The notes under the pieces are model-generated. The model was given only the letters and a program-made list of their open reading frames with translations, did no database searches and was not told the origin of the DNA. From Amoebophrya sp. A120 (Eukaryota > Protista > Dinoflagellata), in contig CAJINV010000005.1 in NCBI GenBank assembly GCA_905178155.1, forward strand, positions 6,125,207-6,189,206: a stretch of DNA of 64,000 nt. Direction: 5' to 3'. Within the stretch, counting starts at the first letter, position 1; each line of letters starts with the position of its first letter. A program made the translations under genes and the position numbers. This document shows positions 1 to 64,000 of this stretch, one piece after another.

Positions 1-61
1 CTTTTTGCTTTTTTGTTGTTGCTGCTGCTGGTGCTGAACCGCATTAGAAATTGCCGCTTTT

Positions 62-232
62 GGCCTGTCGTCGCCGCCTGTCGTTTCGCCTCTCCTTTCG
101 CCTGTCGTTTCGCCTCTCCTTTCGCCTGTCGTTTCGCCTGTCGTTTCGCCTCTCCTTTCGCCTGTCGTTTGGCCTCTCCTTTCGCCTGTCGCCGTCACCT
201 CTCGGCGTCACCTGTCGCCGTCACCTGTCGTC
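62..232. repeat. 12-bp minisatellite (tttcgcctgtcg / tttcgcctctcc)
   Basis: Directly visible tandem array. Confidence 0.9.
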
Positions 233-280
233 TGGGGTATGTGATCACAGAACCCGGAAGTCAAGCAATATAAATATTAA

Positions 281-442
281 TTCTGTGCGATCTCTGTCAT
301 GCTCATCCTGCATGAGAAACTCCCGCCCGACTTGGTCAAAACTGGACGACTTTTGGTACTCATGCAACACAGATTTTTGCATGCTTCACATTTAGCATGA
401 CAAGTTGCATTCTTCCAGACCCAGACATTTTTACATTTGATA
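281..442. mobile_element. Introner family A, right half only
   Basis: Ends ttccagacccagacatttttacatttgata; left half displaced outside the window. Confidence 0.8.
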
Positions 443-1277
443 TTTCAATGCACTCGTCGTCGGGGTATTTCTTCCTTTGTCCAGAGGTAATATTTCCTCG
501 TCTTCATCTTCATTTTGTGCTTCTAGAAGTACACCTTCTTGCACGCTATGGAAGCGTCAGGATTGAAATCGTCAAAGTTGAAATAATTTCTCATGCATAA
601 AATGCAAGGCATAAAGTGCCTCTCTTGCAGGGATAGCAAGTGAAGCCGACTGTCAGCCTGTTTGGGGTCTGCAACAGAGATGCTAAAGCAGCATGACAAA
701 ACACGCCTTCTGTCCCTAAACAGCATGAGAAACTGGATTTAGAAGGTGCCGAAATTTGTCATGCACCGCTTAGAAATTGGGCTTCCAACTGGTATCGATT
801 TTATGCATCACAAGTTATTTCAACTTTGACGATTTCAAACCTGACACATCCATACACGCCGTCAAGATCATAAACATTTCCACTGGCTTTGCCGTGTAGT
901 TCAACATCTGCGAATGTCGATCTGTGTACGCCTTCTAGAAGTGAAGAAAGTGTTGCGCGACGACCACTTCTTTCAGTATCCACACTTACTAGTTCTTCAT
1001 CTACATCTTCCGGTAGTTTGTTTGATGTTTTTGTACCAGCTGGTACAACTGTCGTGGGTGAAACAAGGTTTCGCGTTGTCACCACTTTTTTCCTCTGCTT
1101 GTTCTGTCGGAGCAGGACGACTTTCACGGCGGTGACGGAGGAAATGGAAATAACTGGCGCCTTATTTTGGAACAACAACAGGAGCGACCAAGCAGCGTGG
1201 AACAACAACGCGAGCGGGTTGCTGTAACACGTCGGGATAATTTTTGTTGTTGGTCCTACACAAATAAAGTAATCCAA
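443..1277 (-). CDS. Low-complexity protein, paralog A (partial; start uncertain; continues past the introner ending at 442)
   Basis: ORF 801..1277 splices across introner 547-854 in frame (..YDLDGV|QEGVLLEAQNEDEDEE..SALK); homologous to 3650-3960. Confidence 0.55.
547..854. mobile_element. Introner family D (tatgga..gtcaggattgaaatcgtcaaagttgaaa TIR)
   Basis: TSD cacgc/cacgc. Confidence 0.9.
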
Positions 1278-2751
1278 AAAGACTATTTGTCAGAAGACCG
1301 CTGGTCTGATGTTCCACGATGAAGATCCTTACTGTTTTGGTCCCGTTTGGACGCAAGAAGATGATCAAGATGATGATCAGATGATGATGTACATAGCACC
1401 TGTTTCAGCACAAGATGAAGATGTACTTTCGCAATGCACCGATGCAAGTGCATGAACTCAGTGGATTCATTTGGAACGTTGTACACCTCCACAGGCTTAG
1501 GAGTTGCAGAGCTGAAGGCTCTCAGAACACAAACAACACGCATGCGATCCCGCATGCTATGCACACTACGTATTCGCTTTCCAACCGTAATCACGTCGTG
1601 AGTTCGCACAACACAATGATCATGTCGTATATCCATCGAGGGATTCTGAGTGGCGTTCAGACACTATTTCTATCGCGCTCAAACTAATAAACAATGAATA
1701 GGCAGCACAAATAGGCGGAGCATTTTCACTGGGGGGTAAAGCTAAAGCAAAGGGAGAAGAAAACGAATAATTTTTTTCGCATGTAACTGGTCGTCTGTTG
1801 TGACCAGCACTACTTACAACTCGTGCGTCTGGGGCAGGTGAAACGTAGTTGGTATGCTCATTGGGTATCAAGCAACAGGCGGGTCTGAGAGATGCAATGC
1901 CCTGATCTTGTCGTGATGTCGTGTTTCATAGAGTTAGAGACGATGTTTCAAAAATTTGTAGATACAAAGACGGAATCCAGTTATAACGCAGTAGTTTAGG
2001 CAGGTAAACGAGAACCACACGACTGGTGAACGATTTCATGACCTCCGTTGCAATTATATAGGACGACACGACTAAACTGGACGAAAAAGAGAAACGCAAC
2101 GGTGCACGACGTCAAACGAAGGCAATGTCTACTTCTTAATCTTATCAAAATGCGCAACACGACTGATAGCACAACGATCTTCGGAATTAATATTTGTTTT
2201 TCTCAATAATTCATTCCCCGTGATGAATGAAGAAATAAAATGGGGAATTTTAATGGGTGAAGTTGATGCTTGTCGCGCTCGCGACCCACCTCTACTTCCA
2301 GCGATGAAATGGAAGCAGATGAGAAGTACGACTCGCGAATACCGCTTCTGTCCAACATCTTTTGCAGCTACTTCGATGTGTAGCTTGTTTAGATGAGCTG
2401 CTGTAATCTTCATGTTATCCACGGGACAACTGAAGCAAGCGAGTGATGTAGAAGCTTTCTTCAACATGCAGTGCGAAGTGCAGAAACAGCATCTGAAGCA
2501 ACGGGAGGTCGTGAGAACTACGGCGACCCCAAAAATCTCCTTGCGACAGGCGGCCAGCTGCTCCTCGTTCTCATCGTGTACTAGATCGTGGTGGTAGCTA
2601 TATGCAACTCGAATTCCAGCCCATCAGACGCTGGCTCAAGTAGAAGGAGAAGCAGGAATAAACTACTAGTCGACGGTCGTGCTGACACCACGACCTCCAG
2701 GTAGCACGTTTTATTCGCTGCTTCCGTCCAGAAGCATTAACCTCCATCGCG

Positions 2752-3960
2752 TTAGTACATGATGCAGCTGGATGTCCTCGTCGTCGTGGCGGTGCACAGC
2801 ATGATTGTAAAAACACCGTCGCAGCTCGTGATCACAAGTGTGGATGTTGACCTCGAAGTACTACGCATCACGTTATCACAACGTGTGGTTGTTGTAGTGG
2901 TCGTCGTGCTGGTTGTTGTCGTGGTTGTAGTTGCGGGTACGGCCGTCGAGGAAGATGTTGTAGCTGCGCTTAGTTCATCTGCATTATGGGGTTCTCAAAC
3001 GTTACGTGCTCACGCTCAGCTCTTTATAATGCAAAACTGCCACAAGCAGCCATACAATCAAGGTCTTCTCGCATGGCAAATTCTCGAAGGGCTAAACAGC
3101 ACGGGAACAATCCGTTCCAGATTTGTAGTGCAAAACGCGCAATCTTCCCGCTTTCGCTTTTGCTGTTTTAGCATTACAAATCCATGTAACAGTTGAGAAT
3201 GTAACGTTCGTTGAGAGCGCCATATGCGTCATTGTCTCCGTCTGCCTGTTCCTCCAAGGCGGTCTTTTTGCGCAGCGCGGCAAAATCCACTACAACTGTT
3301 GGGGATGAACTAGTGCCGGCGCCTCTGCCTCCAGTATTATTTTATGAACTGCAAAAGCATCGTACTCGTATAAATGCATTACAAATTTCCTCCGCATGAG
3401 AGAGAAAATCTGTAATGTTGATTTACCTCGAGAAAAAGATTTGTAATGCATGATTGTAATACGAGTACTATACTTTTGCACAGGATATATTTGCACCAGT
3501 AACGTCTCCCGACTCCATAGGCGCGGGTAGGATGGCAGTCGTGACACCATCGGAGGACGGTGGAGGTGGATCTACCGCTGAGTCATCTTCTAGGAGGTGG
3601 CTGTCCTCGTCGGGGCCACATTCTAGTAGAGCGGAGGAGCTGGAAGGTGTACTTGTAGTTTTGAAAGCACTCGTCGTGGTATTTCTTTCTTTGTCCAGAG
3701 GTTCCTCGTCTTCATTTTCATTTTGTGCAGCTTCTAGTACACCTTCTTGCAGCACGCCGTGAAGATCATAAACATTTTCACTGCCCTCGCCGTGTTCAAC
3801 ATGATCTGCGGGTGATCTAGTACTGTGTACGCCTTCTAGAAGTGAAGAAAGTGTTGCGCGACGACCACTTCTTTCTGTATCCGCACCTACTAGAAGTTCT
3901 TCATCTACATGATCTTCCGGTGGTTTGTTTGATAATTTTGCACCAGCTGGTAAAACTGTC
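2752..3960 (-). CDS. Ser/Thr-rich mucin-like protein, paralog B (start uncertain)
   Basis: Frame stays open across introners 3343-3487 and 2985-3224 (..VTGAN|NTGGRG..DNDA|DELSAATTSS..poly-Thr..IMY*); an in-frame TGA near 3972 implies an upstream intron or truncation. Confidence 0.5.
2985..3224. mobile_element. Introner family F (tatggcgttctcaaacgttac TIR)
   Basis: TSD tgcat/tgcgt. Confidence 0.85.
3343..3487. mobile_element. Introner family B (tat.....gcaaaagtatcgtactcgta TIR)
   Basis: TSD tattt/tattt. Confidence 0.9.
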
Positions 3961-5121
3961 GCAGCTCGTGATCACAAGTGATGTGGATGTTGACCTCGAA
4001 GTACTACGCACCACGTTATTTTCACTCCCATGTCCTCGCCCGTGTCCCATCATGTCGCCCGGTCGCGACCGGGCCGGAATTTGATATGCGAAGATGAGAA
4101 TGAGCGTCTAGTTATTTCAACATAGCGCCAACATGATTGACGGCGTTGCTATCTAGTTTGATTTCAAGGAATGATTTTTACGTAAGTAACGCTAGCTACG
4201 TATGAGTCTAGGTTGTAATGATCCAAATCTGATAATCATACTCTGTTGCGACGAGGTTGTTCACCGCGAAGCTTATGCTTCACCTTTCCTGGCTTCTATC
4301 CTGTTCTTGGGTCGTCTTCGTTCTGCCCCAGGCCCAGCAGCGCGACGCCGACGTCCTCGCAGGAAGATCTTCCGCACCACAAAGTCTTCTTGGCAGGACG
4401 AGCAGGAATCAAGAGCCAGCTCCAGCTCCTCGGTTGACAAGTGCGAAGAGAACGGGCTCCAATTTTTCCTGGCTCCTGACGGCGCAGAGGACCTACAACT
4501 CCAACTGCTCGCTGTGACTCTCTAATATTTCACCTCGTGCACAAAGCAAAGCTGCGTGTACAACTAAGTACAGCTGCAACGACCACGATCTCCAACCGTA
4601 CTGCAGGATGTTCTTGAGGAAAAAATGCAGTCTCGAAATAATTGCCGTTTTCCAAATCGTCCGTTCTTGACTGGCTCACTCCCTTCGAGGACGAGTGGCA
4701 GGTCCTGGTTGACGACAAACGGCCGCAAAGTCCTCCTCGCGGTTGTGGTTTTTATCGTGCGATACAGCAGCAGTTGACGAACAAAGTTGTCGAGTGTAAA
4801 GATGGGGAGGTCCTCCGGGTGTCGTCGGTCGTGGGTGTGGAGTAGTAGAGTATGCGTATGGATATGGAAGATTATTGTTACAACTAAGAAATAAGCTTTC
4901 ACCTGATTTCTCTTCCCTAAAGCGCTTAGCAGCTAAGGCCTTTATGAGGATAGTAGTTCATCTTGGCTCAACATTCCGTGAATTTCTTATAAATTTGTTC
5001 CCTTGATGCTCCACCGCTATAATTTTTAGGCGGTCTTTTTCTTAGTGCCACGACGAGGATGAACAGCTATGTGAAGATCTTCTTTTGAAGGCGAACGATA
5101 AAAATTTGATGCTAAGTATAC

Positions 5122-8100
5122 CTGGTTCCGCCGGGTACAGCTGTCGTTTTTGTAGTGCGTTTTGCCATATCCTGTGCAAAAGCATCCTACTCGCACAATA
5201 TTATTGCATTTTACATCAAATTGAAATTTGCTCAACGTGAGGACAAAGTCATGCAGATTTCGCTATAGGAGAATTCTCCCCATGCGGTATTGCAATAATT
5301 GGTACGAGTAGCACACTTTTGCTGTATGCATATCCCAGCTAGAAATCGCGTACCCTGTCTTATCCGTGGGCGCCTTGCAGCCCAAGCGACAGCAATTTCC
5401 GTCTTGCTTACACTGCGTCACGCCATCGGCCCGATTGTTGCACCAATTTATGGAGTCATACGGCGTTTGGGGCGCTGTCCCGGCGTATGCATCGCAAATA
5501 TGTCTGGGTCTGGAAAGTAGATGCAAGGTTTGTCATGCTTGGCTAGCATGACTCTTAAGTCTGTCATGCGCGTGGTGACCGAAGCCCGCCACTTTTCTCT
5601 CATGCAGAAGCTCACTTTGTCATGCAGAATAGACAAGACTGTAGACTGTACCAAAACTTGTCACGCTCAGCAGTCAATTGGGGTTTTCTCCTCTTTCTCA
5701 ACCAGCATCACAAGTTTCCAGACCCAGACACGTTTGCATTTGATACGGCGGCATTGAGGAGCAGCCTATCCTGGAAATAGGCTTTGGAACTGCTGTATGC
5801 AATACAAATTTCCTGTAGACAACGCACAAACTGCATGACAAATTTTAGTACCAAGCTGGACAGCATGCCACTTGTCATGCTGAATAGGATTGGAAGAAAA
5901 GTTTGTCATGCAGAAACCACATTTGTACGTCGTGTGTGGGAATAAATTTACTGTGGATATGCTATCCTTGTACAAACAAGCCACGTGCTTGCACATCGGC
6001 CAACACCAGCGGTTCTCGTAATATTGCCCATCTCCCTTGTCGCTGGTCTCCCACAGGTGCCGCAGACCGGGTTCGTAGGCCTGCTGTCCGTCGTCGGTAG
6101 CGGGCACTATGCGGACGTGGTTCATATTGGCCGTGCAGGAAGCGCTATGAACCGCAAAAGCATAATTGCACTAGGAGTGATTGCAATACAAATTTTTAGC
6201 TCAGCATGACAAATCGAATTTGTCATGCTGATTGAGCTTGGAAAGAAGATTTGTCATGCATAATTTCGACAACTACCACTACGACGAGCACGACACTTTT
6301 ACAATGCATAAGCGCAGCGCTCGGCGTGCGGCGCCGGACAGGAGTGGTCATTCATCTCCGTACCACCCGTGCACTTACACTTCGGCACGCATATCGCAAG
6401 AAAAAACTGTTTCACTGTAAACTTGTAATGCAGAAAAGGTATCCGAGAAATGTTTCTCTTGCTACACATGCATAGAACATTGGATTTTTAGCTGTGTTTT
6501 CCCTTAGCAATCTCGCACGGCAAATTTTCTCTGTGATGTAGAACAAACTTGTGATGCACAACTTGCAAAATCCTTACAGTGAAACACTTTTTTCGTATGA
6601 TAACGCACCCGTCCGGTTCAATCGTGATGCGATTCTCGGGCCCGGTGCACCGGAGCCTGGGGGCGGTCTTCGTGACGAAATCCCCCGCGTTGCACTGAAA
6701 CTTGAAATTTGCAGCGTTGTAGTTCGTCAGATCGGTCGCCGATTTGAAGGCCGCGCCGCTTTCTGGGTACAGGCTAGGGTCCGACAGCAACTCCGTCCAG
6801 TTCGGGTATGAGAGTGCACGACTCCCCCTCCCCCTCATTTGTATTGCATGAAGAGCTGCAATACAAACACCAGCACACGTGGAGCCTGTACATGAAAAAT
6901 TCATGCACCTAGTGCAGTACTGTTTGGGCTTCTGGAATCTTGTCATGCAAACAGTGCCACAGGGAAGCGAAGCGAAGCACTTGGGTTTGGGGTTTTGCAT
7001 GACAAATGAGGGGGAGGGGGTGGAGTTGTGCATTGTCATATCGGGAAAACGTCAAACATAGCTTTCACCCAAAGATGTTCCGGCTCTTGGCAGCTGCGGA
7101 TACAACAGGTACTGACTATGACCTGCTCAAGCGCTACAATCTCAAACGTTACTTACAATAGAGTCGCGGTTTTGTATTGCATGATGAGCATGACAGACTC
7201 GGACAGCATTCCGCTTTCTGCAATACAAATTTCCCCAGATTGTGCTGCGGATTGGGACTCCCGAACTTATCAGCGCAGTCCTATGAGAGTTGGCTAGAAG
7301 ATAATGCACTTTTTGCAACACAAGTTCCAGATTCTATTGTAACGTTTGAGATTGTAAAAACACCTGAGCAGGTTATACTGACGTCCGCAGCATTCTGAAT
7401 GTCGCAGTGGTTCGTTTGACACTGCAGCGCCGAAGTCGGGTTTCGCTTTTGCAGGTACCCTGTTAAGCCACCGTGGCAGTCCAGCGCCGAGGCCGTGCAC
7501 GCCTCTTTCTGAATTGCAAAAATGTCTGGGTCTGGAGGATGAATGCAGATTTTTGTCATCCTGTTTTTGCATGACGCAAAATGTCGGTCATGGAAGCCCT
7601 AGCATCACAGATTTCGAGAAGCTTCCGCATTGCTTAATCCGCATGACAAATCCCCCATTTTGGTGACAGGAAGTGGGCACCTTTTGCTGCCTATGCATGA
7701 GAGATTTGTCTGTGCTGTGAAATGCGCATCACAAGTTCGCATTCTTCCAGACCCAGACACTTTTGCAATGCATACTCTTTACAGCCCTGCAACTTGATCA
7801 AGCCGCCCTCGCTTGGACACTGCATCTGCACCGTGCTCGAGACCCCCTGGGGCTGGTGCGATGTTGCACAGGAAAAAAAGTCATCGCTGACAGTGTGTAT
7901 GGATGTGTCAGGATCGAAATCGGCAAAATCGAAAAATTTGTGATGCGCAAAATGTAGGGCACTGAAGGCCTGTATTGGGGAGCAGGTAAATGAGACCGAT
8001 TGTAGGCCTGTTTAGGGGTATGCAATGTGCTGCCAGAGTAGCATGACAGGAGGAGTCTTCTTTGCCCAAAGAAACAGCATGACAGAATGGATTTCGGTGC

Positions 8101-11100
8101 TTCCGAAGTTTGTCATGCGCCACTTGGAAACTGAGGCTCCAACTGGCATCGATTTTGTGCATCACAAGTTTTTCGATTTTGTCGATTTCGATTCTGACAC
8201 ATCCATAGTGTGCCAGGTGGTCGTACTAGTAGGCCGCCCCCGATCGCCCGAGGCTTGCAGGATGGGCTTCCAAGTCTCGCGGTCTGTCGCAAGAGGCGCT
8301 TTGAATACGTATCCGTACAGCATTTCGGTCTTTGTCGTGCCCTCGGGATACCGGCACACCTGCTGACAGCAGTCGTTGTCGCGACACCCAGTGTCGCTCT
8401 GCGGCACGCGCGTGGTGCAGTAGCCGTTATCGGTCGGGTTTTTCGTTCGCATGTAGAAGGAGGTGGACCCGTGCCCGTCTCCCTGGTAGAACTCATTTTC
8501 GCAGTCGATCGAATCGCAGCTCGCCCAACAGCCGTCATTTATGGAGTTCTCAAATCAGTATACATTCTCAACTGTGTTAAATGCGAGAATGGAAAAAGTG
8601 AAAGGAGGCAGATTTTTGCGCCTTTTGCGTTACAGGCTTGGCGGGACGAATTCTAGTGCTATTTAGCGCATCGAGAAGTTGTCACGCAAAGAAGGCTTGA
8701 GGATCGTGTGAAGAGAGATAGTGTTTTTGCATGACAAACCATGTAACACCTGTCGAGAATGTAAGAACGTTTGAGAACGCCATATCATTTAGCCCGGTTT
8801 TGTACTGTGCGTCCTGTCCCGCCTATCCAAGAAAAAAACATTGTAGCTGTAACTTTTATTTTGGAGAAACAGCATTACAAATTTGTCTGGCATGACAGCA
8901 ATAACCTGTCGCGCGCAGATAGTACGTGAAAACGGCCTAGAATACACCTTGCGATGCATGCCAAGCATGACAGACGCAATCATCTTGCATGTTGCGCATC
9001 ACAAATTTACACTAACAACGTTTTTTTCTTGGACACCGCCCCTGCGCACGTGAGCGACGGATTCGGGCCGCGGTAGTCCGGGGTGTTGCACTGTATTGCG
9101 CTGCTATGAACTGCAAAAGCATCGCACACGCACTAGTATAAGTTGTATCACAAATTGGCTTAGCATTAGTGATAATGCGGATTTGCCTTAACACAAAGAT
9201 TTGTAATGCATATTAAATGCAATTAGTACGAGTACGCTACTTTTGCAGTGCATAGCTGCTCTTTACCCACCCGGGTGAGTGTCCAGGGTCCATGGCCGCG
9301 GATTGTAACGCACTTGACCAATTCACGACGTAGGACGCGTCCGTGCTGCTTGGCTCCTTGCAGCCCGCGTTACAACAGGTGTCGCGGTCCCCGGTCCCGC
9401 CACAAACAGTGCTCGAACACTGGCCGGGGGTGCCGTGCTTCACAAAGTACTTTCCGTGCTGTCCCACCGGAAAGGTCGCGCAGAAAACGCCCGTGCACGT
9501 TTGCGCGCAACAGGTATCGTGGTCGGTCAGGCTCCAGGTGTGGCCACCCGTGGAGAAATACCGGTTGGTTGTAGACGTGATGGGATCGTCGAACCAAGTG
9601 TCGGGACCGGCGAAAAGCGCCACGCCATTCAGTTTGATGCTGCTCAGACACAACCCGTCACTAGTGCTGTGGTCAATGTTTAACGACTGCACAAAGCTAC
9701 CCGCATACCCCATATTCACACTCGCGGTGCGCTCCTGATTTTTGTTGTTGAAGTTCAAATTTACTGAGAAGCCGTTTCCAATTTTGTCCTTAAGTTTGAC
9801 CACCAGATTTGCGCTTGATTATCAAGTGCAAAAATGTCTGGGTCTGGAAGAATCCAACTTGTCATGCTAAATCTGAAGCATGCAAAAATCTGTGTTGCAT
9901 AACGACCAAAAGTGGTCCAGTTTTCACCAAGTCGGGAGGGGGTTTCTCATGCAGAATAGGCATGAGAGAGATCGCACAGCACCTGTCATGCTAGGTCGTG
10001 CATTCCAGACCTCGTGGGCCATGGAAAAGCTGCATGACAAATCGCGCATTCTTCCAGACCCAGACATTTTTACATTCCATATTGATTGCGCGTTGTTGAT
10101 GTTGCAGGATTTTGCTGCGACGGAGAGGTTATCAAATGCAAAAGTGTCTGGTTCTGGAAGAATGCAAGCTTTCCCATGCATATTTCTCATGACCCATGAT
10201 GCCTGTAATGCATGACCCAGCATCGCAGACTTTTAGAGGGCTTCCTGATGCACCTTCCGCATGACAAATGCCCTGTCAGTCCGTGTAGCACAAATTGTGC
10301 CCCTCTTGTTGCTGGTCACGCAATACAGATTTTTGTAGCATCCAAATTCAGCAGCACAAGTTGCACCCTTCCAGACCCAGACATTTTTGCATTTGATAGA
10401 GGTTAGGACCTTCGAAGATTCTACAGTCCGCGGTCGCGCAGAGGAGGTGTGACCGTGACGGTTTATGAATATGTGCAAAAGCATTGTATCGTACTAGTAG
10501 TGCAAAAATCGCAATACAAATTACGTAGCCCCCCAGCATGAATTTGTCATGCTACTTTGACTTGGAAACAAGACGACTTGTCTTGCATGACTGCGATTAC
10601 AACTACGAGTGCGATACTTTTGCACGGGATACGCTTTCGGCGTGTACGACTGCCCGCAGTTGGTATCAAATGTAAAAATGTCTGGGTCTGGAAACTTGTG
10701 ATGCTGGGTGGCGTCTCATGATGAGGCTACAAATGCTGGCTCAGCATGACAAGTTTCTGAGTTCCTAGGTGTTGCCTATTCTGCATGACAAACTGCGCTT
10801 CTGCATCACAGAAAAACGCAGTTCTTGGGTAACGTGCATGACAGATTTAAGAGTCATGCCAGACAAGCATGACAAACATGAATTCTTCCAGACCCAGACA
10901 TTTCTACAGTTGATAGTTGGTCACCGCGTCGCAACTCTGCCGACAGCACTGGTCCACGTCGCGGACACGTTCCGAGGTTGAAACATAGTACTTCATCGGC
11001 GTGCAGAGATTGTCACTACAAAGCAAGTTCTGCAGGGCGGGATCTCCAATCGGTTTCACGCGACTAAACATGGGAAGCAGCACGCAACTGTGATAGTCGT

Positions 11101-14100
11101 CCGTGCGTTTCATGTAGTCAGAGTGAAACCAGTCCTCGATGGTGCCCACGTTGTTTAGCGCCTTGCATTCCGGCGGGTCGGTTTGCGCAATCTGTTTGGT
11201 ACTCTTGGTCAAGCGACAAGACGCACCCCGCCGTCCGGTGGGGGAGTTGCATTTGCTGCAATACCCGCTTTCGTTGCAGGTGCTCCAACTTTCCATCGGC
11301 CTCGTTCCACAGCCCGAGCACACAGGGGTCTCGATTGGCGCATAATCGTCGGAGCACATTTGTTTCGCGGTGGGGTGCCGGCACGTCATTCTACAGCACC
11401 TCTGCTCGTCGGCTGCTTGTGCGGCGCTGGCGGTCAACGTTTATCAACTGTAAAAATGTCTGGGTCTGGAAGCACAAGAATGCAAGATTTGTCATGCATA
11501 TTTCTCATGACCCATGATGTCTGTAATGCATGGCCTAGCATGACAGATTCTGTGCGATCTCTCTCATGCCTACCCTGCATAGGAGACTCCCTCCCGACTT
11601 GGCCAAAACTGGACGACTTTTTGCAATCATGCAACACAGATTTTTGCATGCTTCAGATTTAGCATGTCATTCTTCCAGACCCAGATGACATTTTTACGTT
11701 TGATAACGTTCCCGCTTCGGCAAAGCCGCCGACCCGGCACTTGTGCCGCGAGCAGTACTGGTTTGGAATGACAGCAAATATCCTATGTAAAAACGTCCCC
11801 ACCCCATCGTCTAGACAAATCCACAAGCTTTGGCTGTTTCGCATGACAAATTTGGACGCGTAGTGTAGTGCTGTTTCAGCTAGTTCAGCAGCATTACAGA
11901 TCTTATTCTCTCATGCTGATTGGAGCATGACAAATTTCAAAACAGCATTAGAAAATGCTTCTCATGGGGCCCCGCATGAGAAACATTTTAAGCATGCAGA
12001 TTTGCATGACAACTATGGTGTGGGGACGTTTTTACACAGGATAGCAAACCCCCCTGCTTCAAGAGGGCACGCGTTTGCCAGCGTGCATTTCTCATGACAG
12101 TGGAACAGCGCAACTTTCCCCTCCTTGCTTGCGCACTGCCCCGAAGGGCTCTTCCCAGGCGGCAAGGTGTGCGTGGAGGAGACACAGGATACATAAGTTG
12201 CCACCGACTTCCAGTTGCCGTCCGGGGGGATATCATATGCAAAAATGTCTGGGTCTGGGAGATTGCGAGATTTGTCATGCTAGTCTGGCATGACTTTTAG
12301 ATCTGTCATGGACGCTTCCAAAGAGCCCCATTTTGCTGTCATGCAGAAACGCAGTTTGCCGTGCAGAATAAGCAACACCTGTAAGCTCAAAAGCGTGTCA
12401 TGCTGAGCCAGCATCTGTGGCCTCTTCATGATACGCCACCCAGCATCACAAGTGTCCAGACCCAGACACTTTTACAATCCATAGGGGAGAGCCAGCGCTA
12501 ATTTCTTCCAATTTTGCCCGGCGTTCAGTTGGTACCCATGTTTATCTCCCTGGGCAACTTCGCAGCCTTTCTCGCAGCAGGTGTTGAGGTCGCTGTTGCC
12601 GCAACTGTACAATCCTGTGCAAAAGTATCGTACTCGTATTGCAATCATGCGTCTTTATCTCAAGGTAAATCCGCATTACAAATTTTACTTCTCATGCTGA
12701 GGAAATTTGTAATGCATTTATACGAGTACGATACTTTTGCAGTTCATATGTACCCACCGCACTTGGGGGAGCCAGACTTGACAAAGTACGCGCCATCCGC
12801 GCCTATCAAATGCAAAAGTGTCTGGGTCTGGAAACTTGTGATGCTGGGTGGCGTCTCATGATGAGGCTACAAATGCTGGCTCAGCATGACAAGTTTCGGA
12901 GCTCCTATGTGTTGCCCATTCTGCATGACAAACTGCACTTCTGCATCACAGGAAAACGGAGCTCTTGGGTAACGTGCAGGTGCATGACAGATTTAAGAGT
13001 CATGCCAGACAAGCATGACAAACGTGAATTCTTCCAGACCCAGACATTTTTACATTTGATAGCGCCCCACGTGTAGCCATTGCAGAACGCTTGGTCACAG
13101 CGCTTCACTATGCATTGCAAATATCGATCTGGGTCTGGAAGACTGCCAGGTTTGTGATGCTTATTCTGCATCACGACCCACGGAGCCTGTAATGCATGAC
13201 CTAGCATCACAGATTTTTAGAGGGCTTCCTGATGGTTATTCCGCATGAGAAATGCCTTCTCCACGGGACGTAGCACAAACTGGACTCATCTTGCTGGTCA
13301 TGAGGCAATACAGATCTTCATCTTTTTACAAGGCAAAGACAGCATCACAAGTTGGATCCTTCCAGACGCCCAGGGTGGATATTTGCAGTTGATATTCACA
13401 CAGCACCGCTGGTTGTCGCTGCTGGAACAGCTCTTACTGAGGCACGAGATGTCCGAGGCGCTGGGACTGCGCGCGTAGCCCGCGGGGCAGCTGTGGTCGT
13501 CGCACATCTCGTTTTCCACGCAGCAAATGGCGCGGTCGTTCTCGTTGCACGTTGCCCCCTGGCAGTAATGTGGCGCTCTCAACTGTTACATTCTCATCTG
13601 TTACATCATTTGTGATGCAACAATGGGAAGAATGAAAGGGCGGGCCTTGCGCGTCTTGCATGACAGATTTGGCACAGACTATCAGCCTGTTTGGCCTTTC
13701 CAGAATTTGTCATGCGGAGCAGCTTAATGGTGTAGATGATAATGGTACTTTTGCATGACAAATCATGCAACAGTTGAGAATGAATGTAACAGTTGAGAAC
13801 GCCATAAGTAAGAGTTACCGTTCTGGTTTGTGTACTTCTTGCCGTTTTTGTCGCCGCACCCAAAGGTCTTGCATTGTGCGTTTCGGTTGCAACACAAGGC
13901 GAGGTCTCTGGAATCGCTGCACGCGTTCGCCCAGCAGCGATAATTGGCCCGCGCGGCGTCGTAATGCCATCCGGCGCTGTCACATCGGCCGTGGTCACTG
14001 TTGCCCTGAGAGCATTTCGGAGTATGTTGGCAACACCTCTCTTTGTCGCTGCTGTGATCACAGTAGTGATTCGTGCAGAGGGTCTTCGCTATGAACTGCA

Positions 14101-17100
14101 AAAGTATCGCATACGCATTCGTATAAATGCATGACAAAAACAAAATCCCTCAGCATGAGAAATAAAATTTGTCTTTCGGATTTGCCTTGAGAAAAAAATT
14201 TGTAATGCATAATACGCGTACGATACTTTTGCACAGGATATCCGCCGAGTCCTTATTCATCCACCCGCGGCCCCACTTGTTGCTACAGCCGTCCGGGTTA
14301 CTACCCCCCTGGTCGTGAGTGTATTTGCATTTGTTGTTTGCGTGGCAGCAGGCATCTCGATCGCCGCTGTTGCTCAAGTTGCAGTTTCCTGGTGCCTGCG
14401 TGGCGCAGTTCTTGCTTGACGGGGTACTTTTCTTCCGGTACCCCCGCGGGCAGTTGCCGGCCTCGGAACACTTCTCGTAGCACCCACTAAGCACCAGGTT
14501 GGCGTTTGCCGAAGGACACCGGTATTTGGCCGTTCCGCGGTACTTGCTGGAACACTGAAAAAGGACACTGTTGGTCCCCGTGGTTCTATCCACGAACAAA
14601 ACTGTGTTAGTGTACTTAATTCTCTTTGGCCGACAGCATCACAAATTTGCTACACATTGTGATGCGTGGCTTGTAAGGTTGGTTCCTAAACCCTGAAACC
14701 TAAACAAAACCCTTACCCTTTCTGGATCGATCTTGAACAGCAGATGAGGGTGGTGGCTGGATCGAAGGTGAGACGGTCGCGACGGTAGCCATCCCGTGCC
14801 GGCGACGGTTGGCCATGCGTGGCTTGTAAGGGAAAACATCACACATGAAAAGAGGACTCCATGTTTGTCTGGCATGACAGGTGTAACACTGTTGCATGTT
14901 TTGCATGACAGATTTACACGACTAACACAGTTTTTTTCTTGCATAGGTTCGTGCCGCGCTTCCCGGAAAGGCGGCCGTGGACTGCCCTGGGTCGACCAGT
15001 TTAGTCCAGAAGGTGTTTTTGTAAAATTATCCTGAAAAAAGACATCCCCGACCCATAGTCAACAAGATGGGAAATCTGCTAGACAAACCAACAAGCTTTG
15101 GGTGTTGCGCATGACAAGTTTGGCCTCGTAGCGTAATACTGTTTTAGGTAGTTCAGAAGCATCACGACAGATCTAGCACGTCATGCTGATTGGAGCATCA
15201 CAAGTTCCGAAATTATACCAATCGAAAATGCTTCTGATGGGGCTCCGCATGAGAAACATTCTCAGCATGCGGCTTTGCATTACAGCTACGGGGTAGGGAC
15301 GTTTTTACTCAAGATAAAGTTCCCGCATTGTTCCCGATGAAATAGGCAAAGCCAGAGGCAGAGAAGGAGCTTATCCTGTGCAAAAGTATCGTACTGGTAG
15401 TATTAATTATAATTTACAATCATGCAATTACAAAATTTTATCCCAAGGTAAAACAGCTTCACAAATTCCATTTCTTGTCATGCTGAGCTAATTTGTAATG
15501 CGATTACCACTAGTACGATGCTTGTGCAATTCATAGAGCTTGGGATCTTGCACTTTTGCAAGCAGCAGGTTCCCCGGTCGCCGTTCCCGCTGCAGGAGGT
15601 CGCGGACGCGCACTGGCTGTTCACTTTTCCAGGGTCCGCAAAGTAGTTGCTGCCGCAGTTCATGAGCGCACAGGTCGCGTGGCAGTTCCGGAGCTGCAGC
15701 GAATAGCCGGCGCCCGCGCATTTGTACTCGGGTCCGCTCCCCAGGGACTTGAACCCCGTGCCGCACTGTAGCCCTCCGCCCTGCCACCCCTGCCGCGCAA
15801 AGCCGTCGTCCCCCGGTCGCGCGGCGTGCGTTTGGTATGAAAGTACACAACTCCCCCTCGTTCTCTTTTCTCATGCAAAATCCCAAATCCAATTGCAATT
15901 GCTGCCTTCTTGTCCTTGTGGCATTGTTTGCATGACAGATTCCGGAAGCCCAAACAGTAAGTACTACACTTCGCTCATGAACTTGTCATGCGCAGTCTGG
16001 ATGTGTGCTGGTGTTTGTATTGCAGTCCATAGCATACATATGACTATGAGGGAAGGTTGTGCACTCTCATATTTGGCCCCGGTGCGTCAAATGGGTCCAG
16101 GAGGACACGCCGGACCCTGATTTCCACGCGTACCCTATCCTGTGTAAAAACGTCCCCACCCCATAGTCAAGATGGGGACTTTGCAACACAAACCTAGAAG
16201 TTTTGGGACTCGTCACGCATCACAAGTGCCAGTCCGTAGTGTAGTGCAGGCTAGCAAGGACACACGCATCACAAATCCATCTGCTTATCCTGGTTACAGC
16301 ATTACAAATGCCAAAACACGAATAGAAACGCCTCGCATGGAGATACGCATCACAAATGTTCCTGTCATTGCAAATCTGCATCACAACTCTGGGGTGGGGA
16401 CGTTTTTACAAATGATATACCCCGTGCTCGAGTTAGGGCCAGTGCACTTCTGGACGCAGCACGTGTCGCGGTCCTCCTCATCGTCGCACTGGTGCGAGGA
16501 GCATGCCGCGGCCCAGTTATGCTGTGCAAAAGTATCGTACTCGTAGTAATCGAAGTCATGCATTACAAATCTCCTTCTTAACCTAAATCCGCATTACAAA
16601 TTCCATTTTTCATGCTGAGGGAATTTGTCATGCGATTTCTACTAGTACGATGCTTTTGCATTTCATACCAGTCTGTCGACGGCCAATCGGACCCGCACAT
16701 CCCGTCGTTGGTGCGCATCAGCGTTTGGCTTCGGCACGCGTCGGTCATTTTCAGATAGTGGCGGTCGCCCGCGGTGCGACGGTCAATGAAGCCGCTCGTC
16801 GGAAAGGCGCCCTTTTTCGTCCAGGTGTAGCCGGAGTTCCCCTGATTATGAACGAGATGCGTGCATTTATGACTCCCGCTTTCCCGTTTCGCGCAATTGT
16901 CGCGGCCCTTGCTGAACGAACCAGCCACCCCGCCATGAGGAATATATCAAATGTAAAAATGTCTGGGTCTGGAAGATTGGAACTTGTGATGCTAACTTTG
17001 GACTCTAGAAAAATCTGTATTGCATGACCAGCAAGAGGAGTCTAGTTTGTGCTACGCCGCGGGGAGGGCGTTTGTCATGCGGAGTAGGGATCAGGAAGCC

Positions 17101-20100
17101 AGCTCAAAATCTGTGATGCGCGGTCGTGCATTACAGACATCCTGGGTCATTGAAAACATGCATGACAAATCTCAGAATCTTCCAGACCCAGACATTTTTA
17201 CATTTGATAGAATATCTGACCCGCTTTTGTCGTAATACATTTTCAAAACGCACTGGTTAAAATTGGCCGTGTTATGGAAGCGTCATGATTGAAATCGTCA
17301 AAGTTGAAATGCTTTGCCATGCAAAAAATGCAGCCCACAAAGTGCCTGTCTTGCGGAGTAGGCAAGTGACGCAGATTGTAAGCCTGTTGAGGGGTAGCAA
17401 CTGAGCTGCTAAAATAGCACGACAGGAGCAGAAGTCTTCTTTGACGAAACAGCATGACAACCTGGATTTCGGCTCTACCCAGATTTGTCATGCGCCACTT
17501 CGAAACTGGGTTACAACTGGCATCCATTTTATGCATGGCAAATCATTTCAACTTTGTCGATTTCAAACCTGACGCTTCCATACGTGTCGCACCGCTCGTA
17601 GCAGCCGCGGAGAACGAGCGACCCGGATATCCTGTGCAAAAGTATCGCACTCGTATGAATGCATTACAAATTTCCCCAGCATGAGAAATGAAATTTGTCA
17701 TGTGGATTTACATGAAGAAGCAAATTTGTAATGCATGAATGCAATTACTACGAGTGCGATACTTTTGCAATGCATATCCGAGCTCGCCGGGCAATTGTAG
17801 GAGGGCGTGTCGGAGCGGTGCGTCAGGTGGCATATCGTACAGAAAAAAGCTGGCACTTGTAAAATGCAAAAAATGAATGGCAGAAAATGGTGTCATGGGC
17901 GAGCCCAGCATAGAGTGCTTTTAGGGTATGCAGTACAGATTTTTCTGTGTTGTGTAGTTTCAGTTTGTTATTTTTGCATTACAACATGTACTATGTAGCC
18001 TGCCTGCTTGTTTCTGTGGGATATGGCAGAGGAGTTGCGAAGAGGTCTGCCACCCGTCCCCGGGCGCTGCCCGGTCACTTTGCCCGCACTGGTAGAACCT
18101 CACGTAGGCCCGGGGCTGCACCACGGTCGTCAGGGCGGTGCCCCCGTAGTTGCTTTGTTTCTCGTAGCGGTAGCCGTACTTTGCGGCGGTACTCGGGTCG
18201 CTACACTCGGCGACCTCGCAGCACAGGTCCCGATCGGCCGTATTGCCAGCAAGGTTGCACCTGGGCCGTCCGTCGCACTGTGATGTGAACGTGGTGGTCC
18301 TTTTTTTGTAGCAGCTGGGGCAGTATCCACACTGCAAATATGTCTTGATGAGTCATCTCGATCTAGAAAAATGAAAACTTGTAATGATGGAGCTTCCTTT
18401 GCAGGGCTAGAAGTTCAGCCACAAGCATATACAAATTTCAGCTGAGTCGCCTTTTCATCATGCGTAGCGGGCATTTATTTTTACAACTGTGTTTCTAATT
18501 TCAAATGACGAAAGAGGTCACGCTGTAATTGTTAATCATGCAACACAGATTTTGCTGATTGTTGTAATCAAAATCATGCAGCAAAGATGATTTAAGCGCA
18601 TGTGTATCAGTTCAACTGGTCCCGCGGTTCAACAATGTGCCTACCAGTTCAATACCGCCCCGGGGCCTAAATATCCTAGAACAAACAGGGCATTTGATAT
18701 GTTCGACGCCAAAAGAATATGCAGGTAGGGGAAGTTGTAGGGGGGGCGTTCCTGACCCAAAGGCACGCTCCTGATCTCTCTGGTACTTACTCGACCCGGG
18801 GGGTCAGGTATCACCTGACCCCCGGTTCGGGTCTGTACCTGCAATGCCGCAGCGCCGTCGTTTTAGATGGTGCTGCGGCACAGCATCGCACACCGTGACT
18901 GATGGGCGCCACAGGTCTCAAGCCCAAATCTACTGTCACTACAGAAAAGAGTAGCCATGTTGACTGCGATCGGCCCTAGCGTTCGACCGCTTTCTGTTTG
19001 AAACCAGCACCGCGCGCACAGCTTCGGTCTTCGTGCGCCCATTGATCGGAAGCAGCGTCCCTAAATCCTACGACCGCCAGCCGTCCCACCGTAAACAATA
19101 GTCGCGCAGCGCCTCGCGCCTCACAAACCAAAATCGCGCGCGCGCGCGCCAAAAGACAAGACCTTGCGGGGCTTGTTGTGCCTCCTCGCGGGCCTTTTTT
19201 TTCGCGCTCTCTTTTTGTTTATATTTTATTCTTTGGCGGCTTTTTTACTACTTTTTTTTTGCCCGCCTCGGGCGCTTCGTTTTTTCTCATGTCGGCACTG
19301 CAGCCGCACACGTCGGCGCAGCACTGCTTGTGCGGAGTGAGTGTTGGCCCGACCTTCTCCCGTGCGCATACTTTTTGCGACATATGGCGCCCGCAAGATA
19401 TGCTCTGTAGCTCATCGGGATTCTTTTCTCACGTTGCCTGCTCTTTTTTCGGGGTTTGGCACGTGCACTACGTATGGTTCTGTTCTTTTTCGTATGCCCT
19501 GAACCTTCACGAACTAGTTCGTGAACTGGGGTACACTCTCGAACCGATTCACATGCAAACCAAGCGTATACAGAACTTCATCCAGCGTCTTTCCAGAATG
19601 TGAATGAACAACTTCCACCAGACATATTTGCATTGGATAGGCAGTTATCAAATGTAAAAATGTCTGGGTCTGGAAGAATCCGAACTTGTGATGCTGCATT
19701 TGGATTCTAAAAAAATCTGTACTGCATGACCAGCAAAGGGAATGCAATTTTGGCTACGCGGAGAGGGCATTTGTCATGCGGAATAGGTATCACGAAGCCC
19801 TCAAAAAGTCTGTGATGCTAGGGCATGCATCACAGACATCGTGGCCCATGCAAAACGTGCATGACAAGCTTCAGAATCTTCCAGACCCAGACATATTTGC
19901 ATTTCATAGCAGTCTGTATAGGGGTCGTCGCACTCTCCGAACTCAGGGTTTTTGCAGTGCGTGAGCTATCCAAAATAAAGACGCTCCCACCTCAGTAGAG
20001 TCGTCATGCAAAAAATCTGCATGCGTAAAATGCTTCCCATGCGGAGCCGCCCCATGAGCAGCATTCATCGTCTTTTTTAGTTGGGTTTTCAAATTTGTGA

Positions 20101-23100
20101 TGCTCGAATCAGCATGCGGGGCTAGACCTGTGAAGATGCCGCTGCACTCGCTCACCAGCATCGGACTTCGACTACCTTGCGTCGAGCCGAAATAACTTTT
20201 CATGCGCAACAGCCAAAGCTTGTTGATTTGTCTAGCAGATGTCCCACCTTGACTCGTCTGGGGTGGGGACGACGTTTCTGCGCAGGAGGATATGAGCTCC
20301 TGATTGTATGAACTGCAAAAGCATGATCGTACTCGTATAAATGCATTACAAATTTCCTCAGCATGAGAGAGAAAATTTGTAATGCGGATTTACCTTGAGA
20401 TAAAGATTTATAATGCATGATTGCAATACGAGTACGATACTTTTGCACAGGATAGATTGGGGTTCGGCACCATTTCCGGGCACGCGTTGTACAGTGTGCA
20501 AGTCATCGAGTAGTAATCATTATGGGAGTGTCAGAATTGAAATCGACAAAGTTGAAATAATTTGTGATGCAGAAAACGGATACCAGTCGGAAGCCCTATT
20601 TCCAAGCGGTGCATGACAAATTTAAGTAGAACCTAAATCCAGTTTGTCATGCTGTTTGGTTAAGGGCGACGTCTTTTGTCATGCTACTTTAGCAGTTCTA
20701 TTTCTACCCCTCAACAGGCTTACAATCTGCCTCCCTTGCATCCTCTGCAATAGAGACAATGTCTGCGTTGCATTTTACGCATTGCAAACTATTTCAACTT
20801 TGACGATTTCAATCCTGACACATCCATAATCATCTCTGGTTGCGTAGAACTTGCAGTACCGATCCTTTTTGCAGTTTTCTTTGCATTCCCACCAAGCCCA
20901 GGACGTATGGCCTGCTTGCAAATCCCAGTAATCGAAGTCGTAGGTGTGCTGTGCTTCGTGGCATATGGTCCCGAACCCCGAACACCCGGAACTGGAATGA
21001 CAGAAGTGATCATAACTGTACTTGGGCAAGCGTGGCGGATTGTAGCCGGACCAAGTCTTTGGCGTGCAGTCTGAGGCGTAGTAATGCCCCTGACCACTAT
21101 ACATAGGTCCTTGCTTGCATCTTTTGTTCTGAATCGTGGCGTCTACCCAACAAGACCGGGCCATGGTTTTCTTCGTTCTCGTTGTGCTTGATGTAGTCCC
21201 GGTGTTCAACAATACTTCGCCTGGTGTCGTGCCGTCGGGCAGGTGGAGCTGTTCCGAGCTTTCTACTTCTGTTTTCTGTTCCTCTCGCCGCCGCTCGAGC
21301 CGGGCTAAAAGTCCCGCGGACACGTTGAGGTGCGAAAAATTCATGGTGGCAAGATTGTCTGCGCTCATTATTTTATCGCAAGAAAAAATGACTGCTCCAT
21401 TGTAAATAACTTGTGACGCGGGGGGGGAGCAGGACCCAACAACACAGAAGCTTTAGCTTTTGGCATCTGCGAGACATGTAAGACAGCGAATTTTCTGGTG
21501 CGGTTTCCCTTAGGAATATTAAACTCGCATGGACAATTTTATTTGTCATGTAGAACAAACTTGCTGATGTGATGCAAAAGTTGCAAAATCCTATACAGTG
21601 AAACACTTTTTTCGTGTGATAGATCTTTTCCCATTTCTCGACTTCCGCCCGGCGAATCGCTCGCCTGTCCTCCGCGGCTTTTTTCGGAACTGTCGGCGCC
21701 ACCTGCTCCTCGGATGGCGGTTTTATTCTACTTGTCGATGATGTAGTTGAGCTTGAAGTTTGTTGTCGTTCCTCCAGCCCTGGTCCTAGTGCTAGGCCCG
21801 TGTTAGTACTCTTTATTTCGCCGGGGCGGCGGCTCGTCTTTTCCTCGTCCTCGTCGTGGTCATCTCTTCCTCGAAGGATTCTTGCTGTGTTGTATCGTAT
21901 TTAAAAACACCCCCACACCAAAATTGTCATGCAAATCTGCATGCTGAGAATGTCCCTCATGCGGAGCCCCATGAGAAGCATTTTCTATTCGCGTTTTTAG
22001 ATTTGTCATGCTTCAATCAGCATGGTATACTGGATCTGTGATGCTGCTGAACTACCTCGAACAGCACTAGACTACGAGTCCAAATCTGTCATGCAAAACA
22101 GCCAAAGCTTGTGGATTTGTCTAGCCGATTTCCCATCTTGACTATGGGGTGGGGACGTTTTTACATAGGATATGTTGGTGCTGTTGTTTACCGGAACTGC
22201 TGGAACATCAAGCTTATTTTCGCCTAGTACTACATTTTGGTCCTCGTCGACGTCCTTGGGAAGTAGTTCTTCAAACGACCTCTTGTAGTCCTCCACAACC
22301 TCGCCCTGCTGCTCAGTTGTTTTTTCCTCCTTCTTCGTCCCCTCAGAAGTGGTCGTTCCCTGGAGGTCCTCGCCGCCTTGATGTTGATGCTGGTGCACAT
22401 CTAAAAAAACATCCTCGGAAATAAAATCCTCCTCCACGACCTCCTGCTGCTCCTCTACTTCTCGTCGCATCACCTGTTGCCTCACTGCGGCGGCGTAGAA
22501 ATGAAAAACGGTCGGGCTCCTGGCGCTATTCCGCGTAGTACTGCTCGTGGTTGATGTTGATGCCCCCGTGGCTCTGCTTCTACTCCTAGATCTAGACCAT
22601 GCATCATAGTAGGAGCTGCTGTTGTCCGCGTCCCACTCCAAACTAGCTCTCCTCCAGGCGTCAGCAGCTGAAGAGGGCGCCGTCGTCCCGCGAGGCGTTC
22701 TTCCCGGCAGGTCGAAGAACGCGTTCCGTGTTAGAGGCGCATAAAAGTCGTCGTGATCGCATGTAGTGGTCCAACGACTCCTGACCCACTGCTCTCCATC
22801 CTGATCAACTTCTGCTCGCAGAAGGGTCTTGAGGACAATCAAGGGAACGATCGAAAATAGGAGGAGCTCCTGCAGGTGGAGGGCCAAAAACCCCAACGAT
22901 GAACAGGCGTAGAGCGACTTCACTTTCACCAGCCACGCCCACGGGTTTATCAAAAGTAAAAATGTCTGGGTCTGGAAACTTGTGATGCTGGGTGGCGTCT
23001 CATGATGAGGCTATAAATGCTGGCTCAGCATGACAAGTTTCTGAGCTCCTAGGTGTTGCCTATTCTGCATGACAAACTGCGCTTCTGCATCACAGAAAAA

Positions 23101-23558
23101 CGGAGCTCTTGGGTAACGTGCATGACAGATTTAAGAATCATGCCAGACAAGCATGACAAACATGAATTCTTCCAGAACCAGACCCAGACATTTTTACATT
23201 TGATAGGGTTAAAAGTTTTACGATTCGCAAGAACTACGGTGGTCTCCCCGCCGCTGCGAGAGGACCAATTTTTGTGGACCGCTATTTTCCTCGTCTTCGC
23301 ACCGGTGCTGGTGGTTTTAATTTCATCGCGACAAGGAGAGCAGCTCAGTTCGCAGCTCCGCTTATTTTCATCGTCTCCATTCTTTCCCAGCAAACCGCTT
23401 TCGCTTTCTGTCCCAAGAAACCGCTTTCTCTTCCTGCGAGATCTCGTGCAGAACAAGAGCGTGCAGCTGGTCGCGCTGCCCACGCAGCATAAATTCTTCC
23501 GCTTTATTTTCCGCCAGCTTCTCCCTCTGCAGGAGGAGCCGAATGCGGAAAAAAACAT
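5122..23558 (-). CDS. Gene 1: giant multi-exon Cys-rich repeat secreted/surface protein (N-terminal hydrophobic anchor, low-complexity linker, PAN/apple-like and PLAT-like segments, C..C..D..CC repeats, long W..AL....LYP repeats); split by 42 introners; 3' end unresolved
   Basis: Hand-splicing (element plus one TSD removed) joins ORF-track fragments in frame: KTFNP|WAWL, VNNSTN|TARI, WEKI|MSAD, TRDD|YYSMTC, PNQEL|THCKNP, YTDC|P|SCYKKR. The last visible exon ends ..QLYPAEP G|GTATAC at 5121. Domain names are resemblance only. Confidence 0.8.
5168..5332. mobile_element. Introner family B
   Basis: TSD tgcca/tccca. Confidence 0.85.
5486..5745. mobile_element. Introner family A (tatcaaatgtaaaaatgtctgggtctggaa TIR)
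   Basis: TSD cggcg/cggcg. Confidence 0.9.
5767..5959. mobile_element. Degenerate introner family J
   Basis: TAT..ATA ends; similar to 45330-45488; TSD not recognisable and exact junction unresolved. Confidence 0.55.
6146..6310. mobile_element. Introner family B
   Basis: TSD agcgc/agcgc. Confidence 0.9.
6392..6602. mobile_element. Introner family C (tatcgcaagaaaaaactg.ttcactgtaaa TIR)
   Basis: TSD acgca/acgca. Confidence 0.9.
6807..7040. mobile_element. Introner family E (tatgagagtgcac.actccccctccccctcatttgt TIR)
   Basis: TSD tcggg/tcggg. Confidence 0.9.
7117..7377. mobile_element. Introner family F (variant)
   Basis: TSD ctgac/ctgac. Confidence 0.85.
7508..7774. mobile_element. Introner family A (left end TCT)
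   Basis: TSD ctctt/ctctt. Confidence 0.85.
7898..8207. mobile_element. Introner family D
   Basis: TSD gtgtg/gtgtg. Confidence 0.9.
8540..8784. mobile_element. Introner family F
   Basis: TSD tcatt/tcatt. Confidence 0.9.
8824..9035. mobile_element. Introner family I (right end ACA)
   Basis: TSD ccgcc/ccgcc. Confidence 0.85.
9105..9254. mobile_element. Introner family B
   Basis: TSD gctgc/gctgc. Confidence 0.9.
9820..10081. mobile_element. Introner family A
   Basis: TSD ttgat/ttgat. Confidence 0.9.
10130..10398. mobile_element. Introner family A
   Basis: TSD gaggt/gaggt. Confidence 0.9.
10464..10631. mobile_element. Introner family B
   Basis: TSD cggtt/cgctt. Confidence 0.85.
10664..10915. 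mobile_element. Introner family A (young subfamily)
   Basis: TSD gttgg/gttgg. Confidence 0.92.
11442..11705. mobile_element. Introner family A
   Basis: TSD acgtt/acgtt. Confidence 0.9.
11779..12043. mobile_element. Introner family G (tatcct.tgtaaaaacgtccccacccc TIR)
   Basis: TSD gcaaa/gcaaa. Confidence 0.9.
12231..12483. mobile_element. Introner family A
   Basis: TSD gggga/gggga. Confidence 0.9.
12611..12748. mobile_element. Introner family B (left end AAT)
   Basis: TSD tgtac/tgtac. Confidence 0.85.
12804..13061. mobile_element. Introner family A (young subfamily)
   Basis: TSD gcgcc/gcgcc. Confidence 0.92.
13109..13394. mobile_element. Introner family A
   Basis: TSD ttcac/ttcac. Confidence 0.9.
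13569..13806. mobile_element. Introner family F (left end TGT)
   Basis: TSD agtaa/agtaa. Confidence 0.85.
14090..14240. mobile_element. Introner family B
   Basis: TSD ttcgc/tccgc. Confidence 0.85.
14587..14945. mobile_element. Introner family I with nested insertion
   Basis: TSD ggttc/ggttc. Confidence 0.85.
14679..14814. mobile_element. 136-bp insertion with a telomere-like end, nested in an introner
   Basis: 17-bp TSD atgcgtggcttgtaagg; one end reads cctaaaccctgaaacctaaac. Confidence 0.65.
15028..15316. mobile_element. Introner family G
   Basis: TSD aaaat/aagtt (degenerate). Confidence 0.8.
15372..15535. mobile_element. Introner family B
   Basis: TSD gagct/gagct. Confidence 0.9.
15836..16071. 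mobile_element. Introner family E
   Basis: TSD tttgg/tttgg. Confidence 0.9.
16136..16417. mobile_element. Introner family G
   Basis: TSD taccc/taccc. Confidence 0.9.
16518..16667. mobile_element. Introner family B
   Basis: TSD ccagt/ccagt. Confidence 0.9.
16945..17209. mobile_element. Introner family A
   Basis: TSD gaata/gaata. Confidence 0.9.
17273..17582. mobile_element. Introner family D
   Basis: TSD cgtgt/cgtgt. Confidence 0.9.
17628..17776. mobile_element. Introner family B
   Basis: TSD ccgga/tccga. Confidence 0.8.
17833..18023. mobile_element. Introner family K (..gtttctgtgggata end)
   Basis: TSD tggca/tggca. Confidence 0.85.
18324..19639. mobile_element. Old family-A introner enlarged by a nested TIR element
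   Basis: tatccacactgcaaatatgtc .. gacatatttgcattggata; TSD ggcag/ggcag. Confidence 0.8.
18598..19556. mobile_element. Older TIR element nested in an introner
   Basis: Imperfect TIR gcatgtgtatcagttc / gaaccgattcacatgc; degenerate 9-bp flanks gatttaagc/aaaccaagc. Confidence 0.5.
19646..19908. mobile_element. Introner family A
   Basis: TSD gcagt/gcagt, overlapping the neighbour's TSD. Confidence 0.9.
19967..20292. mobile_element. Introner family G
   Basis: TSD tgagc/tgagc. Confidence 0.85.
20307..20454. mobile_element. Introner family B
   Basis: TSD gattg/gattg. Confidence 0.9.
20521..20828. mobile_element. Introner family D
   Basis: TSD atcat/atcat. Confidence 0.9.
21374..21621. mobile_element. 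Introner family C
   Basis: TSD tattt/gatct (both differences synonymous on the - strand). Confidence 0.8.
21893..22172. mobile_element. Introner family G
   Basis: TSD tgttg/tgttg. Confidence 0.9.
22948..23205. mobile_element. Introner family A (young subfamily)
   Basis: TSD gggtt/gggtt. Confidence 0.92.
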
Positions 23559-25972
23559 GCTTGTCGCGGCACAATGGGGGGGCAGGAGACGAGGTGGAGG
23601 TCGTGCACGATGCTAGGAGACTAAACTGAAGTTAAAAAAGGCTAAAGCCAGTGGTCGTAAAAGTAGTTTTAGTTTTTGGTTGAAAGACGTGCACCGGAGG
23701 AGTGGTAGTTAAGTACTCCTCTAGGTCGCGGTGGATAGTCAACCCAAATCCCTCTTGGACGATGAAGAGGTGAAAATGTAAAAGCCATGCATTTTTTGTT
23801 TTTGAAAGTTACCGTACTAAATAGAAATAATTTTTGCAGACAAAGAAAAAACTCAAGTATTCAGTACGTGAAAAACGGGAAGCAATAGGTAGAAATGGGC
23901 AGCACACATATAAATGACGCCGGAAATTCGCCAGCGACCTTCGGAGTAGAGAGTTGCACTTTCTTGATTGATGTAAACGTAACTCTAGTGAAAGATATGA
24001 AAGAAAAAAAACAAGTTGAAGTTGAATACCGTATATGAAATTGTGCGCGTCTACTAGGTCTGTAATTGTAAAAATGATTCAGCGAGAACTTTGCCGCTCG
24101 TGTCGAGTTATATTACTTTCTATTTTGCTATTAAGGTGGCACTTTGTCCACGGCTGCTCACCTGCCTGTTACATACTAAATAACTAAACTTTGCTGTATA
24201 AAAATGATAGTACTTTGTTTGGTTTTTCAGAAGATTTGTTCATCTTATTTCTAGAGCTATTCTTGATGATACAGATACGATTAAGGAAAGCGAAAGCGAC
24301 GAAAGCGGCCGCACAAGCCTCCTTAGACTTGTAGTTGAAGTTGTTCCGTTTCTGGTTGATGTGGGACGAGTACCACTACCACAGCGTCCGTCCTCGAAGA
24401 TGACAGTCGTTGTAGCAGCTTCTCTCCTATTTCATTTTCATCTTCGCCGGAGTTGTATGTACGATAATCACGCCACTAGGCAAGTAGAGTTCGTTGCAGG
24501 GCGAGATGAACAGGTGCTGTTCACAATAACAACGAATGACGAGATGAAGGGCGAAGATACAACTTATCATACTGCTGTCGGAGGAAGTGCTGCCGCCACC
24601 ATTCTGCTTTTTGCACAATAAGAATGATTTTTTTTTTAATCAACGATAAGAATAAGTATAAGATCGATGCCGCTGCAAAAAATAACCTAGCAAGAATGCA
24701 CTTTATTGAGCTTTTGAGTTGTTCATCCGCGAGGCAGAAAAATTCGATCGATTTTTCCATGAGAGTGAGCTGAACCAATGGAAAATAGCGGCAGGAATTT
24801 CCGGACAGCCCAGCACAACTTCATTGACGTTGTTCATCATGATGTCCTGCTGCGCTTTTTGTTCTAGATCTTCAACAATCTGGAGGCTCCCCAATGAAAA
24901 TGTTGGAAATAACAAGTGCCTGACGCGACAACAATGAATCAGTATCAGACCGGCACCGGCTACGAAAACAGAAAGACGCAATAAATAACATGAAAAATCT
25001 TCCTGCGGCGGCGCCACTAGGAAAAAGGACGTCGCAAGAACTGTTCGGCGGCTCACGTTTGGTTCTATATCACCTGAAAAGACTGACGATGACGAACAAT
25101 TTCAGTCGGCTTGCTGTCGTGTCAGATTTCCCCTCAGCGAGGAGGCGCAGCTTCCGGCAACGAATGACCTGCATCTCGTCGTCACAGCCGCCGACGAGAA
25201 AAGCGTCGCTTTCCTCTTGATTTTTTATTCTTTCATTCATTTGTCTTTGCGTTGTTTCGAATTAAAAACGAATTCATAGAAATCCAAAGAGCGCAAAAGC
25301 AGAACATGATTTTCATCAGGTGCATTTTTTCTGACATCTCGAACGACCTCAACACAATTATCAATTTGGAACTCTGCTCGGACTATACATTTACATCGTT
25401 TATAACTACCTTAGCACAAGAAATCAAACTGTGACAAGAACATCGACGACGGACCAAGACGACGTACATAAGACACCAGCAGGTGGTGCTGGAATACAAC
25501 AATAATTCAAACTGAAATTCGTATAAAGTTACATCTTTTTCTTTCGTTCTGCTGCACGGTAAGAAGATGAATAAGAAATGCGTACTATATTGCTCTACTT
25601 GTAAAAAAACCTACTTGCGACCACCACTATTTAATGGATCGCGACCACAACCACATTGAAGTAAATCTCCCTGCTGTCGAAAACAAAATGCTTTTCGTTT
25701 ACATTTTGTTCTTTTTGCTCAAAAACAAACTAGAATTGAAAAAAATCACAACGGGTAGCTCCTCGAACTTCTAGCCAAGAAGGTTGACATGAAGATGCTA
25801 CAGCTGCCATGCGTATAGCTTTTTCAAAGGGCGCCAGCTGTTGTAGTTCAGAATCAGATATGTTGTTGATCTTTTCTTCCTATACGGAAGAGCGATATTT
25901 TTGAATTGCGCCGTACTTACTCATTTGCAGCCTGCCAGGGGTTTGTTCTATGTCAACGTTGGTGCTCTACGT

Positions 25973-28900
25973 TCAGTCATCCACGCCCCCTAACATGTCC
26001 TCATCATCGCTCGGGGGCTTTGGTGGCTCTGCTTTCGGCGGATTACCTGCTCCCCGGGGGCTCCCCGCCGGACTGGGAGCGGCGGATCCGCCTGGTTTCG
26101 GTGGCGCAGGAGGTCCAGCATTTCCTCCTCGCGGGCTAAATGCTGATTTTCCGCCGAACGGTGACGGCTTGTTGCTTCCCCCTTTGCTGAAGGCTGAGGA
26201 CCCCCCACCGAACGCCGAGGATCCCCCGCCCATCTTCGATATGACAGCGCACAGCTCCCCCTCGCCCTCATTTGTATTGCATGAACAGCAAGACAAACAC
26301 CAGCTAGCACACGTGGGGCCAATGCATGACAAATTTGTGTGCCTAATGTAGTACTGTTTGGCCTTCCGGAGTTTGTCATGTTGGAAGGCTAAGGGCTGGG
26401 CGTCCCCTCGTAAACTATTCCTACAAACCGTAGCCTTCCGGAGTTTGTCATGCAAACAATGCTACAAAGCAGCGACTGCGTGGATTTGTGGTTTTGCATG
26501 ACAAATCAATGAGGGGGAGGGGAAGTTGTGCACTGTCATATTCGAGCCTCCTCCTCCAAACGCCGAAGAACCACCGCCGAAGGCGGACGAACCGCCGCCC
26601 ATCTTCGAGCCTCCGCCGAACGCGGAGGAGCCGCCACCGCCAAACGCGGATGACCCACCAACTTTAGATCCGAACGCCGATGATCCGCCGACTTTAGATC
26701 CGAACGCGGATGACCCTCCCACTTTGGATCCAAACGCGGATGACCCACCTCCCATCTGGGAGCCGCCTCCCATGGCCGCGCTGCCGCCGCCAAATGCACT
26801 TCCGCCGCCGCGTGGACTCGGGGGAGCGCCTGGTGGCGGGCCGATGGTGGCATTGGTGCCCTGCTGCGCCCCGCTGCGGGGGGAACTGCTACCCCCCGCT
26901 TCTCCGGGTTCGCCCGCAACGGAAACACCGCCGACCTGTTGGCTCGCGTTCTTGTCGGCTTTTTTGTCTTTCTTTTTCTTCTTCTCGCCCTTTTTTCCTT
27001 TAGTCCCAGGAGCAGCAGTACCGGGTTTTTTCTTGTCGTCTTTCTTTCCACCTGCTTTGGCTGCGGCAGCAGTACCGGGTTTCTTCTTGTCATCCTTTTT
27101 CTTCTTTTTCTCCTATCACACAGAAAAAAACTGCCAGGTTATATATATTTGCAATGCAAAAATAAATAGACAAAAAAAATTGTATTGCGTATCCTAAACA
27201 GCATGCTATGAGGCCGCCCATGACAGATCTCTCTGTGTATTTATTTTTGCATTACAAAGATGCCCTGCCAGTTTGTTTCTGTGGGATATCTCCCCGTCAT
27301 CGTCGTCGTCGTCCGAGTCCTTATCGTCGTCGTCTGAGCCGGAGCCAGAATCGTCGTCGTCCTTATCGTCGTCACCATCACTGGAATTATGCATTGCAAA
27401 AGTTATTTGCTATCGTGCCTACTAGTGGAAATTGTTCCAATACAACTTCATTGCTCTTCAGCACAACACCACATAGAAAAATTTGCAGCAATGCGGTGGG
27501 TTTATTCATCAGTTACCCTACCAGGAACCAGAAGTAGAAGATTTGTACTGCATGGCGTTGCACTTCCAATTTCTCCTTACGAGCGCGACACAAGAACTTT
27601 TGCAGACATCAGGATACGAACTACTGCTGTCCGACGAATCATCTTCATCGTCCTCCCCGCGCATTTCCTTTTTCGGTTTTTTCCTTGCTTTTTTCGCGAG
27701 CTTTTTCTTCTTTTTCTCCTCGATTTTTTTCTTCGCAGAGACTTCCCTGTCGTGTTCCAGTCGTTTCGGGTGCGGCCGCATCTCCTTGGACAGGTTCCAC
27801 TTAAACCGCAGCACGTAAAGCACCGACGCGAAGAAGACCAAGATATGCATTGCAAAAGTATCGTAGGTACTCGTAGAAATACATTGCAAATTTTCTCAGC
27901 ATGAGAAATAAAATTTGTGATGCGAATTTACCTTAGGAAAAAGATTTGTAATGCGTGATTGCAATACGAGTACGATACTTTTGCACAGGATACAAGAACT
28001 GCACACACAAAAAGCTCCGGATGCCCAGTCGCCAGTCGTACCCAAAACCCGGATCGAAGCTGTCCCAGGCTGCACAATATGCATTGCAAATATCGGTGTG
28101 GTTCTGGAAGAGCTCTGTGAGTTTGTGATGCTAGATGCCGGATAAGTAAGTAGCAGGCATGATCGCGGAGCCTTCCGAGTAGAACTTGTGATGCTACGGC
28201 TCGCATTCCAACTACCCTTCTGGGACATGCAAAAGCAGCATTACAAGCCTTACACACTCTTCGTCTTCCAGACCCAGATATCTAAAAATTTGCGGTTGAT
28301 ACACACCACGTGGCATTGTTGAAGTAGTTGTAAATGCCGCGGAGTCCCTCTTTCTCCGTTAGCTGTGCCAGGCTGAAAGGGGTCTTGTGAAGATTTTTTT
28401 GACTGTTCATCATTTTTCTCTCCTGATTCCTATGCATCTCTATCTGTATCTTTCGCCGCGCTAGTCTCGCTTTCTTTGTTTGGCTCTGGGGTATAATTAC
28501 TGTGTTTGTTCCGATGCCAATCGGTGGCTCTAAATCTTTTAGTGTGCTTGTTGATATTCTTCTCGCTGCACCACGAGCTTCGGTACTGCTCGTACTTGCG
28601 TCAACATCTTCCAGTACTTCTTCTAGCGAAGAAGATGCGTGCGGCCGTGAAGAGGACGTGGCTAAGAAAGAAGAGAATGCACTTGACGACCCAGTGCTGT
28701 CCTCCGTCTCATTCGTCCCGTTCAGTTCCACGCCCAACTGCTCGTCGACGTCTGTTCGCGGGATTTCCAGCGTCAACATCATTGACTCTTCCGTCATACT
28801 AGACAAAGCCGTTCCGTCGGTTTTGTTCTTTTGCTCCGCGAGCAGGTGCTTCGCCAGGTATTTCTGTTATGAACTGCAAAAGCATCGTACTCGTATAAAT

Positions 28901-31900
28901 CGCATGACAAATTTCCTCAGCATGAGAAAGGAAATTTGTAATGCGGATTTCCCTTGAGAATATGGATTTGTAATGCAAGACTTGCATTTATACGAATACG
29001 ATACTTTTGCACAGGATATCTGTACGAGTGCGTCGATTTTTTCTGCCGTCGAGTTCGCTGTCGGGACGATTTTCTGGGAAACAACCTCGGTCTTCTCGTC
29101 CACAGTTATGGCGTTCTCAAACGTTACACTCTCAACCGTTACATGGATTTGTAATGCAAGAACAGCAACAGTGAAAGTGGCGAGATTGCAGCTTTCGCAT
29201 TACAGATTTTCCACAGATTATCATGCTGTTTAGCCCTTCGAAAATTTGTCATGCGAAGCACCTTGATCAAGTGGAGGCTGATGGCAATTTTGCATGACAA
29301 ATCCGTGTAACAGTTGAGGATCTGACAGCTGAGAATGCCATAACAGTCGTTTTTATCGTCGAGTTTTTCAAAGATCTCGACATGGCGATCTTCGCGTCTT
29401 CGTTTGTGGACTGGAACCAAATGGTGAGCGCGAATCCGCCCCGAGGAAGGTCGTCCAGGTTTTCTTCTACCTCCGGGATGTTGTCTTCTGGATTATTGGA
29501 GGAGGATTTTTTCTCTAATTGTGCGGGATCTAGCGGGGGCTTCGCCGGGACAAACCCACCGGACACCACCGCGATGGAGGTTTGTTGGAGTTTTTTTCTT
29601 CTCTTTTTCCTCTTCAGCAGCTCTAGCAGGGAGGACGAGGAGCTTTTATTTCCTGTAATAATTCTGCCATCCTGTAGAAGCAACTCTTCCTGTAGTAGCG
29701 ACCGCTGCGCTGGGTCTTTAATATCTTTATTCTTGTTACTACGCTGGTCATCGTCCCGGCGCAGCAGGTGATTCTGCTGCTGCTCGTGGTGGTCTATTGT
29801 ATCACCTGCTCGCTTGTTCTGCGCTATTCCAGCACTCACAGCAGCTGGCTCAGTATCATCTCCACGACCTATTGCGGCTTCTATAGTAGCGTCTAGGTGG
29901 GCTATGTCCTCCTCCTCCTCGTCAGCTCCTCCATCCGCTCCTATCTCCACGAAAGAAGAGCTTCTGTTAGAAGACGATGATGATATCAAAGAACTACTGC
30001 CTTCGTTCTGTAAAACGCCACTGGAATTTGCCAGGTAGTCATTCAGCGCGATTTCCATCGCGTCAAAGGCCGTGCCATTCGCCTGAAACTCCAGAAGATC
30101 GTTCTCCTGCAGCATAATCCTTACCGCCAGCTCCGAGGCTCCGGGGGGTAAGGCTTTCTGCTCGACCACTTTTTCGCCGGGGATAATAGCGTGCAGGACC
30201 TCCGCATCGACCACCTCCACGTATCGGTTTTCTTTCAACCATGTCCACACCATCGCCCCCTCGGCGACCAAGCTTGCGTCAAAGGTTTCCGTCGTCATGG
30301 TGGAAATGGTGTCGTTGGTCTCGGCAATCCGTTCGAGGTAGTGGGTGGTCGTGTGTGGGAAGATGTCGCTGTCCGTCAGCTGCGTCTATCCTGTGCAAAA
30401 GTACCGTACTCGTTGTACTGATTGCAGCTACGTATAAGAAATTTTTTTGCTAAGCTAAATCAGCATGACAAATTTCATGATTTGTCATGCTGCGCCACTT
30501 TGTATTGCAATTACAACTACTAGTTGTGCCATGCTTTTGCATTTCATAGCGTCCACCTCTGAGCGACTCTCTGAAGTTTTTGCCGTTGTGCGAGGCGGGC
30601 TCTGGATAGTGCAGTCTTCGACGAAGTACTAGATGCAGAACTGCGCGAGGACGAGGATAGCTCTGTTTCTAGAAAGGAGGCAGCTGCTGCATTACCTTCT
30701 TCCTCTCCGCTGTTACCTTCTTCCTCGGGCGTGACCATCAGGGCGGCGATCTTGCCCGCGATTCGCTCTTGATAGTCGTCGTACTCCATCACAATCGGCA
30801 CGGCGATTGCCTTATCGAGTGCAAAAGTACGCACTAATCGTAATCCCATCGCAATATTGCATGACAAATCTAGTCTGTTACCTGAATCTGCATGAGAAAT
30901 GGCACTTCCTTGTCAAAATCCTGAAAAAATTTGTCATGCGATTCACCCTAGTACGGTACTTTTGCAGTGCATATGCCTCGTCCCTTCTGTATGGAATTCT
31001 CGCACAGGAGACAATTTGGTTCAGAACTTTCGGCTCCTCGTTACTTTCATCCGAATCACCTCCGTCGTCAGAAGAAGCTTGATCCGCGGTGCTGCTGCCG
31101 CGGTCTCTTCTCTCTTTCTCTTTCTTCTCCTCCCCACCCTCTAGATCTGCATCGAGGAAAGAAGCGGCTGCAGCAGCACCAGAAGTACTCGAGGAGGAAG
31201 CTAGAGAACTTGCTGCAAGTGAACTTTCCTCCTCCACGACGGTCGTAGTTGTCGTCGTCGTCGTGGGTGGTGGATCGAAATCCACCAGCAGTGTGTACAA
31301 CGGCCCGCCTTCAAAATACTCCGGGTTTTTGTATTCTGTGAACAGCGGGTCGTACTGAAACCCGTGACACTTTTCCTTCAACGCGTTGCACGCCTGCCAG
31401 GCCGAATCCGGACTGTAGTAGTAATCCGGCGTGCTGCGGTCGTCGCAGTAGTAGAAAAAGTGCGCGACCACCGTCGTGGTCGTCGTGTCGGTGGTGTAGC
31501 CTGACTCTTCTGGGTCACCTAACGCACTCTATCCCGCGTAAAAACGTCCCCATCCCATAGTCAAGTTGGGAGCCCTGCAATACAAATGCAGAATCTTTAA
31601 AAGCCACGCATGACAAGCTCCTCTCTGTATTCTAGAGCAGCTTAGCAAGGACAGCCGCAGTACAAATCCATCTGCTTGTCCTGTTTACTGCAGCAAAAAT
31701 TCCAAAACACCCGTAGAAATGCCTTACGTGTAGCTGCGCATCACAAGTCTTCCTGGTTATTGCAAATCTGCATGACAACTCTGGGGTGCAGGGGAAGTTT
31801 TTACATAGGATACATTCGACCCGGTCCACACGCACCCGTTGTCGCAACCGCCGCCAGCACTTTTGCACAGCGTGTCCCCAGTTGCCTCGTCCCGTACGGC

Positions 31901-34900
31901 TGTGATCTCTTATCCCACGAAAAAAGTGTTACAGTTACACATTTGTTGTAATTTCAGCATCACAAACTTGCTTTGCATGACAGAGGAAACTTGCAATGCA
32001 AAGATCATAAGGGAAAACACGAAGGAAACGAGTCTCCAAAGCATTTCCTGCATGACAAAGGTTGTCTATGTTGCCGGTCGTGCAACACAATGTGTAACTG
32101 TAACACTTTTTTCTTTGCATATCTCTTCCAAGTTGCACAGTCTTCTGTTTCCCAAATTGTGGCAAATCTCTATCCTGAGTAAAAACGTACCCACACCAGA
32201 GTTGTAATGCAGATTTGCAAAGACAGGAAGACTTGTAATGCGCATCACCATGAGAGCCATTTCGAGTCGTGTTTTGGAATTTGTGATGCTGTGAACAGGA
32301 TGAGCCGATGAATCTGTGATGCGGCTGCACTTGCTAACCTGCACTACACTGCAGAGTGCAACTTGTCATGCGTGACTCACAAAACTCCTAGGTTTGTGTT
32401 GCAAAATCCCCATCCTGACTCTGGTGTGGGTACGTTTTTACTCAGGATAATCTCCACCGCTTCCTCGAAGCTTACCGCTGCGTCCGCTTTCGTGCAGCTG
32501 TTGGCCGGGGTGACACAATCAACATTGACAGAAGTGTATGCACTGCAAAAGCATCGCACTCGTACTAGTATTGCAATACAAATTAGCTCAGCATCTGCAT
32601 CACAAATGAAGAAAGTTCTCATGCTTATGTTGCATAACTGCGATAATTTGTAAGTACGAGTTTTAGAAGTACTTTTGCACAGGATAAAGTGGTGGAAACG
32701 ACCGGATCGCCGTTATCGTCTAGTTCTCCGGTCTCGGTCTCGGTGGTAAACGTTTTGCTAAACGCTGTTCGAAACGAGTCTGTCACGGAATCTTCCTCCC
32801 CACAGCACCTGACCGCGAACCGACCGGTTTGCTTGTCTATTGCCGTCGGTGTGAAATCCGCGTTGCAGGTGTTGGTTAAGGCGTTCCCGGTGTCCAAGTC
32901 CACCCCCGGGCTGGCTGCGCCCCGAATGACGAAGGCCGAATGGGAGTAGGGAAGAATATGGGGGCGCCAGGATTGAAATCGACAAAGTTGAAATAATTCG
33001 TGACGCATAAAACGGATCCCAGTTGGTGCCTTCTTTTCCAGCGGCGCATGACAAATTTGGGTAGAGCCTGTAATGCTGTTTGGGTAAGGAAGACGCCTTT
33101 TGTCATGCTACTTCAGCAGCTCTTTTTTCTACCCCTCAACAGGCTTACAATCTGCCTCCCTTGCCTACTCTGCAAGACAGGCATTTTGCGGGTTGCATTT
33201 TATGCATCACAAAGAACTATTTCAACTTTGACGATTTCAATCCTGACGCGTCCATACAGAATTCTTTCCTCGTAAATGGGCAAGTGCTTGTACTCGATGC
33301 AGCACGTTTTCAAGTCCAGGTAGCTACACTTTCTGTCCACGCAATAATCCAGAATCGACTCCGAACTGATCGACAGCTGGTACGCGTGGGAGATTGCCCC
33401 CGCCCCCGGGTTGATGGCCGTTCTCTCGCAGCCAAAATCGTTCGCGGTCTTCCCCACCTGGTAATATTCATCAAAATACGCGGAGTGTAGAATCCCATAC
33501 GGGTCTGGCGTATAGCTTTCCCAATCCGGGCAGACCCCGCGTCTCTCGCAACACTGCTTTTCATTCAGCACGTTGTCGCAATTCCGAGAAAAACACAAAT
33601 TGTCGCCGAATTTGTAGCCCTCGGGGTTTTCGAACTGATGAATCAAGGTCTCGTGTCCCGGGTGTGGGTCTGGCACTTCGATTTCGGTTTGCCCGTGCCC
33701 GATGAAGCCAGAGGGAATTTTTTGCAAGTTTAACAGCTGCAAATGCGTTTTGTTCAAGATCTCATCCCTTGTCTGTTCGAAGTCGGAGAAGAGGTGTAGG
33801 GTGACTTTCGTGTTGTCATTCGCATCGCCCACCGCCCCATACGCGGTTGTCGCAGACCGGTGCACGGGAATGACTGTTTTCCCGCTGTTTTCCGGTAATG
33901 ATTGACTATAAGCCGTCACGACGGATCTATTCGCCACGTACTGGTCAATCTCGATATCCCGCGGCTGACACTGGAAGCTCTTCAGATCGTCGATCACATC
34001 CTCCCCGAAGAAACCGATATCGCAGGTCGGGTAATCGCAGCATTCTTTTGTACCTTCCTCGAAAGGGAAATACGGGGGAAACCCGGAACTCGCCGGCACA
34101 GAGGTCGAATTCGATAACGGCCGGCCAAACCCCCGGTCGGCGCAATATTCGTCGGCCCTAGTGGTTCCGGAGCCATCGCCCAGCGGATCCGTGTCCGCAA
34201 AAGGGTACCGGTGCGCCGTTGTGGCGTCGACGGGCACATCGGTCCCGACAAATTGGAAGTCGGTTCCGAGCCCCATGTCTTGAATCGATCCACTTGCTTC
34301 TTGGAATAAATCCCCACTGTAATTGATGTCCCCGTAAATCGTAGTTTCCTTCTTCCCGTCATACAGAATATAACAGTGCATAACTCCCCCTCTCCTTCAT
34401 TTGTGATGCAAAATACCCAATCCGCCCTTTGCCTCTTGGCACATTTTGCATGACAAGTTCTGGTAGCCGAAATAGCACTTTAATCCAGTGCAAATTTGTC
34501 ATGCAAAACCGGCATTCTTGCCGATGCTTGTATTGCCGTTCACGCAATACAAATGAGGGGGAGGGGGGGTTGTGCACTGTCATACAGAAACACCCCGCCG
34601 CACTTGTCCCGCGTTGTGTAGGAGAAATCTCCCTGGTAGCAGCTATCCTGTGCAAAAGTATCGTACTCGTAGTGATTGCAGTCATGCATTACAGATCTCC
34701 TTCCCAAGGCAAATCAGCATGACAATTTCCACTTGTCATGCTGAGCGAACTTGTATTGCAATTACTACTAGTATGATACTTTTGCAGTTCATAGCAGCAA
34801 TTCTCCGCTGGTAAAGGCTCGTGCGGTTCGGGGGCTGAATCGTAGTGCGGGTAGGTTTTCCAACTCGGATTCCGCTCCGACGCATACAAAGGTTCGCCAT

Positions 34901-37900
34901 AACCCTTCGAGCTACAGGAGTCTTATCCTGTGCAAAAGTATCGCACTCGTAGTGATCGCAGTCATGCATTACAAATCTCGATCCCAAGGCAAAACAGCAT
35001 GACAAACTCCATTTCTCATGCTGAGTGAATTTGTCATGCGATTTCTACTAGTACGATACTTTTGCAATGCATAAATCTTTGTGGGTGTCCAAATGTTCGA
35101 AGCAGTTGTCCACACACCCACTGTTCACGATCGTCTGACCATGAGCAGGACACGTGAACACCGGCGACCCGTAGAATCCATCCGCACAGCGGCCCCAGGG
35201 ACTTGCCAAAGTGGACACGTCGATGGGGTTGCTCGGACCGCCCTTTCCAGACCCGTCGTTGATGTCGATTGGGTAGAGTTCCAGAGACGTCAGCGCCGCC
35301 TCCCAATCGAAAGCCGGCTCACTCGAGGACATCCCGGTACCGGTCACATGCATGAAGTAGGGGTAAGACAAGACCACGGCACTCCTCGGCGCCGCTGCGT
35401 GGCCGAGGTCCGGCGGCCGGCGGCAGCCCTTGATACAGCACGTGTTTTGGCAGGATTCGATGGAAAATTCCTGATCATTTTCCACGGCGGCGTTCATATT
35501 GTCCGCATTCGTGGATATCGGCTGTACATCGAACCCACACAGGTTTTGCGTCGGGCTCGGAGTGATCAAATCTTGGAACCAAACCCCCAACGGGTCGTCC
35601 TTCGGCTCTCGGTAGTGGCACTTCGCGAAGGTGTTAAACCCGGCTGGGGTTCCACTCGGCTTCTCGGCGACGAAATCGTCGGCGTCACATATCCTGTGCA
35701 AAAGTATCGCGCTTCTAGGAATAATTGCACTATATGTTATGCATCTACTTTCTCAAGGGAAGTCAGCATTACAAATTTCATTTCTAATGCTGGGCTAATT
35801 TGTAATGCAGTTTATACTACGCACGATACTTTTGCATTGCATATCGCAGTGGGCCCAGCAAAACCGTTCCTTGTTCCCCTCCTCGTCTTTTAACTTGTAA
35901 TTCCCATTGGTACAGATTTTACACGACTGGCGAAACGGGATTCCCATCAAATTGCACCGGTCTTGGTCCACTTCCCCTAAGATTTCATTGTTGTTGTTCG
36001 CGGTATTGTGCGAGGGGTCTTTGGTCAGCGTGCAGTAGCAGGTTGGTTCACACCCCCGCAACAGCACCTGCTGGTTCGAGCCCGGGCAGCGCAATTCCGG
36101 TTTCTCCCCCTGAACCACTTCGTGGTACCCAACCGCGCATTTCAAATTCTGATGCATCGCCCAGGTGGACATGCCCGGATAGGCGTCGTCGGTGTTTATT
36201 TCCGACAAAAGCGGGTGCCAATGGAAGGTCGCCGGATCCCCGGGGGTGTATATCGCGCGAAAAAAGTGTTACAGTATACACATTTGTTATCAACTGAGCA
36301 ACACAAATTTCTCTGCATGAGAGAGAAAACTCGCAATGCAGAAATCCTACAGGAAAACACCTATGAAAGGAGGCTCCTACGTACGCATATCCGGCATGAC
36401 AGAGCTTGTCTGTCTTGCTTGGCCTGCAACACAATGTGTAACTGTAACACTTTTTTCTCAGGATAGTGTACGTGCCGGAAACACTCGTCGCGTCCACCTC
36501 ATACCCCACTCCGTCGTTGTCCCGCCAGTCTCCCGTATACCCAGGTTTGTGGCAGGCGGCAACGCAGCAACTGTCCTCGCAGTTTTGGTCGTCGTAAAGG
36601 TGTCTCGTGCAGTACGTGTATCGAATGCAAACCTGTCTGGGTGGTCTGGAAACTTGTGATGCTGGACTGCGGATGATGAAAACACACTACACTTCCAAAT
36701 GCAGCCAAGCATGACAAGTTTGCAGGACGCTTTCTCATATGCATTCCGCATGAGAAACTCCGTTTTTGTAATACAAAAGAGGCTGCGTCGACTTTATTTG
36801 TTGGTCATGCAACACAGATTTCACCGGGATGTAAGCGCAGCATTACAAGTTCCAACTTTCCAGACCCAGGAGACATCTTTGCAGTGGATAACGTGACCGC
36901 CGGCTTCAACGTGTGGTACCAGGCTTGCTCGGGCGTTTGCGGCCTGGTCGCACACGTGATGGAGGTGCACGCCGGCCAGCAGCGAGTTTCTTTCGCGTGG
37001 AAGGGCGCAATCGTGCTGGCGATGGTGTTGGAGCTCGGATTGGGGCCGTAGTCGGTGTCATGCCGCAGCTTGTACTTCTGCGGGTCGCTGCAGCTATCAC
37101 AGTGCTGCCGCGTTGGCCCGGGGCACTGGCCCGGGGTGTGGTCCGGCGTACCGACCACCACCTCGTTGTCCTTCACCGCACCTGTCCCCGGCTCCATCTG
37201 ATCCGTGGTGCACCAACAGGTGGGGAGACAGTGATTCAACTTCACCTCTTCCCCCGGCCCGTCACACCGCAGCGTCGCCTGAAACTGTAAGCTCGCCACC
37301 GCTATCAAATGTAAAAATGTCTGGGTCTGGAAGATTCTGAGACTTGTCATGCAAGTTTTGCATGAGCCATGATGTCTGTGATGCATGCCCTAGCATCAGA
37401 GATTTTTTGAGACCTTCTTGATGCCTATTCCGCATGACAAATGCCCTCTTCCCGTAGCAAAAATTATACTCCCTTTGCTGCTCATGCAACACAAATTTTT
37501 TAGACATCCAAATGCAGCATCAGAAGTTGCATTCTTCCAGACCCAGACATTTTTGCATTTGATACCCGCGAACTTGTGCGCCGAACCACTGTAGCCCGGC
37601 GTTAAGTTTGAGTGGTAATTCACCGCGCACTGGAACGACGCGTGCTGAAACTCCGCACCCGGGGCGGTGCCCGAAGGGATTGTTGACAGAGGAGGGTGGA
37701 GTTCCGGATGGGTCAAAGCCTGGTCCCAGGGGTCGATATCATAGCCCGTTTGGTCCACGGGCTCCCTGCACCCCATGACGCAACAGTTGTTGTGTTGCTT
37801 GCATGTCCAGACCGTGTTCCTGCGCTCGTTGCACCAGACCTGGTTCGTGTTGCTGTTCGGGGGGGTTTGGAGTTTCCGCTGGTGCCAGGCGGGCTTTTTG

Positions 37901-40900
37901 ACACCACTCACCTGCGTATCCACCTGCTGCGACCAGTGGCAGTTGATGTAGCTCCTTATGCATTGCAAAAGCATCGTAGTCGTACTAGTTGTATAAATTG
38001 CATTACAAATTTCCTCAGCATGAGAAATGAAATTTGTAGTGCGGATTTACCTTGAGAAAAAGATTTGTAATGCATGATTGCAATACGAGTACGATACTTT
38101 TGCACAGGATACTGCAGGTCGCCCAACAGATGTGCTGCTCGTAGTACAACCCATCCCCGTACGTCGTGCCGTCGCCCCACTGAAAGCCCAGATCGGCCTC
38201 GCTCATGGCCGGATTGGACGTGGTGCCGTACTCGTTTTTGTCGCTCACCCGCACATCGTACTGCTTGTCATTGGGATCCGTATTGTCGGAACAACTTTGA
38301 CACCGCTCCGCGTGCGGCGCTGGGCACCCCGTGTTGGTCGCCGTACCATGCACGCAGTCGCAGATCGGCGCGCAGCCCCGGTGTTGCACTTCCGCGGCGG
38401 AAGTGGTACATTTGAACTCCGCAGTGCCGTGGTAATCCGCCGCATTACATTATCATTTGTAAAAACGTCTCCACCCCAGAGCTGTCATGCAGATTCGCAA
38501 TGACTGGAACATTTGTGATGCGCATCTCCATGAGAGGCATTTCTAGTCGTGTTTCGGAATTTGTAATGCTGTAACCAGAATGGGCAGATGGATTTGCGAT
38601 GCGTTTGTCCTTGCTAATCTGCACTACACTACAGACTACAGCTTGTGATGCGTGAGCCCCAAAACTTCTAGGTTTGTGTTGCAAAGTCCCCATCTTGACT
38701 CTGGGGTGGGGGCATTTTTCATTGTAATATGCATTGGAACAGATTCACATCCGGCGACATATCCGCCCGGACCCAGTCGTTGTCACTTCTCGGATACAAA
38801 CCCGTATTGCTCGTGTAGTCGTACCACGTCAAAGCCGCGTTCCAATCCGGCACCGTGTAGGTCTGGAAGGCTTTATGATCCACCGGTGGGACGCACACGT
38901 GGACGCAGCACGTGTCTCGATCTTGACTGTAATCGCAGGCGTGGTCGCGACACTGCGTATTCGCGTGGTCGATGATTTGCGTGTAGTTAGTCGCTGCAGG
39001 ATTGCAATCGAGATGCGTGCATTTTTGTGCGCAACAGGTTTTGAAGTCTTGTTGAAAGTTATTCATGTTTGCGATGGTCTGGCACCGGTTCTCTTCGCAG
39101 TAGAGGTTGTCGTTTAGCGCTTTGGTTCTTACAAAATAGCCCGGGATTCCGTTAATCAGAGCGGTTTCACACATGGTTTTCGCATTATCGCAAGAAAAAA
39201 CGGCTTCACTGTAAACTTGTGATGCACAGAATGGAACAAAGATCATGCATTTGTCTTGCTACACATGCAAGACATAGGCTTTTTACCTCTGTTGTCCATT
39301 AGGAACCTCGCATGACAAGTTTTCTTTGCCATGTGTAACGAACTTGTGATGCAAAACTGGCAAAATCGATCCTTTACAATTACAGTGAAACTGTTTTTTC
39401 TTTCGATACGCATTATCCGACGAGCAATACTCCCGGCAGCCAGTCGGATCCAAGCGGACGACTTCACTAGTGACGTTGCAAAGGAATTTCGGCCCCTCGG
39501 ATCCGGGGTTGCTGATGGTGCTCCGATCGAAAAACCCGCTGGCGCACGTCAGTTGCGGGTGCGCCTTCCAGTTCGTGGCCGTGTCGTCGGGGTAGGAACT
39601 AACGGTGGGAAACTGACCGCCTTCTGATAGTAGAATCTGCTGCCAGTTTATCACAAGAAAAAAGTGTTACAGTTACACATTTGTTGGAGTTTCTGCATCA
39701 CAAATTTTCTGGCAGAGAGAAAACTTGTATATGCAAAGATCATAAGGGAAAATACGTACGAAATCGAAACGAGGCTCGCAAGCATTTCCTGCATGACATA
39801 ACGTTGTGTGTCTGTCTTGCGGCTCCTGCAACACAATGTGTAACTGTAACACTTTATTTTTCTTGCGATACAGTCTGCCACACCGGGCGCCAGGGAGTAC
39901 CCGTAGATTTGCGCCGGCGTGTATCAACAGCGAAAATCCCCCCTCCCTATATCAAAGCGGAAATTTGTGATGCGGGACCTCTGTACACAAATCAGGTTTG
40001 TCTTGCAGTAGAGGACTGCAGACCCAGTATATCAAGCCTGAGTGAGAGAGGTTCTGGCCTAGGTGGCACGCAGCACGACAAAAGTCCGCGCTGTAGGCCC
40101 GTCAGCATCACAAACCGCCGGCACAAAAATGCGGGGGGCCTTCTGGGTTTGCCTTCATGCAAGACAGACACGAGGCGTGACTACAAATCAGCATCACAAA
40201 TTTCCGAAAACTATAATACCTTTTTAAGTAGTATGGGGAGCGGAGATTTTTCCTCGCGATACCGTGTCCGGCGGTCGGCAACCGGGGATGCAGCAGCTGT
40301 CCTCGCAGTTCTGGCGGTCCCAGCGTTGCTCCGTGCAGTAGGTGATAGTCGGATTTTTCTTTGTAAAGTACCAGGCGCCGCCTTTTATGGTCGTCGCACC
40401 ATTGGTCGTGTCTTGTGTCCTGTCCTGCGCCGGGCAGGAGAACCCGGAGCAGCTGGCCCAGCACCGCCGCTCGCCGACCGCCGCGTACGCACCGCCCCAC
40501 TCGTGATTGGGGTACAGATTCTGCGGGTCATTGTCTGCGCGGAGCTTGTATTTTACCGGCATTTATCAAAATGAAAAATCCCCCCACCCCATACTCAAAC
40601 TAGAGATTTGTGATGCAGATTTGTGGCCACAAATCAGCTCTGTCATGCTAGAAGGCAAAAGATGCGGACTGTAGTGCTACCTAGCGTGGGAAAGTATTGC
40701 ATCTCCAGCATGACACGAGGCAACTGGAAGTGGGAAACCGCATGACAAATTGCCTGCAATTCAGGCCACAACTGCGTCTCTTGGCCTTCTAGCAATACAA
40801 GTCGATTTGTGTACTCAAATACAGCATCACAAATTTCGTTTCCGATATGGGGAGGGGGGATTTTTCTTTTTGATAGCATCCCGACGACATTCATGTCCGA

Positions 40901-41962
40901 GCAGTCGTGACAAAATTGCTTCGTGGGCCCGGATATGGCCTGCAAAAAAGTATCGCACTCGTAGCAATCGCAGTCATGCATTACAAATCTCCATCCCAAG
41001 GCAAATCAGCATGACAAATTCCGTTTCTCGTCATGCTCAGCAAATTTGTCATGCGATTCATACTAGTACGATGCTTTTGCACAGGATACCGGGGCAGTAC
41101 TCGCCCAACTGTAAAGTCGATCCCGCGGGCGTCAAAATCGGCGTGTGCTCAGACAACCCCATAATCTGATTCTGGTCCGCGTTGGGGGAAGTGTCGCGGT
41201 CGAAGGTGCAAAAACAGGTCGGAATACAGGTTGTTTTCGTTACTTCCTGCCCACTACCTTCGCACTTTAATTTGACGGCATTCAGCACCTGCGCGGGGGT
41301 TTTGAAGTGGCGGGTGGCGTAATCAGCGGTCGTTGGATCGTGTACGGGGTCGATTTCGGGGCTCTGGGAATGGTAGTGGTATCAACTGCAAAGGTGTCTG
41401 GGTCTGGAAGAGTTGGGGCTTGTCATGCACATTTTGCATGACCCGTGAGGTCTGTGATGCTGGTGCTAGCATCACAGATTTTTTGAGCCCCTCTTGATGC
41501 TAATTACGCATGAAAAATGCCCTCTCTGTGTGCCAAGAGCTGACTCCTCTTGCTGCTCATGCAACACAGACATTCTTACAATCCGCAGACAGCATTACAA
41601 GTTCCACTCTTCCAGACCCAGACATTCTTGCAGTTCATAAGTGGTCCGCACACACGAAGCCACTCTCCGTGTGCCAGTCCGCGTTTGCGCCTGGGGATTT
41701 TTTACGAAAGTTCTCATATGTAGTATATCACCTCCCATAGTACCAGCACGACAGCACAAAGAGGAAACCATACTCATCATCATTCACCATCATCGCCTAT
41801 CGTCATCGAATCAAAAACAAGAAATTTCCAAACTAAGAAAACAGTCAACAGGAGAATTATCCATGCACAGGAATACAAAGCATCATCTGGAAGGGAACAT
41901 TAGTGCTCATCATGCAAAAACATGCATACTCCTCGTGATAGTGGCAAAAAGAAAAATCATAT

Positions 41963-42001
<39 letters not shown>

Positions 42002-45000
42002 TTGTAATTCCAAAAGAGAGGGAGAGGTCATCTAGTACTGCTACTACGTGGCCGTGGTCTACTATGCATGCATAGAATCATGATACTGCAGAAGAAAAAT
42101 TCGCGGAAGTTGTTCGAAGCCAGCATGCATGTGCAAAAAAGAAAGTGCTGTATTCGACGTTGTATTGCTTCATCTATACACAAGTTGTAGCTGTGCTACT
42201 GTGAGGTCATAATCACCAGAATCAGCCGGTGGAGGTAGACGTCGCTGCGCATTTCAGAATCTTCTGATCATGCAAAGAAGTCGACCACGACCATCATGCA
42301 AAAGGGCGCTAAGGCTAATCGCATTTTTGGCATTCACAATCATAGTACTTACTTCTAAAAGGACCTGCGCAAGAACAATCAACATGTACATTCATCTTGA
42401 TGGAAAAAAAAAACTACTGCTACCACTATTAAACTGCTAGCACTACTAGGAAGAGAAATCAGGTTTAGTAGTTCTATAGAAGGACGAGAGCTCGGCGGTG
42501 GAGCAGTTCGGTCGCGATGTAATTCTTCCTTGAAGATCTCCTGTCGACGGTCGCCCGTGAGTAATCTTCTCGTCCTCTTCCAGCGCAAGGACCTCGCCCG
42601 CCACACTAGGCAGCACTACTAGCTGCCTCCTGCTGGTGTCATAAAATAAACGACCCGTTTTTCTCCCGCGCGGAGAAATTTTGGCGCAAGTTTTTGCCGT
42701 TCTTCTCCTCGTTCATCCCGCCGAGCGGGGCAGCTAAAAACAACTACTCGTTGTAGGTGAGGCAGTTCCGGGCCGTGTCGCCCTGCAGCACGACATGGCT
42801 CGACGTACAGAAAAACGAATCTCATCGTCATTCCGAGGTGGTCGTCTCACGGTGTCGTTGCGCGGCCTCCTCGAGTCATCACGCAGCTGGAATGTGTTTA
42901 CTTATTTCTCTTCGCCTTCCGCAAACGAAAACGAAGGCCTGCCCCTGATGTGCCACATATCGGACAGCTTTTCACCACGTTGCCGTTGCGAAATTTCGAT
43001 CGTATAGCCGGGTCAAGAAATGTTCTTGGAGGAACCATCATCGAGCTGCCCTGCCGTCCGTCGCTATCAATTGGTCCTGCTCGGGGACCTCGCCGTCGGT
43101 TATTTCGGTTTCGAAACAAGGAGCCGATCTTTAACTTTATCCCAGAAAAGAAAACCGCGCCCCCGCCGAGCTCTTCACGACCTGTATTGATAATACTGAA
43201 CCTGATTTCTCAGCATCTAAGTAAAAATGTTGTCGTGCCTCTAACCTAAAACTAGTACAAGAACTTTGTCTCGACTTAGATAGAAGACAAGCTGCAGGTA
43301 GCCGGCGCCCACGGTCGTTTTGGAACTTCTATATAGGCTGAGCCACAGAAAAAGCTGCAGCTGAATCACGGCGGAGATTTCTTCGTCCGGATAGAAGTCG
43401 ACACGAAACGCTTTTTATTCGGCGAAGAGGGCAGCACAAGGCTGTTCTTGGACTTACTCTACAGGTCCTTTCATGTCGGCCACCCAGCAGGTAAGAAGTA
43501 CTCCAAGTGGGTGCTCAGTGCTCGTCGCAATCCACCGCCGTGATTCTTGCAATTCGCAGTTCCAGACCTTGGGCGTGGCTACCTGCTAGTTCAGCTACGG
43601 AGGACAACATTTCTAAAAAAGTGCGACAATCGGAAGAATGGCCTGATCCTGTGATTTTAACCTGCTGAAGCGAATAAATACGGATTAGAACTTCTACAAC
43701 GCGCAAGAAAGGGACCTTTTGATTGCAAATAGGCTAGGCGGCAGAGATCGATACCTGCTACTTGTAGATGAGTAAACGTGACGGTGACAGCAATTTTTCT
43801 ACAAATTCAAATGGTAAAAACGAAGAGAATATTATCAATCATACCTCCGGGCACCGGATACAGCTCCCTTTTCGTCAGCGCTGTCTCCCAATCAATCCCG
43901 TACCAAACTCTTTCAGCGCTCTTCGGCTCTGCGCAGCCTAATTTACAGCAGTTCATCTCTTCCCGACAGACGTCCTCTGTTTCCCGCACGTTGTTGCAAA
44001 ACTCGACGGTCGGGTAATTCAAAAGCTCCGCCTTGTCGAAGGGCATTGGCAGCCCGGTCGTCGGACTCGTCAAGTTCACCCGCCGTTGGTACCAGGGGTT
44101 GGTTGTCGCACTCCCCGGGTTGGAGAAGTCTTGGTAGTGACACGAGATGTAGGAGCATTTGCTCCAACAGAGAATCTGTTCGTACTTTTGCGCCCCGGTG
44201 AGCGACCACTGGTAGGACGACGGTGGCTGCGCGGAGGCCGGCTGATACCTTACCCCATACTGGTTCGGCTCGTAGCAACTATCACACCGTTGCGCGTGGG
44301 GCGCGGGGCAATCCGTATTCGTTTTACTTCCGTGGGTGCAAGCACAAACGGGGGAACAGCCTTCGTGTTGAATCACCTGCCCGCCAGCCTTGCACTTGAA
44401 CCTCGCGGTACCGTGGTAGTCGTGGGAATTGCAACTATAGTACTTCTGGTTCGTCGCGGGATCCACCGCGGATACAGTCCACGCCGCCGCATTTCCCGCC
44501 GGGTAAAGTCCGGTGCTCGTACTATAGTCGTACCAGGTGAGCGCTTTGTTCCAATCGGGGACAATATCAAGTGCAAAAATGTCTGGGTCTGGAAGAATGC
44601 ACGTTTGTCATGCTTGTCTGGCATGACTCTTAAATCTGTCATGCACGTTACCCAAGAGCTCCACTTTTCTGTGGTGCAGAAACGCAGTTTGTCATGCAGA
44701 ATAGGTAACACCTAGAAGCTCAGAAACTTGTCATGCTGAGCCAGCATTTGTGGCCCCATCATGAGACACCACCCAGCATCACAAGTTTCCAGACCCAGAC
44801 ATTTTTACATTTGATACACGAAGTAGGTATTCAAGGAAATCGCATCCGTTGGCTTGTCGCAAGTATCCGCGCAGCAGGCGATGTGGTCGGTGACGTAGTC
44901 GCATTCGTAGCCCGCGCACTGAATGAGGGAGGAATCCACTTTCCTTAAAAAGCTCGTCGTCAGCGGGTTGCAGTTCAGCGCGCTGCACATCTGGGCGCAA

Positions 45001-48000
45001 CAGGTTTGGAAATCGGAGTTCGTCGTATCAAACACGGTGGAGCACTTTTCCCCTGCACAAATGTATGCATATGGAAAAGCACCGCAGTCGTACAAATTCT
45101 TGCAATCCTGCATGACAGCTCTGTTTTGCCTACCTGAATCTGCAAGACAAAGTCCATTTTTCGTCATTTTGCGGAAACTTGTCATGCCATTCATACGTAG
45201 TACGATACTTTTGCCATGCATAACACCGCATCAGAAGCAAGCGCGTTGTCCGATACCTCGTAGTTTCCCGCCGCCTGGCCGTGCTCGCAGAGTTGTTTCG
45301 CGTTGTCGGAACTGCACTTCTCGTGGCAATATGCAATACAAACTTCCCGTAGGTACTGAATGTACAAAATGCATGACAAATTTCACAGTCCTGGAAAAAA
45401 CTTTTGTCATGCAGAACAGAATCGGCGAAAAGTTCTGTGGTCATGCAGAAACAGAATTCATACGTGTACGGAAAATTTCCGGCGGATAGGCAACCGGTGA
45501 GTTCTACCAACGCCCCCGGCGCCAAACACCGCAGTTGCGCCGTGCCTGGGTGGGAGTCCGCGCATTTTAGATCCGGGTGCTGCTTAAACGCCATGGTGCT
45601 ATCCGGGTACAGAGACAGTTGCGGAGGTTGGCTATTTTCGGAAACCAGGATGTCCTGCCAGGTCTTGCTGTTGATCAATTTGTACCCGTAGCTTTCGTCA
45701 ATATTCGCCGGTGGCCGGCAGGATTCGATACAGCAACTCTTCTTGCAATCGATAAAGTTGTGCCACTGCTCGTCGCAGTACGTCACAAGCGGTTGTTTTG
45801 TGTAATACCACGCGCCGCCGGGGTTGTAGCCGTATTGACCAACTGTGCCGGTCGCCGGCGTCGGGTGCAGACTCGTACACGTGACCGCACTGCAGCTGGA
45901 CCAGCAGCGTTTCTCCAGATTGGTATCCACCCCAACCTCCGGCCGCAGGCGGTAATCCGGAAGACAGTCGAAGCAGTACTGCATATTCGGCCCGGGGCAC
46001 ACGCTCGGGTCGTGGTTCGGGCGCCCGATGTTTTCGAGGGTGAAAAGGGTTGCGTCCGACTTATGAGAGTGCACAAATCCCCCTCCCCCTCATTTGTCAT
46101 GCAAAATACCGAGCCCACCTCTTGCATTCAAGCCAGCTGCGCATGACAAGTGTTGGACGGCCAAACAGGACTAGACTCCATGTCCGGAGTTGTCATGCAA
46201 AAGCTACATTTGTGGCATTGCTTCTGTTGCTGCTCATGCAATATAAATCAGGGGGAGGGGGAGTTGTGCACTCTCATACGACTTGTCGTTGGTGCAGAAG
46301 CACGTCGGCCGACAGTACAACTTCTCCACCTCCTCGTCCTCCTGACTGCACTTCAACCGGGCTTGCTGGGACAAGTTGTCGATTTGCTGCTCGCTATACG
46401 ACGGTGTAAGCGTGCTGTGATACCCGTCCGCGCATTTGAACGACGCGTGCTCGAATTCCACTGCGTGAACCCCCGACCCGGTAGCCGGCGGGTACAGTCC
46501 GCGCATGGTCAAAGCTTATCAAATGCAAACATGTCACCTGGGTCTGGAAATTTTCCAGATTTGTCATGCATATTCTCCATGAGCCATGATGTCCGTGATG
46601 CATGCCGTAGCACCACAGATTTTTAAAGGGCTTTGTGATCATACCTCTACCGCATGAGAAATGCCCTCTCCACGTAGGACAATCCCGACCCCTCTTGCTG
46701 GTCATCCAATACAATTTTTTTTAGGATCCACAAACAGCATCACAAGTTGTGACCTTCCAGATCCAGACCCAGACATTTTTGCATTTGATAAAGCTGCTTC
46801 CCAATCGATTTTATAGCCAGTTTTGTCCAGCGGTTCCCGGCATACTTTCTGACAGCAGTTACCCGATTTGCTACATTGCTCCCTCGTGTCGCGCTTCTGG
46901 GTGCACCACCGGATTTCTGAGTAGGTGTCGACGGTGGTGATATCAAAATGACTCGGTGCAAAGTCGAGCCGCGGCTGAAACCAGGCGTTCGTCGACAGTT
47001 CCTTAAAGTGACAGTCGACGAAAGAGCACTTCGCCCAGCACCAATGATTGTCGTACCTCGCCCCATCCCCTATCGCAAGAAAAAACTGCTTCGCTGTAAA
47101 CTTGTAATGCAGAAAATGTATCCGTGAAGCGTCTGTCTTGCTACACATGCAAGACGCTGGATTTTTAGCTGTGTTTTCCCTTAGAAATCTCGCATGGCAA
47201 ATTTTCTGTGTGATGTAGAACAAACTTGTGATGCAAAACTTGCAAAATCCTTACAGTGAAACACTTTTTTCCTACGATATCCCCGTAGAACGGCGCGATT
47301 GTCGGCCACGTGTACACCTCATCCATCAAATCGCCTGTTGCAGCTGGCAACGGAGCCGCCACGACCCACGCGACGGCGCCGCTGTTGTAGTTCGGAATGT
47401 TGTCCCCAGCGAGTTGCTCGACGGTCCACCGGTTTTTCCCCGCGGCCCCTTGCGACGACCAGACCTGTATCGAAAGGAAAAATCCCCCCTCCCCATACTG
47501 AAATGGTATATTTTTCGATATTTGTGATGCTCATTTGTGGCCACAAATCGTGTCTGTATTGCAAGAAGGCAACTCCGCAGGCTCCGCCGCATTGTGCAGG
47601 CGGTTTGTCATGCTGTTGGGCCTACAGCGCGGATGTTTTTCATGCTAAGCGCCTAGCCCAAAACCTTTCTACTCACGCTTGATATGGGCCTGCAGTGCTC
47701 TTCAGCGAGACAGCTCGGATTGTGTACACAAATCCAGCATCAGAAGTTTCGTTTTGATGTGGGGAGGGGGGATTTTTCCTCTCGATAACCTGCACGGTAG
47801 TCGTCGGTGCCTGCGTACGGTCCGCAGACATGAGCGCGTAGCCGATGCCGTTACTGTCTTTCCCCACATCAATCAAGCGCCACTTTGACGCCCCGGTGCC
47901 GATCTGGATGAATTTGGGCCCGAAGGATATTTTTGCGGCGGCAAAGCTTTGTAAAAAATCCCGGCTCGGCCAGGGACTCCAGCTTGTGCGCTTCAAAAAT

Positions 48001-51000
48001 GACGTGTGGAGCGGAAGATTATCCGGTGTCGTTCCGCCGTTGGCAAAGTTAGCCCAGTTGTTGCTCCGAAAAATTTCCGCCGTCCGAATATCCGCGGTTA
48101 TTTGCCCATTTTCGGGTAGATACGCGATCCCGAAGTGCGAAAGGTTGACAACGCCCCCGTTCGTGGACAAGCCAAACCGCCACCGGCCAAATTGCAGGAA
48201 TCGGTCGCCGAAATACACCCCCTGAACAGCACCCCCGGCAGCATCAGCAACGGGTCGGCTCCATAAAACCGCGGAGCTACCCGTCAGATCCGAACCGCAC
48301 AACGCTTGCACGGCAGCACTTGCCAAACACTGCGCGACCGTCCCGGCGTTGCCACCCGTGCGGCACACATGCCCGTTGCTGGTCCAAATAGTCGCAATCT
48401 GCTCCCCCCGGTGCTGCAGGATCAAACACGAAGATCCAGTCGCACTGCTGATTTCTCCCAGCCGCCAGTCGCCGAACTCGACGAAGCGATCCCCAAACGT
48501 CACCATACTACCCGCCGGCGTGGGAAGCATCCGCGGGCTGACTTCCCGTAACGCGTACAGCTATGCATTGCAAAAGCATCATACGTAGTGAAAATAAATA
48601 GCACCACAAATTTTTTCAGAAGGACGAAAAATGCAATTTGTCATGCCAAATTAGCGTAAGCAAACCAGATCTGTCATGCTATATAGTACGATACTTTTGC
48701 AAAAATGGATAACAGCTCATTGTCGGCGATTAAGTCCGCGGTCGGCGTGAATTGTGCCACGAGTTCCACCGACGAATCTGTTTGCTCGCAGGCGATGCAC
48801 CGTTGTGCGTGCGGGGCCGGGCAGTTTTGGTCGTCCGGGTCAACTATCAATTGCAAATATGTCTGGGTCCGGAAGGTTCTGAGACTTGTCACGCACGTTT
48901 TGCATGAGCCATGACGTCTGCGATGCATGCCCTAGCATCACAGATTTTCTGAGGTCTTCTTGGTGCCTATTCTGCATGACAAACGCCCTCAATCTCTCCG
49001 CGTAGCAGAAATGAGAATCATTTTGCTGCTCATGCATTTAGAGATTTTTTTGACATCGAAACGCAGCATCACAAGTTGCAACCTTTTTCCAGACCAAGAC
49101 ATATTTGCATTTGATATCAACGGTGCCAAACGCGCAGTCGCAGATCGGCAGACAACCACGAAACTGGATCTCGCCGTTATTTTCGTTCGGGTTGCACTTG
49201 AACTCCGCGATGGAATGGGGGTGATAATTCTCACTGTTGCAGGCGAACCTTGCGACGTCAAAGGTCGGTCCGGTGACAATGCCAGTTAAGTCTGTCGACT
49301 GCACCTGTCACAGGAAAAAGTGTTGACGTTAACGGAATTTGTGATGCAGCAATGCATCACAAAAAGCGTCAGAATTTGTCATGCATAGCATGCATATTGG
49401 GCTACATTTGTGATGCATGGCTGCAATCTGTGAAAACTGTAAACGTTAACACTTTTATTTCCTGTGATAGCACCCAGCCATCTCCTACGTTCGCCGGTAC
49501 GGTTGGATAGAGAGCCGCGTCGGTGAGAACCGCGTTCCAGTCGGGAGTCACGACAAACTGCTTCTCCTCGTGCATTACTGCAGGTTTGGTGCATATCAAG
49601 TGCAAAAACGTCACCAGCACCCCAGACTTGTCATGCAGAGTTGCATCTACAGAAACGTTTGTAATGCGGGTTCCCATGAGGGACATTTCTAGTCGTGACT
49701 TGAAATTTGTAATGCTGGAAACAGGATGAGCAGATGGATTTGTGATGCGGATGCCGTTACGAAGAACCCGCACGATGCTCCGGACTGCAACTTGTCATGC
49801 GTGGCTCCCAAAGCTCCTAGATTTGTGTTGCCAAGTGTCCAACTTGACCACTATAGGGGTGGGACGTTTTTACTCAGGATAGTGCACGCCCGGACGCAGC
49901 AAGTGTCCAGGTCGGTCGCCTCGGTACATTGGTAGTCGGCACACTGATATGAACTGCAAAAGCATCGCACTCGTAGTAATTGCAACCATGCATTACAAGT
50001 CATTTTCTTGAGGTAAATCCGCATTGTAAATTTTATTTCTCATGCTGAGGAAATTTGTGATGCATTTATACGAGTACGATACTTTTGCAATGCATAACTG
50101 AGTCGACGCGTGGTTGCTTCGTTTCAAGTACCCGAACGGGCAGGTTAATGCTGTGCACCGCTGCGCTATCAACTGCAAAAGTGTCTGGGTCTAGAAACTT
50201 GTAATGCTGCGTTGGGAATAGCGAATGCTCTGCAATCCACAGGCAAGCATGAGAAATATTAATATTTGCGTTTCTTTGTGTTGCCTTGTTCGCATGACGA
50301 ACTGCGTTTTTGCATGACAGGCAAAAGGGTCTCTTCTTGGACACGCATGACAAACTTTTTGGTCATGCCAGACAAGCATGACAAATCTCGCAATCTTCCA
50401 GACCCAGACACTTTTGCATTTGATATGCGCGCAGCAGGTTTTGAAGTCCGGGGAGGTGAGAAATCCGGAGTTGGCGTGGCAGGTGTTGGTATCGCAAACA
50501 TACGCCGTGGGCGTCGTCGCCGCATTGGTTTTGACCTCGTAGTTATCAAAAGTAAAAATGTTTGTGATGCAGGGTAGCGTCTCATGATGAGGCTACCAAT
50601 GCTGGCTCAGCATGACAAGTTCCTGAGCTCCTAGGTGTTGCCTATTCTGCATGACAAACTGCGCTTCTGCATCACAGAAAAACGGAGCTCTTGGGTAACG
50701 CGCGTGACAGATTTAAGAGTCATGCCAGACAAGCATGACAAACATGAATTCTTCCAGATCCAGACATTTTTACAATTGATAGTAGTCCTGTCCCGCCGTG
50801 GCGCACAAATACCGGCCGTTCGGCGATATCAATATGAAAAATCCCCCCTCCCCATATCAAAGTGGAAATTTCTGATTTTGGATGGCTAAGGGCTGGGCGT
50901 CCCCGAGTAGACTATATCTAAAAAACTTAAACCACATACCCGGTAAACTCTAGTAGGATTTTTATTTGGACGATGTGATTTCTACCGAAAGACAGCAACA

Positions 51001-54000
51001 GCAGCTCCTGGGAAGGCGGCGTAGAGAGCTGTGTTGTTATCTGAGTAGAAATAACTTCGTACAAATTTGCCCACTAGCACCGAGGGATCAAAAAAAGTAT
51101 AGAGAGGAGTACTACCAAAAAGAAAAAACTAGTTCTAATTCCACTATATATAAAAACGCCCTAAAGCTGGCACCCTCGCACTGGTACAACTGAAAGACCA
51201 CCAAAGTGGAAATTTCTGATGCTGGTTTGCGTACTCAAATCCGACTTGTCGTGCAGTAAGGCACCGCGGCCAAATCCGCAGCCTAGGTGGGAGCGCTCAG
51301 GTCTAGTTGTTCAGCATTGCAAACGGCTACCCTCTAGGACCAACAGCATGTCAATTCGCTCTCACAATTGGGCGGATTCCTCTGCACTTGTCTTCTTGCA
51401 AGACAGACCTGATTTGTGGTCACAAATCAGCAGCACAAATTTTCGGAAACATACCTTTTCAATATGGGGAGGGGGGATTTTTTCTCTTGATAGGCGAGTC
51501 GCACTTCTCGCGGCAGCCATTCATTTCCACTTCCAGCTCCGGGCCTAGGCACCGGTACTGCGCTGTTCCGTGGTGGGTGGGTTCACAGAGAAAATAGGTG
51601 TCCCAACTGTGGTAAACGGGGTTGGCCGCCCCCGTCTGCGGGTAGCCCCGGGTGGCAGAGGTCAGGGCGTGGAGCCAGGAGACGCCGGATTTGAATGTGT
51701 ATCCATACCCGGTTGTCCCCGGCGTTTCCTGGTTCACCGGCGGGTAGCAGCCGAGGACGCAGCAGGAATCCAGACAATTTTGCCACCGGTACTTTTGCTC
51801 CGAACAGAACCGGTCCGGGTTAGCTTGGTTGGTCAGGTAGTACGCACCGACGGAGTTGTGCGCGGTTGATTGGTCCTCACACGAGTCTGTGTTATCCTGC
51901 GGCGGGTTCCCCGACGTGAACGAACTGCAGTCCGCCCAACACCGGACCTCGCCGTTGCTATCAAGCGGCTTCAGCTTGTGTATCCTGTGCAAAAGCATCG
52001 CACACCTCGTAGTAATTGCGTTTATGCATGAGTTTTCTTTTTCTAAAGGTATATCAGCATTACAAATTCATTTGCAATGCTGGGCTAGTTTGTAATGCAA
52101 TTCATACTAGTACGATACTTCTACAGTTCGTATTGTGTTTGTCGTTGCAACTCGTGCAGTACTGTTTCTATGACAGTGCACAACTCCCCCTCCCTCTCAT
52201 TTGTGATGCAAAACCCTAAGTCCAAGTGCTTTCCTGTGGCACTGTTTGCATGACAGATTCCGGAAGCCCAAACAGTACTGCACGAGGCGCATGAATTTGT
52301 CATGCACAGGCTCCACGTGTGGTGGTGTTTGTATTGCTGTTCATCTTATACAACTGAGGCGGAGGGGGAGTTTTGCACTCTCATAGTTTCCGTTGCGACT
52401 CGTGAACGATCCCCGCCGGCCGGGGGCACCGGAGCTGGCCGGCGATCAGTTCGTCTGACCTTACCGGCGTATGCATTGCAAATTATGTGTATGTCTGGGT
52501 CTGGAAATTTGTGATGCTACAATGTGACTGGTGGGCGCACTGCAATACGCAGCCCGGCACGACAAATTTTTGAGCTGCTCTTGTGTTTCGTTTTCCGCAT
52601 GGCAAACTGCGTTTCTGCGTGACAAACAAGAGGCCCTTTTCCTGCTCCTGCATCACAGACTTATGGTTATGACTCATGCCAGACAAGTATGACAAACTTG
52701 CATTCTTCAAGACCCAGACGTTTTTGCATTTGATACGGCGTGCCGATTTGCAACTCCTGGTCTGCCGGAGTAGTCATTTGGTCCGCGGTGCACCGGCAAA
52801 TGGGGTTGCAGCCTTTGACCTGCAGTTCCGTATCCGGGTCCTCACATTTCAAACTGGCTTGGTACCCATTCAGACTCACGAGGGACTCGTAGTTGAACTT
52901 GCACGTGTAATTGGCCTCGGTCTGCCACACACTAACACCCGCCCCGTGGGGGTAGAGTTCCTCGGAGATGATCACGCTGTGCCATTGGATGTTGTAGGGG
53001 ATCTTCGCGAACGCGGACGGTTCCCGGCAGCCCTTGACGCAGCACCGATCCTGGTCGGTTGGTCGGTCGCATTCCCAATCTGTGCACTGGATCTATCGCA
53101 GGAAAAAAGTGTTACAGGTACACATTGTGTTGCAAGACCGGCAACACAGATAACCTTTCTAATGCAGGAAATGCTTGGGAGCCTCGTTTCCTTCCTGTTT
53201 TCCCTTATGATTTTCGCATTACAAGTTTTCCCTGCCACACAGAGAAAATAATTTGTGATGCAGAAACTCCAACAAATGTGTAACTGTAACACTTTTTTCT
53301 CGTGATAGGATCTGCGCCTCGTTTAACCGCTTGTGATACACCGCGGGCGCAACGTATCGCAAGAAAAAACTGCTTCACTGTAAACTTGGGATGCATAGAA
53401 TGAAACACAGACGCAGTTGTCTTGCTAAGATGCAAGACATTGGGTTTTTAGCTCTGTTTTCATCCCTTAGGAACCTCGCATGGCAAGTTTCCTTTGTCAT
53501 GTATATACGAACTTGTGACGCAAAACTGGCAAAATCCTTTACAGTGAAACACTTTTTTCTCACGATACAACGTTGTCGCAGGTCAAAGCTGTGCACATTT
53601 GGGCGCAGCAGTGCCGGAAATCCGAATTCGTGTTGACGATGTCGTATTCCGTTTCGCACATCATCTCTTTGCACTGCCGCCCCGTGTTGGTGATCACCTC
53701 GTAGTTGTTATGGGATTCTCAGCTGTTACACTCTCAACTGTTTTTACACGAATTTGTGATGCAAGAATAGAAAAAGTGAGAGAAGGGAGCTTGTTGCACC
53801 TCTCGCATTACAAATTTGGCACAGATTCCCATGCTGCTTAGCCCTTCAAAAATTTGTCATGCGAAGTAGCTTCATCGTGTGCATCCATGCTGATGAGCAT
53901 TTTGCATAACAAATCGTGTAATGGTTGAGAGTGTAACGTTTGAGAAGGCCATAGTTGTGAAAAATGGGGTCGAAACTGCTGGTCCCAGTGACTGTGTCGA

Positions 54001-57000
54001 AACTCAAGGTATCAAGCGCAAAAGTGTCTGGGTCTGGAAGGTGGTAACTTGTGATGCTGTCTTTGGATTCCAAAAACATCTGCATTGCATGACTAGCAAA
54101 AGGAGCCCAATTTGTGCTACACGTGTGTGTGTGTGTGATGACCTTTAACTCCTGTCAGGGCGGCGTTAGAACAGATCTAGCCTCTGCCAATACCGTGGCG
54201 TTAGAGCAGATTTAGCCTCTGCCAATACCCCTAGGTGGACACCCGTTCCACGTCCTACAGGTACCACCCGACCGCACCCGCCGAACCGTTTCCGATTTCT
54301 TACGCGTGCATGCGGCCGGTGGGCGCTAGATGTGGCTGCCCTGCTTTACCATCCAAGCCCGCGAGCAAGGTGGAGCTCCAGCGTTGCCTTGCTGGGTTAT
54401 TCTTACAAACGTGGAACGCTACTGCTTCTGTGGTCGGTTGCGCCTACACGGGGAGGGCATTTCTCATGCGGAATAAGCATCAGGAAGCCTTCTAAAAATC
54501 TGCGAAGATGCTAGGGCATGCATCACAGGCGTCATTGGTCATGCAAAATATGCATGACAAGCCTGGCAATCTTCCAGACCAAGACATATTTGCACTTGAT
54601 ACAAGGTCGGACTGGATTCACAGAGGTACTTCCCGGCCTCCGAGTCGCACGGTTCCCCACACCCTCTCAATTCGATCAACTGCCCCGACCCGAGACAGCG
54701 GAATTCCGGTCCATCCCCGTAGCCGCTGTGCGTGGAATCGCAGACGAGTTTTGGGTTTTTTCTCCACGTCAGGTCCCCCGGGTTGGGGTAGGAGGAGCTT
54801 ATCCTGTGCAAAAGTATCGTAGTCGTACTATACTTCTAATCGTATTCATGCATTACAATGTTCTTTCTCAAGTTGAATCCGCATTACAAATTCTATTTCT
54901 CACGCTGAGGAGATTTGTCATGCGATTTATACTAGTACGATGCTTTTGCATTTCGTAGAGCTAACCCCACTGTTAAACTCGCTGTCCAAGATGTCCCGCC
55001 ACGTGGCCCCGGCGGCCAACTCGAAGCCGTAACCCTCGTTCGTGTTCGGCTCCGGGGGCCGGCATATGCATTGCAAAAGCACCGTACTTGTATTGCAATC
55101 ATGCATTACAAGTCTTTTTCTACAGGTAAATCCGCATTACAAATTTTTTCTATGTTGAGGAAATTCGTATTGCGATTTATACTAGTACGATGCTTTCGCA
55201 ATGCATACGGCAGCCCGGAATGCAGCAGCTATCCCGGCAATCGATTTCGTTGCGTCTCTGCTGCGAGCAGTAGTCTACCACCGCGTCGGGGCTCTTTCGG
55301 GTGAAGTAGTACGCCCCGCCCGGATTTGTCGCTGTTGGGGTCGTGGCCGCGAAACTGGTGCAGGTGATAGAGCTGCAGGCCGCCCAGCAGCGCCGCTGCC
55401 CGTCACTGCCTGGAGTTCCGTCAGTGTTAGGGTGGTGAATGTAGTCAGTGATGCACTGGTGGCAGTACTGCTTCGCGGGACCGTATCCAAGAAAAAAACT
55501 GTGTTGGTGTAACTTTCTGTTTCTTTGGCTGTCAGCATCACAAATTTATTTGCTCTACATGACTACAGAGAAAAAAAAGGTCGTCGATGGTATCAGACTA
55601 AAGGATTTACGGAATCGGACTTATTTCTGGAATCAGGCTAGTGGAATCAGGCTAACAGTTGGAATCAGACTAGTGGAATCAGGCTAGTGCTTCAACATCG
55701 CGTCCGTGTTCTGTCGTGCTCGCGCGCCCGGGTCTGGTAGTAGTTTGTTGCGCCCACTGCTGAATCATGTGGCCGCTCCTGATCTTAAGCGGAGGCCTTT
55801 GGTGCTGTTACAGCACCAAAGACCTGCTTGACTTTCGGCACCATCCACGGGCCAGTGTCTCTCCGCCACCGCCGATCCCGTTCGATATGTCCAAGGGCGC
55901 CATGCTTCCCAACAACACTGACGCCAAGCCCGGGTAGATTGCCTGAGATATGTTTTTTTTATAGGAGATTCAGGCTGAAAAAAACGGGAATGCGATGCAT
56001 AGGTCTGGCGCAAAATGAAAATCTACGCAGCAGCCCCTTTCTGCCTCGCACCACTACCATCTTCAGCAATATTCGTGTATAGGTATACTTAGAACCGCGC
56101 GCGAAGTTGCAAAAAAGTGCTCCGCGCGGCACTGCGCACAGTCGTCTCCTTTTCGCGGGCCTAGTCTTTTTGCCAACTCGATGCACGAACAACCACAACT
56201 CCAGAGGCTGTGTGCAAAACGCATGGATGCAAAGTCTTGGGGCGGCGCCCGCGCCCGCCGAGGCACGGCGAGAAAAGAACTAAAGATGAGGAAGGAAGCC
56301 GCAGAGCGCTGCAGCCACTGACGGAATAAAAAAAAGCGACATCACAACGAAGCGCCTCGCAACACTTGCTCATTGGTCCAGCGCCGGGCTTTGCGAAGTA
56401 GAAAACGCAAAAAAAGGGTCGACTTTTTAAAATTTGCCAGCGCTCCCCCCCTATTTTTTGCTCAGAAGTCGGGAAGTTGGGCAGTTTTTGTTTAAGTTCG
56501 AGAAATTGCCTCCAGATAAGCGCGGCGACTTCGCGTCTTTTCCTCTTGACATGTTTCAGCTTCCCGTCGTTCTGTGCGCATGACCCTGCCTGCGCCGCGC
56601 GGCCACGGCCCGGGCCGTGCTCTGCTTTTCGCTGTAGGCTTTCCTAGGATCTCTGCATGGGGGAGCAGCTCGCGACGACGCGAGGGCTTCTAGCAGCCAG
56701 GCGGTGCCCGCTAGACATGGCCGGCGACATCACAACGAGTCGCCTCGCAACACTGACTCCTTGGCCCAGCGCCGGATCTTGCAAAGTAGAAAACACAAAA
56801 ACAGGGTCGATTTTTGAAAATTTGCCAGCGTTCCCCCCTTATTTTTTGCGCAAAAATCGGAAAAATATGCAATTTTTGTTTAAGTTCGAGAAATTGAATC
56901 CGGATAACCGCGGCGCCTTCGCGTCTTTTCTTCTTGACATGTTGCGCGTCGCTCTGTGCGCAGGAACCTGCGCGGCCACGGCCCGAGCCGTGCTTTGCTT

Positions 57001-58528
57001 TTCGTTTGGGCTTTCCTACGATCTCTGCGTGGGGGAGCAGCTAGTGAGGACGCGGGATGATCTCCTAGCAGCCACGCTGTGCTCGCTAGACATAGCCGGC
57101 CAACTACCTCGCCCTTTCTAACCAATGGGAGCGAGGCCAGACAGTTGCACCCCGCGCAAAACAGAGAAGTAGAGCGTCCTTTTTGGGAGGGTAGAAGAGA
57201 GGGCGGCAAGACTGAGAAGTAGAAAGGAGTAAAAGGCAAAGGAAAGAGCAGCAACAGCAGCAGCAAATCTGTTGCTTTGTTAAGGAAAACCATCACGCCC
57301 GCAATGCATTAGATGGAAAGTAGAGCACGACGCCCCTGCTCACTTCGCGAGAGCGAAGCAGTCTGTCTCCCTTCTGGCTCCGTGACGCCGCGCGGCGGTG
57401 TGTGAGAGTCGTAGTGGTGGCGCGAGGTCTCATGCATAAAGCTAGGACATGCGTTTCTTTATCTCGCGATTCGTTTCAAAATATTAATATATATAGTACC
57501 GCCGCGCCAAAAATAAACAAGCAACGTGGTATCATCTGAAAAAGAAACAATGTATCTGCATTTAGTACCTGCTAGGGCCCGCGCCCGTCATCCATGACAC
57601 ATGCGCGGTCTGCCAGTCGTGCCGTCGCGAGGATGAGGAAGCGAGTGAGCCGAGAATGATCCGGAGCTTGTGATAGAAGTTGACCCGGGCTGGCCACCGA
57701 GGATCGCCGAAAACAACTTCTATGCAAGATATACTATGAAAACCTTGCCCCCCCTCCGTCTAAATGTGGTCTGATGCGCAGACATACAAAGCATGCAAAT
57801 CAAGTCCCGCCTGAAATAGAAGCGCGGCAGCGAACACGCACTGCCCACAGATGAATTGACGAGAAAGCGATGGGCCAAAGCGATGCTTGCAGGAGGGCAT
57901 CAACATATCCAATGCATACGACAGAGAACACAATGACCGACCACATTCATTCGACGACGGATGGGGATGCAGACTCAACGTATAACTATAATTCTGATTC
58001 AAGTATCTTGATTCTACTCACTATTCTGATTCCACTAGTCTGATTCTACATCTAGTCTGATTCCATTAGTCTGATTCCATCTGTTTAGTCTGATTCCCTC
58101 TCTTACCGAAAAAAAAAGTGTGTCATGCGTGGCTTGTAAGGGAAAACACACACGAACAGAGGACTTCATGGGTGTCTGGCATGACATGTGTAACTCTGTT
58201 GCATGTTCTGCATTACAGAGTTACACTTACGCAGTTTTTTCCAGGCATAGCCCGGGGCACTTGTTGGTGCTGTGGTCCGGGGTGCCGAGGATGAAGTTAG
58301 GATCGGAATTCGTACTGGTGTCCGACGTGCAAAAACAGGTCGGCACGCAGGTTGACTTCTCTACCTCGGCCCCGGACGAAGGACACGCGAGGTCGACGAG
58401 CTGGGAGAGCTTTGAGGTGGGGAAATTGACCGTGTAGTCCGCTGGGTATTTCGTCGAATGGTAGTTAGTCGCACACTGGAAGCTTGAATGCGCGAAGGAG
58501 GGTATGGACAGGGGCAGAATTGATGTCG
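25973..58528 (-). CDS. Gene 2: giant multi-exon type-I-membrane-like Cys-rich repeat protein, 5' incomplete; 54 introners plus a 2.15-kb GT-AG intron; C-terminal TM helix, Lys/Asp-rich and GGSSAFG-repeat tail
   Basis: A repeated unit CC..GC..P....GY.I.W..AL....LYP...F.C...YH....C...CPGP..Q.C..C....RCW..CS recurs across exons. The spliced C-terminus reads NATWC|AAWDSFDPGFGYDWRLGIRSFLCVQFL|VFFASVLYVLRFKW..SSSS|SDGDDD..GE|KKKK..GSK|MGGGSSAFGG..GGVDD* (stop at 25973). Confidence 0.85.
26240..26540. mobile_element. Introner family E with nested insertion
   Basis: TSD ttcga/ttcga. Confidence 0.9.
26381..26432. mobile_element. 52-bp truncated copy of the same retroposon-like family, nested in an introner
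   Basis: 20-bp TSD gccttccggagtttgtcatg (26361-26380/26433-26452). Confidence 0.75.
27114..27288. mobile_element. Introner family K
   Basis: TSD tctcc/tctcc. Confidence 0.85.
27388..27616. mobile_element. Degenerate introner family B
   Basis: TSD ggaat/cgaac; frame restored. Confidence 0.75.
27844..27992. mobile_element. Introner family B (splits the TM-coding region)
   Basis: TSD caaga/caaga. Confidence 0.9.
28078..28301. mobile_element. Introner family A (degenerate)
   Basis: TSD cacaa/cacac. Confidence 0.8.
28868..29018. mobile_element. Introner family B
   Basis: TSD tctgt/tctgt. Confidence 0.9.
29107..29342. mobile_element. Introner family F
   Basis: TSD acagt/acagt. Confidence 0.9.
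30387..30548. mobile_element. Introner family B
   Basis: TSD gcgtc/gcgtc. Confidence 0.9.
30813..30973. mobile_element. Introner family B
   Basis: TSD tgcct/tgcct. Confidence 0.9.
31530..31812. mobile_element. Introner family G
   Basis: TSD cactc/cattc. Confidence 0.85.
31911..32121. mobile_element. Introner family I (tatc...gaaaaaagtgttacagttacaca TIR)
   Basis: TSD tctct/tctct. Confidence 0.9.
32171..32449. mobile_element. Introner family G
   Basis: TSD atctc/atctc; near-perfect TIR. Confidence 0.92.
32537..32686. mobile_element. Introner family B
   Basis: TSD aagtg/aagtg. Confidence 0.9.
32957..33256. mobile_element. Introner family D
   Basis: TSD aagaa/cagaa. Confidence 0.85.
34369..34584. 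mobile_element. Introner family E
   Basis: TSD cagaa/cagaa. Confidence 0.9.
34644..34793. mobile_element. Introner family B
   Basis: TSD gcagc/gcagc. Confidence 0.9.
34924..35073. mobile_element. Introner family B
   Basis: TSD agtct/aatct. Confidence 0.85.
35690..35843. mobile_element. Introner family B
   Basis: TSD tcaca/tcgca. Confidence 0.85.
36251..36465. mobile_element. Introner family I
   Basis: TSD gtgta/gtgta. Confidence 0.9.
36619..36890. mobile_element. Introner family A
   Basis: TSD acgtg/acgtg. Confidence 0.9.
37303..37564. mobile_element. Introner family A
   Basis: TSD accgc/cccgc. Confidence 0.88.
37957..38111. mobile_element. Introner family B
   Basis: TSD ctcct/ctgca. 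Confidence 0.82.
38451..38729. mobile_element. Introner family G
   Basis: TSD tacat/tgcat. Confidence 0.85.
39186..39408. mobile_element. Introner family C
   Basis: TSD cgcat/cgcat. Confidence 0.9.
39649..39870. mobile_element. Introner family I
   Basis: TSD cagtt/cagtc. Confidence 0.88.
39922..40261. mobile_element. Introner family H (tatcaa....gaaaaatcccccctcccc TIR)
   Basis: TSD gcgtg/ccgtg. Confidence 0.85.
40564..40875. mobile_element. Introner family H
   Basis: TSD gcatt/gcatc. Confidence 0.88.
40934..41088. mobile_element. Introner family B
   Basis: TSD ccgga/ccggg. Confidence 0.85.
41380..41639. mobile_element. Introner family A
   Basis: TSD agtgg/agtgg. Confidence 0.9.
41691..43844 (-). 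other. Putative canonical GT-AG intron (2154 bp, phase 1) of gene 2
   Basis: CCC GGA G|GTATGA ... TCCCCAG|GC GCA AAC joins RELYPVPG-GANADWHTESGFVCADH in frame. Confidence 0.75.
41963..42001. repeat. (CAT)n microsatellite in the long intron
   Basis: About 13 tandem CAT units. Confidence 0.9.
44565..44816. mobile_element. Introner family A (young subfamily, reverse orientation)
   Basis: TSD gacaa/cacga (both differences synonymous). Confidence 0.9.
45064..45222. mobile_element. Introner family B
   Basis: TSD diverged (aaatg/acacc) but frame restored. Confidence 0.75.
45330..45488. mobile_element. Introner family J
   Basis: TSD ggcaa/ggcaa. Confidence 0.8.
46062..46278. mobile_element. Introner family E
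   Basis: TSD cgact/cgact. Confidence 0.92.
46517..46790. mobile_element. Introner family A
   Basis: TSD aagct/aagct. Confidence 0.9.
47071..47279. mobile_element. Introner family C
   Basis: TSD tcccc/tcccc. Confidence 0.9.
47468..47787. mobile_element. Introner family H
   Basis: TSD acctg/acctg. Confidence 0.9.
48562..48711. mobile_element. Introner family B
   Basis: TSD acagc/acagc. Confidence 0.88.
48845..49116. mobile_element. Introner family A
   Basis: TSD tcaac/tcaac. Confidence 0.9.
49306..49469. mobile_element. Introner family I-like (left end TGT)
   Basis: TSD gcacc/gcacc. Confidence 0.85.
49594..49881. mobile_element. Introner family G
   Basis: TSD gtgca/gtgca. Confidence 0.9.
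49948..50096. mobile_element. Introner family B
   Basis: TSD actga/actga. Confidence 0.9.
50167..50425. mobile_element. Introner family A
   Basis: TSD tgcgc/tgcgc. Confidence 0.9.
50544..50781. mobile_element. Introner family A (young subfamily, part of left TIR deleted)
   Basis: TSD gtagt/gtagt. Confidence 0.9.
50827..51492. mobile_element. Introner family H with nested insertion
   Basis: TSD ggcga/ggcga. Confidence 0.9.
50877..51201. mobile_element. Truncated retroposon-like insertion nested in an introner
   Basis: 19-bp TSD caaagtggaaatttctgat; shares the end ttgga.ggctaagggctgggcgtcccc with 26381-26432. Confidence 0.75.
51981..52132. mobile_element. Introner family B (right end GTA)
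   Basis: TSD ttgtg/ttgtg. Confidence 0.88.
52169..52385. mobile_element. Introner family E
   Basis: TSD gtttc/gtttc. Confidence 0.9.
52470..52735. mobile_element. Introner family A
   Basis: TSD cggcg/cggcg. Confidence 0.9.
53094..53307. mobile_element. Introner family I
   Basis: TSD ggatc/ggatc. Confidence 0.9.
53355..53567. mobile_element. Introner family C
   Basis: TSD caacg/caacg. Confidence 0.9.
53709..53953. mobile_element. Introner family F
   Basis: TSD gttgt/gttgt. Confidence 0.9.
54010..54601. mobile_element. Introner family A with nested insertion
   Basis: TSD caagg/caagg. Confidence 0.9.
54124..54443 (-). mobile_element. SINE/LINE-like fragment with a (CA)n tail, nested in an introner
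   Basis: 7-bp TSD ctacacg; (TG)n at the left end; internal ~34-bp tandem duplication ggcgttaga.cagat.tagcctctgccaatacc. Confidence 0.6.
54800..54957. mobile_element. Introner family B (right end GTA)
   Basis: TSD gagct/gagct. Confidence 0.88.
55065..55207. mobile_element. Introner family B
   Basis: TSD cggca/cggca. Confidence 0.9.
55484..58249. mobile_element. Introner family I enlarged to 2.77 kb by a nested MULE-like element
   Basis: Both halves match 14587-14945; TSD gaccg/gcccg; frame NKCPG|PAKQYCHQC restored. Confidence 0.82.
55579..58107. mobile_element. Non-autonomous MULE-like TIR element nested in an introner
   Basis: GGT...ACC ends, inverted arrays of ggaatcagactagt-like subterminal repeats, 9-bp TSD gaaaaaaaa (55570-55578/58108-58116), internal ~385-bp imperfect tandem duplication (~56340-57100). 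Confidence 0.75.
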
Positions 58529-60296
58529 CTGAGTTCTTGTTCAGACTCAGAGTCGAAGGTTCTCTGAGTTCAATCGTTCAACGTGTAGTTGTTTATGCAA
58601 AAAAGGAAAGCCTTAGCCTGCTCTTGCTCGTGAGGACCGTAGTGTTGGTTTCTTCGTTTGTCTCACACCCATGATCCTCACGCACTACCACTAGTCAGGT
58701 AAAAAATGCCGGGGCGGGTAGCTTTTGCCATGCATCAAATTCTTGTGAGTTGTCCAGCCACTGACAATTCTGCGTGCGCGGGATACGAACTGCCGTTTGA
58801 CCTGGGGAGATGGATGATAATCTTCTCAAGGAGGAGGAGGATCCTTCACGCCTGTTTTTAGCTATACATAGTGCTATCAAGTGGAACATGATGTCGCAGA
58901 CCACCCGGAGGAAACGAGCAGGGAGGCACCGCTCTCAGGAGAAACACCTACTCGGCCAGCATTCACTCCTGTTCCTTGTACCAGACGCGCCATGATGCAA
59001 CTACCACTCTTCGAGTTGCGGGCACTGAGGTACACTGTTGCAGCTTCTTCTCTTCGAGCCGCGGCCGGGTGCGCTCCGTCTGCTCACAAGCTTACCCTCT
59101 GTGGTGCGGCTGTCTACTCTGGGACGGTCCGGGGCTTGGGCGAGTTTAGGGTCATATCGGGCACCATATATGTTAGGTGCTTGTCCCTTAACTCTGTAGA
59201 CTTTGCGCTGCCTCCGCCCTGGAGCAGCTTGCGGCAGAGCTCACCTCCCGTTTTTGTCTCGATCAGGTTCTTCAAGGTGGTAACATATTTGCCACGCTAC
59301 CACCTTCTCTCGGGTGGTTCTGGCCGGACCTTCGTCTGGTTCTACAAAGTCCGCGTCTACGAGTGCAAGACGCGAACTTTAGCTGCGCCTTCAAAAATCT
59401 GAGATTCTTCCACTGAGCGGCTGCACTGGTTCGCGGGGAGTTCTAATATGTATGGATTTGCACCTTGAATCGAGAAAAGATAGGGATACATCAGGAATCT
59501 CTATCTGAGAAAATCAATATCAGGATCTATCGACATCTCAGCAGCTTGGGGTCCAGATAAATATCTTTCCTCGTCTCGTTAGCCTTTCGCTTCGGTTGGT
59601 TTTCTTGACCTGGACGCGGGCGTGACCTGTTGTGATCGTTCTTGCGCCCTAGGCGCCCGCAGATGGGGATGTATAGCCAAGGGTCCGGCTGCGCGTGCGG
59701 GGAAAAGATGAGAAGACGTCACCAGTAAAGAACACTCCCCGTGCCCTCTCTCTCTAGTTGTTCTAGTTGCTTTCGTGAGTTTCCTTCTGTCTCGGTGTTG
59801 CTGTTCCGCCTGCCACAAGAGGTATTTTCAGGCACTTTATCATGTTAGCTTTTTCCGTGTCGGCAACTTCGCCCCTGAGGGAGTGACGTTTTTTATTTGT
59901 AGTGAGGATGAGACCGCTAGACTAAAATATTTTCATTTTAACATCGCTGCACTTGCTCCTTTTCCACCTACTTCTCCTCCAGCTCGGCCGCCGTCCGTCG
60001 GTTTTCGCATGTTAGTGTTGAGCTGGTGCTTGCATGCGCTGCGCCTCGGGAAAGGTTCCGGTCCGCCCGCCCTAACACCCCTCGCCCTTGGATGCTTTGC
60101 CCGCTCGCTTTCGCCCTTCACCTCCACACTAGACTTCCAGCGCGGTAGAACAGCCTTCTGGATTTCGGTGGTTTTGGGTGCAGGATTCGGCGTCGTGCCC
60201 TCTCTGTGCGAAAACTCCTCTTCTAGTCACGGTCTGTAGCCAGTTTGAGGCCTTTCATCACCTCAGCACCCGTTTTCCCTCCTACCATCGGTCTTT

Positions 60297-63200
60297 CTAC
60301 ACTTCTCGCACCCAGGGCGCGAGCTTCTCGATTAGCGCGGCGCTCACCGCTGATCGGAGTTTTTCCGGTTCGTATGGTGTTGCTTCTTGTTTTTCGGTCA
60401 CCGGGTGGCACTGTATGGCGGATCGCACACCACTTGGTAGCACGCCCGGGTAGATGTCACCTACCTCTTTGTAGAAATTGAGAAATTGCGGCACACTGCT
60501 GGGCTTTTTGATCAGATAAATTCGATAGCTTAGCTGTTTGATTCTCGGCTGACTGAGGTACTTAGTGCGGATCTGTGGGATTTCCGCTGCTTGGCAGTCG
60601 AATAGCAGATGGTCAGTGGTCGGAGCTGTCCTTCTCTTGCAGAGGGGACACACCATCACCACCCCACCCTCAGCTTCTTTGTCATGCAAGATCTTGCCCA
60701 TGCCTAAACGCCCTTTATGTGTTGTTCCCACCCATAGCGGGAAGATTATACTATTGACGAAATTCGGCCACCCTTCGTTACTCTGGTAGGGTCCGATTTG
60801 TCTTGCTCTCTCTAGTAAGTAGGGGTGTGCAGAGGATCCTGCGTCATACTTGTTCAAGATTTTCTCTTCTAGTAGCCTGCGAAGCAAATTTGTAGTCAGC
60901 ACCTTCCTATACAACTCTCTACCCACCTCTTCCCCCCGCTGGTGATCAAGCCCCTGCGTCGCCATCTCGTCCGCCCAGTCGTTGTAGTAGTTGCCCAAGT
61001 GCGATCCTGTCCATGCAAATTCGAATGAGCATCCTGGACCGGATGCCGCTTCTAGTTTCTCTAGTTCTAGCACCACCATTATTATCATGGGGTTGCTACG
61101 GTCTCTGTATGCTTTCAGGGCCATTAGCAGCCCATTGCTATCTATGTAGAACTTATGCTTCTTGATTCTTCGAAGGGTGGTAGGATCGACCTTTTTGATC
61201 AACTCGCGAATGTGATGGATAAGACCAAAGCACTCGCCATCAAAAGAGTCAGGATCCGCTTCTGGGATCTCTGACACAATGCCACAACAGCTCACCACCA
61301 GGGGAGCGGGGGACTCCTCCTGGAACTTGCATCCCGACCAGGAGGCACCGCCCCCGCTGCCCGTGTCTCCTTTTGCCCCTCCGTCTGTGCACGATACCAT
61401 TATTGTTGGATCTGCGATGGCCCGCTGGATCTCGGCCTCTGTGATCTGGGAGATCAGCAGCCTGCACTTGTCCTTCAGCTTGTGGTCGTCTCCGCATGCT
61501 GCTGGGTCCGGGGCCCCGAAATCCGCCGCCACCGTGCTCATGTCGCGCACACTAATCTTGTCCACACCGCGCCAATACTTCCTACCGATGCTGAGCACTA
61601 CTGCTGCCTCCGCTAGTTCCTTAAAGTCGTCGCTCAATGCAATACGGTTCATCCTGTCAGACCAGGCCTCTGTGCACGGGGCCCACAACGGGTTGACAAA
61701 CTGCGCGGCTCCGACTGCTTCTTCCGGATCTCCTTGTGCGTGGATGTTCGCTGACGAGGGAAACTCGTCGGCCTCAACATCTTCATCAACTTCTGCTGTA
61801 TCCGGGATGCCGGCGGCGCGTGGAGGAGAGGGAGGACGCGCGACACTACTGCTACTGCTACTATTGCTGCCTACTGCTGCTGAGGTTGCGTCTACCGGGG
61901 GCGCCGGAGGATGAGGACGGAGCGCCGGCGCCCTGACACTATCTGACTCATTACTGCCGGATCTATCTGCAGCTGGTGGTGCGGAGGGGTGGTGGGAGCT
62001 GCTACTGCTGCTTGACATACCGGCCTGCGGCAGGGAGGACAGGAGAAAGGAACTACTACTGCTACTGCTGCTTACTTGTGGCGCGGGAGGACATTTACTA
62101 CTGCTACTGCTGCTGGGGGCGCTTTCGCCGACTGCGATGTCATACCGCGGCGGGGTGGGGAGAAATACAGCGCTACTACTGTTACTGCTGCTACTGCTGC
62201 ACAGCGGCGCCGGCGTGGGAGGAAGAGGGCCGGCGGCTGCGACAAGCCCGACGGCCGGCCGGAAGCTCGGGATGTTGTCACTGCTGAGGTGGAGGCTCCA
62301 TAGCTGCTGCGCCGCGCCCTTGAAGAACACCATCAACGCGTCCACCAGCATGTAGTCGATGGGGGGGGCGAGGCCGGTAGTGTGGAAAAGGACGGCATTA
62401 CTAGTATTCTTCGGGAGGTCGAGGCGTTGCTTGATTTTACTACTGAAGGCCGCGCTGATTTCTTTCTTGGCCGCGAGCGTGAAGAAGGGAAAAGTCACCA
62501 CCGAGATGGAGGTGACTGCTGGATAGGCGAAGGCGTTCATCAACATTATCAGCTGCTTTACTCCCCACCCCTTCTCCGTCTGTAGGAAATCGAACTCCTT
62601 GCCGACCTTGCGCAGCACCTCCTTCGCGTGAGCCCTGAAATTCATAGTGCCATCATAGATAACCCCGAGGCTCTTGCCTGTGCCTGTTGCTGATGCTGTG
62701 CATGGCTTTGTTGCGTCATACATAATTCTGGAATGTTTCGCTGCATCAAAAAATATCTTTTTCTGCAAACCCTTCTCTTTCATGACGCCGGGCACCTTGT
62801 CTGCCCCGGGGGATTCGTCTACTACAACTGTAATATCATCCGAATACGCACTGAGTACTTTCACAGCCTCTATCTCTAGCACGTCCAAGATCAATGCAAT
62901 TGCATACCCATTCCATACTGACCCTGAGAGTGGCGAGCCTTGCGGCTTGCCCACCCAGAGGCAGTATGCCCGCCCTCCTGGTAACTTTATCTTTCGCATT
63001 TTGAGAAATCCGGCAACCGCAGCAACTTGTTGCTCGGGGCAGAGTCTCAGGCGAAGCTGCCCCAAAGTCTCAACGTGGCACACTATATCGAACCCACTAC
63101 AGCAATCGTTGAGAACTACGGAGCACTTGACATGCCTATAAATTCCATTAATCACAACTGCAGCGCTGAACTCTTTTCCATGCGCTTGCCTGTATGCGTT

Positions 63201-64000
63201 TGAAAATGGTGGCTGGACGCTAGGCCCCTTGCCATGGTATTCAGTTCCTGTCCATTTGTGTCCCTCAAGGAACAATGACTGACGTCTGTCCAGTATGTTG
63301 TCCAACAATTTCGAGAAAACGCTACACAAGCTAACTGGCCTCATCAACATCTCCAAAAAACATCCTCCCTCCACCTTCGGAACGGCTGCCATGGATATCA
63401 GTCGGCCTACCTTCGGGTAGCATCCGTATTCGACAAAGGAGGCAAGGCACTGGAAAAGCGCCCACCGCATCATCGGGCCGCAGTTCATGACCAGCTCGTG
63501 GGTCGTCATACAGAAGCCCGGCGCTCTCCCCTTCTCCAGTTTACGTATCGCGGCCTCCAGCTCCTGGAACTTCAGCGGCCAAACAACTCCGCCGTCAGTC
63601 ACGCTTCGTTTGCGGAGGTAGTCCCGTTCCGCGTCGCGCCACGCCGCCCCCACCTCGTCTTTGCTTGCCATCGCCACTCCAAATTCTTCGTAGACTTTGT
63701 AGGGCTTCTCGCGGAAGAAGGAGCGGATGACCCTGCACACTTCCGCGGGTGTGCGTGCCGCTTCGGCCTCCGTCGGGATGTCCTTCACCTTCTTGGCCTT
63801 CAGGAGTTTGTTGGCCTCGGACAGGGAGCGCACTGCTATGCCGGTGGTCCTCTCTAGGTAGGCGATCCGCGTAGCCTCATCGTTCTTGACCATAAGAGTC
63901 GGAAAGCCGGTCGACCACCGCGCTTTGCCTTTCCGCTCCTTCATCGCGGTCCAGTCAATCTCCTTGCGAGCGGCGGTGTCTACGTTGTCGCTTGGCAGTT
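60297..64000 (-). mobile_element. Non-LTR retrotransposon (LINE) pol-like ORF: reverse transcriptase, Ser/Pro-rich spacer, RNase H and C-terminal CCHC; 5' part outside window
   Basis: 1215-aa ORF with RT motifs APG..MT, RPVSL, GFD, GKPQGSPLS and YSDD, RNase H motifs TDGG, E, IDS, WTGSH.G...N..AD..A, and CPLC...TTDHLLFDC. Confidence 0.92.

Follow-up and report, generated by a model that had tools for sequence, protein, structure and literature searches.

TAT...ATA introners in two cysteine-rich genes of Amoebophrya sp. A120: probable removal from RNA, a probable single cut register and polar end constraints

Results

The window (the entire 64,000-nucleotide stretch of DNA that was analyzed) holds two minus-strand genes for cysteine-rich repeat proteins, both interrupted many times by transposon-like elements that begin with TAT and end with ATA. 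Host gene 1 (5045..23612), which is known from sequence only, reads as a protein of 2,456 amino acids without its 42 elements, and host gene 2 (25976..58577) as one of 5,020 amino acids without 54 elements and one GT-AG intron. Removal in silico had been named as a test in an initial annotation of this DNA, and taking out these 96 elements together with the GT-AG intron (42 junctions in gene 1 and 55 in gene 2) does leave both frames open. With no interruption left in either frame, the set of elements found within them is nearly complete, and the conservation of TAT and ATA described below is therefore unlikely to be an artifact of detection. The gene 2 product has a hydrophobic segment near its C terminus. 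Relatives of the cysteine-rich module in these proteins occur in other protists, including Symbiodinium microadriaticum, and the module belongs to no Pfam family; no Pfam family was found for the public gene 2 protein, a search with a gene 2 exon among proteins of 652-2000 amino acids returned no homologue, and a Pfam search of 11 unspliced open reading frames gave only an RVT_1 match at the right edge and one sub-threshold match.

A gene 2 exon is 100% identical to a public 4,662-amino-acid protein of Amoebophrya sp. A120 (GSA120T00009913001, CAD7951555.1), which confirms the kinship with Amoebophrya introners that the initial annotation had proposed. Comparison of this protein with our spliced model crossed 20, 26, and 2 junctions with no internal differences (48 junctions). 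When 53 gene 2 elements were checked one by one, 47 junction peptides were found in the public protein, 5 elements lay upstream of its start, and the remaining one (27114) adjoins the sole place where the public model differs, namely, the element at 27388..27616 (minus strand; direct repeat [DR] match of 3/5, frame-keeping removal), where the public model has the same 5' end and a 324-nt intron. The public model starts at 53664, while the open frame runs about 5 kb further upstream (53664-58577) through five more elements, so that GSA120T00009913001 looks 5' truncated.

Only one GT-AG intron was placed in gene 2 (41691..43844, minus strand; 2,154 nt). It starts with GTATG, that is, G-TAT-G, and its letters at +2 to +5 are the same as those of the elements in the register proposed below. 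Inverted repeat arms about 720 bp apart lie inside this intron (42453-43211) without TAT ends and are perhaps another mobile element. Calling GT-AG introns from frame alone was abandoned, as it gave too many candidates, and the three frame breaks examined proved to be missed elements. GTATG occurs at open reading frame ends in other loci 8 times against 1.6 expected, a count confounded by undetected elements.

Between 547 and 58249, in both orientations, we curated 99 TAT...ATA elements flanked by a 5-bp DR, 26.8 kb in total. Three of them lie outside any long frame (547-854, 2985-3224, and 3343-3487) and were excluded from the oriented counts. Those of gene 1 lie at 5168-5332, 5486-5745, 5796-5959, 6146-6310, 6392-6602, 6807-7040, 7117-7377, 7508-7774, 7898-8207, 8540-8784, 8824-9035, 9105-9254, 9820-10081, 10130-10398, 10464-10631, 10664-10915, 11442-11705, 11779-12043, 12231-12483, 12611-12748, 12804-13061, 13109-13394, 13569-13806, 14090-14240, 14587-14945, 15028-15316, 15372-15535, 15836-16071, 16136-16417, 16518-16667, 16945-17209, 17273-17582, 17628-17776, 17833-18023, 18324-19639, 19646-19908, 19967-20292, 20307-20454, 20521-20828, 21374-21621, 21893-22172, and 22948-23205. 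Those of gene 2 lie at 26240-26540, 27114-27288, 27388-27616, 27844-27992, 28078-28301, 28868-29018, 29107-29342, 30387-30548, 30813-30973, 31530-31812, 31911-32121, 32171-32449, 32537-32686, 32957-33256, 34369-34584, 34644-34793, 34924-35073, 35690-35843, 36251-36465, 36619-36890, 37303-37564, 37957-38111, 38451-38729, 39186-39408, 39649-39870, 39922-40261, 40564-40875, 40934-41088, 41380-41639, 44565-44816, 45064-45222, 45330-45488, 46062-46278, 46517-46790, 47071-47279, 47468-47787, 48562-48711, 48845-49116, 49306-49469, 49594-49881, 49948-50096, 50167-50425, 50544-50781, 50827-51492, 51981-52132, 52169-52385, 52470-52735, 53094-53307, 53355-53567, 53709-53953, 54010-54601, 54800-54957, 55065-55207, and 55484-58249. 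A strict scan (exact 5-bp DR, end complementarity of at least 10/16) found 65 such pairs in the window, whereas none turned up in any of 10 Markov controls; the rest of the set came from relaxed scans and from frame checks. The earlier estimate of about 100 elements, mostly of 140-340 bp, was confirmed: 94 of the 99 measure 138-345 bp, and five are longer (359, 592, 666, 1,316, and 2,766 bp).

The DR is exactly 5 bp long, in that flanking offsets agree only at background level, and its sequence is arbitrary across elements. The two copies match at 5/5 positions in 75 elements, 4/5 in 17 (at least 4/5 in 92 of 99), 3/5 in 6, and 2/5 in 1, with mismatches distributed evenly among all five positions. 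The families had been described as having unrelated terminal inverted repeats (TIRs), which does not hold, as all TIRs share TAT-S-N4 followed by an A-rich stretch, within a pattern of TAT, 7 variable bases, and an A run. The accompanying count of about 11 families comes close to what clustering gave, namely, 8 multicopy families holding 83 of 95 elements and 12 singletons. Pairs within families are opposite in orientation 203 times and the same 199 times, and both orientations occur within the same minus-strand genes. Pairing between the ends is loose at TIR positions 4-7 (39-56 of 88) and tight at 8-13 (70-84 of 88; elements 45064 and 45330 excluded), and the hairpin of the element at 37303..37564 has a z score of -8.3. 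About 97% of ends have G or C at TIR position 4, yet the two ends are complementary there in only 128 of 233 elements; this is an identity constraint independent of pairing.

With TIRs, a target site duplication of fixed length, and no coding capacity, the elements have the features of MITEs, or non-autonomous TIR transposons. No recognizable enzyme was found in the window elements, which leaves the earlier suggestion of an element-encoded machinery without a carrier among them, and no autonomous partner with the same ends was found in the window or in a scan of other loci that covered elements of up to 700 bp. An Rfam search and a TIR motif search of viral contigs each gave 0 matches. The longest element (55484..58249, minus strand; 2,766 bp) has family-type ends, subterminal repeats, and an internal duplication of about 390 bp, and its removal keeps the frame; it gave no transposase match, and the 4 open reading frames tested in it gave no Pfam match.

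Cutting out the element plus 5 nt beats +4 and +6 for open-frame length at 91 of 93 junctions tested, which, together with the 48 junctions of the public model, upholds the claim that the element and one DR copy are removed precisely. The frame also survives offsets of +2 and +8, which were ruled out by the contig arithmetic given below and not by the frame. The one exception that had been reported (5767-5959) was a boundary error, since the true element lies at 5796..5959 (minus strand) with a DR match of 4/5 and its removal restores the frame. An element with a DR match of only 2/5 is removed in frame in the public model, and this, together with the even spread of mismatches, indicates that DR homology is not needed for removal.

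Some elements lie very close together, with genomic spacers of 14 nt (20293-20306) and 6 nt (19640-19645), which implies that splicing is sequential or independent of exons. The shorter spacer separates a tandem pair of elements (18324..19908, minus strand; 18324-19639, 1,316 bp, and 19646-19908) whose removal restores the frame in silico and between which the proposed register predicts an exon of 1 nt.

Whether the elements leave at the RNA or the DNA level can be judged for gene 2, among the contig joints listed. DNA-like contigs (X1) cover 27.4-46 kb in long pieces at a depth of 22-29 with 0 differences and span five whole elements. In two sets of likely-RNA contigs (X3 and X4), by comparison, the gap equals the element plus 5 nt in 7 of 7 computable gaps (4 distinct gaps, 7 elements); their depth declines from the 3' to the 5' end of the gene, with almost no coverage of the GT-AG intron. 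X3 and X4 were taken as RNA by guess and come from a single sample, and they and the public model are probably not independent. In both, the exons flanking the element at 35690..35843 (minus strand) adjoin directly, with at least 3 upstream DR bases kept. The elements at 31530 and 38451, which have opposite orientations, are both skipped in likely-RNA contigs. As the DNA-like contigs keep the elements and the likely-RNA contigs skip them with 5 nt, RNA splicing is favored over DNA excision of the kind seen for ciliate internal eliminated sequences (IESs), which are absent from somatic DNA, whereas X1 retains the elements (one sample, joints listed). We conclude that the element plus 5 nt is very probably removed at the RNA level. 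Among raw RNA reads from another sample with the same species label (X9), 113 matched, 112 of them only in part and all on element ends, and the element ends of 37299-37336 and 34919-34949 stood in different flanks; these reads come from related elements in another strain or species.

The cut itself can be located from the base retained where the two DR copies differ. In the contigs, the number of upstream DR bases kept is at least 1 at 28078, at least 3 at 31530, 35690, and 37957, at least 4 at 38451, and at most 4 at 37303; in the public protein it is at most 4 at 39922, at least 1 at 39649 and 40934, and at least 2 at 45064, and the two sources agree at shared junctions. The contig bounds assume that ambiguous letters go to the right-hand piece, as they do at all 8 perfect-DR ends listed. 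Three minus-strand elements pin the register: at 37303..37564 the copies differ at transcript position 5 and the downstream base is kept, giving at most 4 upstream bases (X3, X4, and the public protein); 39922..40261 also differs at position 5 and gives at most 4 from the public protein; and 38451..38729 differs at position 4 and keeps the upstream base, giving at least 4. Four is the sole single value that fits all informative junctions (9, of which 3 pin the register), with its lower bound resting on one junction (38451) in one record (X3). Paralogous modules were informative at 2 imperfect DRs only (37957 and 40934). The intron is thus probably N-TAT-S...S-ATA-NNNN, cut between the 4th and 5th DR base; a few junctions make a single register more probable than a cut that varies between 3 and 5. 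The initial annotation placed the join inside the duplicated 5-mer, where it is probably not free to vary.

Table S4 of Farhat et al. was considered as independent support for this register and then downgraded. The nine top A120 splice pairs in it all begin with N-T (PMC7789003, as far as its accessible text goes), a start that register 4 alone predicts; 8 of the 9 also carry A at -2, an excess absent from our set, and, as the pairs were called with Hisat2 according to the same source, they may reflect the preference of the aligner.

The ends are more strongly conserved than the DR, with variants at 7 of 546 TAT/ATA positions in the window against 27 mismatches in 455 DR positions (p=6e-5); TGT stands in place of a TAT end in 3 of 95 window elements. 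The seven variants avoid +2 and -7, for which chance alone could suffice. We examined this polarity in 144 other loci fetched by a TAT-free motif (80 of the 80 listed on JACKZZ01 contigs), with ends detected from TIR positions 9-28 only. They yielded 258 unique elements, of which 138 could be oriented by a codon score and 120 could not; the same rule was correct in 90 of 90 calls among 93 window elements. In the 138 oriented copies, end variants number 0 at +2, 0 at +3, and 1 at -7 compared with 3 at +4, 1 at -6, and 6 at -5, so that variation largely avoids +2U, +3A, and -7A (1 variant against 10, p=0.012; small counts, not RNA verified); +2 also differs from its pairing partner -5 (p=0.03). 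In the oriented set of 233, +2 is U in 233 of 233, +3 is A in 232 and G in 1, and -7 is A in 232. Mutation bias does not explain this polarity, because A>G and T>C both occur on the coding strand, nor does pairing alone, because +4 and -6 tolerate C-A mismatches that are not seen at +2. A process blind to transcription would be symmetric, and the polar constraints accordingly speak against removal at the DNA level.

The terminal intron bases appear to be free in these 233 elements. First and last bases occur in all 16 combinations without covariation (p=0.18), there is no enrichment of A at -2, and no purine rule follows the 3' cut. GT-AG is found in 5 of 233 in the proposed register, and among the 75 perfect-DR elements sliding within the DR yields it in 2 and GT/GC-AG in 5, consistent with the earlier observation that no GT-AG pair is shared; the termini likewise do not follow GT/GC-AG or AT-AC. 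The 5' splice site of spliceosomal introns has +2U and a +3 purine, as in GUAUGU in yeast and RUAUCC in U12 introns, and +2U, +3A, and one late A are positions that the spliceosome reads. Our elements carry the +2U and +3 purine when read in the proposed register. A yUnAy branch context surrounds the -7 position in 92 of 233; a single copy carries G there.

Discussion

The window elements belong to the introners that Farhat et al. (2021) described in A120, and the system has thus been published (PMC7789003). In its accessible text these introners have inverted repeats of TAT, 7 variable bases, and AAA, a length of about 240 nt, DRs of 3-5 nt (5 bp in the legend of Fig. S19), RNA-seq support, and no internal transposase. 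Strain, annotation, TAT motif, size, DR, repeated families, and noncanonical removal from the transcript (gene 2) are the same in the window; what differs is a DR of strictly 5 bp, the fit of every informative junction to one register, and the polarity of the end constraints. The accessible text leaves the border position undetermined or variable and the splicing mechanism open, the latter as the initial annotation had said. The literature searched, which included few subscription papers, yielded no mention of a fixed register or of end constraints that are polar, and Figs. 3 and S19-S25 of Farhat et al. may show the register.

We propose, with a probability of roughly 0.45, that these are non-autonomous, transposon-like introners that are kept in the DNA and removed by a hairpin-guided, U1-independent spliceosome core. 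Insertion, in either of the two orientations, would very probably be the work of an integrase or transposase encoded elsewhere and would create the 5-bp duplication. The element and 5 nt would then, very probably at the RNA level, be taken out of the pre-mRNA (7 elements in likely-RNA contigs, 48 public-model junctions), probably by one cut 1 nt ahead of TAT and another 4 nt beyond ATA. With such cuts, DR parts of 4 and 1 nt would rebuild the original 5-mer, and every insertion would be neutral from birth. It is possible, if a little short of even odds, that a stem from TIR position 8 inward joins the ends, with N-UAU-S recognized as a 5' splice site, branching at the -7 A, and the 3' cut set by distance; because positions 4-7 pair loosely and those from 8 onward tightly, both end signals would be left accessible.

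Several observations favor a spliceosome. The spared letters resemble the start of the GT-AG intron (GTATG at 41691..43844), and, in the available text of Farhat et al., most spliceosomal proteins and U2, U4, U5, and U6 are present in A120, with U1 and the minor spliceosome not detected (PMC7789003). U1-less splicing is known in C. merolae (PMC10158995), and noncanonical, transposon-derived introns of Fritillaria are described as processed by the spliceosome (PMC11282704), as far as these sources could be consulted. Against it count the free and uncorrelated terminal bases, since pairing of the first and last bases is said, in the part of the source available, to be necessary for spliceosomal exon ligation (PMC13326754), and also that -2 is not A rich, that the -7 A has a weak U2-pairing context, and that the hairpin would need to be opened at both ends.

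A serious contender, of somewhat lower probability, keeps the register and dispenses with the spliceosome: an endonuclease would measure from the hairpin, 1 nt at its 5' side and 4 nt at its 3' side, a ligase would join the exons, and a linear or circular intron would be released, as has been suggested for nonconventional introns of euglenids. Free terminal bases, a strong hairpin, and removal in both orientations (31530 and 38451) all suit it, as does a Euglena analog with uneven geometry (N3-CDG...CH'G-N5-6), circles, and proteins proposed in the accessible text to be non-spliceosomal (PMC12501133). Against it speak the spared +2U, +3A, and late A, which are those that the spliceosome reads and match the start of the GT-AG intron, and the DR and inverted repeat structure reported for 15% of canonical A120 introns, which suggests one continuum (PMC7789003, in part).

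Removal from RNA with a cut that floats inside the duplicated 5-mer, without fixed register, is unlikely. Farhat et al. call splice sites variable relative to the hairpin (PMC7789003, accessible text), and the register is pinned by just 3 junctions; on the other side, every informative junction is compatible with 4, and the even mismatch spread and in-frame removal of a 2/5 DR suggest that homology is unnecessary. Far less probable still is precise, IES-like excision from a somatic or stage-specific genome, which the initial annotation had offered beside RNA splicing and which the data do not support. The transposon anatomy would fit, X3 and X4 are not recorded as RNA, and rare element-less DNA is conceivable beyond the joints listed, but X1 keeps the elements at an even depth of about 22-29, X3 and X4 behave like RNA in their 3' bias and in almost lacking the GT-AG intron, the end constraints follow transcript direction, and such introns were validated by RNA-seq according to the available text of Farhat et al. 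(PMC7789003). That the insertions simply killed the genes is the least probable reading, for despite 26.8 kb of insertions and a gene 1 seen in genomic sequence only, the frames of 2,456 and 5,020 amino acids are open, and spliced contigs refute it for gene 2.

Related introns elsewhere resemble those of the window in part, as far as the available literature goes. Nonconventional introns of euglenids likewise have a TIR hairpin that joins the ends, TSD-like repeats, and non-GT-AG borders, and their 3' spacer is 2-3 nt longer than the 5' spacer (PMC12501133, PMC11282704). In contrast, their signature is N3-CDG...CH'G-N5-6|R and that of the window N1-TAT-S...S-ATA-N4, so that our elements fall outside it; euglenid introns also have a purine after the 3' cut and circles shown in Euglena (PMC12501133), whereas ours show no purine rule and are known from sequence and contigs. 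Introns of Fritillaria borealis are transposon derived with TIRs and TSDs and mostly non-GT-AG, as here, and they prefer AG-AC and AG-AT ends, with U1 retained and a divergent U2AF (PMC11282704, PMC13326754), whereas the window elements have free terminal bases and A120 has no detected U1. Introner family 38 and Ginger-like elements are intron-making TIR elements of A120 itself; family 38 has integrase-like open reading frames, unlike the longest window element, and these integrase-bearing elements are a candidate source of mobility (PMC12130899, in part).

Removal of such elements is not new: it has been published, and the public gene model already leaves them out. A probable fixed register and the three spared nucleotides make the removal of tens of thousands of such introns in A120 testable, and either outcome as to mechanism would show how a genome renders mass transposon insertion harmless. 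More tentatively, we speculate that A120 may use a second, hairpin-defined intron code that replaces U1, U2AF, and both terminal dinucleotides, with the branch at the -7 A. Under this code the spliceosome core would cut 1 nt ahead of UAU and ligate 4 nt beyond AUA, irrespective of the letters around them; because 1+4 equals the 5-bp duplication, any TAT-ended element would be a perfect intron anywhere, in either orientation, even around an exon of 1 nt.

Some further features lie toward the edges of the window. At 279-442 a family element is represented by its right half, no left end having been found, and it follows a 12-bp tandem repeat (51-215). Segments at about 445-545, 860-1050, and 2815-2870 have rearranged copies some 3 kb away at 3665-4020, where the element at 547-854 has an empty-looking counterpart; they are possibly a duplicated or decayed gene fragment. 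At the other edge, an element-free open frame of at least 1,233 amino acids (60300-63998, minus strand) matches RVT_1 at E=7.7e-7, just under the curated cutoff, and is probably a non-LTR retrotransposon.

Follow-up and report, generated by a model that had tools for sequence, protein, structure and literature searches.

Amoebophrya A120 is a marine parasite with transposon-derived introns that lack normal splice signals. According to the text of one publication (PMC7789003, Farhat et al. 2021), more than 60% of its introns are non-canonical and no U1 snRNA is detectable; the removal of introns without GT-AG borders under these circumstances is an open question there and in the text of a second publication (PMC11282704). 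The introners described in PMC7789003 carry inverted repeats and direct repeats of 3-5 nt, are removed from transcripts, and have an end motif of TAT, seven variable bases and a run of A, with splice sites that are, in the wording of the text, variable relative to the hairpin and of unknown border position. Its main text makes no mention of a micro-exon, small exon or short exon. Exons of a single nucleotide have been described in other lineages, as the parts of the respective papers covered here relate. One lies between spliceosomal introns of APC11 in Arabidopsis (PMC4674806) and another between spliceosomal introns of CYP621A in Fusarium (PMC12940212); these exons are needed for the reading frame, and sequential removal of the introns on either side has been proposed. 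In the placozoan cox1 gene, a one-base exon is found between group I introns, both intermediates having been seen (PMC5436844), and in Ophiostoma between the group II introns rnl-576/577 (PMC12308204). The nonconventional introns of euglenids have ends that pair, lack GT-AG and are cut at fixed spacers from a paired motif (PMC12501133, PMC11282704, PMC6221363, in the parts covered). A search of mostly open literature listed no publication that deals with one-base exons or with a fixed splice register in Amoebophrya; neither was present in the covered text of PMC12130899, PMC11282704, PMC11453091, PMC9860276 or bioRxiv 2024.09.05.611473, and PMC13326754 gave matches in its reference list only.

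The window (the whole 64,000-nucleotide stretch of DNA that was analysed) contains two adjacent elements of this kind, A (1316 nt, 18324..19639) and B (263 nt, 19646..19908), neither of which was assigned a strand. Both begin with TAT and end with ATA in imperfect inverted repeats, and the only sequence between them is the six-nucleotide spacer GGCAGT (19640..19645, plus strand). By direct reading of the plus strand, the outer copy of the target site duplication (TSD) of A is GGCAG (18319..18323) and that of B is GCAGT (19909..19913); the inner copies occupy 19640-19644 for A and 19641-19645 for B, so the two five-nucleotide TSDs are offset by one base. The coordinates and letters of this arrangement are as the first-pass annotation had given them. 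A nested (stwintron) arrangement was considered and rejected, because neither element sits inside the other and both ends of each are complete. Element A was recognized by its ends, five-nucleotide repeat and predicted self-pairing, and B by its ends, five-nucleotide repeat and blastn matches to a repeated family (17 of 49 others in the comparison, in both orientations, the best at 88.6% over the full length). Element A has only short blastn matches within the window; its depth in the DNA-like sequencing run X5, 109-155 compared with about 27 in unique DNA (about 4-6 times), hints that it is present in several copies.

A scan for TAT...ATA elements whose ends match and which are flanked by a five-nucleotide direct repeat (0 or 1 mismatch allowed) found 71 in the window and 0 in each of five block shuffles, and a looser scan gave further ends. 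The profile of the 142 ends consists of TAT, which was imposed by the search, seven variable nucleotides and a run of A at positions 11-14, which was not imposed. This is the published motif of A120 introners (PMC7789003, in the text covered); thus, the elements are already known as a class, with which A and B have in common the inverted repeats, the direct repeats (here of 5 nt), the non-canonical borders and the removal from transcripts. An Rfam scan of 18000-21000 returned a single chance-level match (E 0.6) and no group I or group II match. The TAT ends may resemble those of IS3EU transposons, but such a relationship is not claimed here. Element A exceeds the usual element length about fivefold; inside it are an imperfect inverted repeat (near 18782-18839) and a 20-nucleotide palindrome (19506-19525). 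Other unusually long elements, possibly composite or nested, are located at 50827-51492 (666 nt) and 54010-54601 (592 nt).

Elements A and B lie in a minus-strand gene for a cysteine-rich protein (approximate limits 4900..23400), which was delineated from its reading frame and two annotated proteins and has 42 introner introns. Two exons of the window translate with 100% identity to these proteins, P0001 (923 aa) and P0002 (1408 aa), whose source names the organism as Amoebophrya sp. A120. Removal of the 42 elements with exactly 5 nt each produces a single continuous frame of 2385 aa that covers both, which suggests that one gene has been divided in the public annotation. No Pfam family was found for P0001 at E 0.1. 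The protein contains YTDCPSCYKKR and PNQELT, the two junction peptides that had been predicted in the first-pass annotation for the A/B locus and for a neighbouring micro-exon.

The removal of A and B was also observed in an assembled contig of 1488 nt from run X1, in which 18319 is joined to 19909 with five letters fitting either side, and the predicted junction YTDCPSCYKKR is encoded there as it is in P0001; this junction is carried by one contig at depth 7, from a run taken as RNA by guess. Two further joints of this contig connect 19967 with 20455, across three intervening letters, and 20513 with 20827; in all, five consecutive elements are missing from it, and its listed exon pieces contain 0 other letters. 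The exon downstream of A (18025..18319, minus strand) corresponds to the X1 piece 18024-18319, which has 0 other letters and matches P0001; the upstream exon of 53 nt (19910..19962, minus strand) is defined by the X1 contig and the 42-element model. Runs X1, X2 and X4, all from one sample, are RNA-like. They have no cover in the bin 18817-19483 inside A, where X5 has a depth of 109, and a depth of 0 to 1.2 at 24153-24819, where X5 has 27. Cover in X5 is flat between genes, where X1, X2 and X4 are nearly without cover; X5 contigs cross the exon-element borders, and X5 lacks the joints 26234 and 27108 that are common to the other three. In the declared RNA runs X9-X11, reads fell on repeat parts only and none on exons, which weighs neither way. 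No joint was found for elements 32957, 37303 and 37957 among those listed.

Where the two TSD copies of an element differ, the product reveals which of them was retained, and the position of the cuts was deduced from such elements. With the 42-element model compared to P0001 and P0002, retention of four nucleotides of the upstream copy and one of the downstream copy (register 4/1) gave 0 mismatches, compared with 1 for register 5/0, 2 for 3/2, and 4 for 2/3 or lower. The annotated proteins indicate that the part of the upstream copy kept is at least 4 nt at elements 5168 and 14090, at least 3 nt at 15028 and 10464, and at most 4 nt at 17628. In the RNA-like contigs it is 2 to 4 nt at 21374, at least 3 nt at 31530 and 35690, and at least 1 nt at 28078. 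The bound of 2-4 nt at 21374 (21374..21621, no strand assigned), where the TSD is mismatched twice (TATTT / GATCT), was deduced from ends of the X1 contig pieces at 21369 and 21371. Element 34924, which fits with at least 4 nt kept, was excluded from the count because its joint is also present in X5. Thus, a single register with cuts 1 nt before TAT and 4 nt after ATA fits all informative elements, each of which supplies a half-bound on the assumption of one rule for all, with the upper bound coming from 17628 and 21374 only. The gene models of A120 were built from transcript alignments, according to the text of PMC7789003, and the proteins are therefore possibly not independent of the contigs.

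The length removed was that of the elements plus 5 nt each in five of five spans computed (11 elements) and in one span checked by hand (4 elements), a constancy that is equally what selection would leave. Across 52 elements there was no preferred first or last dinucleotide except for the T of TAT, no preference in the last two bases, and no purine rule at TSD position 5 (A18, G11, T7, C16). Four introns of P0002, at 13569-13806, 12611-12748, 8824-9035 and 7508-7774, differ from TAT or ATA by a single substitution, yet they too fit the annotated protein at plus 5, so that an intact triplet at both ends is not a strict requirement. The register tracks the direction of the transcript, not the orientation of the element (14090 versus 35690, one clean case of opposite orientation), which points to a process at the RNA level.

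Applied to the A/B locus, the 4/1 register would place intron B at 19909 to 19642 (268 nt) and intron A at 19640 to 18320 (1321 nt), both on the minus strand. Both would start with CT and end with GC or TG, GT...AG being absent. Base 18319 would be at once the last base of the downstream TSD copy of A and the first base of the downstream exon, and between the introns there would remain an exon of one nucleotide (19641..19641, minus strand; C on the transcript strand), which is masked in mature RNA. A one-step skip of A, spacer and B at this register causes a frameshift, with a stop about 60 codons later; the separate excision of A and B, leaving base 19641 as a one-base exon, is therefore the best reading and probably the correct one. 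The earlier claim of a net contribution of one nucleotide holds given that A and B are cut in the same register, as the other elements support, although the sequence by itself would allow the spacer to contribute anywhere from 0 to 6 nt. The related claim, that skipping the base would shift the frame, is correct at a fixed register; if one cut moves by one base, base 19641 is dispensable and a single skip yields an identical, in-frame mRNA.

The product of two excisions is in fact, letter for letter, that of one excision of 1589 nt with six equivalent cut points. The cDNA junction that had been suggested as a check was found as predicted, but sequencing of the mature junction cannot separate removal in two steps from removal in one, the product being the same, and aligners collapse introner pairs of such spacing into one intron, as happened here with the five letters that fit both sides. 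It could thus be proposed that A, spacer and B leave together as one 1589-nt intron, without a one-base exon. The 5' end of B would pair with the 3' end of A, the inner ends would form a fold-back between themselves, and one cut would be shifted by a base with the assistance of the shared repeat. The ends of A and B are related, the inner hairpin over the spacer (the 3' end of B with the 5' end of A) has a predicted stability of -22.5 kcal/mol in isolation, and acceptor spacers in Euglena tolerate a change of one nucleotide in either direction at reduced efficiency (PMC12501133, in the part covered). Against this, the locus would be the sole case of removal of an element plus 4 in a gene where the 42-element plus-5 model fits both proteins exactly. 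In the predicted fold of the 1681-nucleotide pre-mRNA, the expected number of end pairs (30 nt) is 26.3 within B and 24.7 within A, compared with 0.0 for both cross pairings of A with B, and the predicted outer duplex at 35 nt (-23.2 kcal/mol) is weaker than the self duplexes (-42.3 and -31.8 kcal/mol). Joint removal as a single intron is accordingly considered improbable.

The neighbouring elements C and D argue in the same direction. Element C (326 nt, 19967..20292, TSD TGAGC, weak terminal repeats) was placed by the looser scan and the X1 joint 19967 to 20455, and element D (148 nt, 20307..20454, TSD GATTG), a member of a repeated family, by the scan and blastn; neither was assigned a strand. 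Between them lies the second micro-exon of the first-pass annotation (9 nt, 20294..20302, minus strand), which was borne out by the letters of the X1 joint and by PNQELT in P0001, its borders following from the register. At least 3 of its nucleotides can have no other source, given the three letters between the sides of the X1 joint. The micro-exon is kept in the X1 contig although its skipping would stay in frame, so here, where nonsense-mediated decay could not have hidden a skip, C and D were handled separately and were not skipped as a unit; this control consists of one contig, and the two elements have unlike ends.

A second alternative accepts two excisions but makes their order obligatory, one removal rebuilding the flank for the other, or has the cuts set by pairing of the direct repeats. 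Co-transcriptional folding would let B be completed and paired before the 5' end of A exists, and a preferred order is plausible. In the unspliced RNA, however, A and B already have complete TSDs and ends, so the order is free in principle, and elements with two TSD mismatches (21374, 17628 and 15028) are removed correctly, which indicates that repeat pairing is not needed. Both forms of this alternative were rejected as very unlikely. The earlier proposal of ordered excision likewise found no support: at the 4/1 register either order would yield the same product, and no intermediate with only A or only B removed is among the joints listed, the contigs being of a kind that drops rare forms. 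In the least credible alternative, the joined sequence would come from DNA (an allele without the elements, a paralog, a retrocopy or the result of transposase excision); this reading draws on the guessed RNA status of X1, on the presence of the joint 34918 to 35074 in X5 and on the fact that element-free DNA copies can exist, but is opposed by a contig lacking five consecutive elements with unaltered exon pieces, by the run-specific cover inside A and at 24153-24819, by the continuity of X5 through exon-element borders and by an asymmetric register that follows the transcript.

For the preferred reading, separate excision of A and B, a mechanism may be proposed. The terminal inverted repeats and TSDs suggest that A and B, as non-autonomous elements, were inserted by a DNA transposase with a five-nucleotide staggered cut. 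Folding predicts that in the transcript the ends of each element would pair with each other, not between elements, and cuts would then fall 1 nt upstream of TAT and 4 nt downstream of ATA regardless of the flanking letters, removing one TSD's worth of sequence; the total of plus 5 is observed, and where the cuts fall was worked out from other elements with mismatched TSDs. The spacer would supply 4 nt to the tail of intron B, 1 nt to the exon and 1 nt to the head of intron A, and because it would be shared in this way, the cuts are probably sequential. After the first of them, base 19641 would be merely part of a long exon. The mRNA would be the same for either order, with removal of B first being the likelier, as B is transcribed earlier, is short and is predicted to be more stably paired. 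The machinery probably measures from the terminal-repeat hairpin, and the default candidate for the catalyst would be a remodelled spliceosome without U1 (cf. the text of PMC7789003). The earlier suggestion of structure-guided excision fits these data, in that the cuts keep a constant distance to the terminal repeats, no dinucleotide is preferred and the elements are predicted to self-fold. A bolder proposal, offered tentatively and with the balance of probability somewhat against it, is that the ruler by which A120 splices tens of thousands of transposon introns is blind to sequence, reading only the TAT...ATA hairpin and cutting 1 nt ahead of it and 4 nt beyond it, with a catalyst that is non-spliceosomal or deeply rebuilt and whose precision would suffice to free adjoining hairpins on both sides of one base; any new insertion would then be a perfect intron, even at one base from its neighbour, and one-base and zero-base exons would form a genome-wide class.

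The one-base exon, which is probably a genuine one between two known introners, is not new in itself. The introns of APC11 and CYP621A are ordinary spliceosomal introns, whereas those at the A/B locus are transposons with terminal inverted repeats and no GT-AG, and their TSDs mask the base that is kept. The earlier argument that a one-nucleotide exon strains exon definition had already been made for APC11 (PMC4674806, in the text covered) and is therefore not special to this locus. The cox1 and rnl cases are similar in that a mobile intron lies one base from another and excision is structure-guided, but those introns are mitochondrial ribozymes, whereas A and B are nuclear, resemble DNA transposons and match neither group I nor group II in Rfam. 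The elements work like the hairpin-and-spacer introns of euglenids, with ends that pair and cuts at fixed distances, but are outside that class and in an unrelated lineage; the covered texts give euglenid introns a CAG/CTG motif with spacers of 3 nt and 5-6 nt and exons that start with a purine, compared with TAT/ATA and spacers of 1 and 4 nt in A120. Excision as full-length circles, with no lariat, is a further trait of the euglenid class.

Of greater use than the one-base exon is the fixed register. The text of PMC7789003 speaks of variable borders, on which its figures may show more, whereas a single 4/1 register was obtained here. It allows an exact prediction of the first and last base of every intron, which is a prerequisite for seeking lariats, circles or end chemistry, and it means that any insertion restores the coding sequence. 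The A/B locus itself is a natural stress test, since removal in one step and in two steps predicts different intermediates and excised RNAs. The one-base offset is not improbable: under an exponential model with a mean of 206 nt, a set of 50 internal exons would include one or more no longer than 1 nt with a probability of about 0.3, so that one such exon among 50 is unremarkable. For the whole of A120, a rough estimate from 66,565 introns at a density of 1.42 per kb of coding sequence puts the number of one-base exons expected at random on the order of 100. Among the internal exons at 5168-31812, those of 26 nt or less number 2 of 50 compared with 6.0 expected (P 0.05), and exons of 10-26 nt are absent; this scarcity of short exons may reflect insertion spacing or selection.

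Related sequence was detected by tblastn at 37.6-53.1 kb, which suggests, on sequence similarity, a local gene family; a protein search directed at the elements at 37-41 kb gave nothing among 22 candidates. The joints 33690 to 34817 (with 95 letters between) and 34918 to 35074 occur both in X5 and in the RNA-like runs, loose ends being seen at 35135, and a second genomic copy without element 34924 is probably behind the X5 joints at 33690-35135. If real, this copy would provide an empty site from which the insertion could be dated and its TSD polarised.
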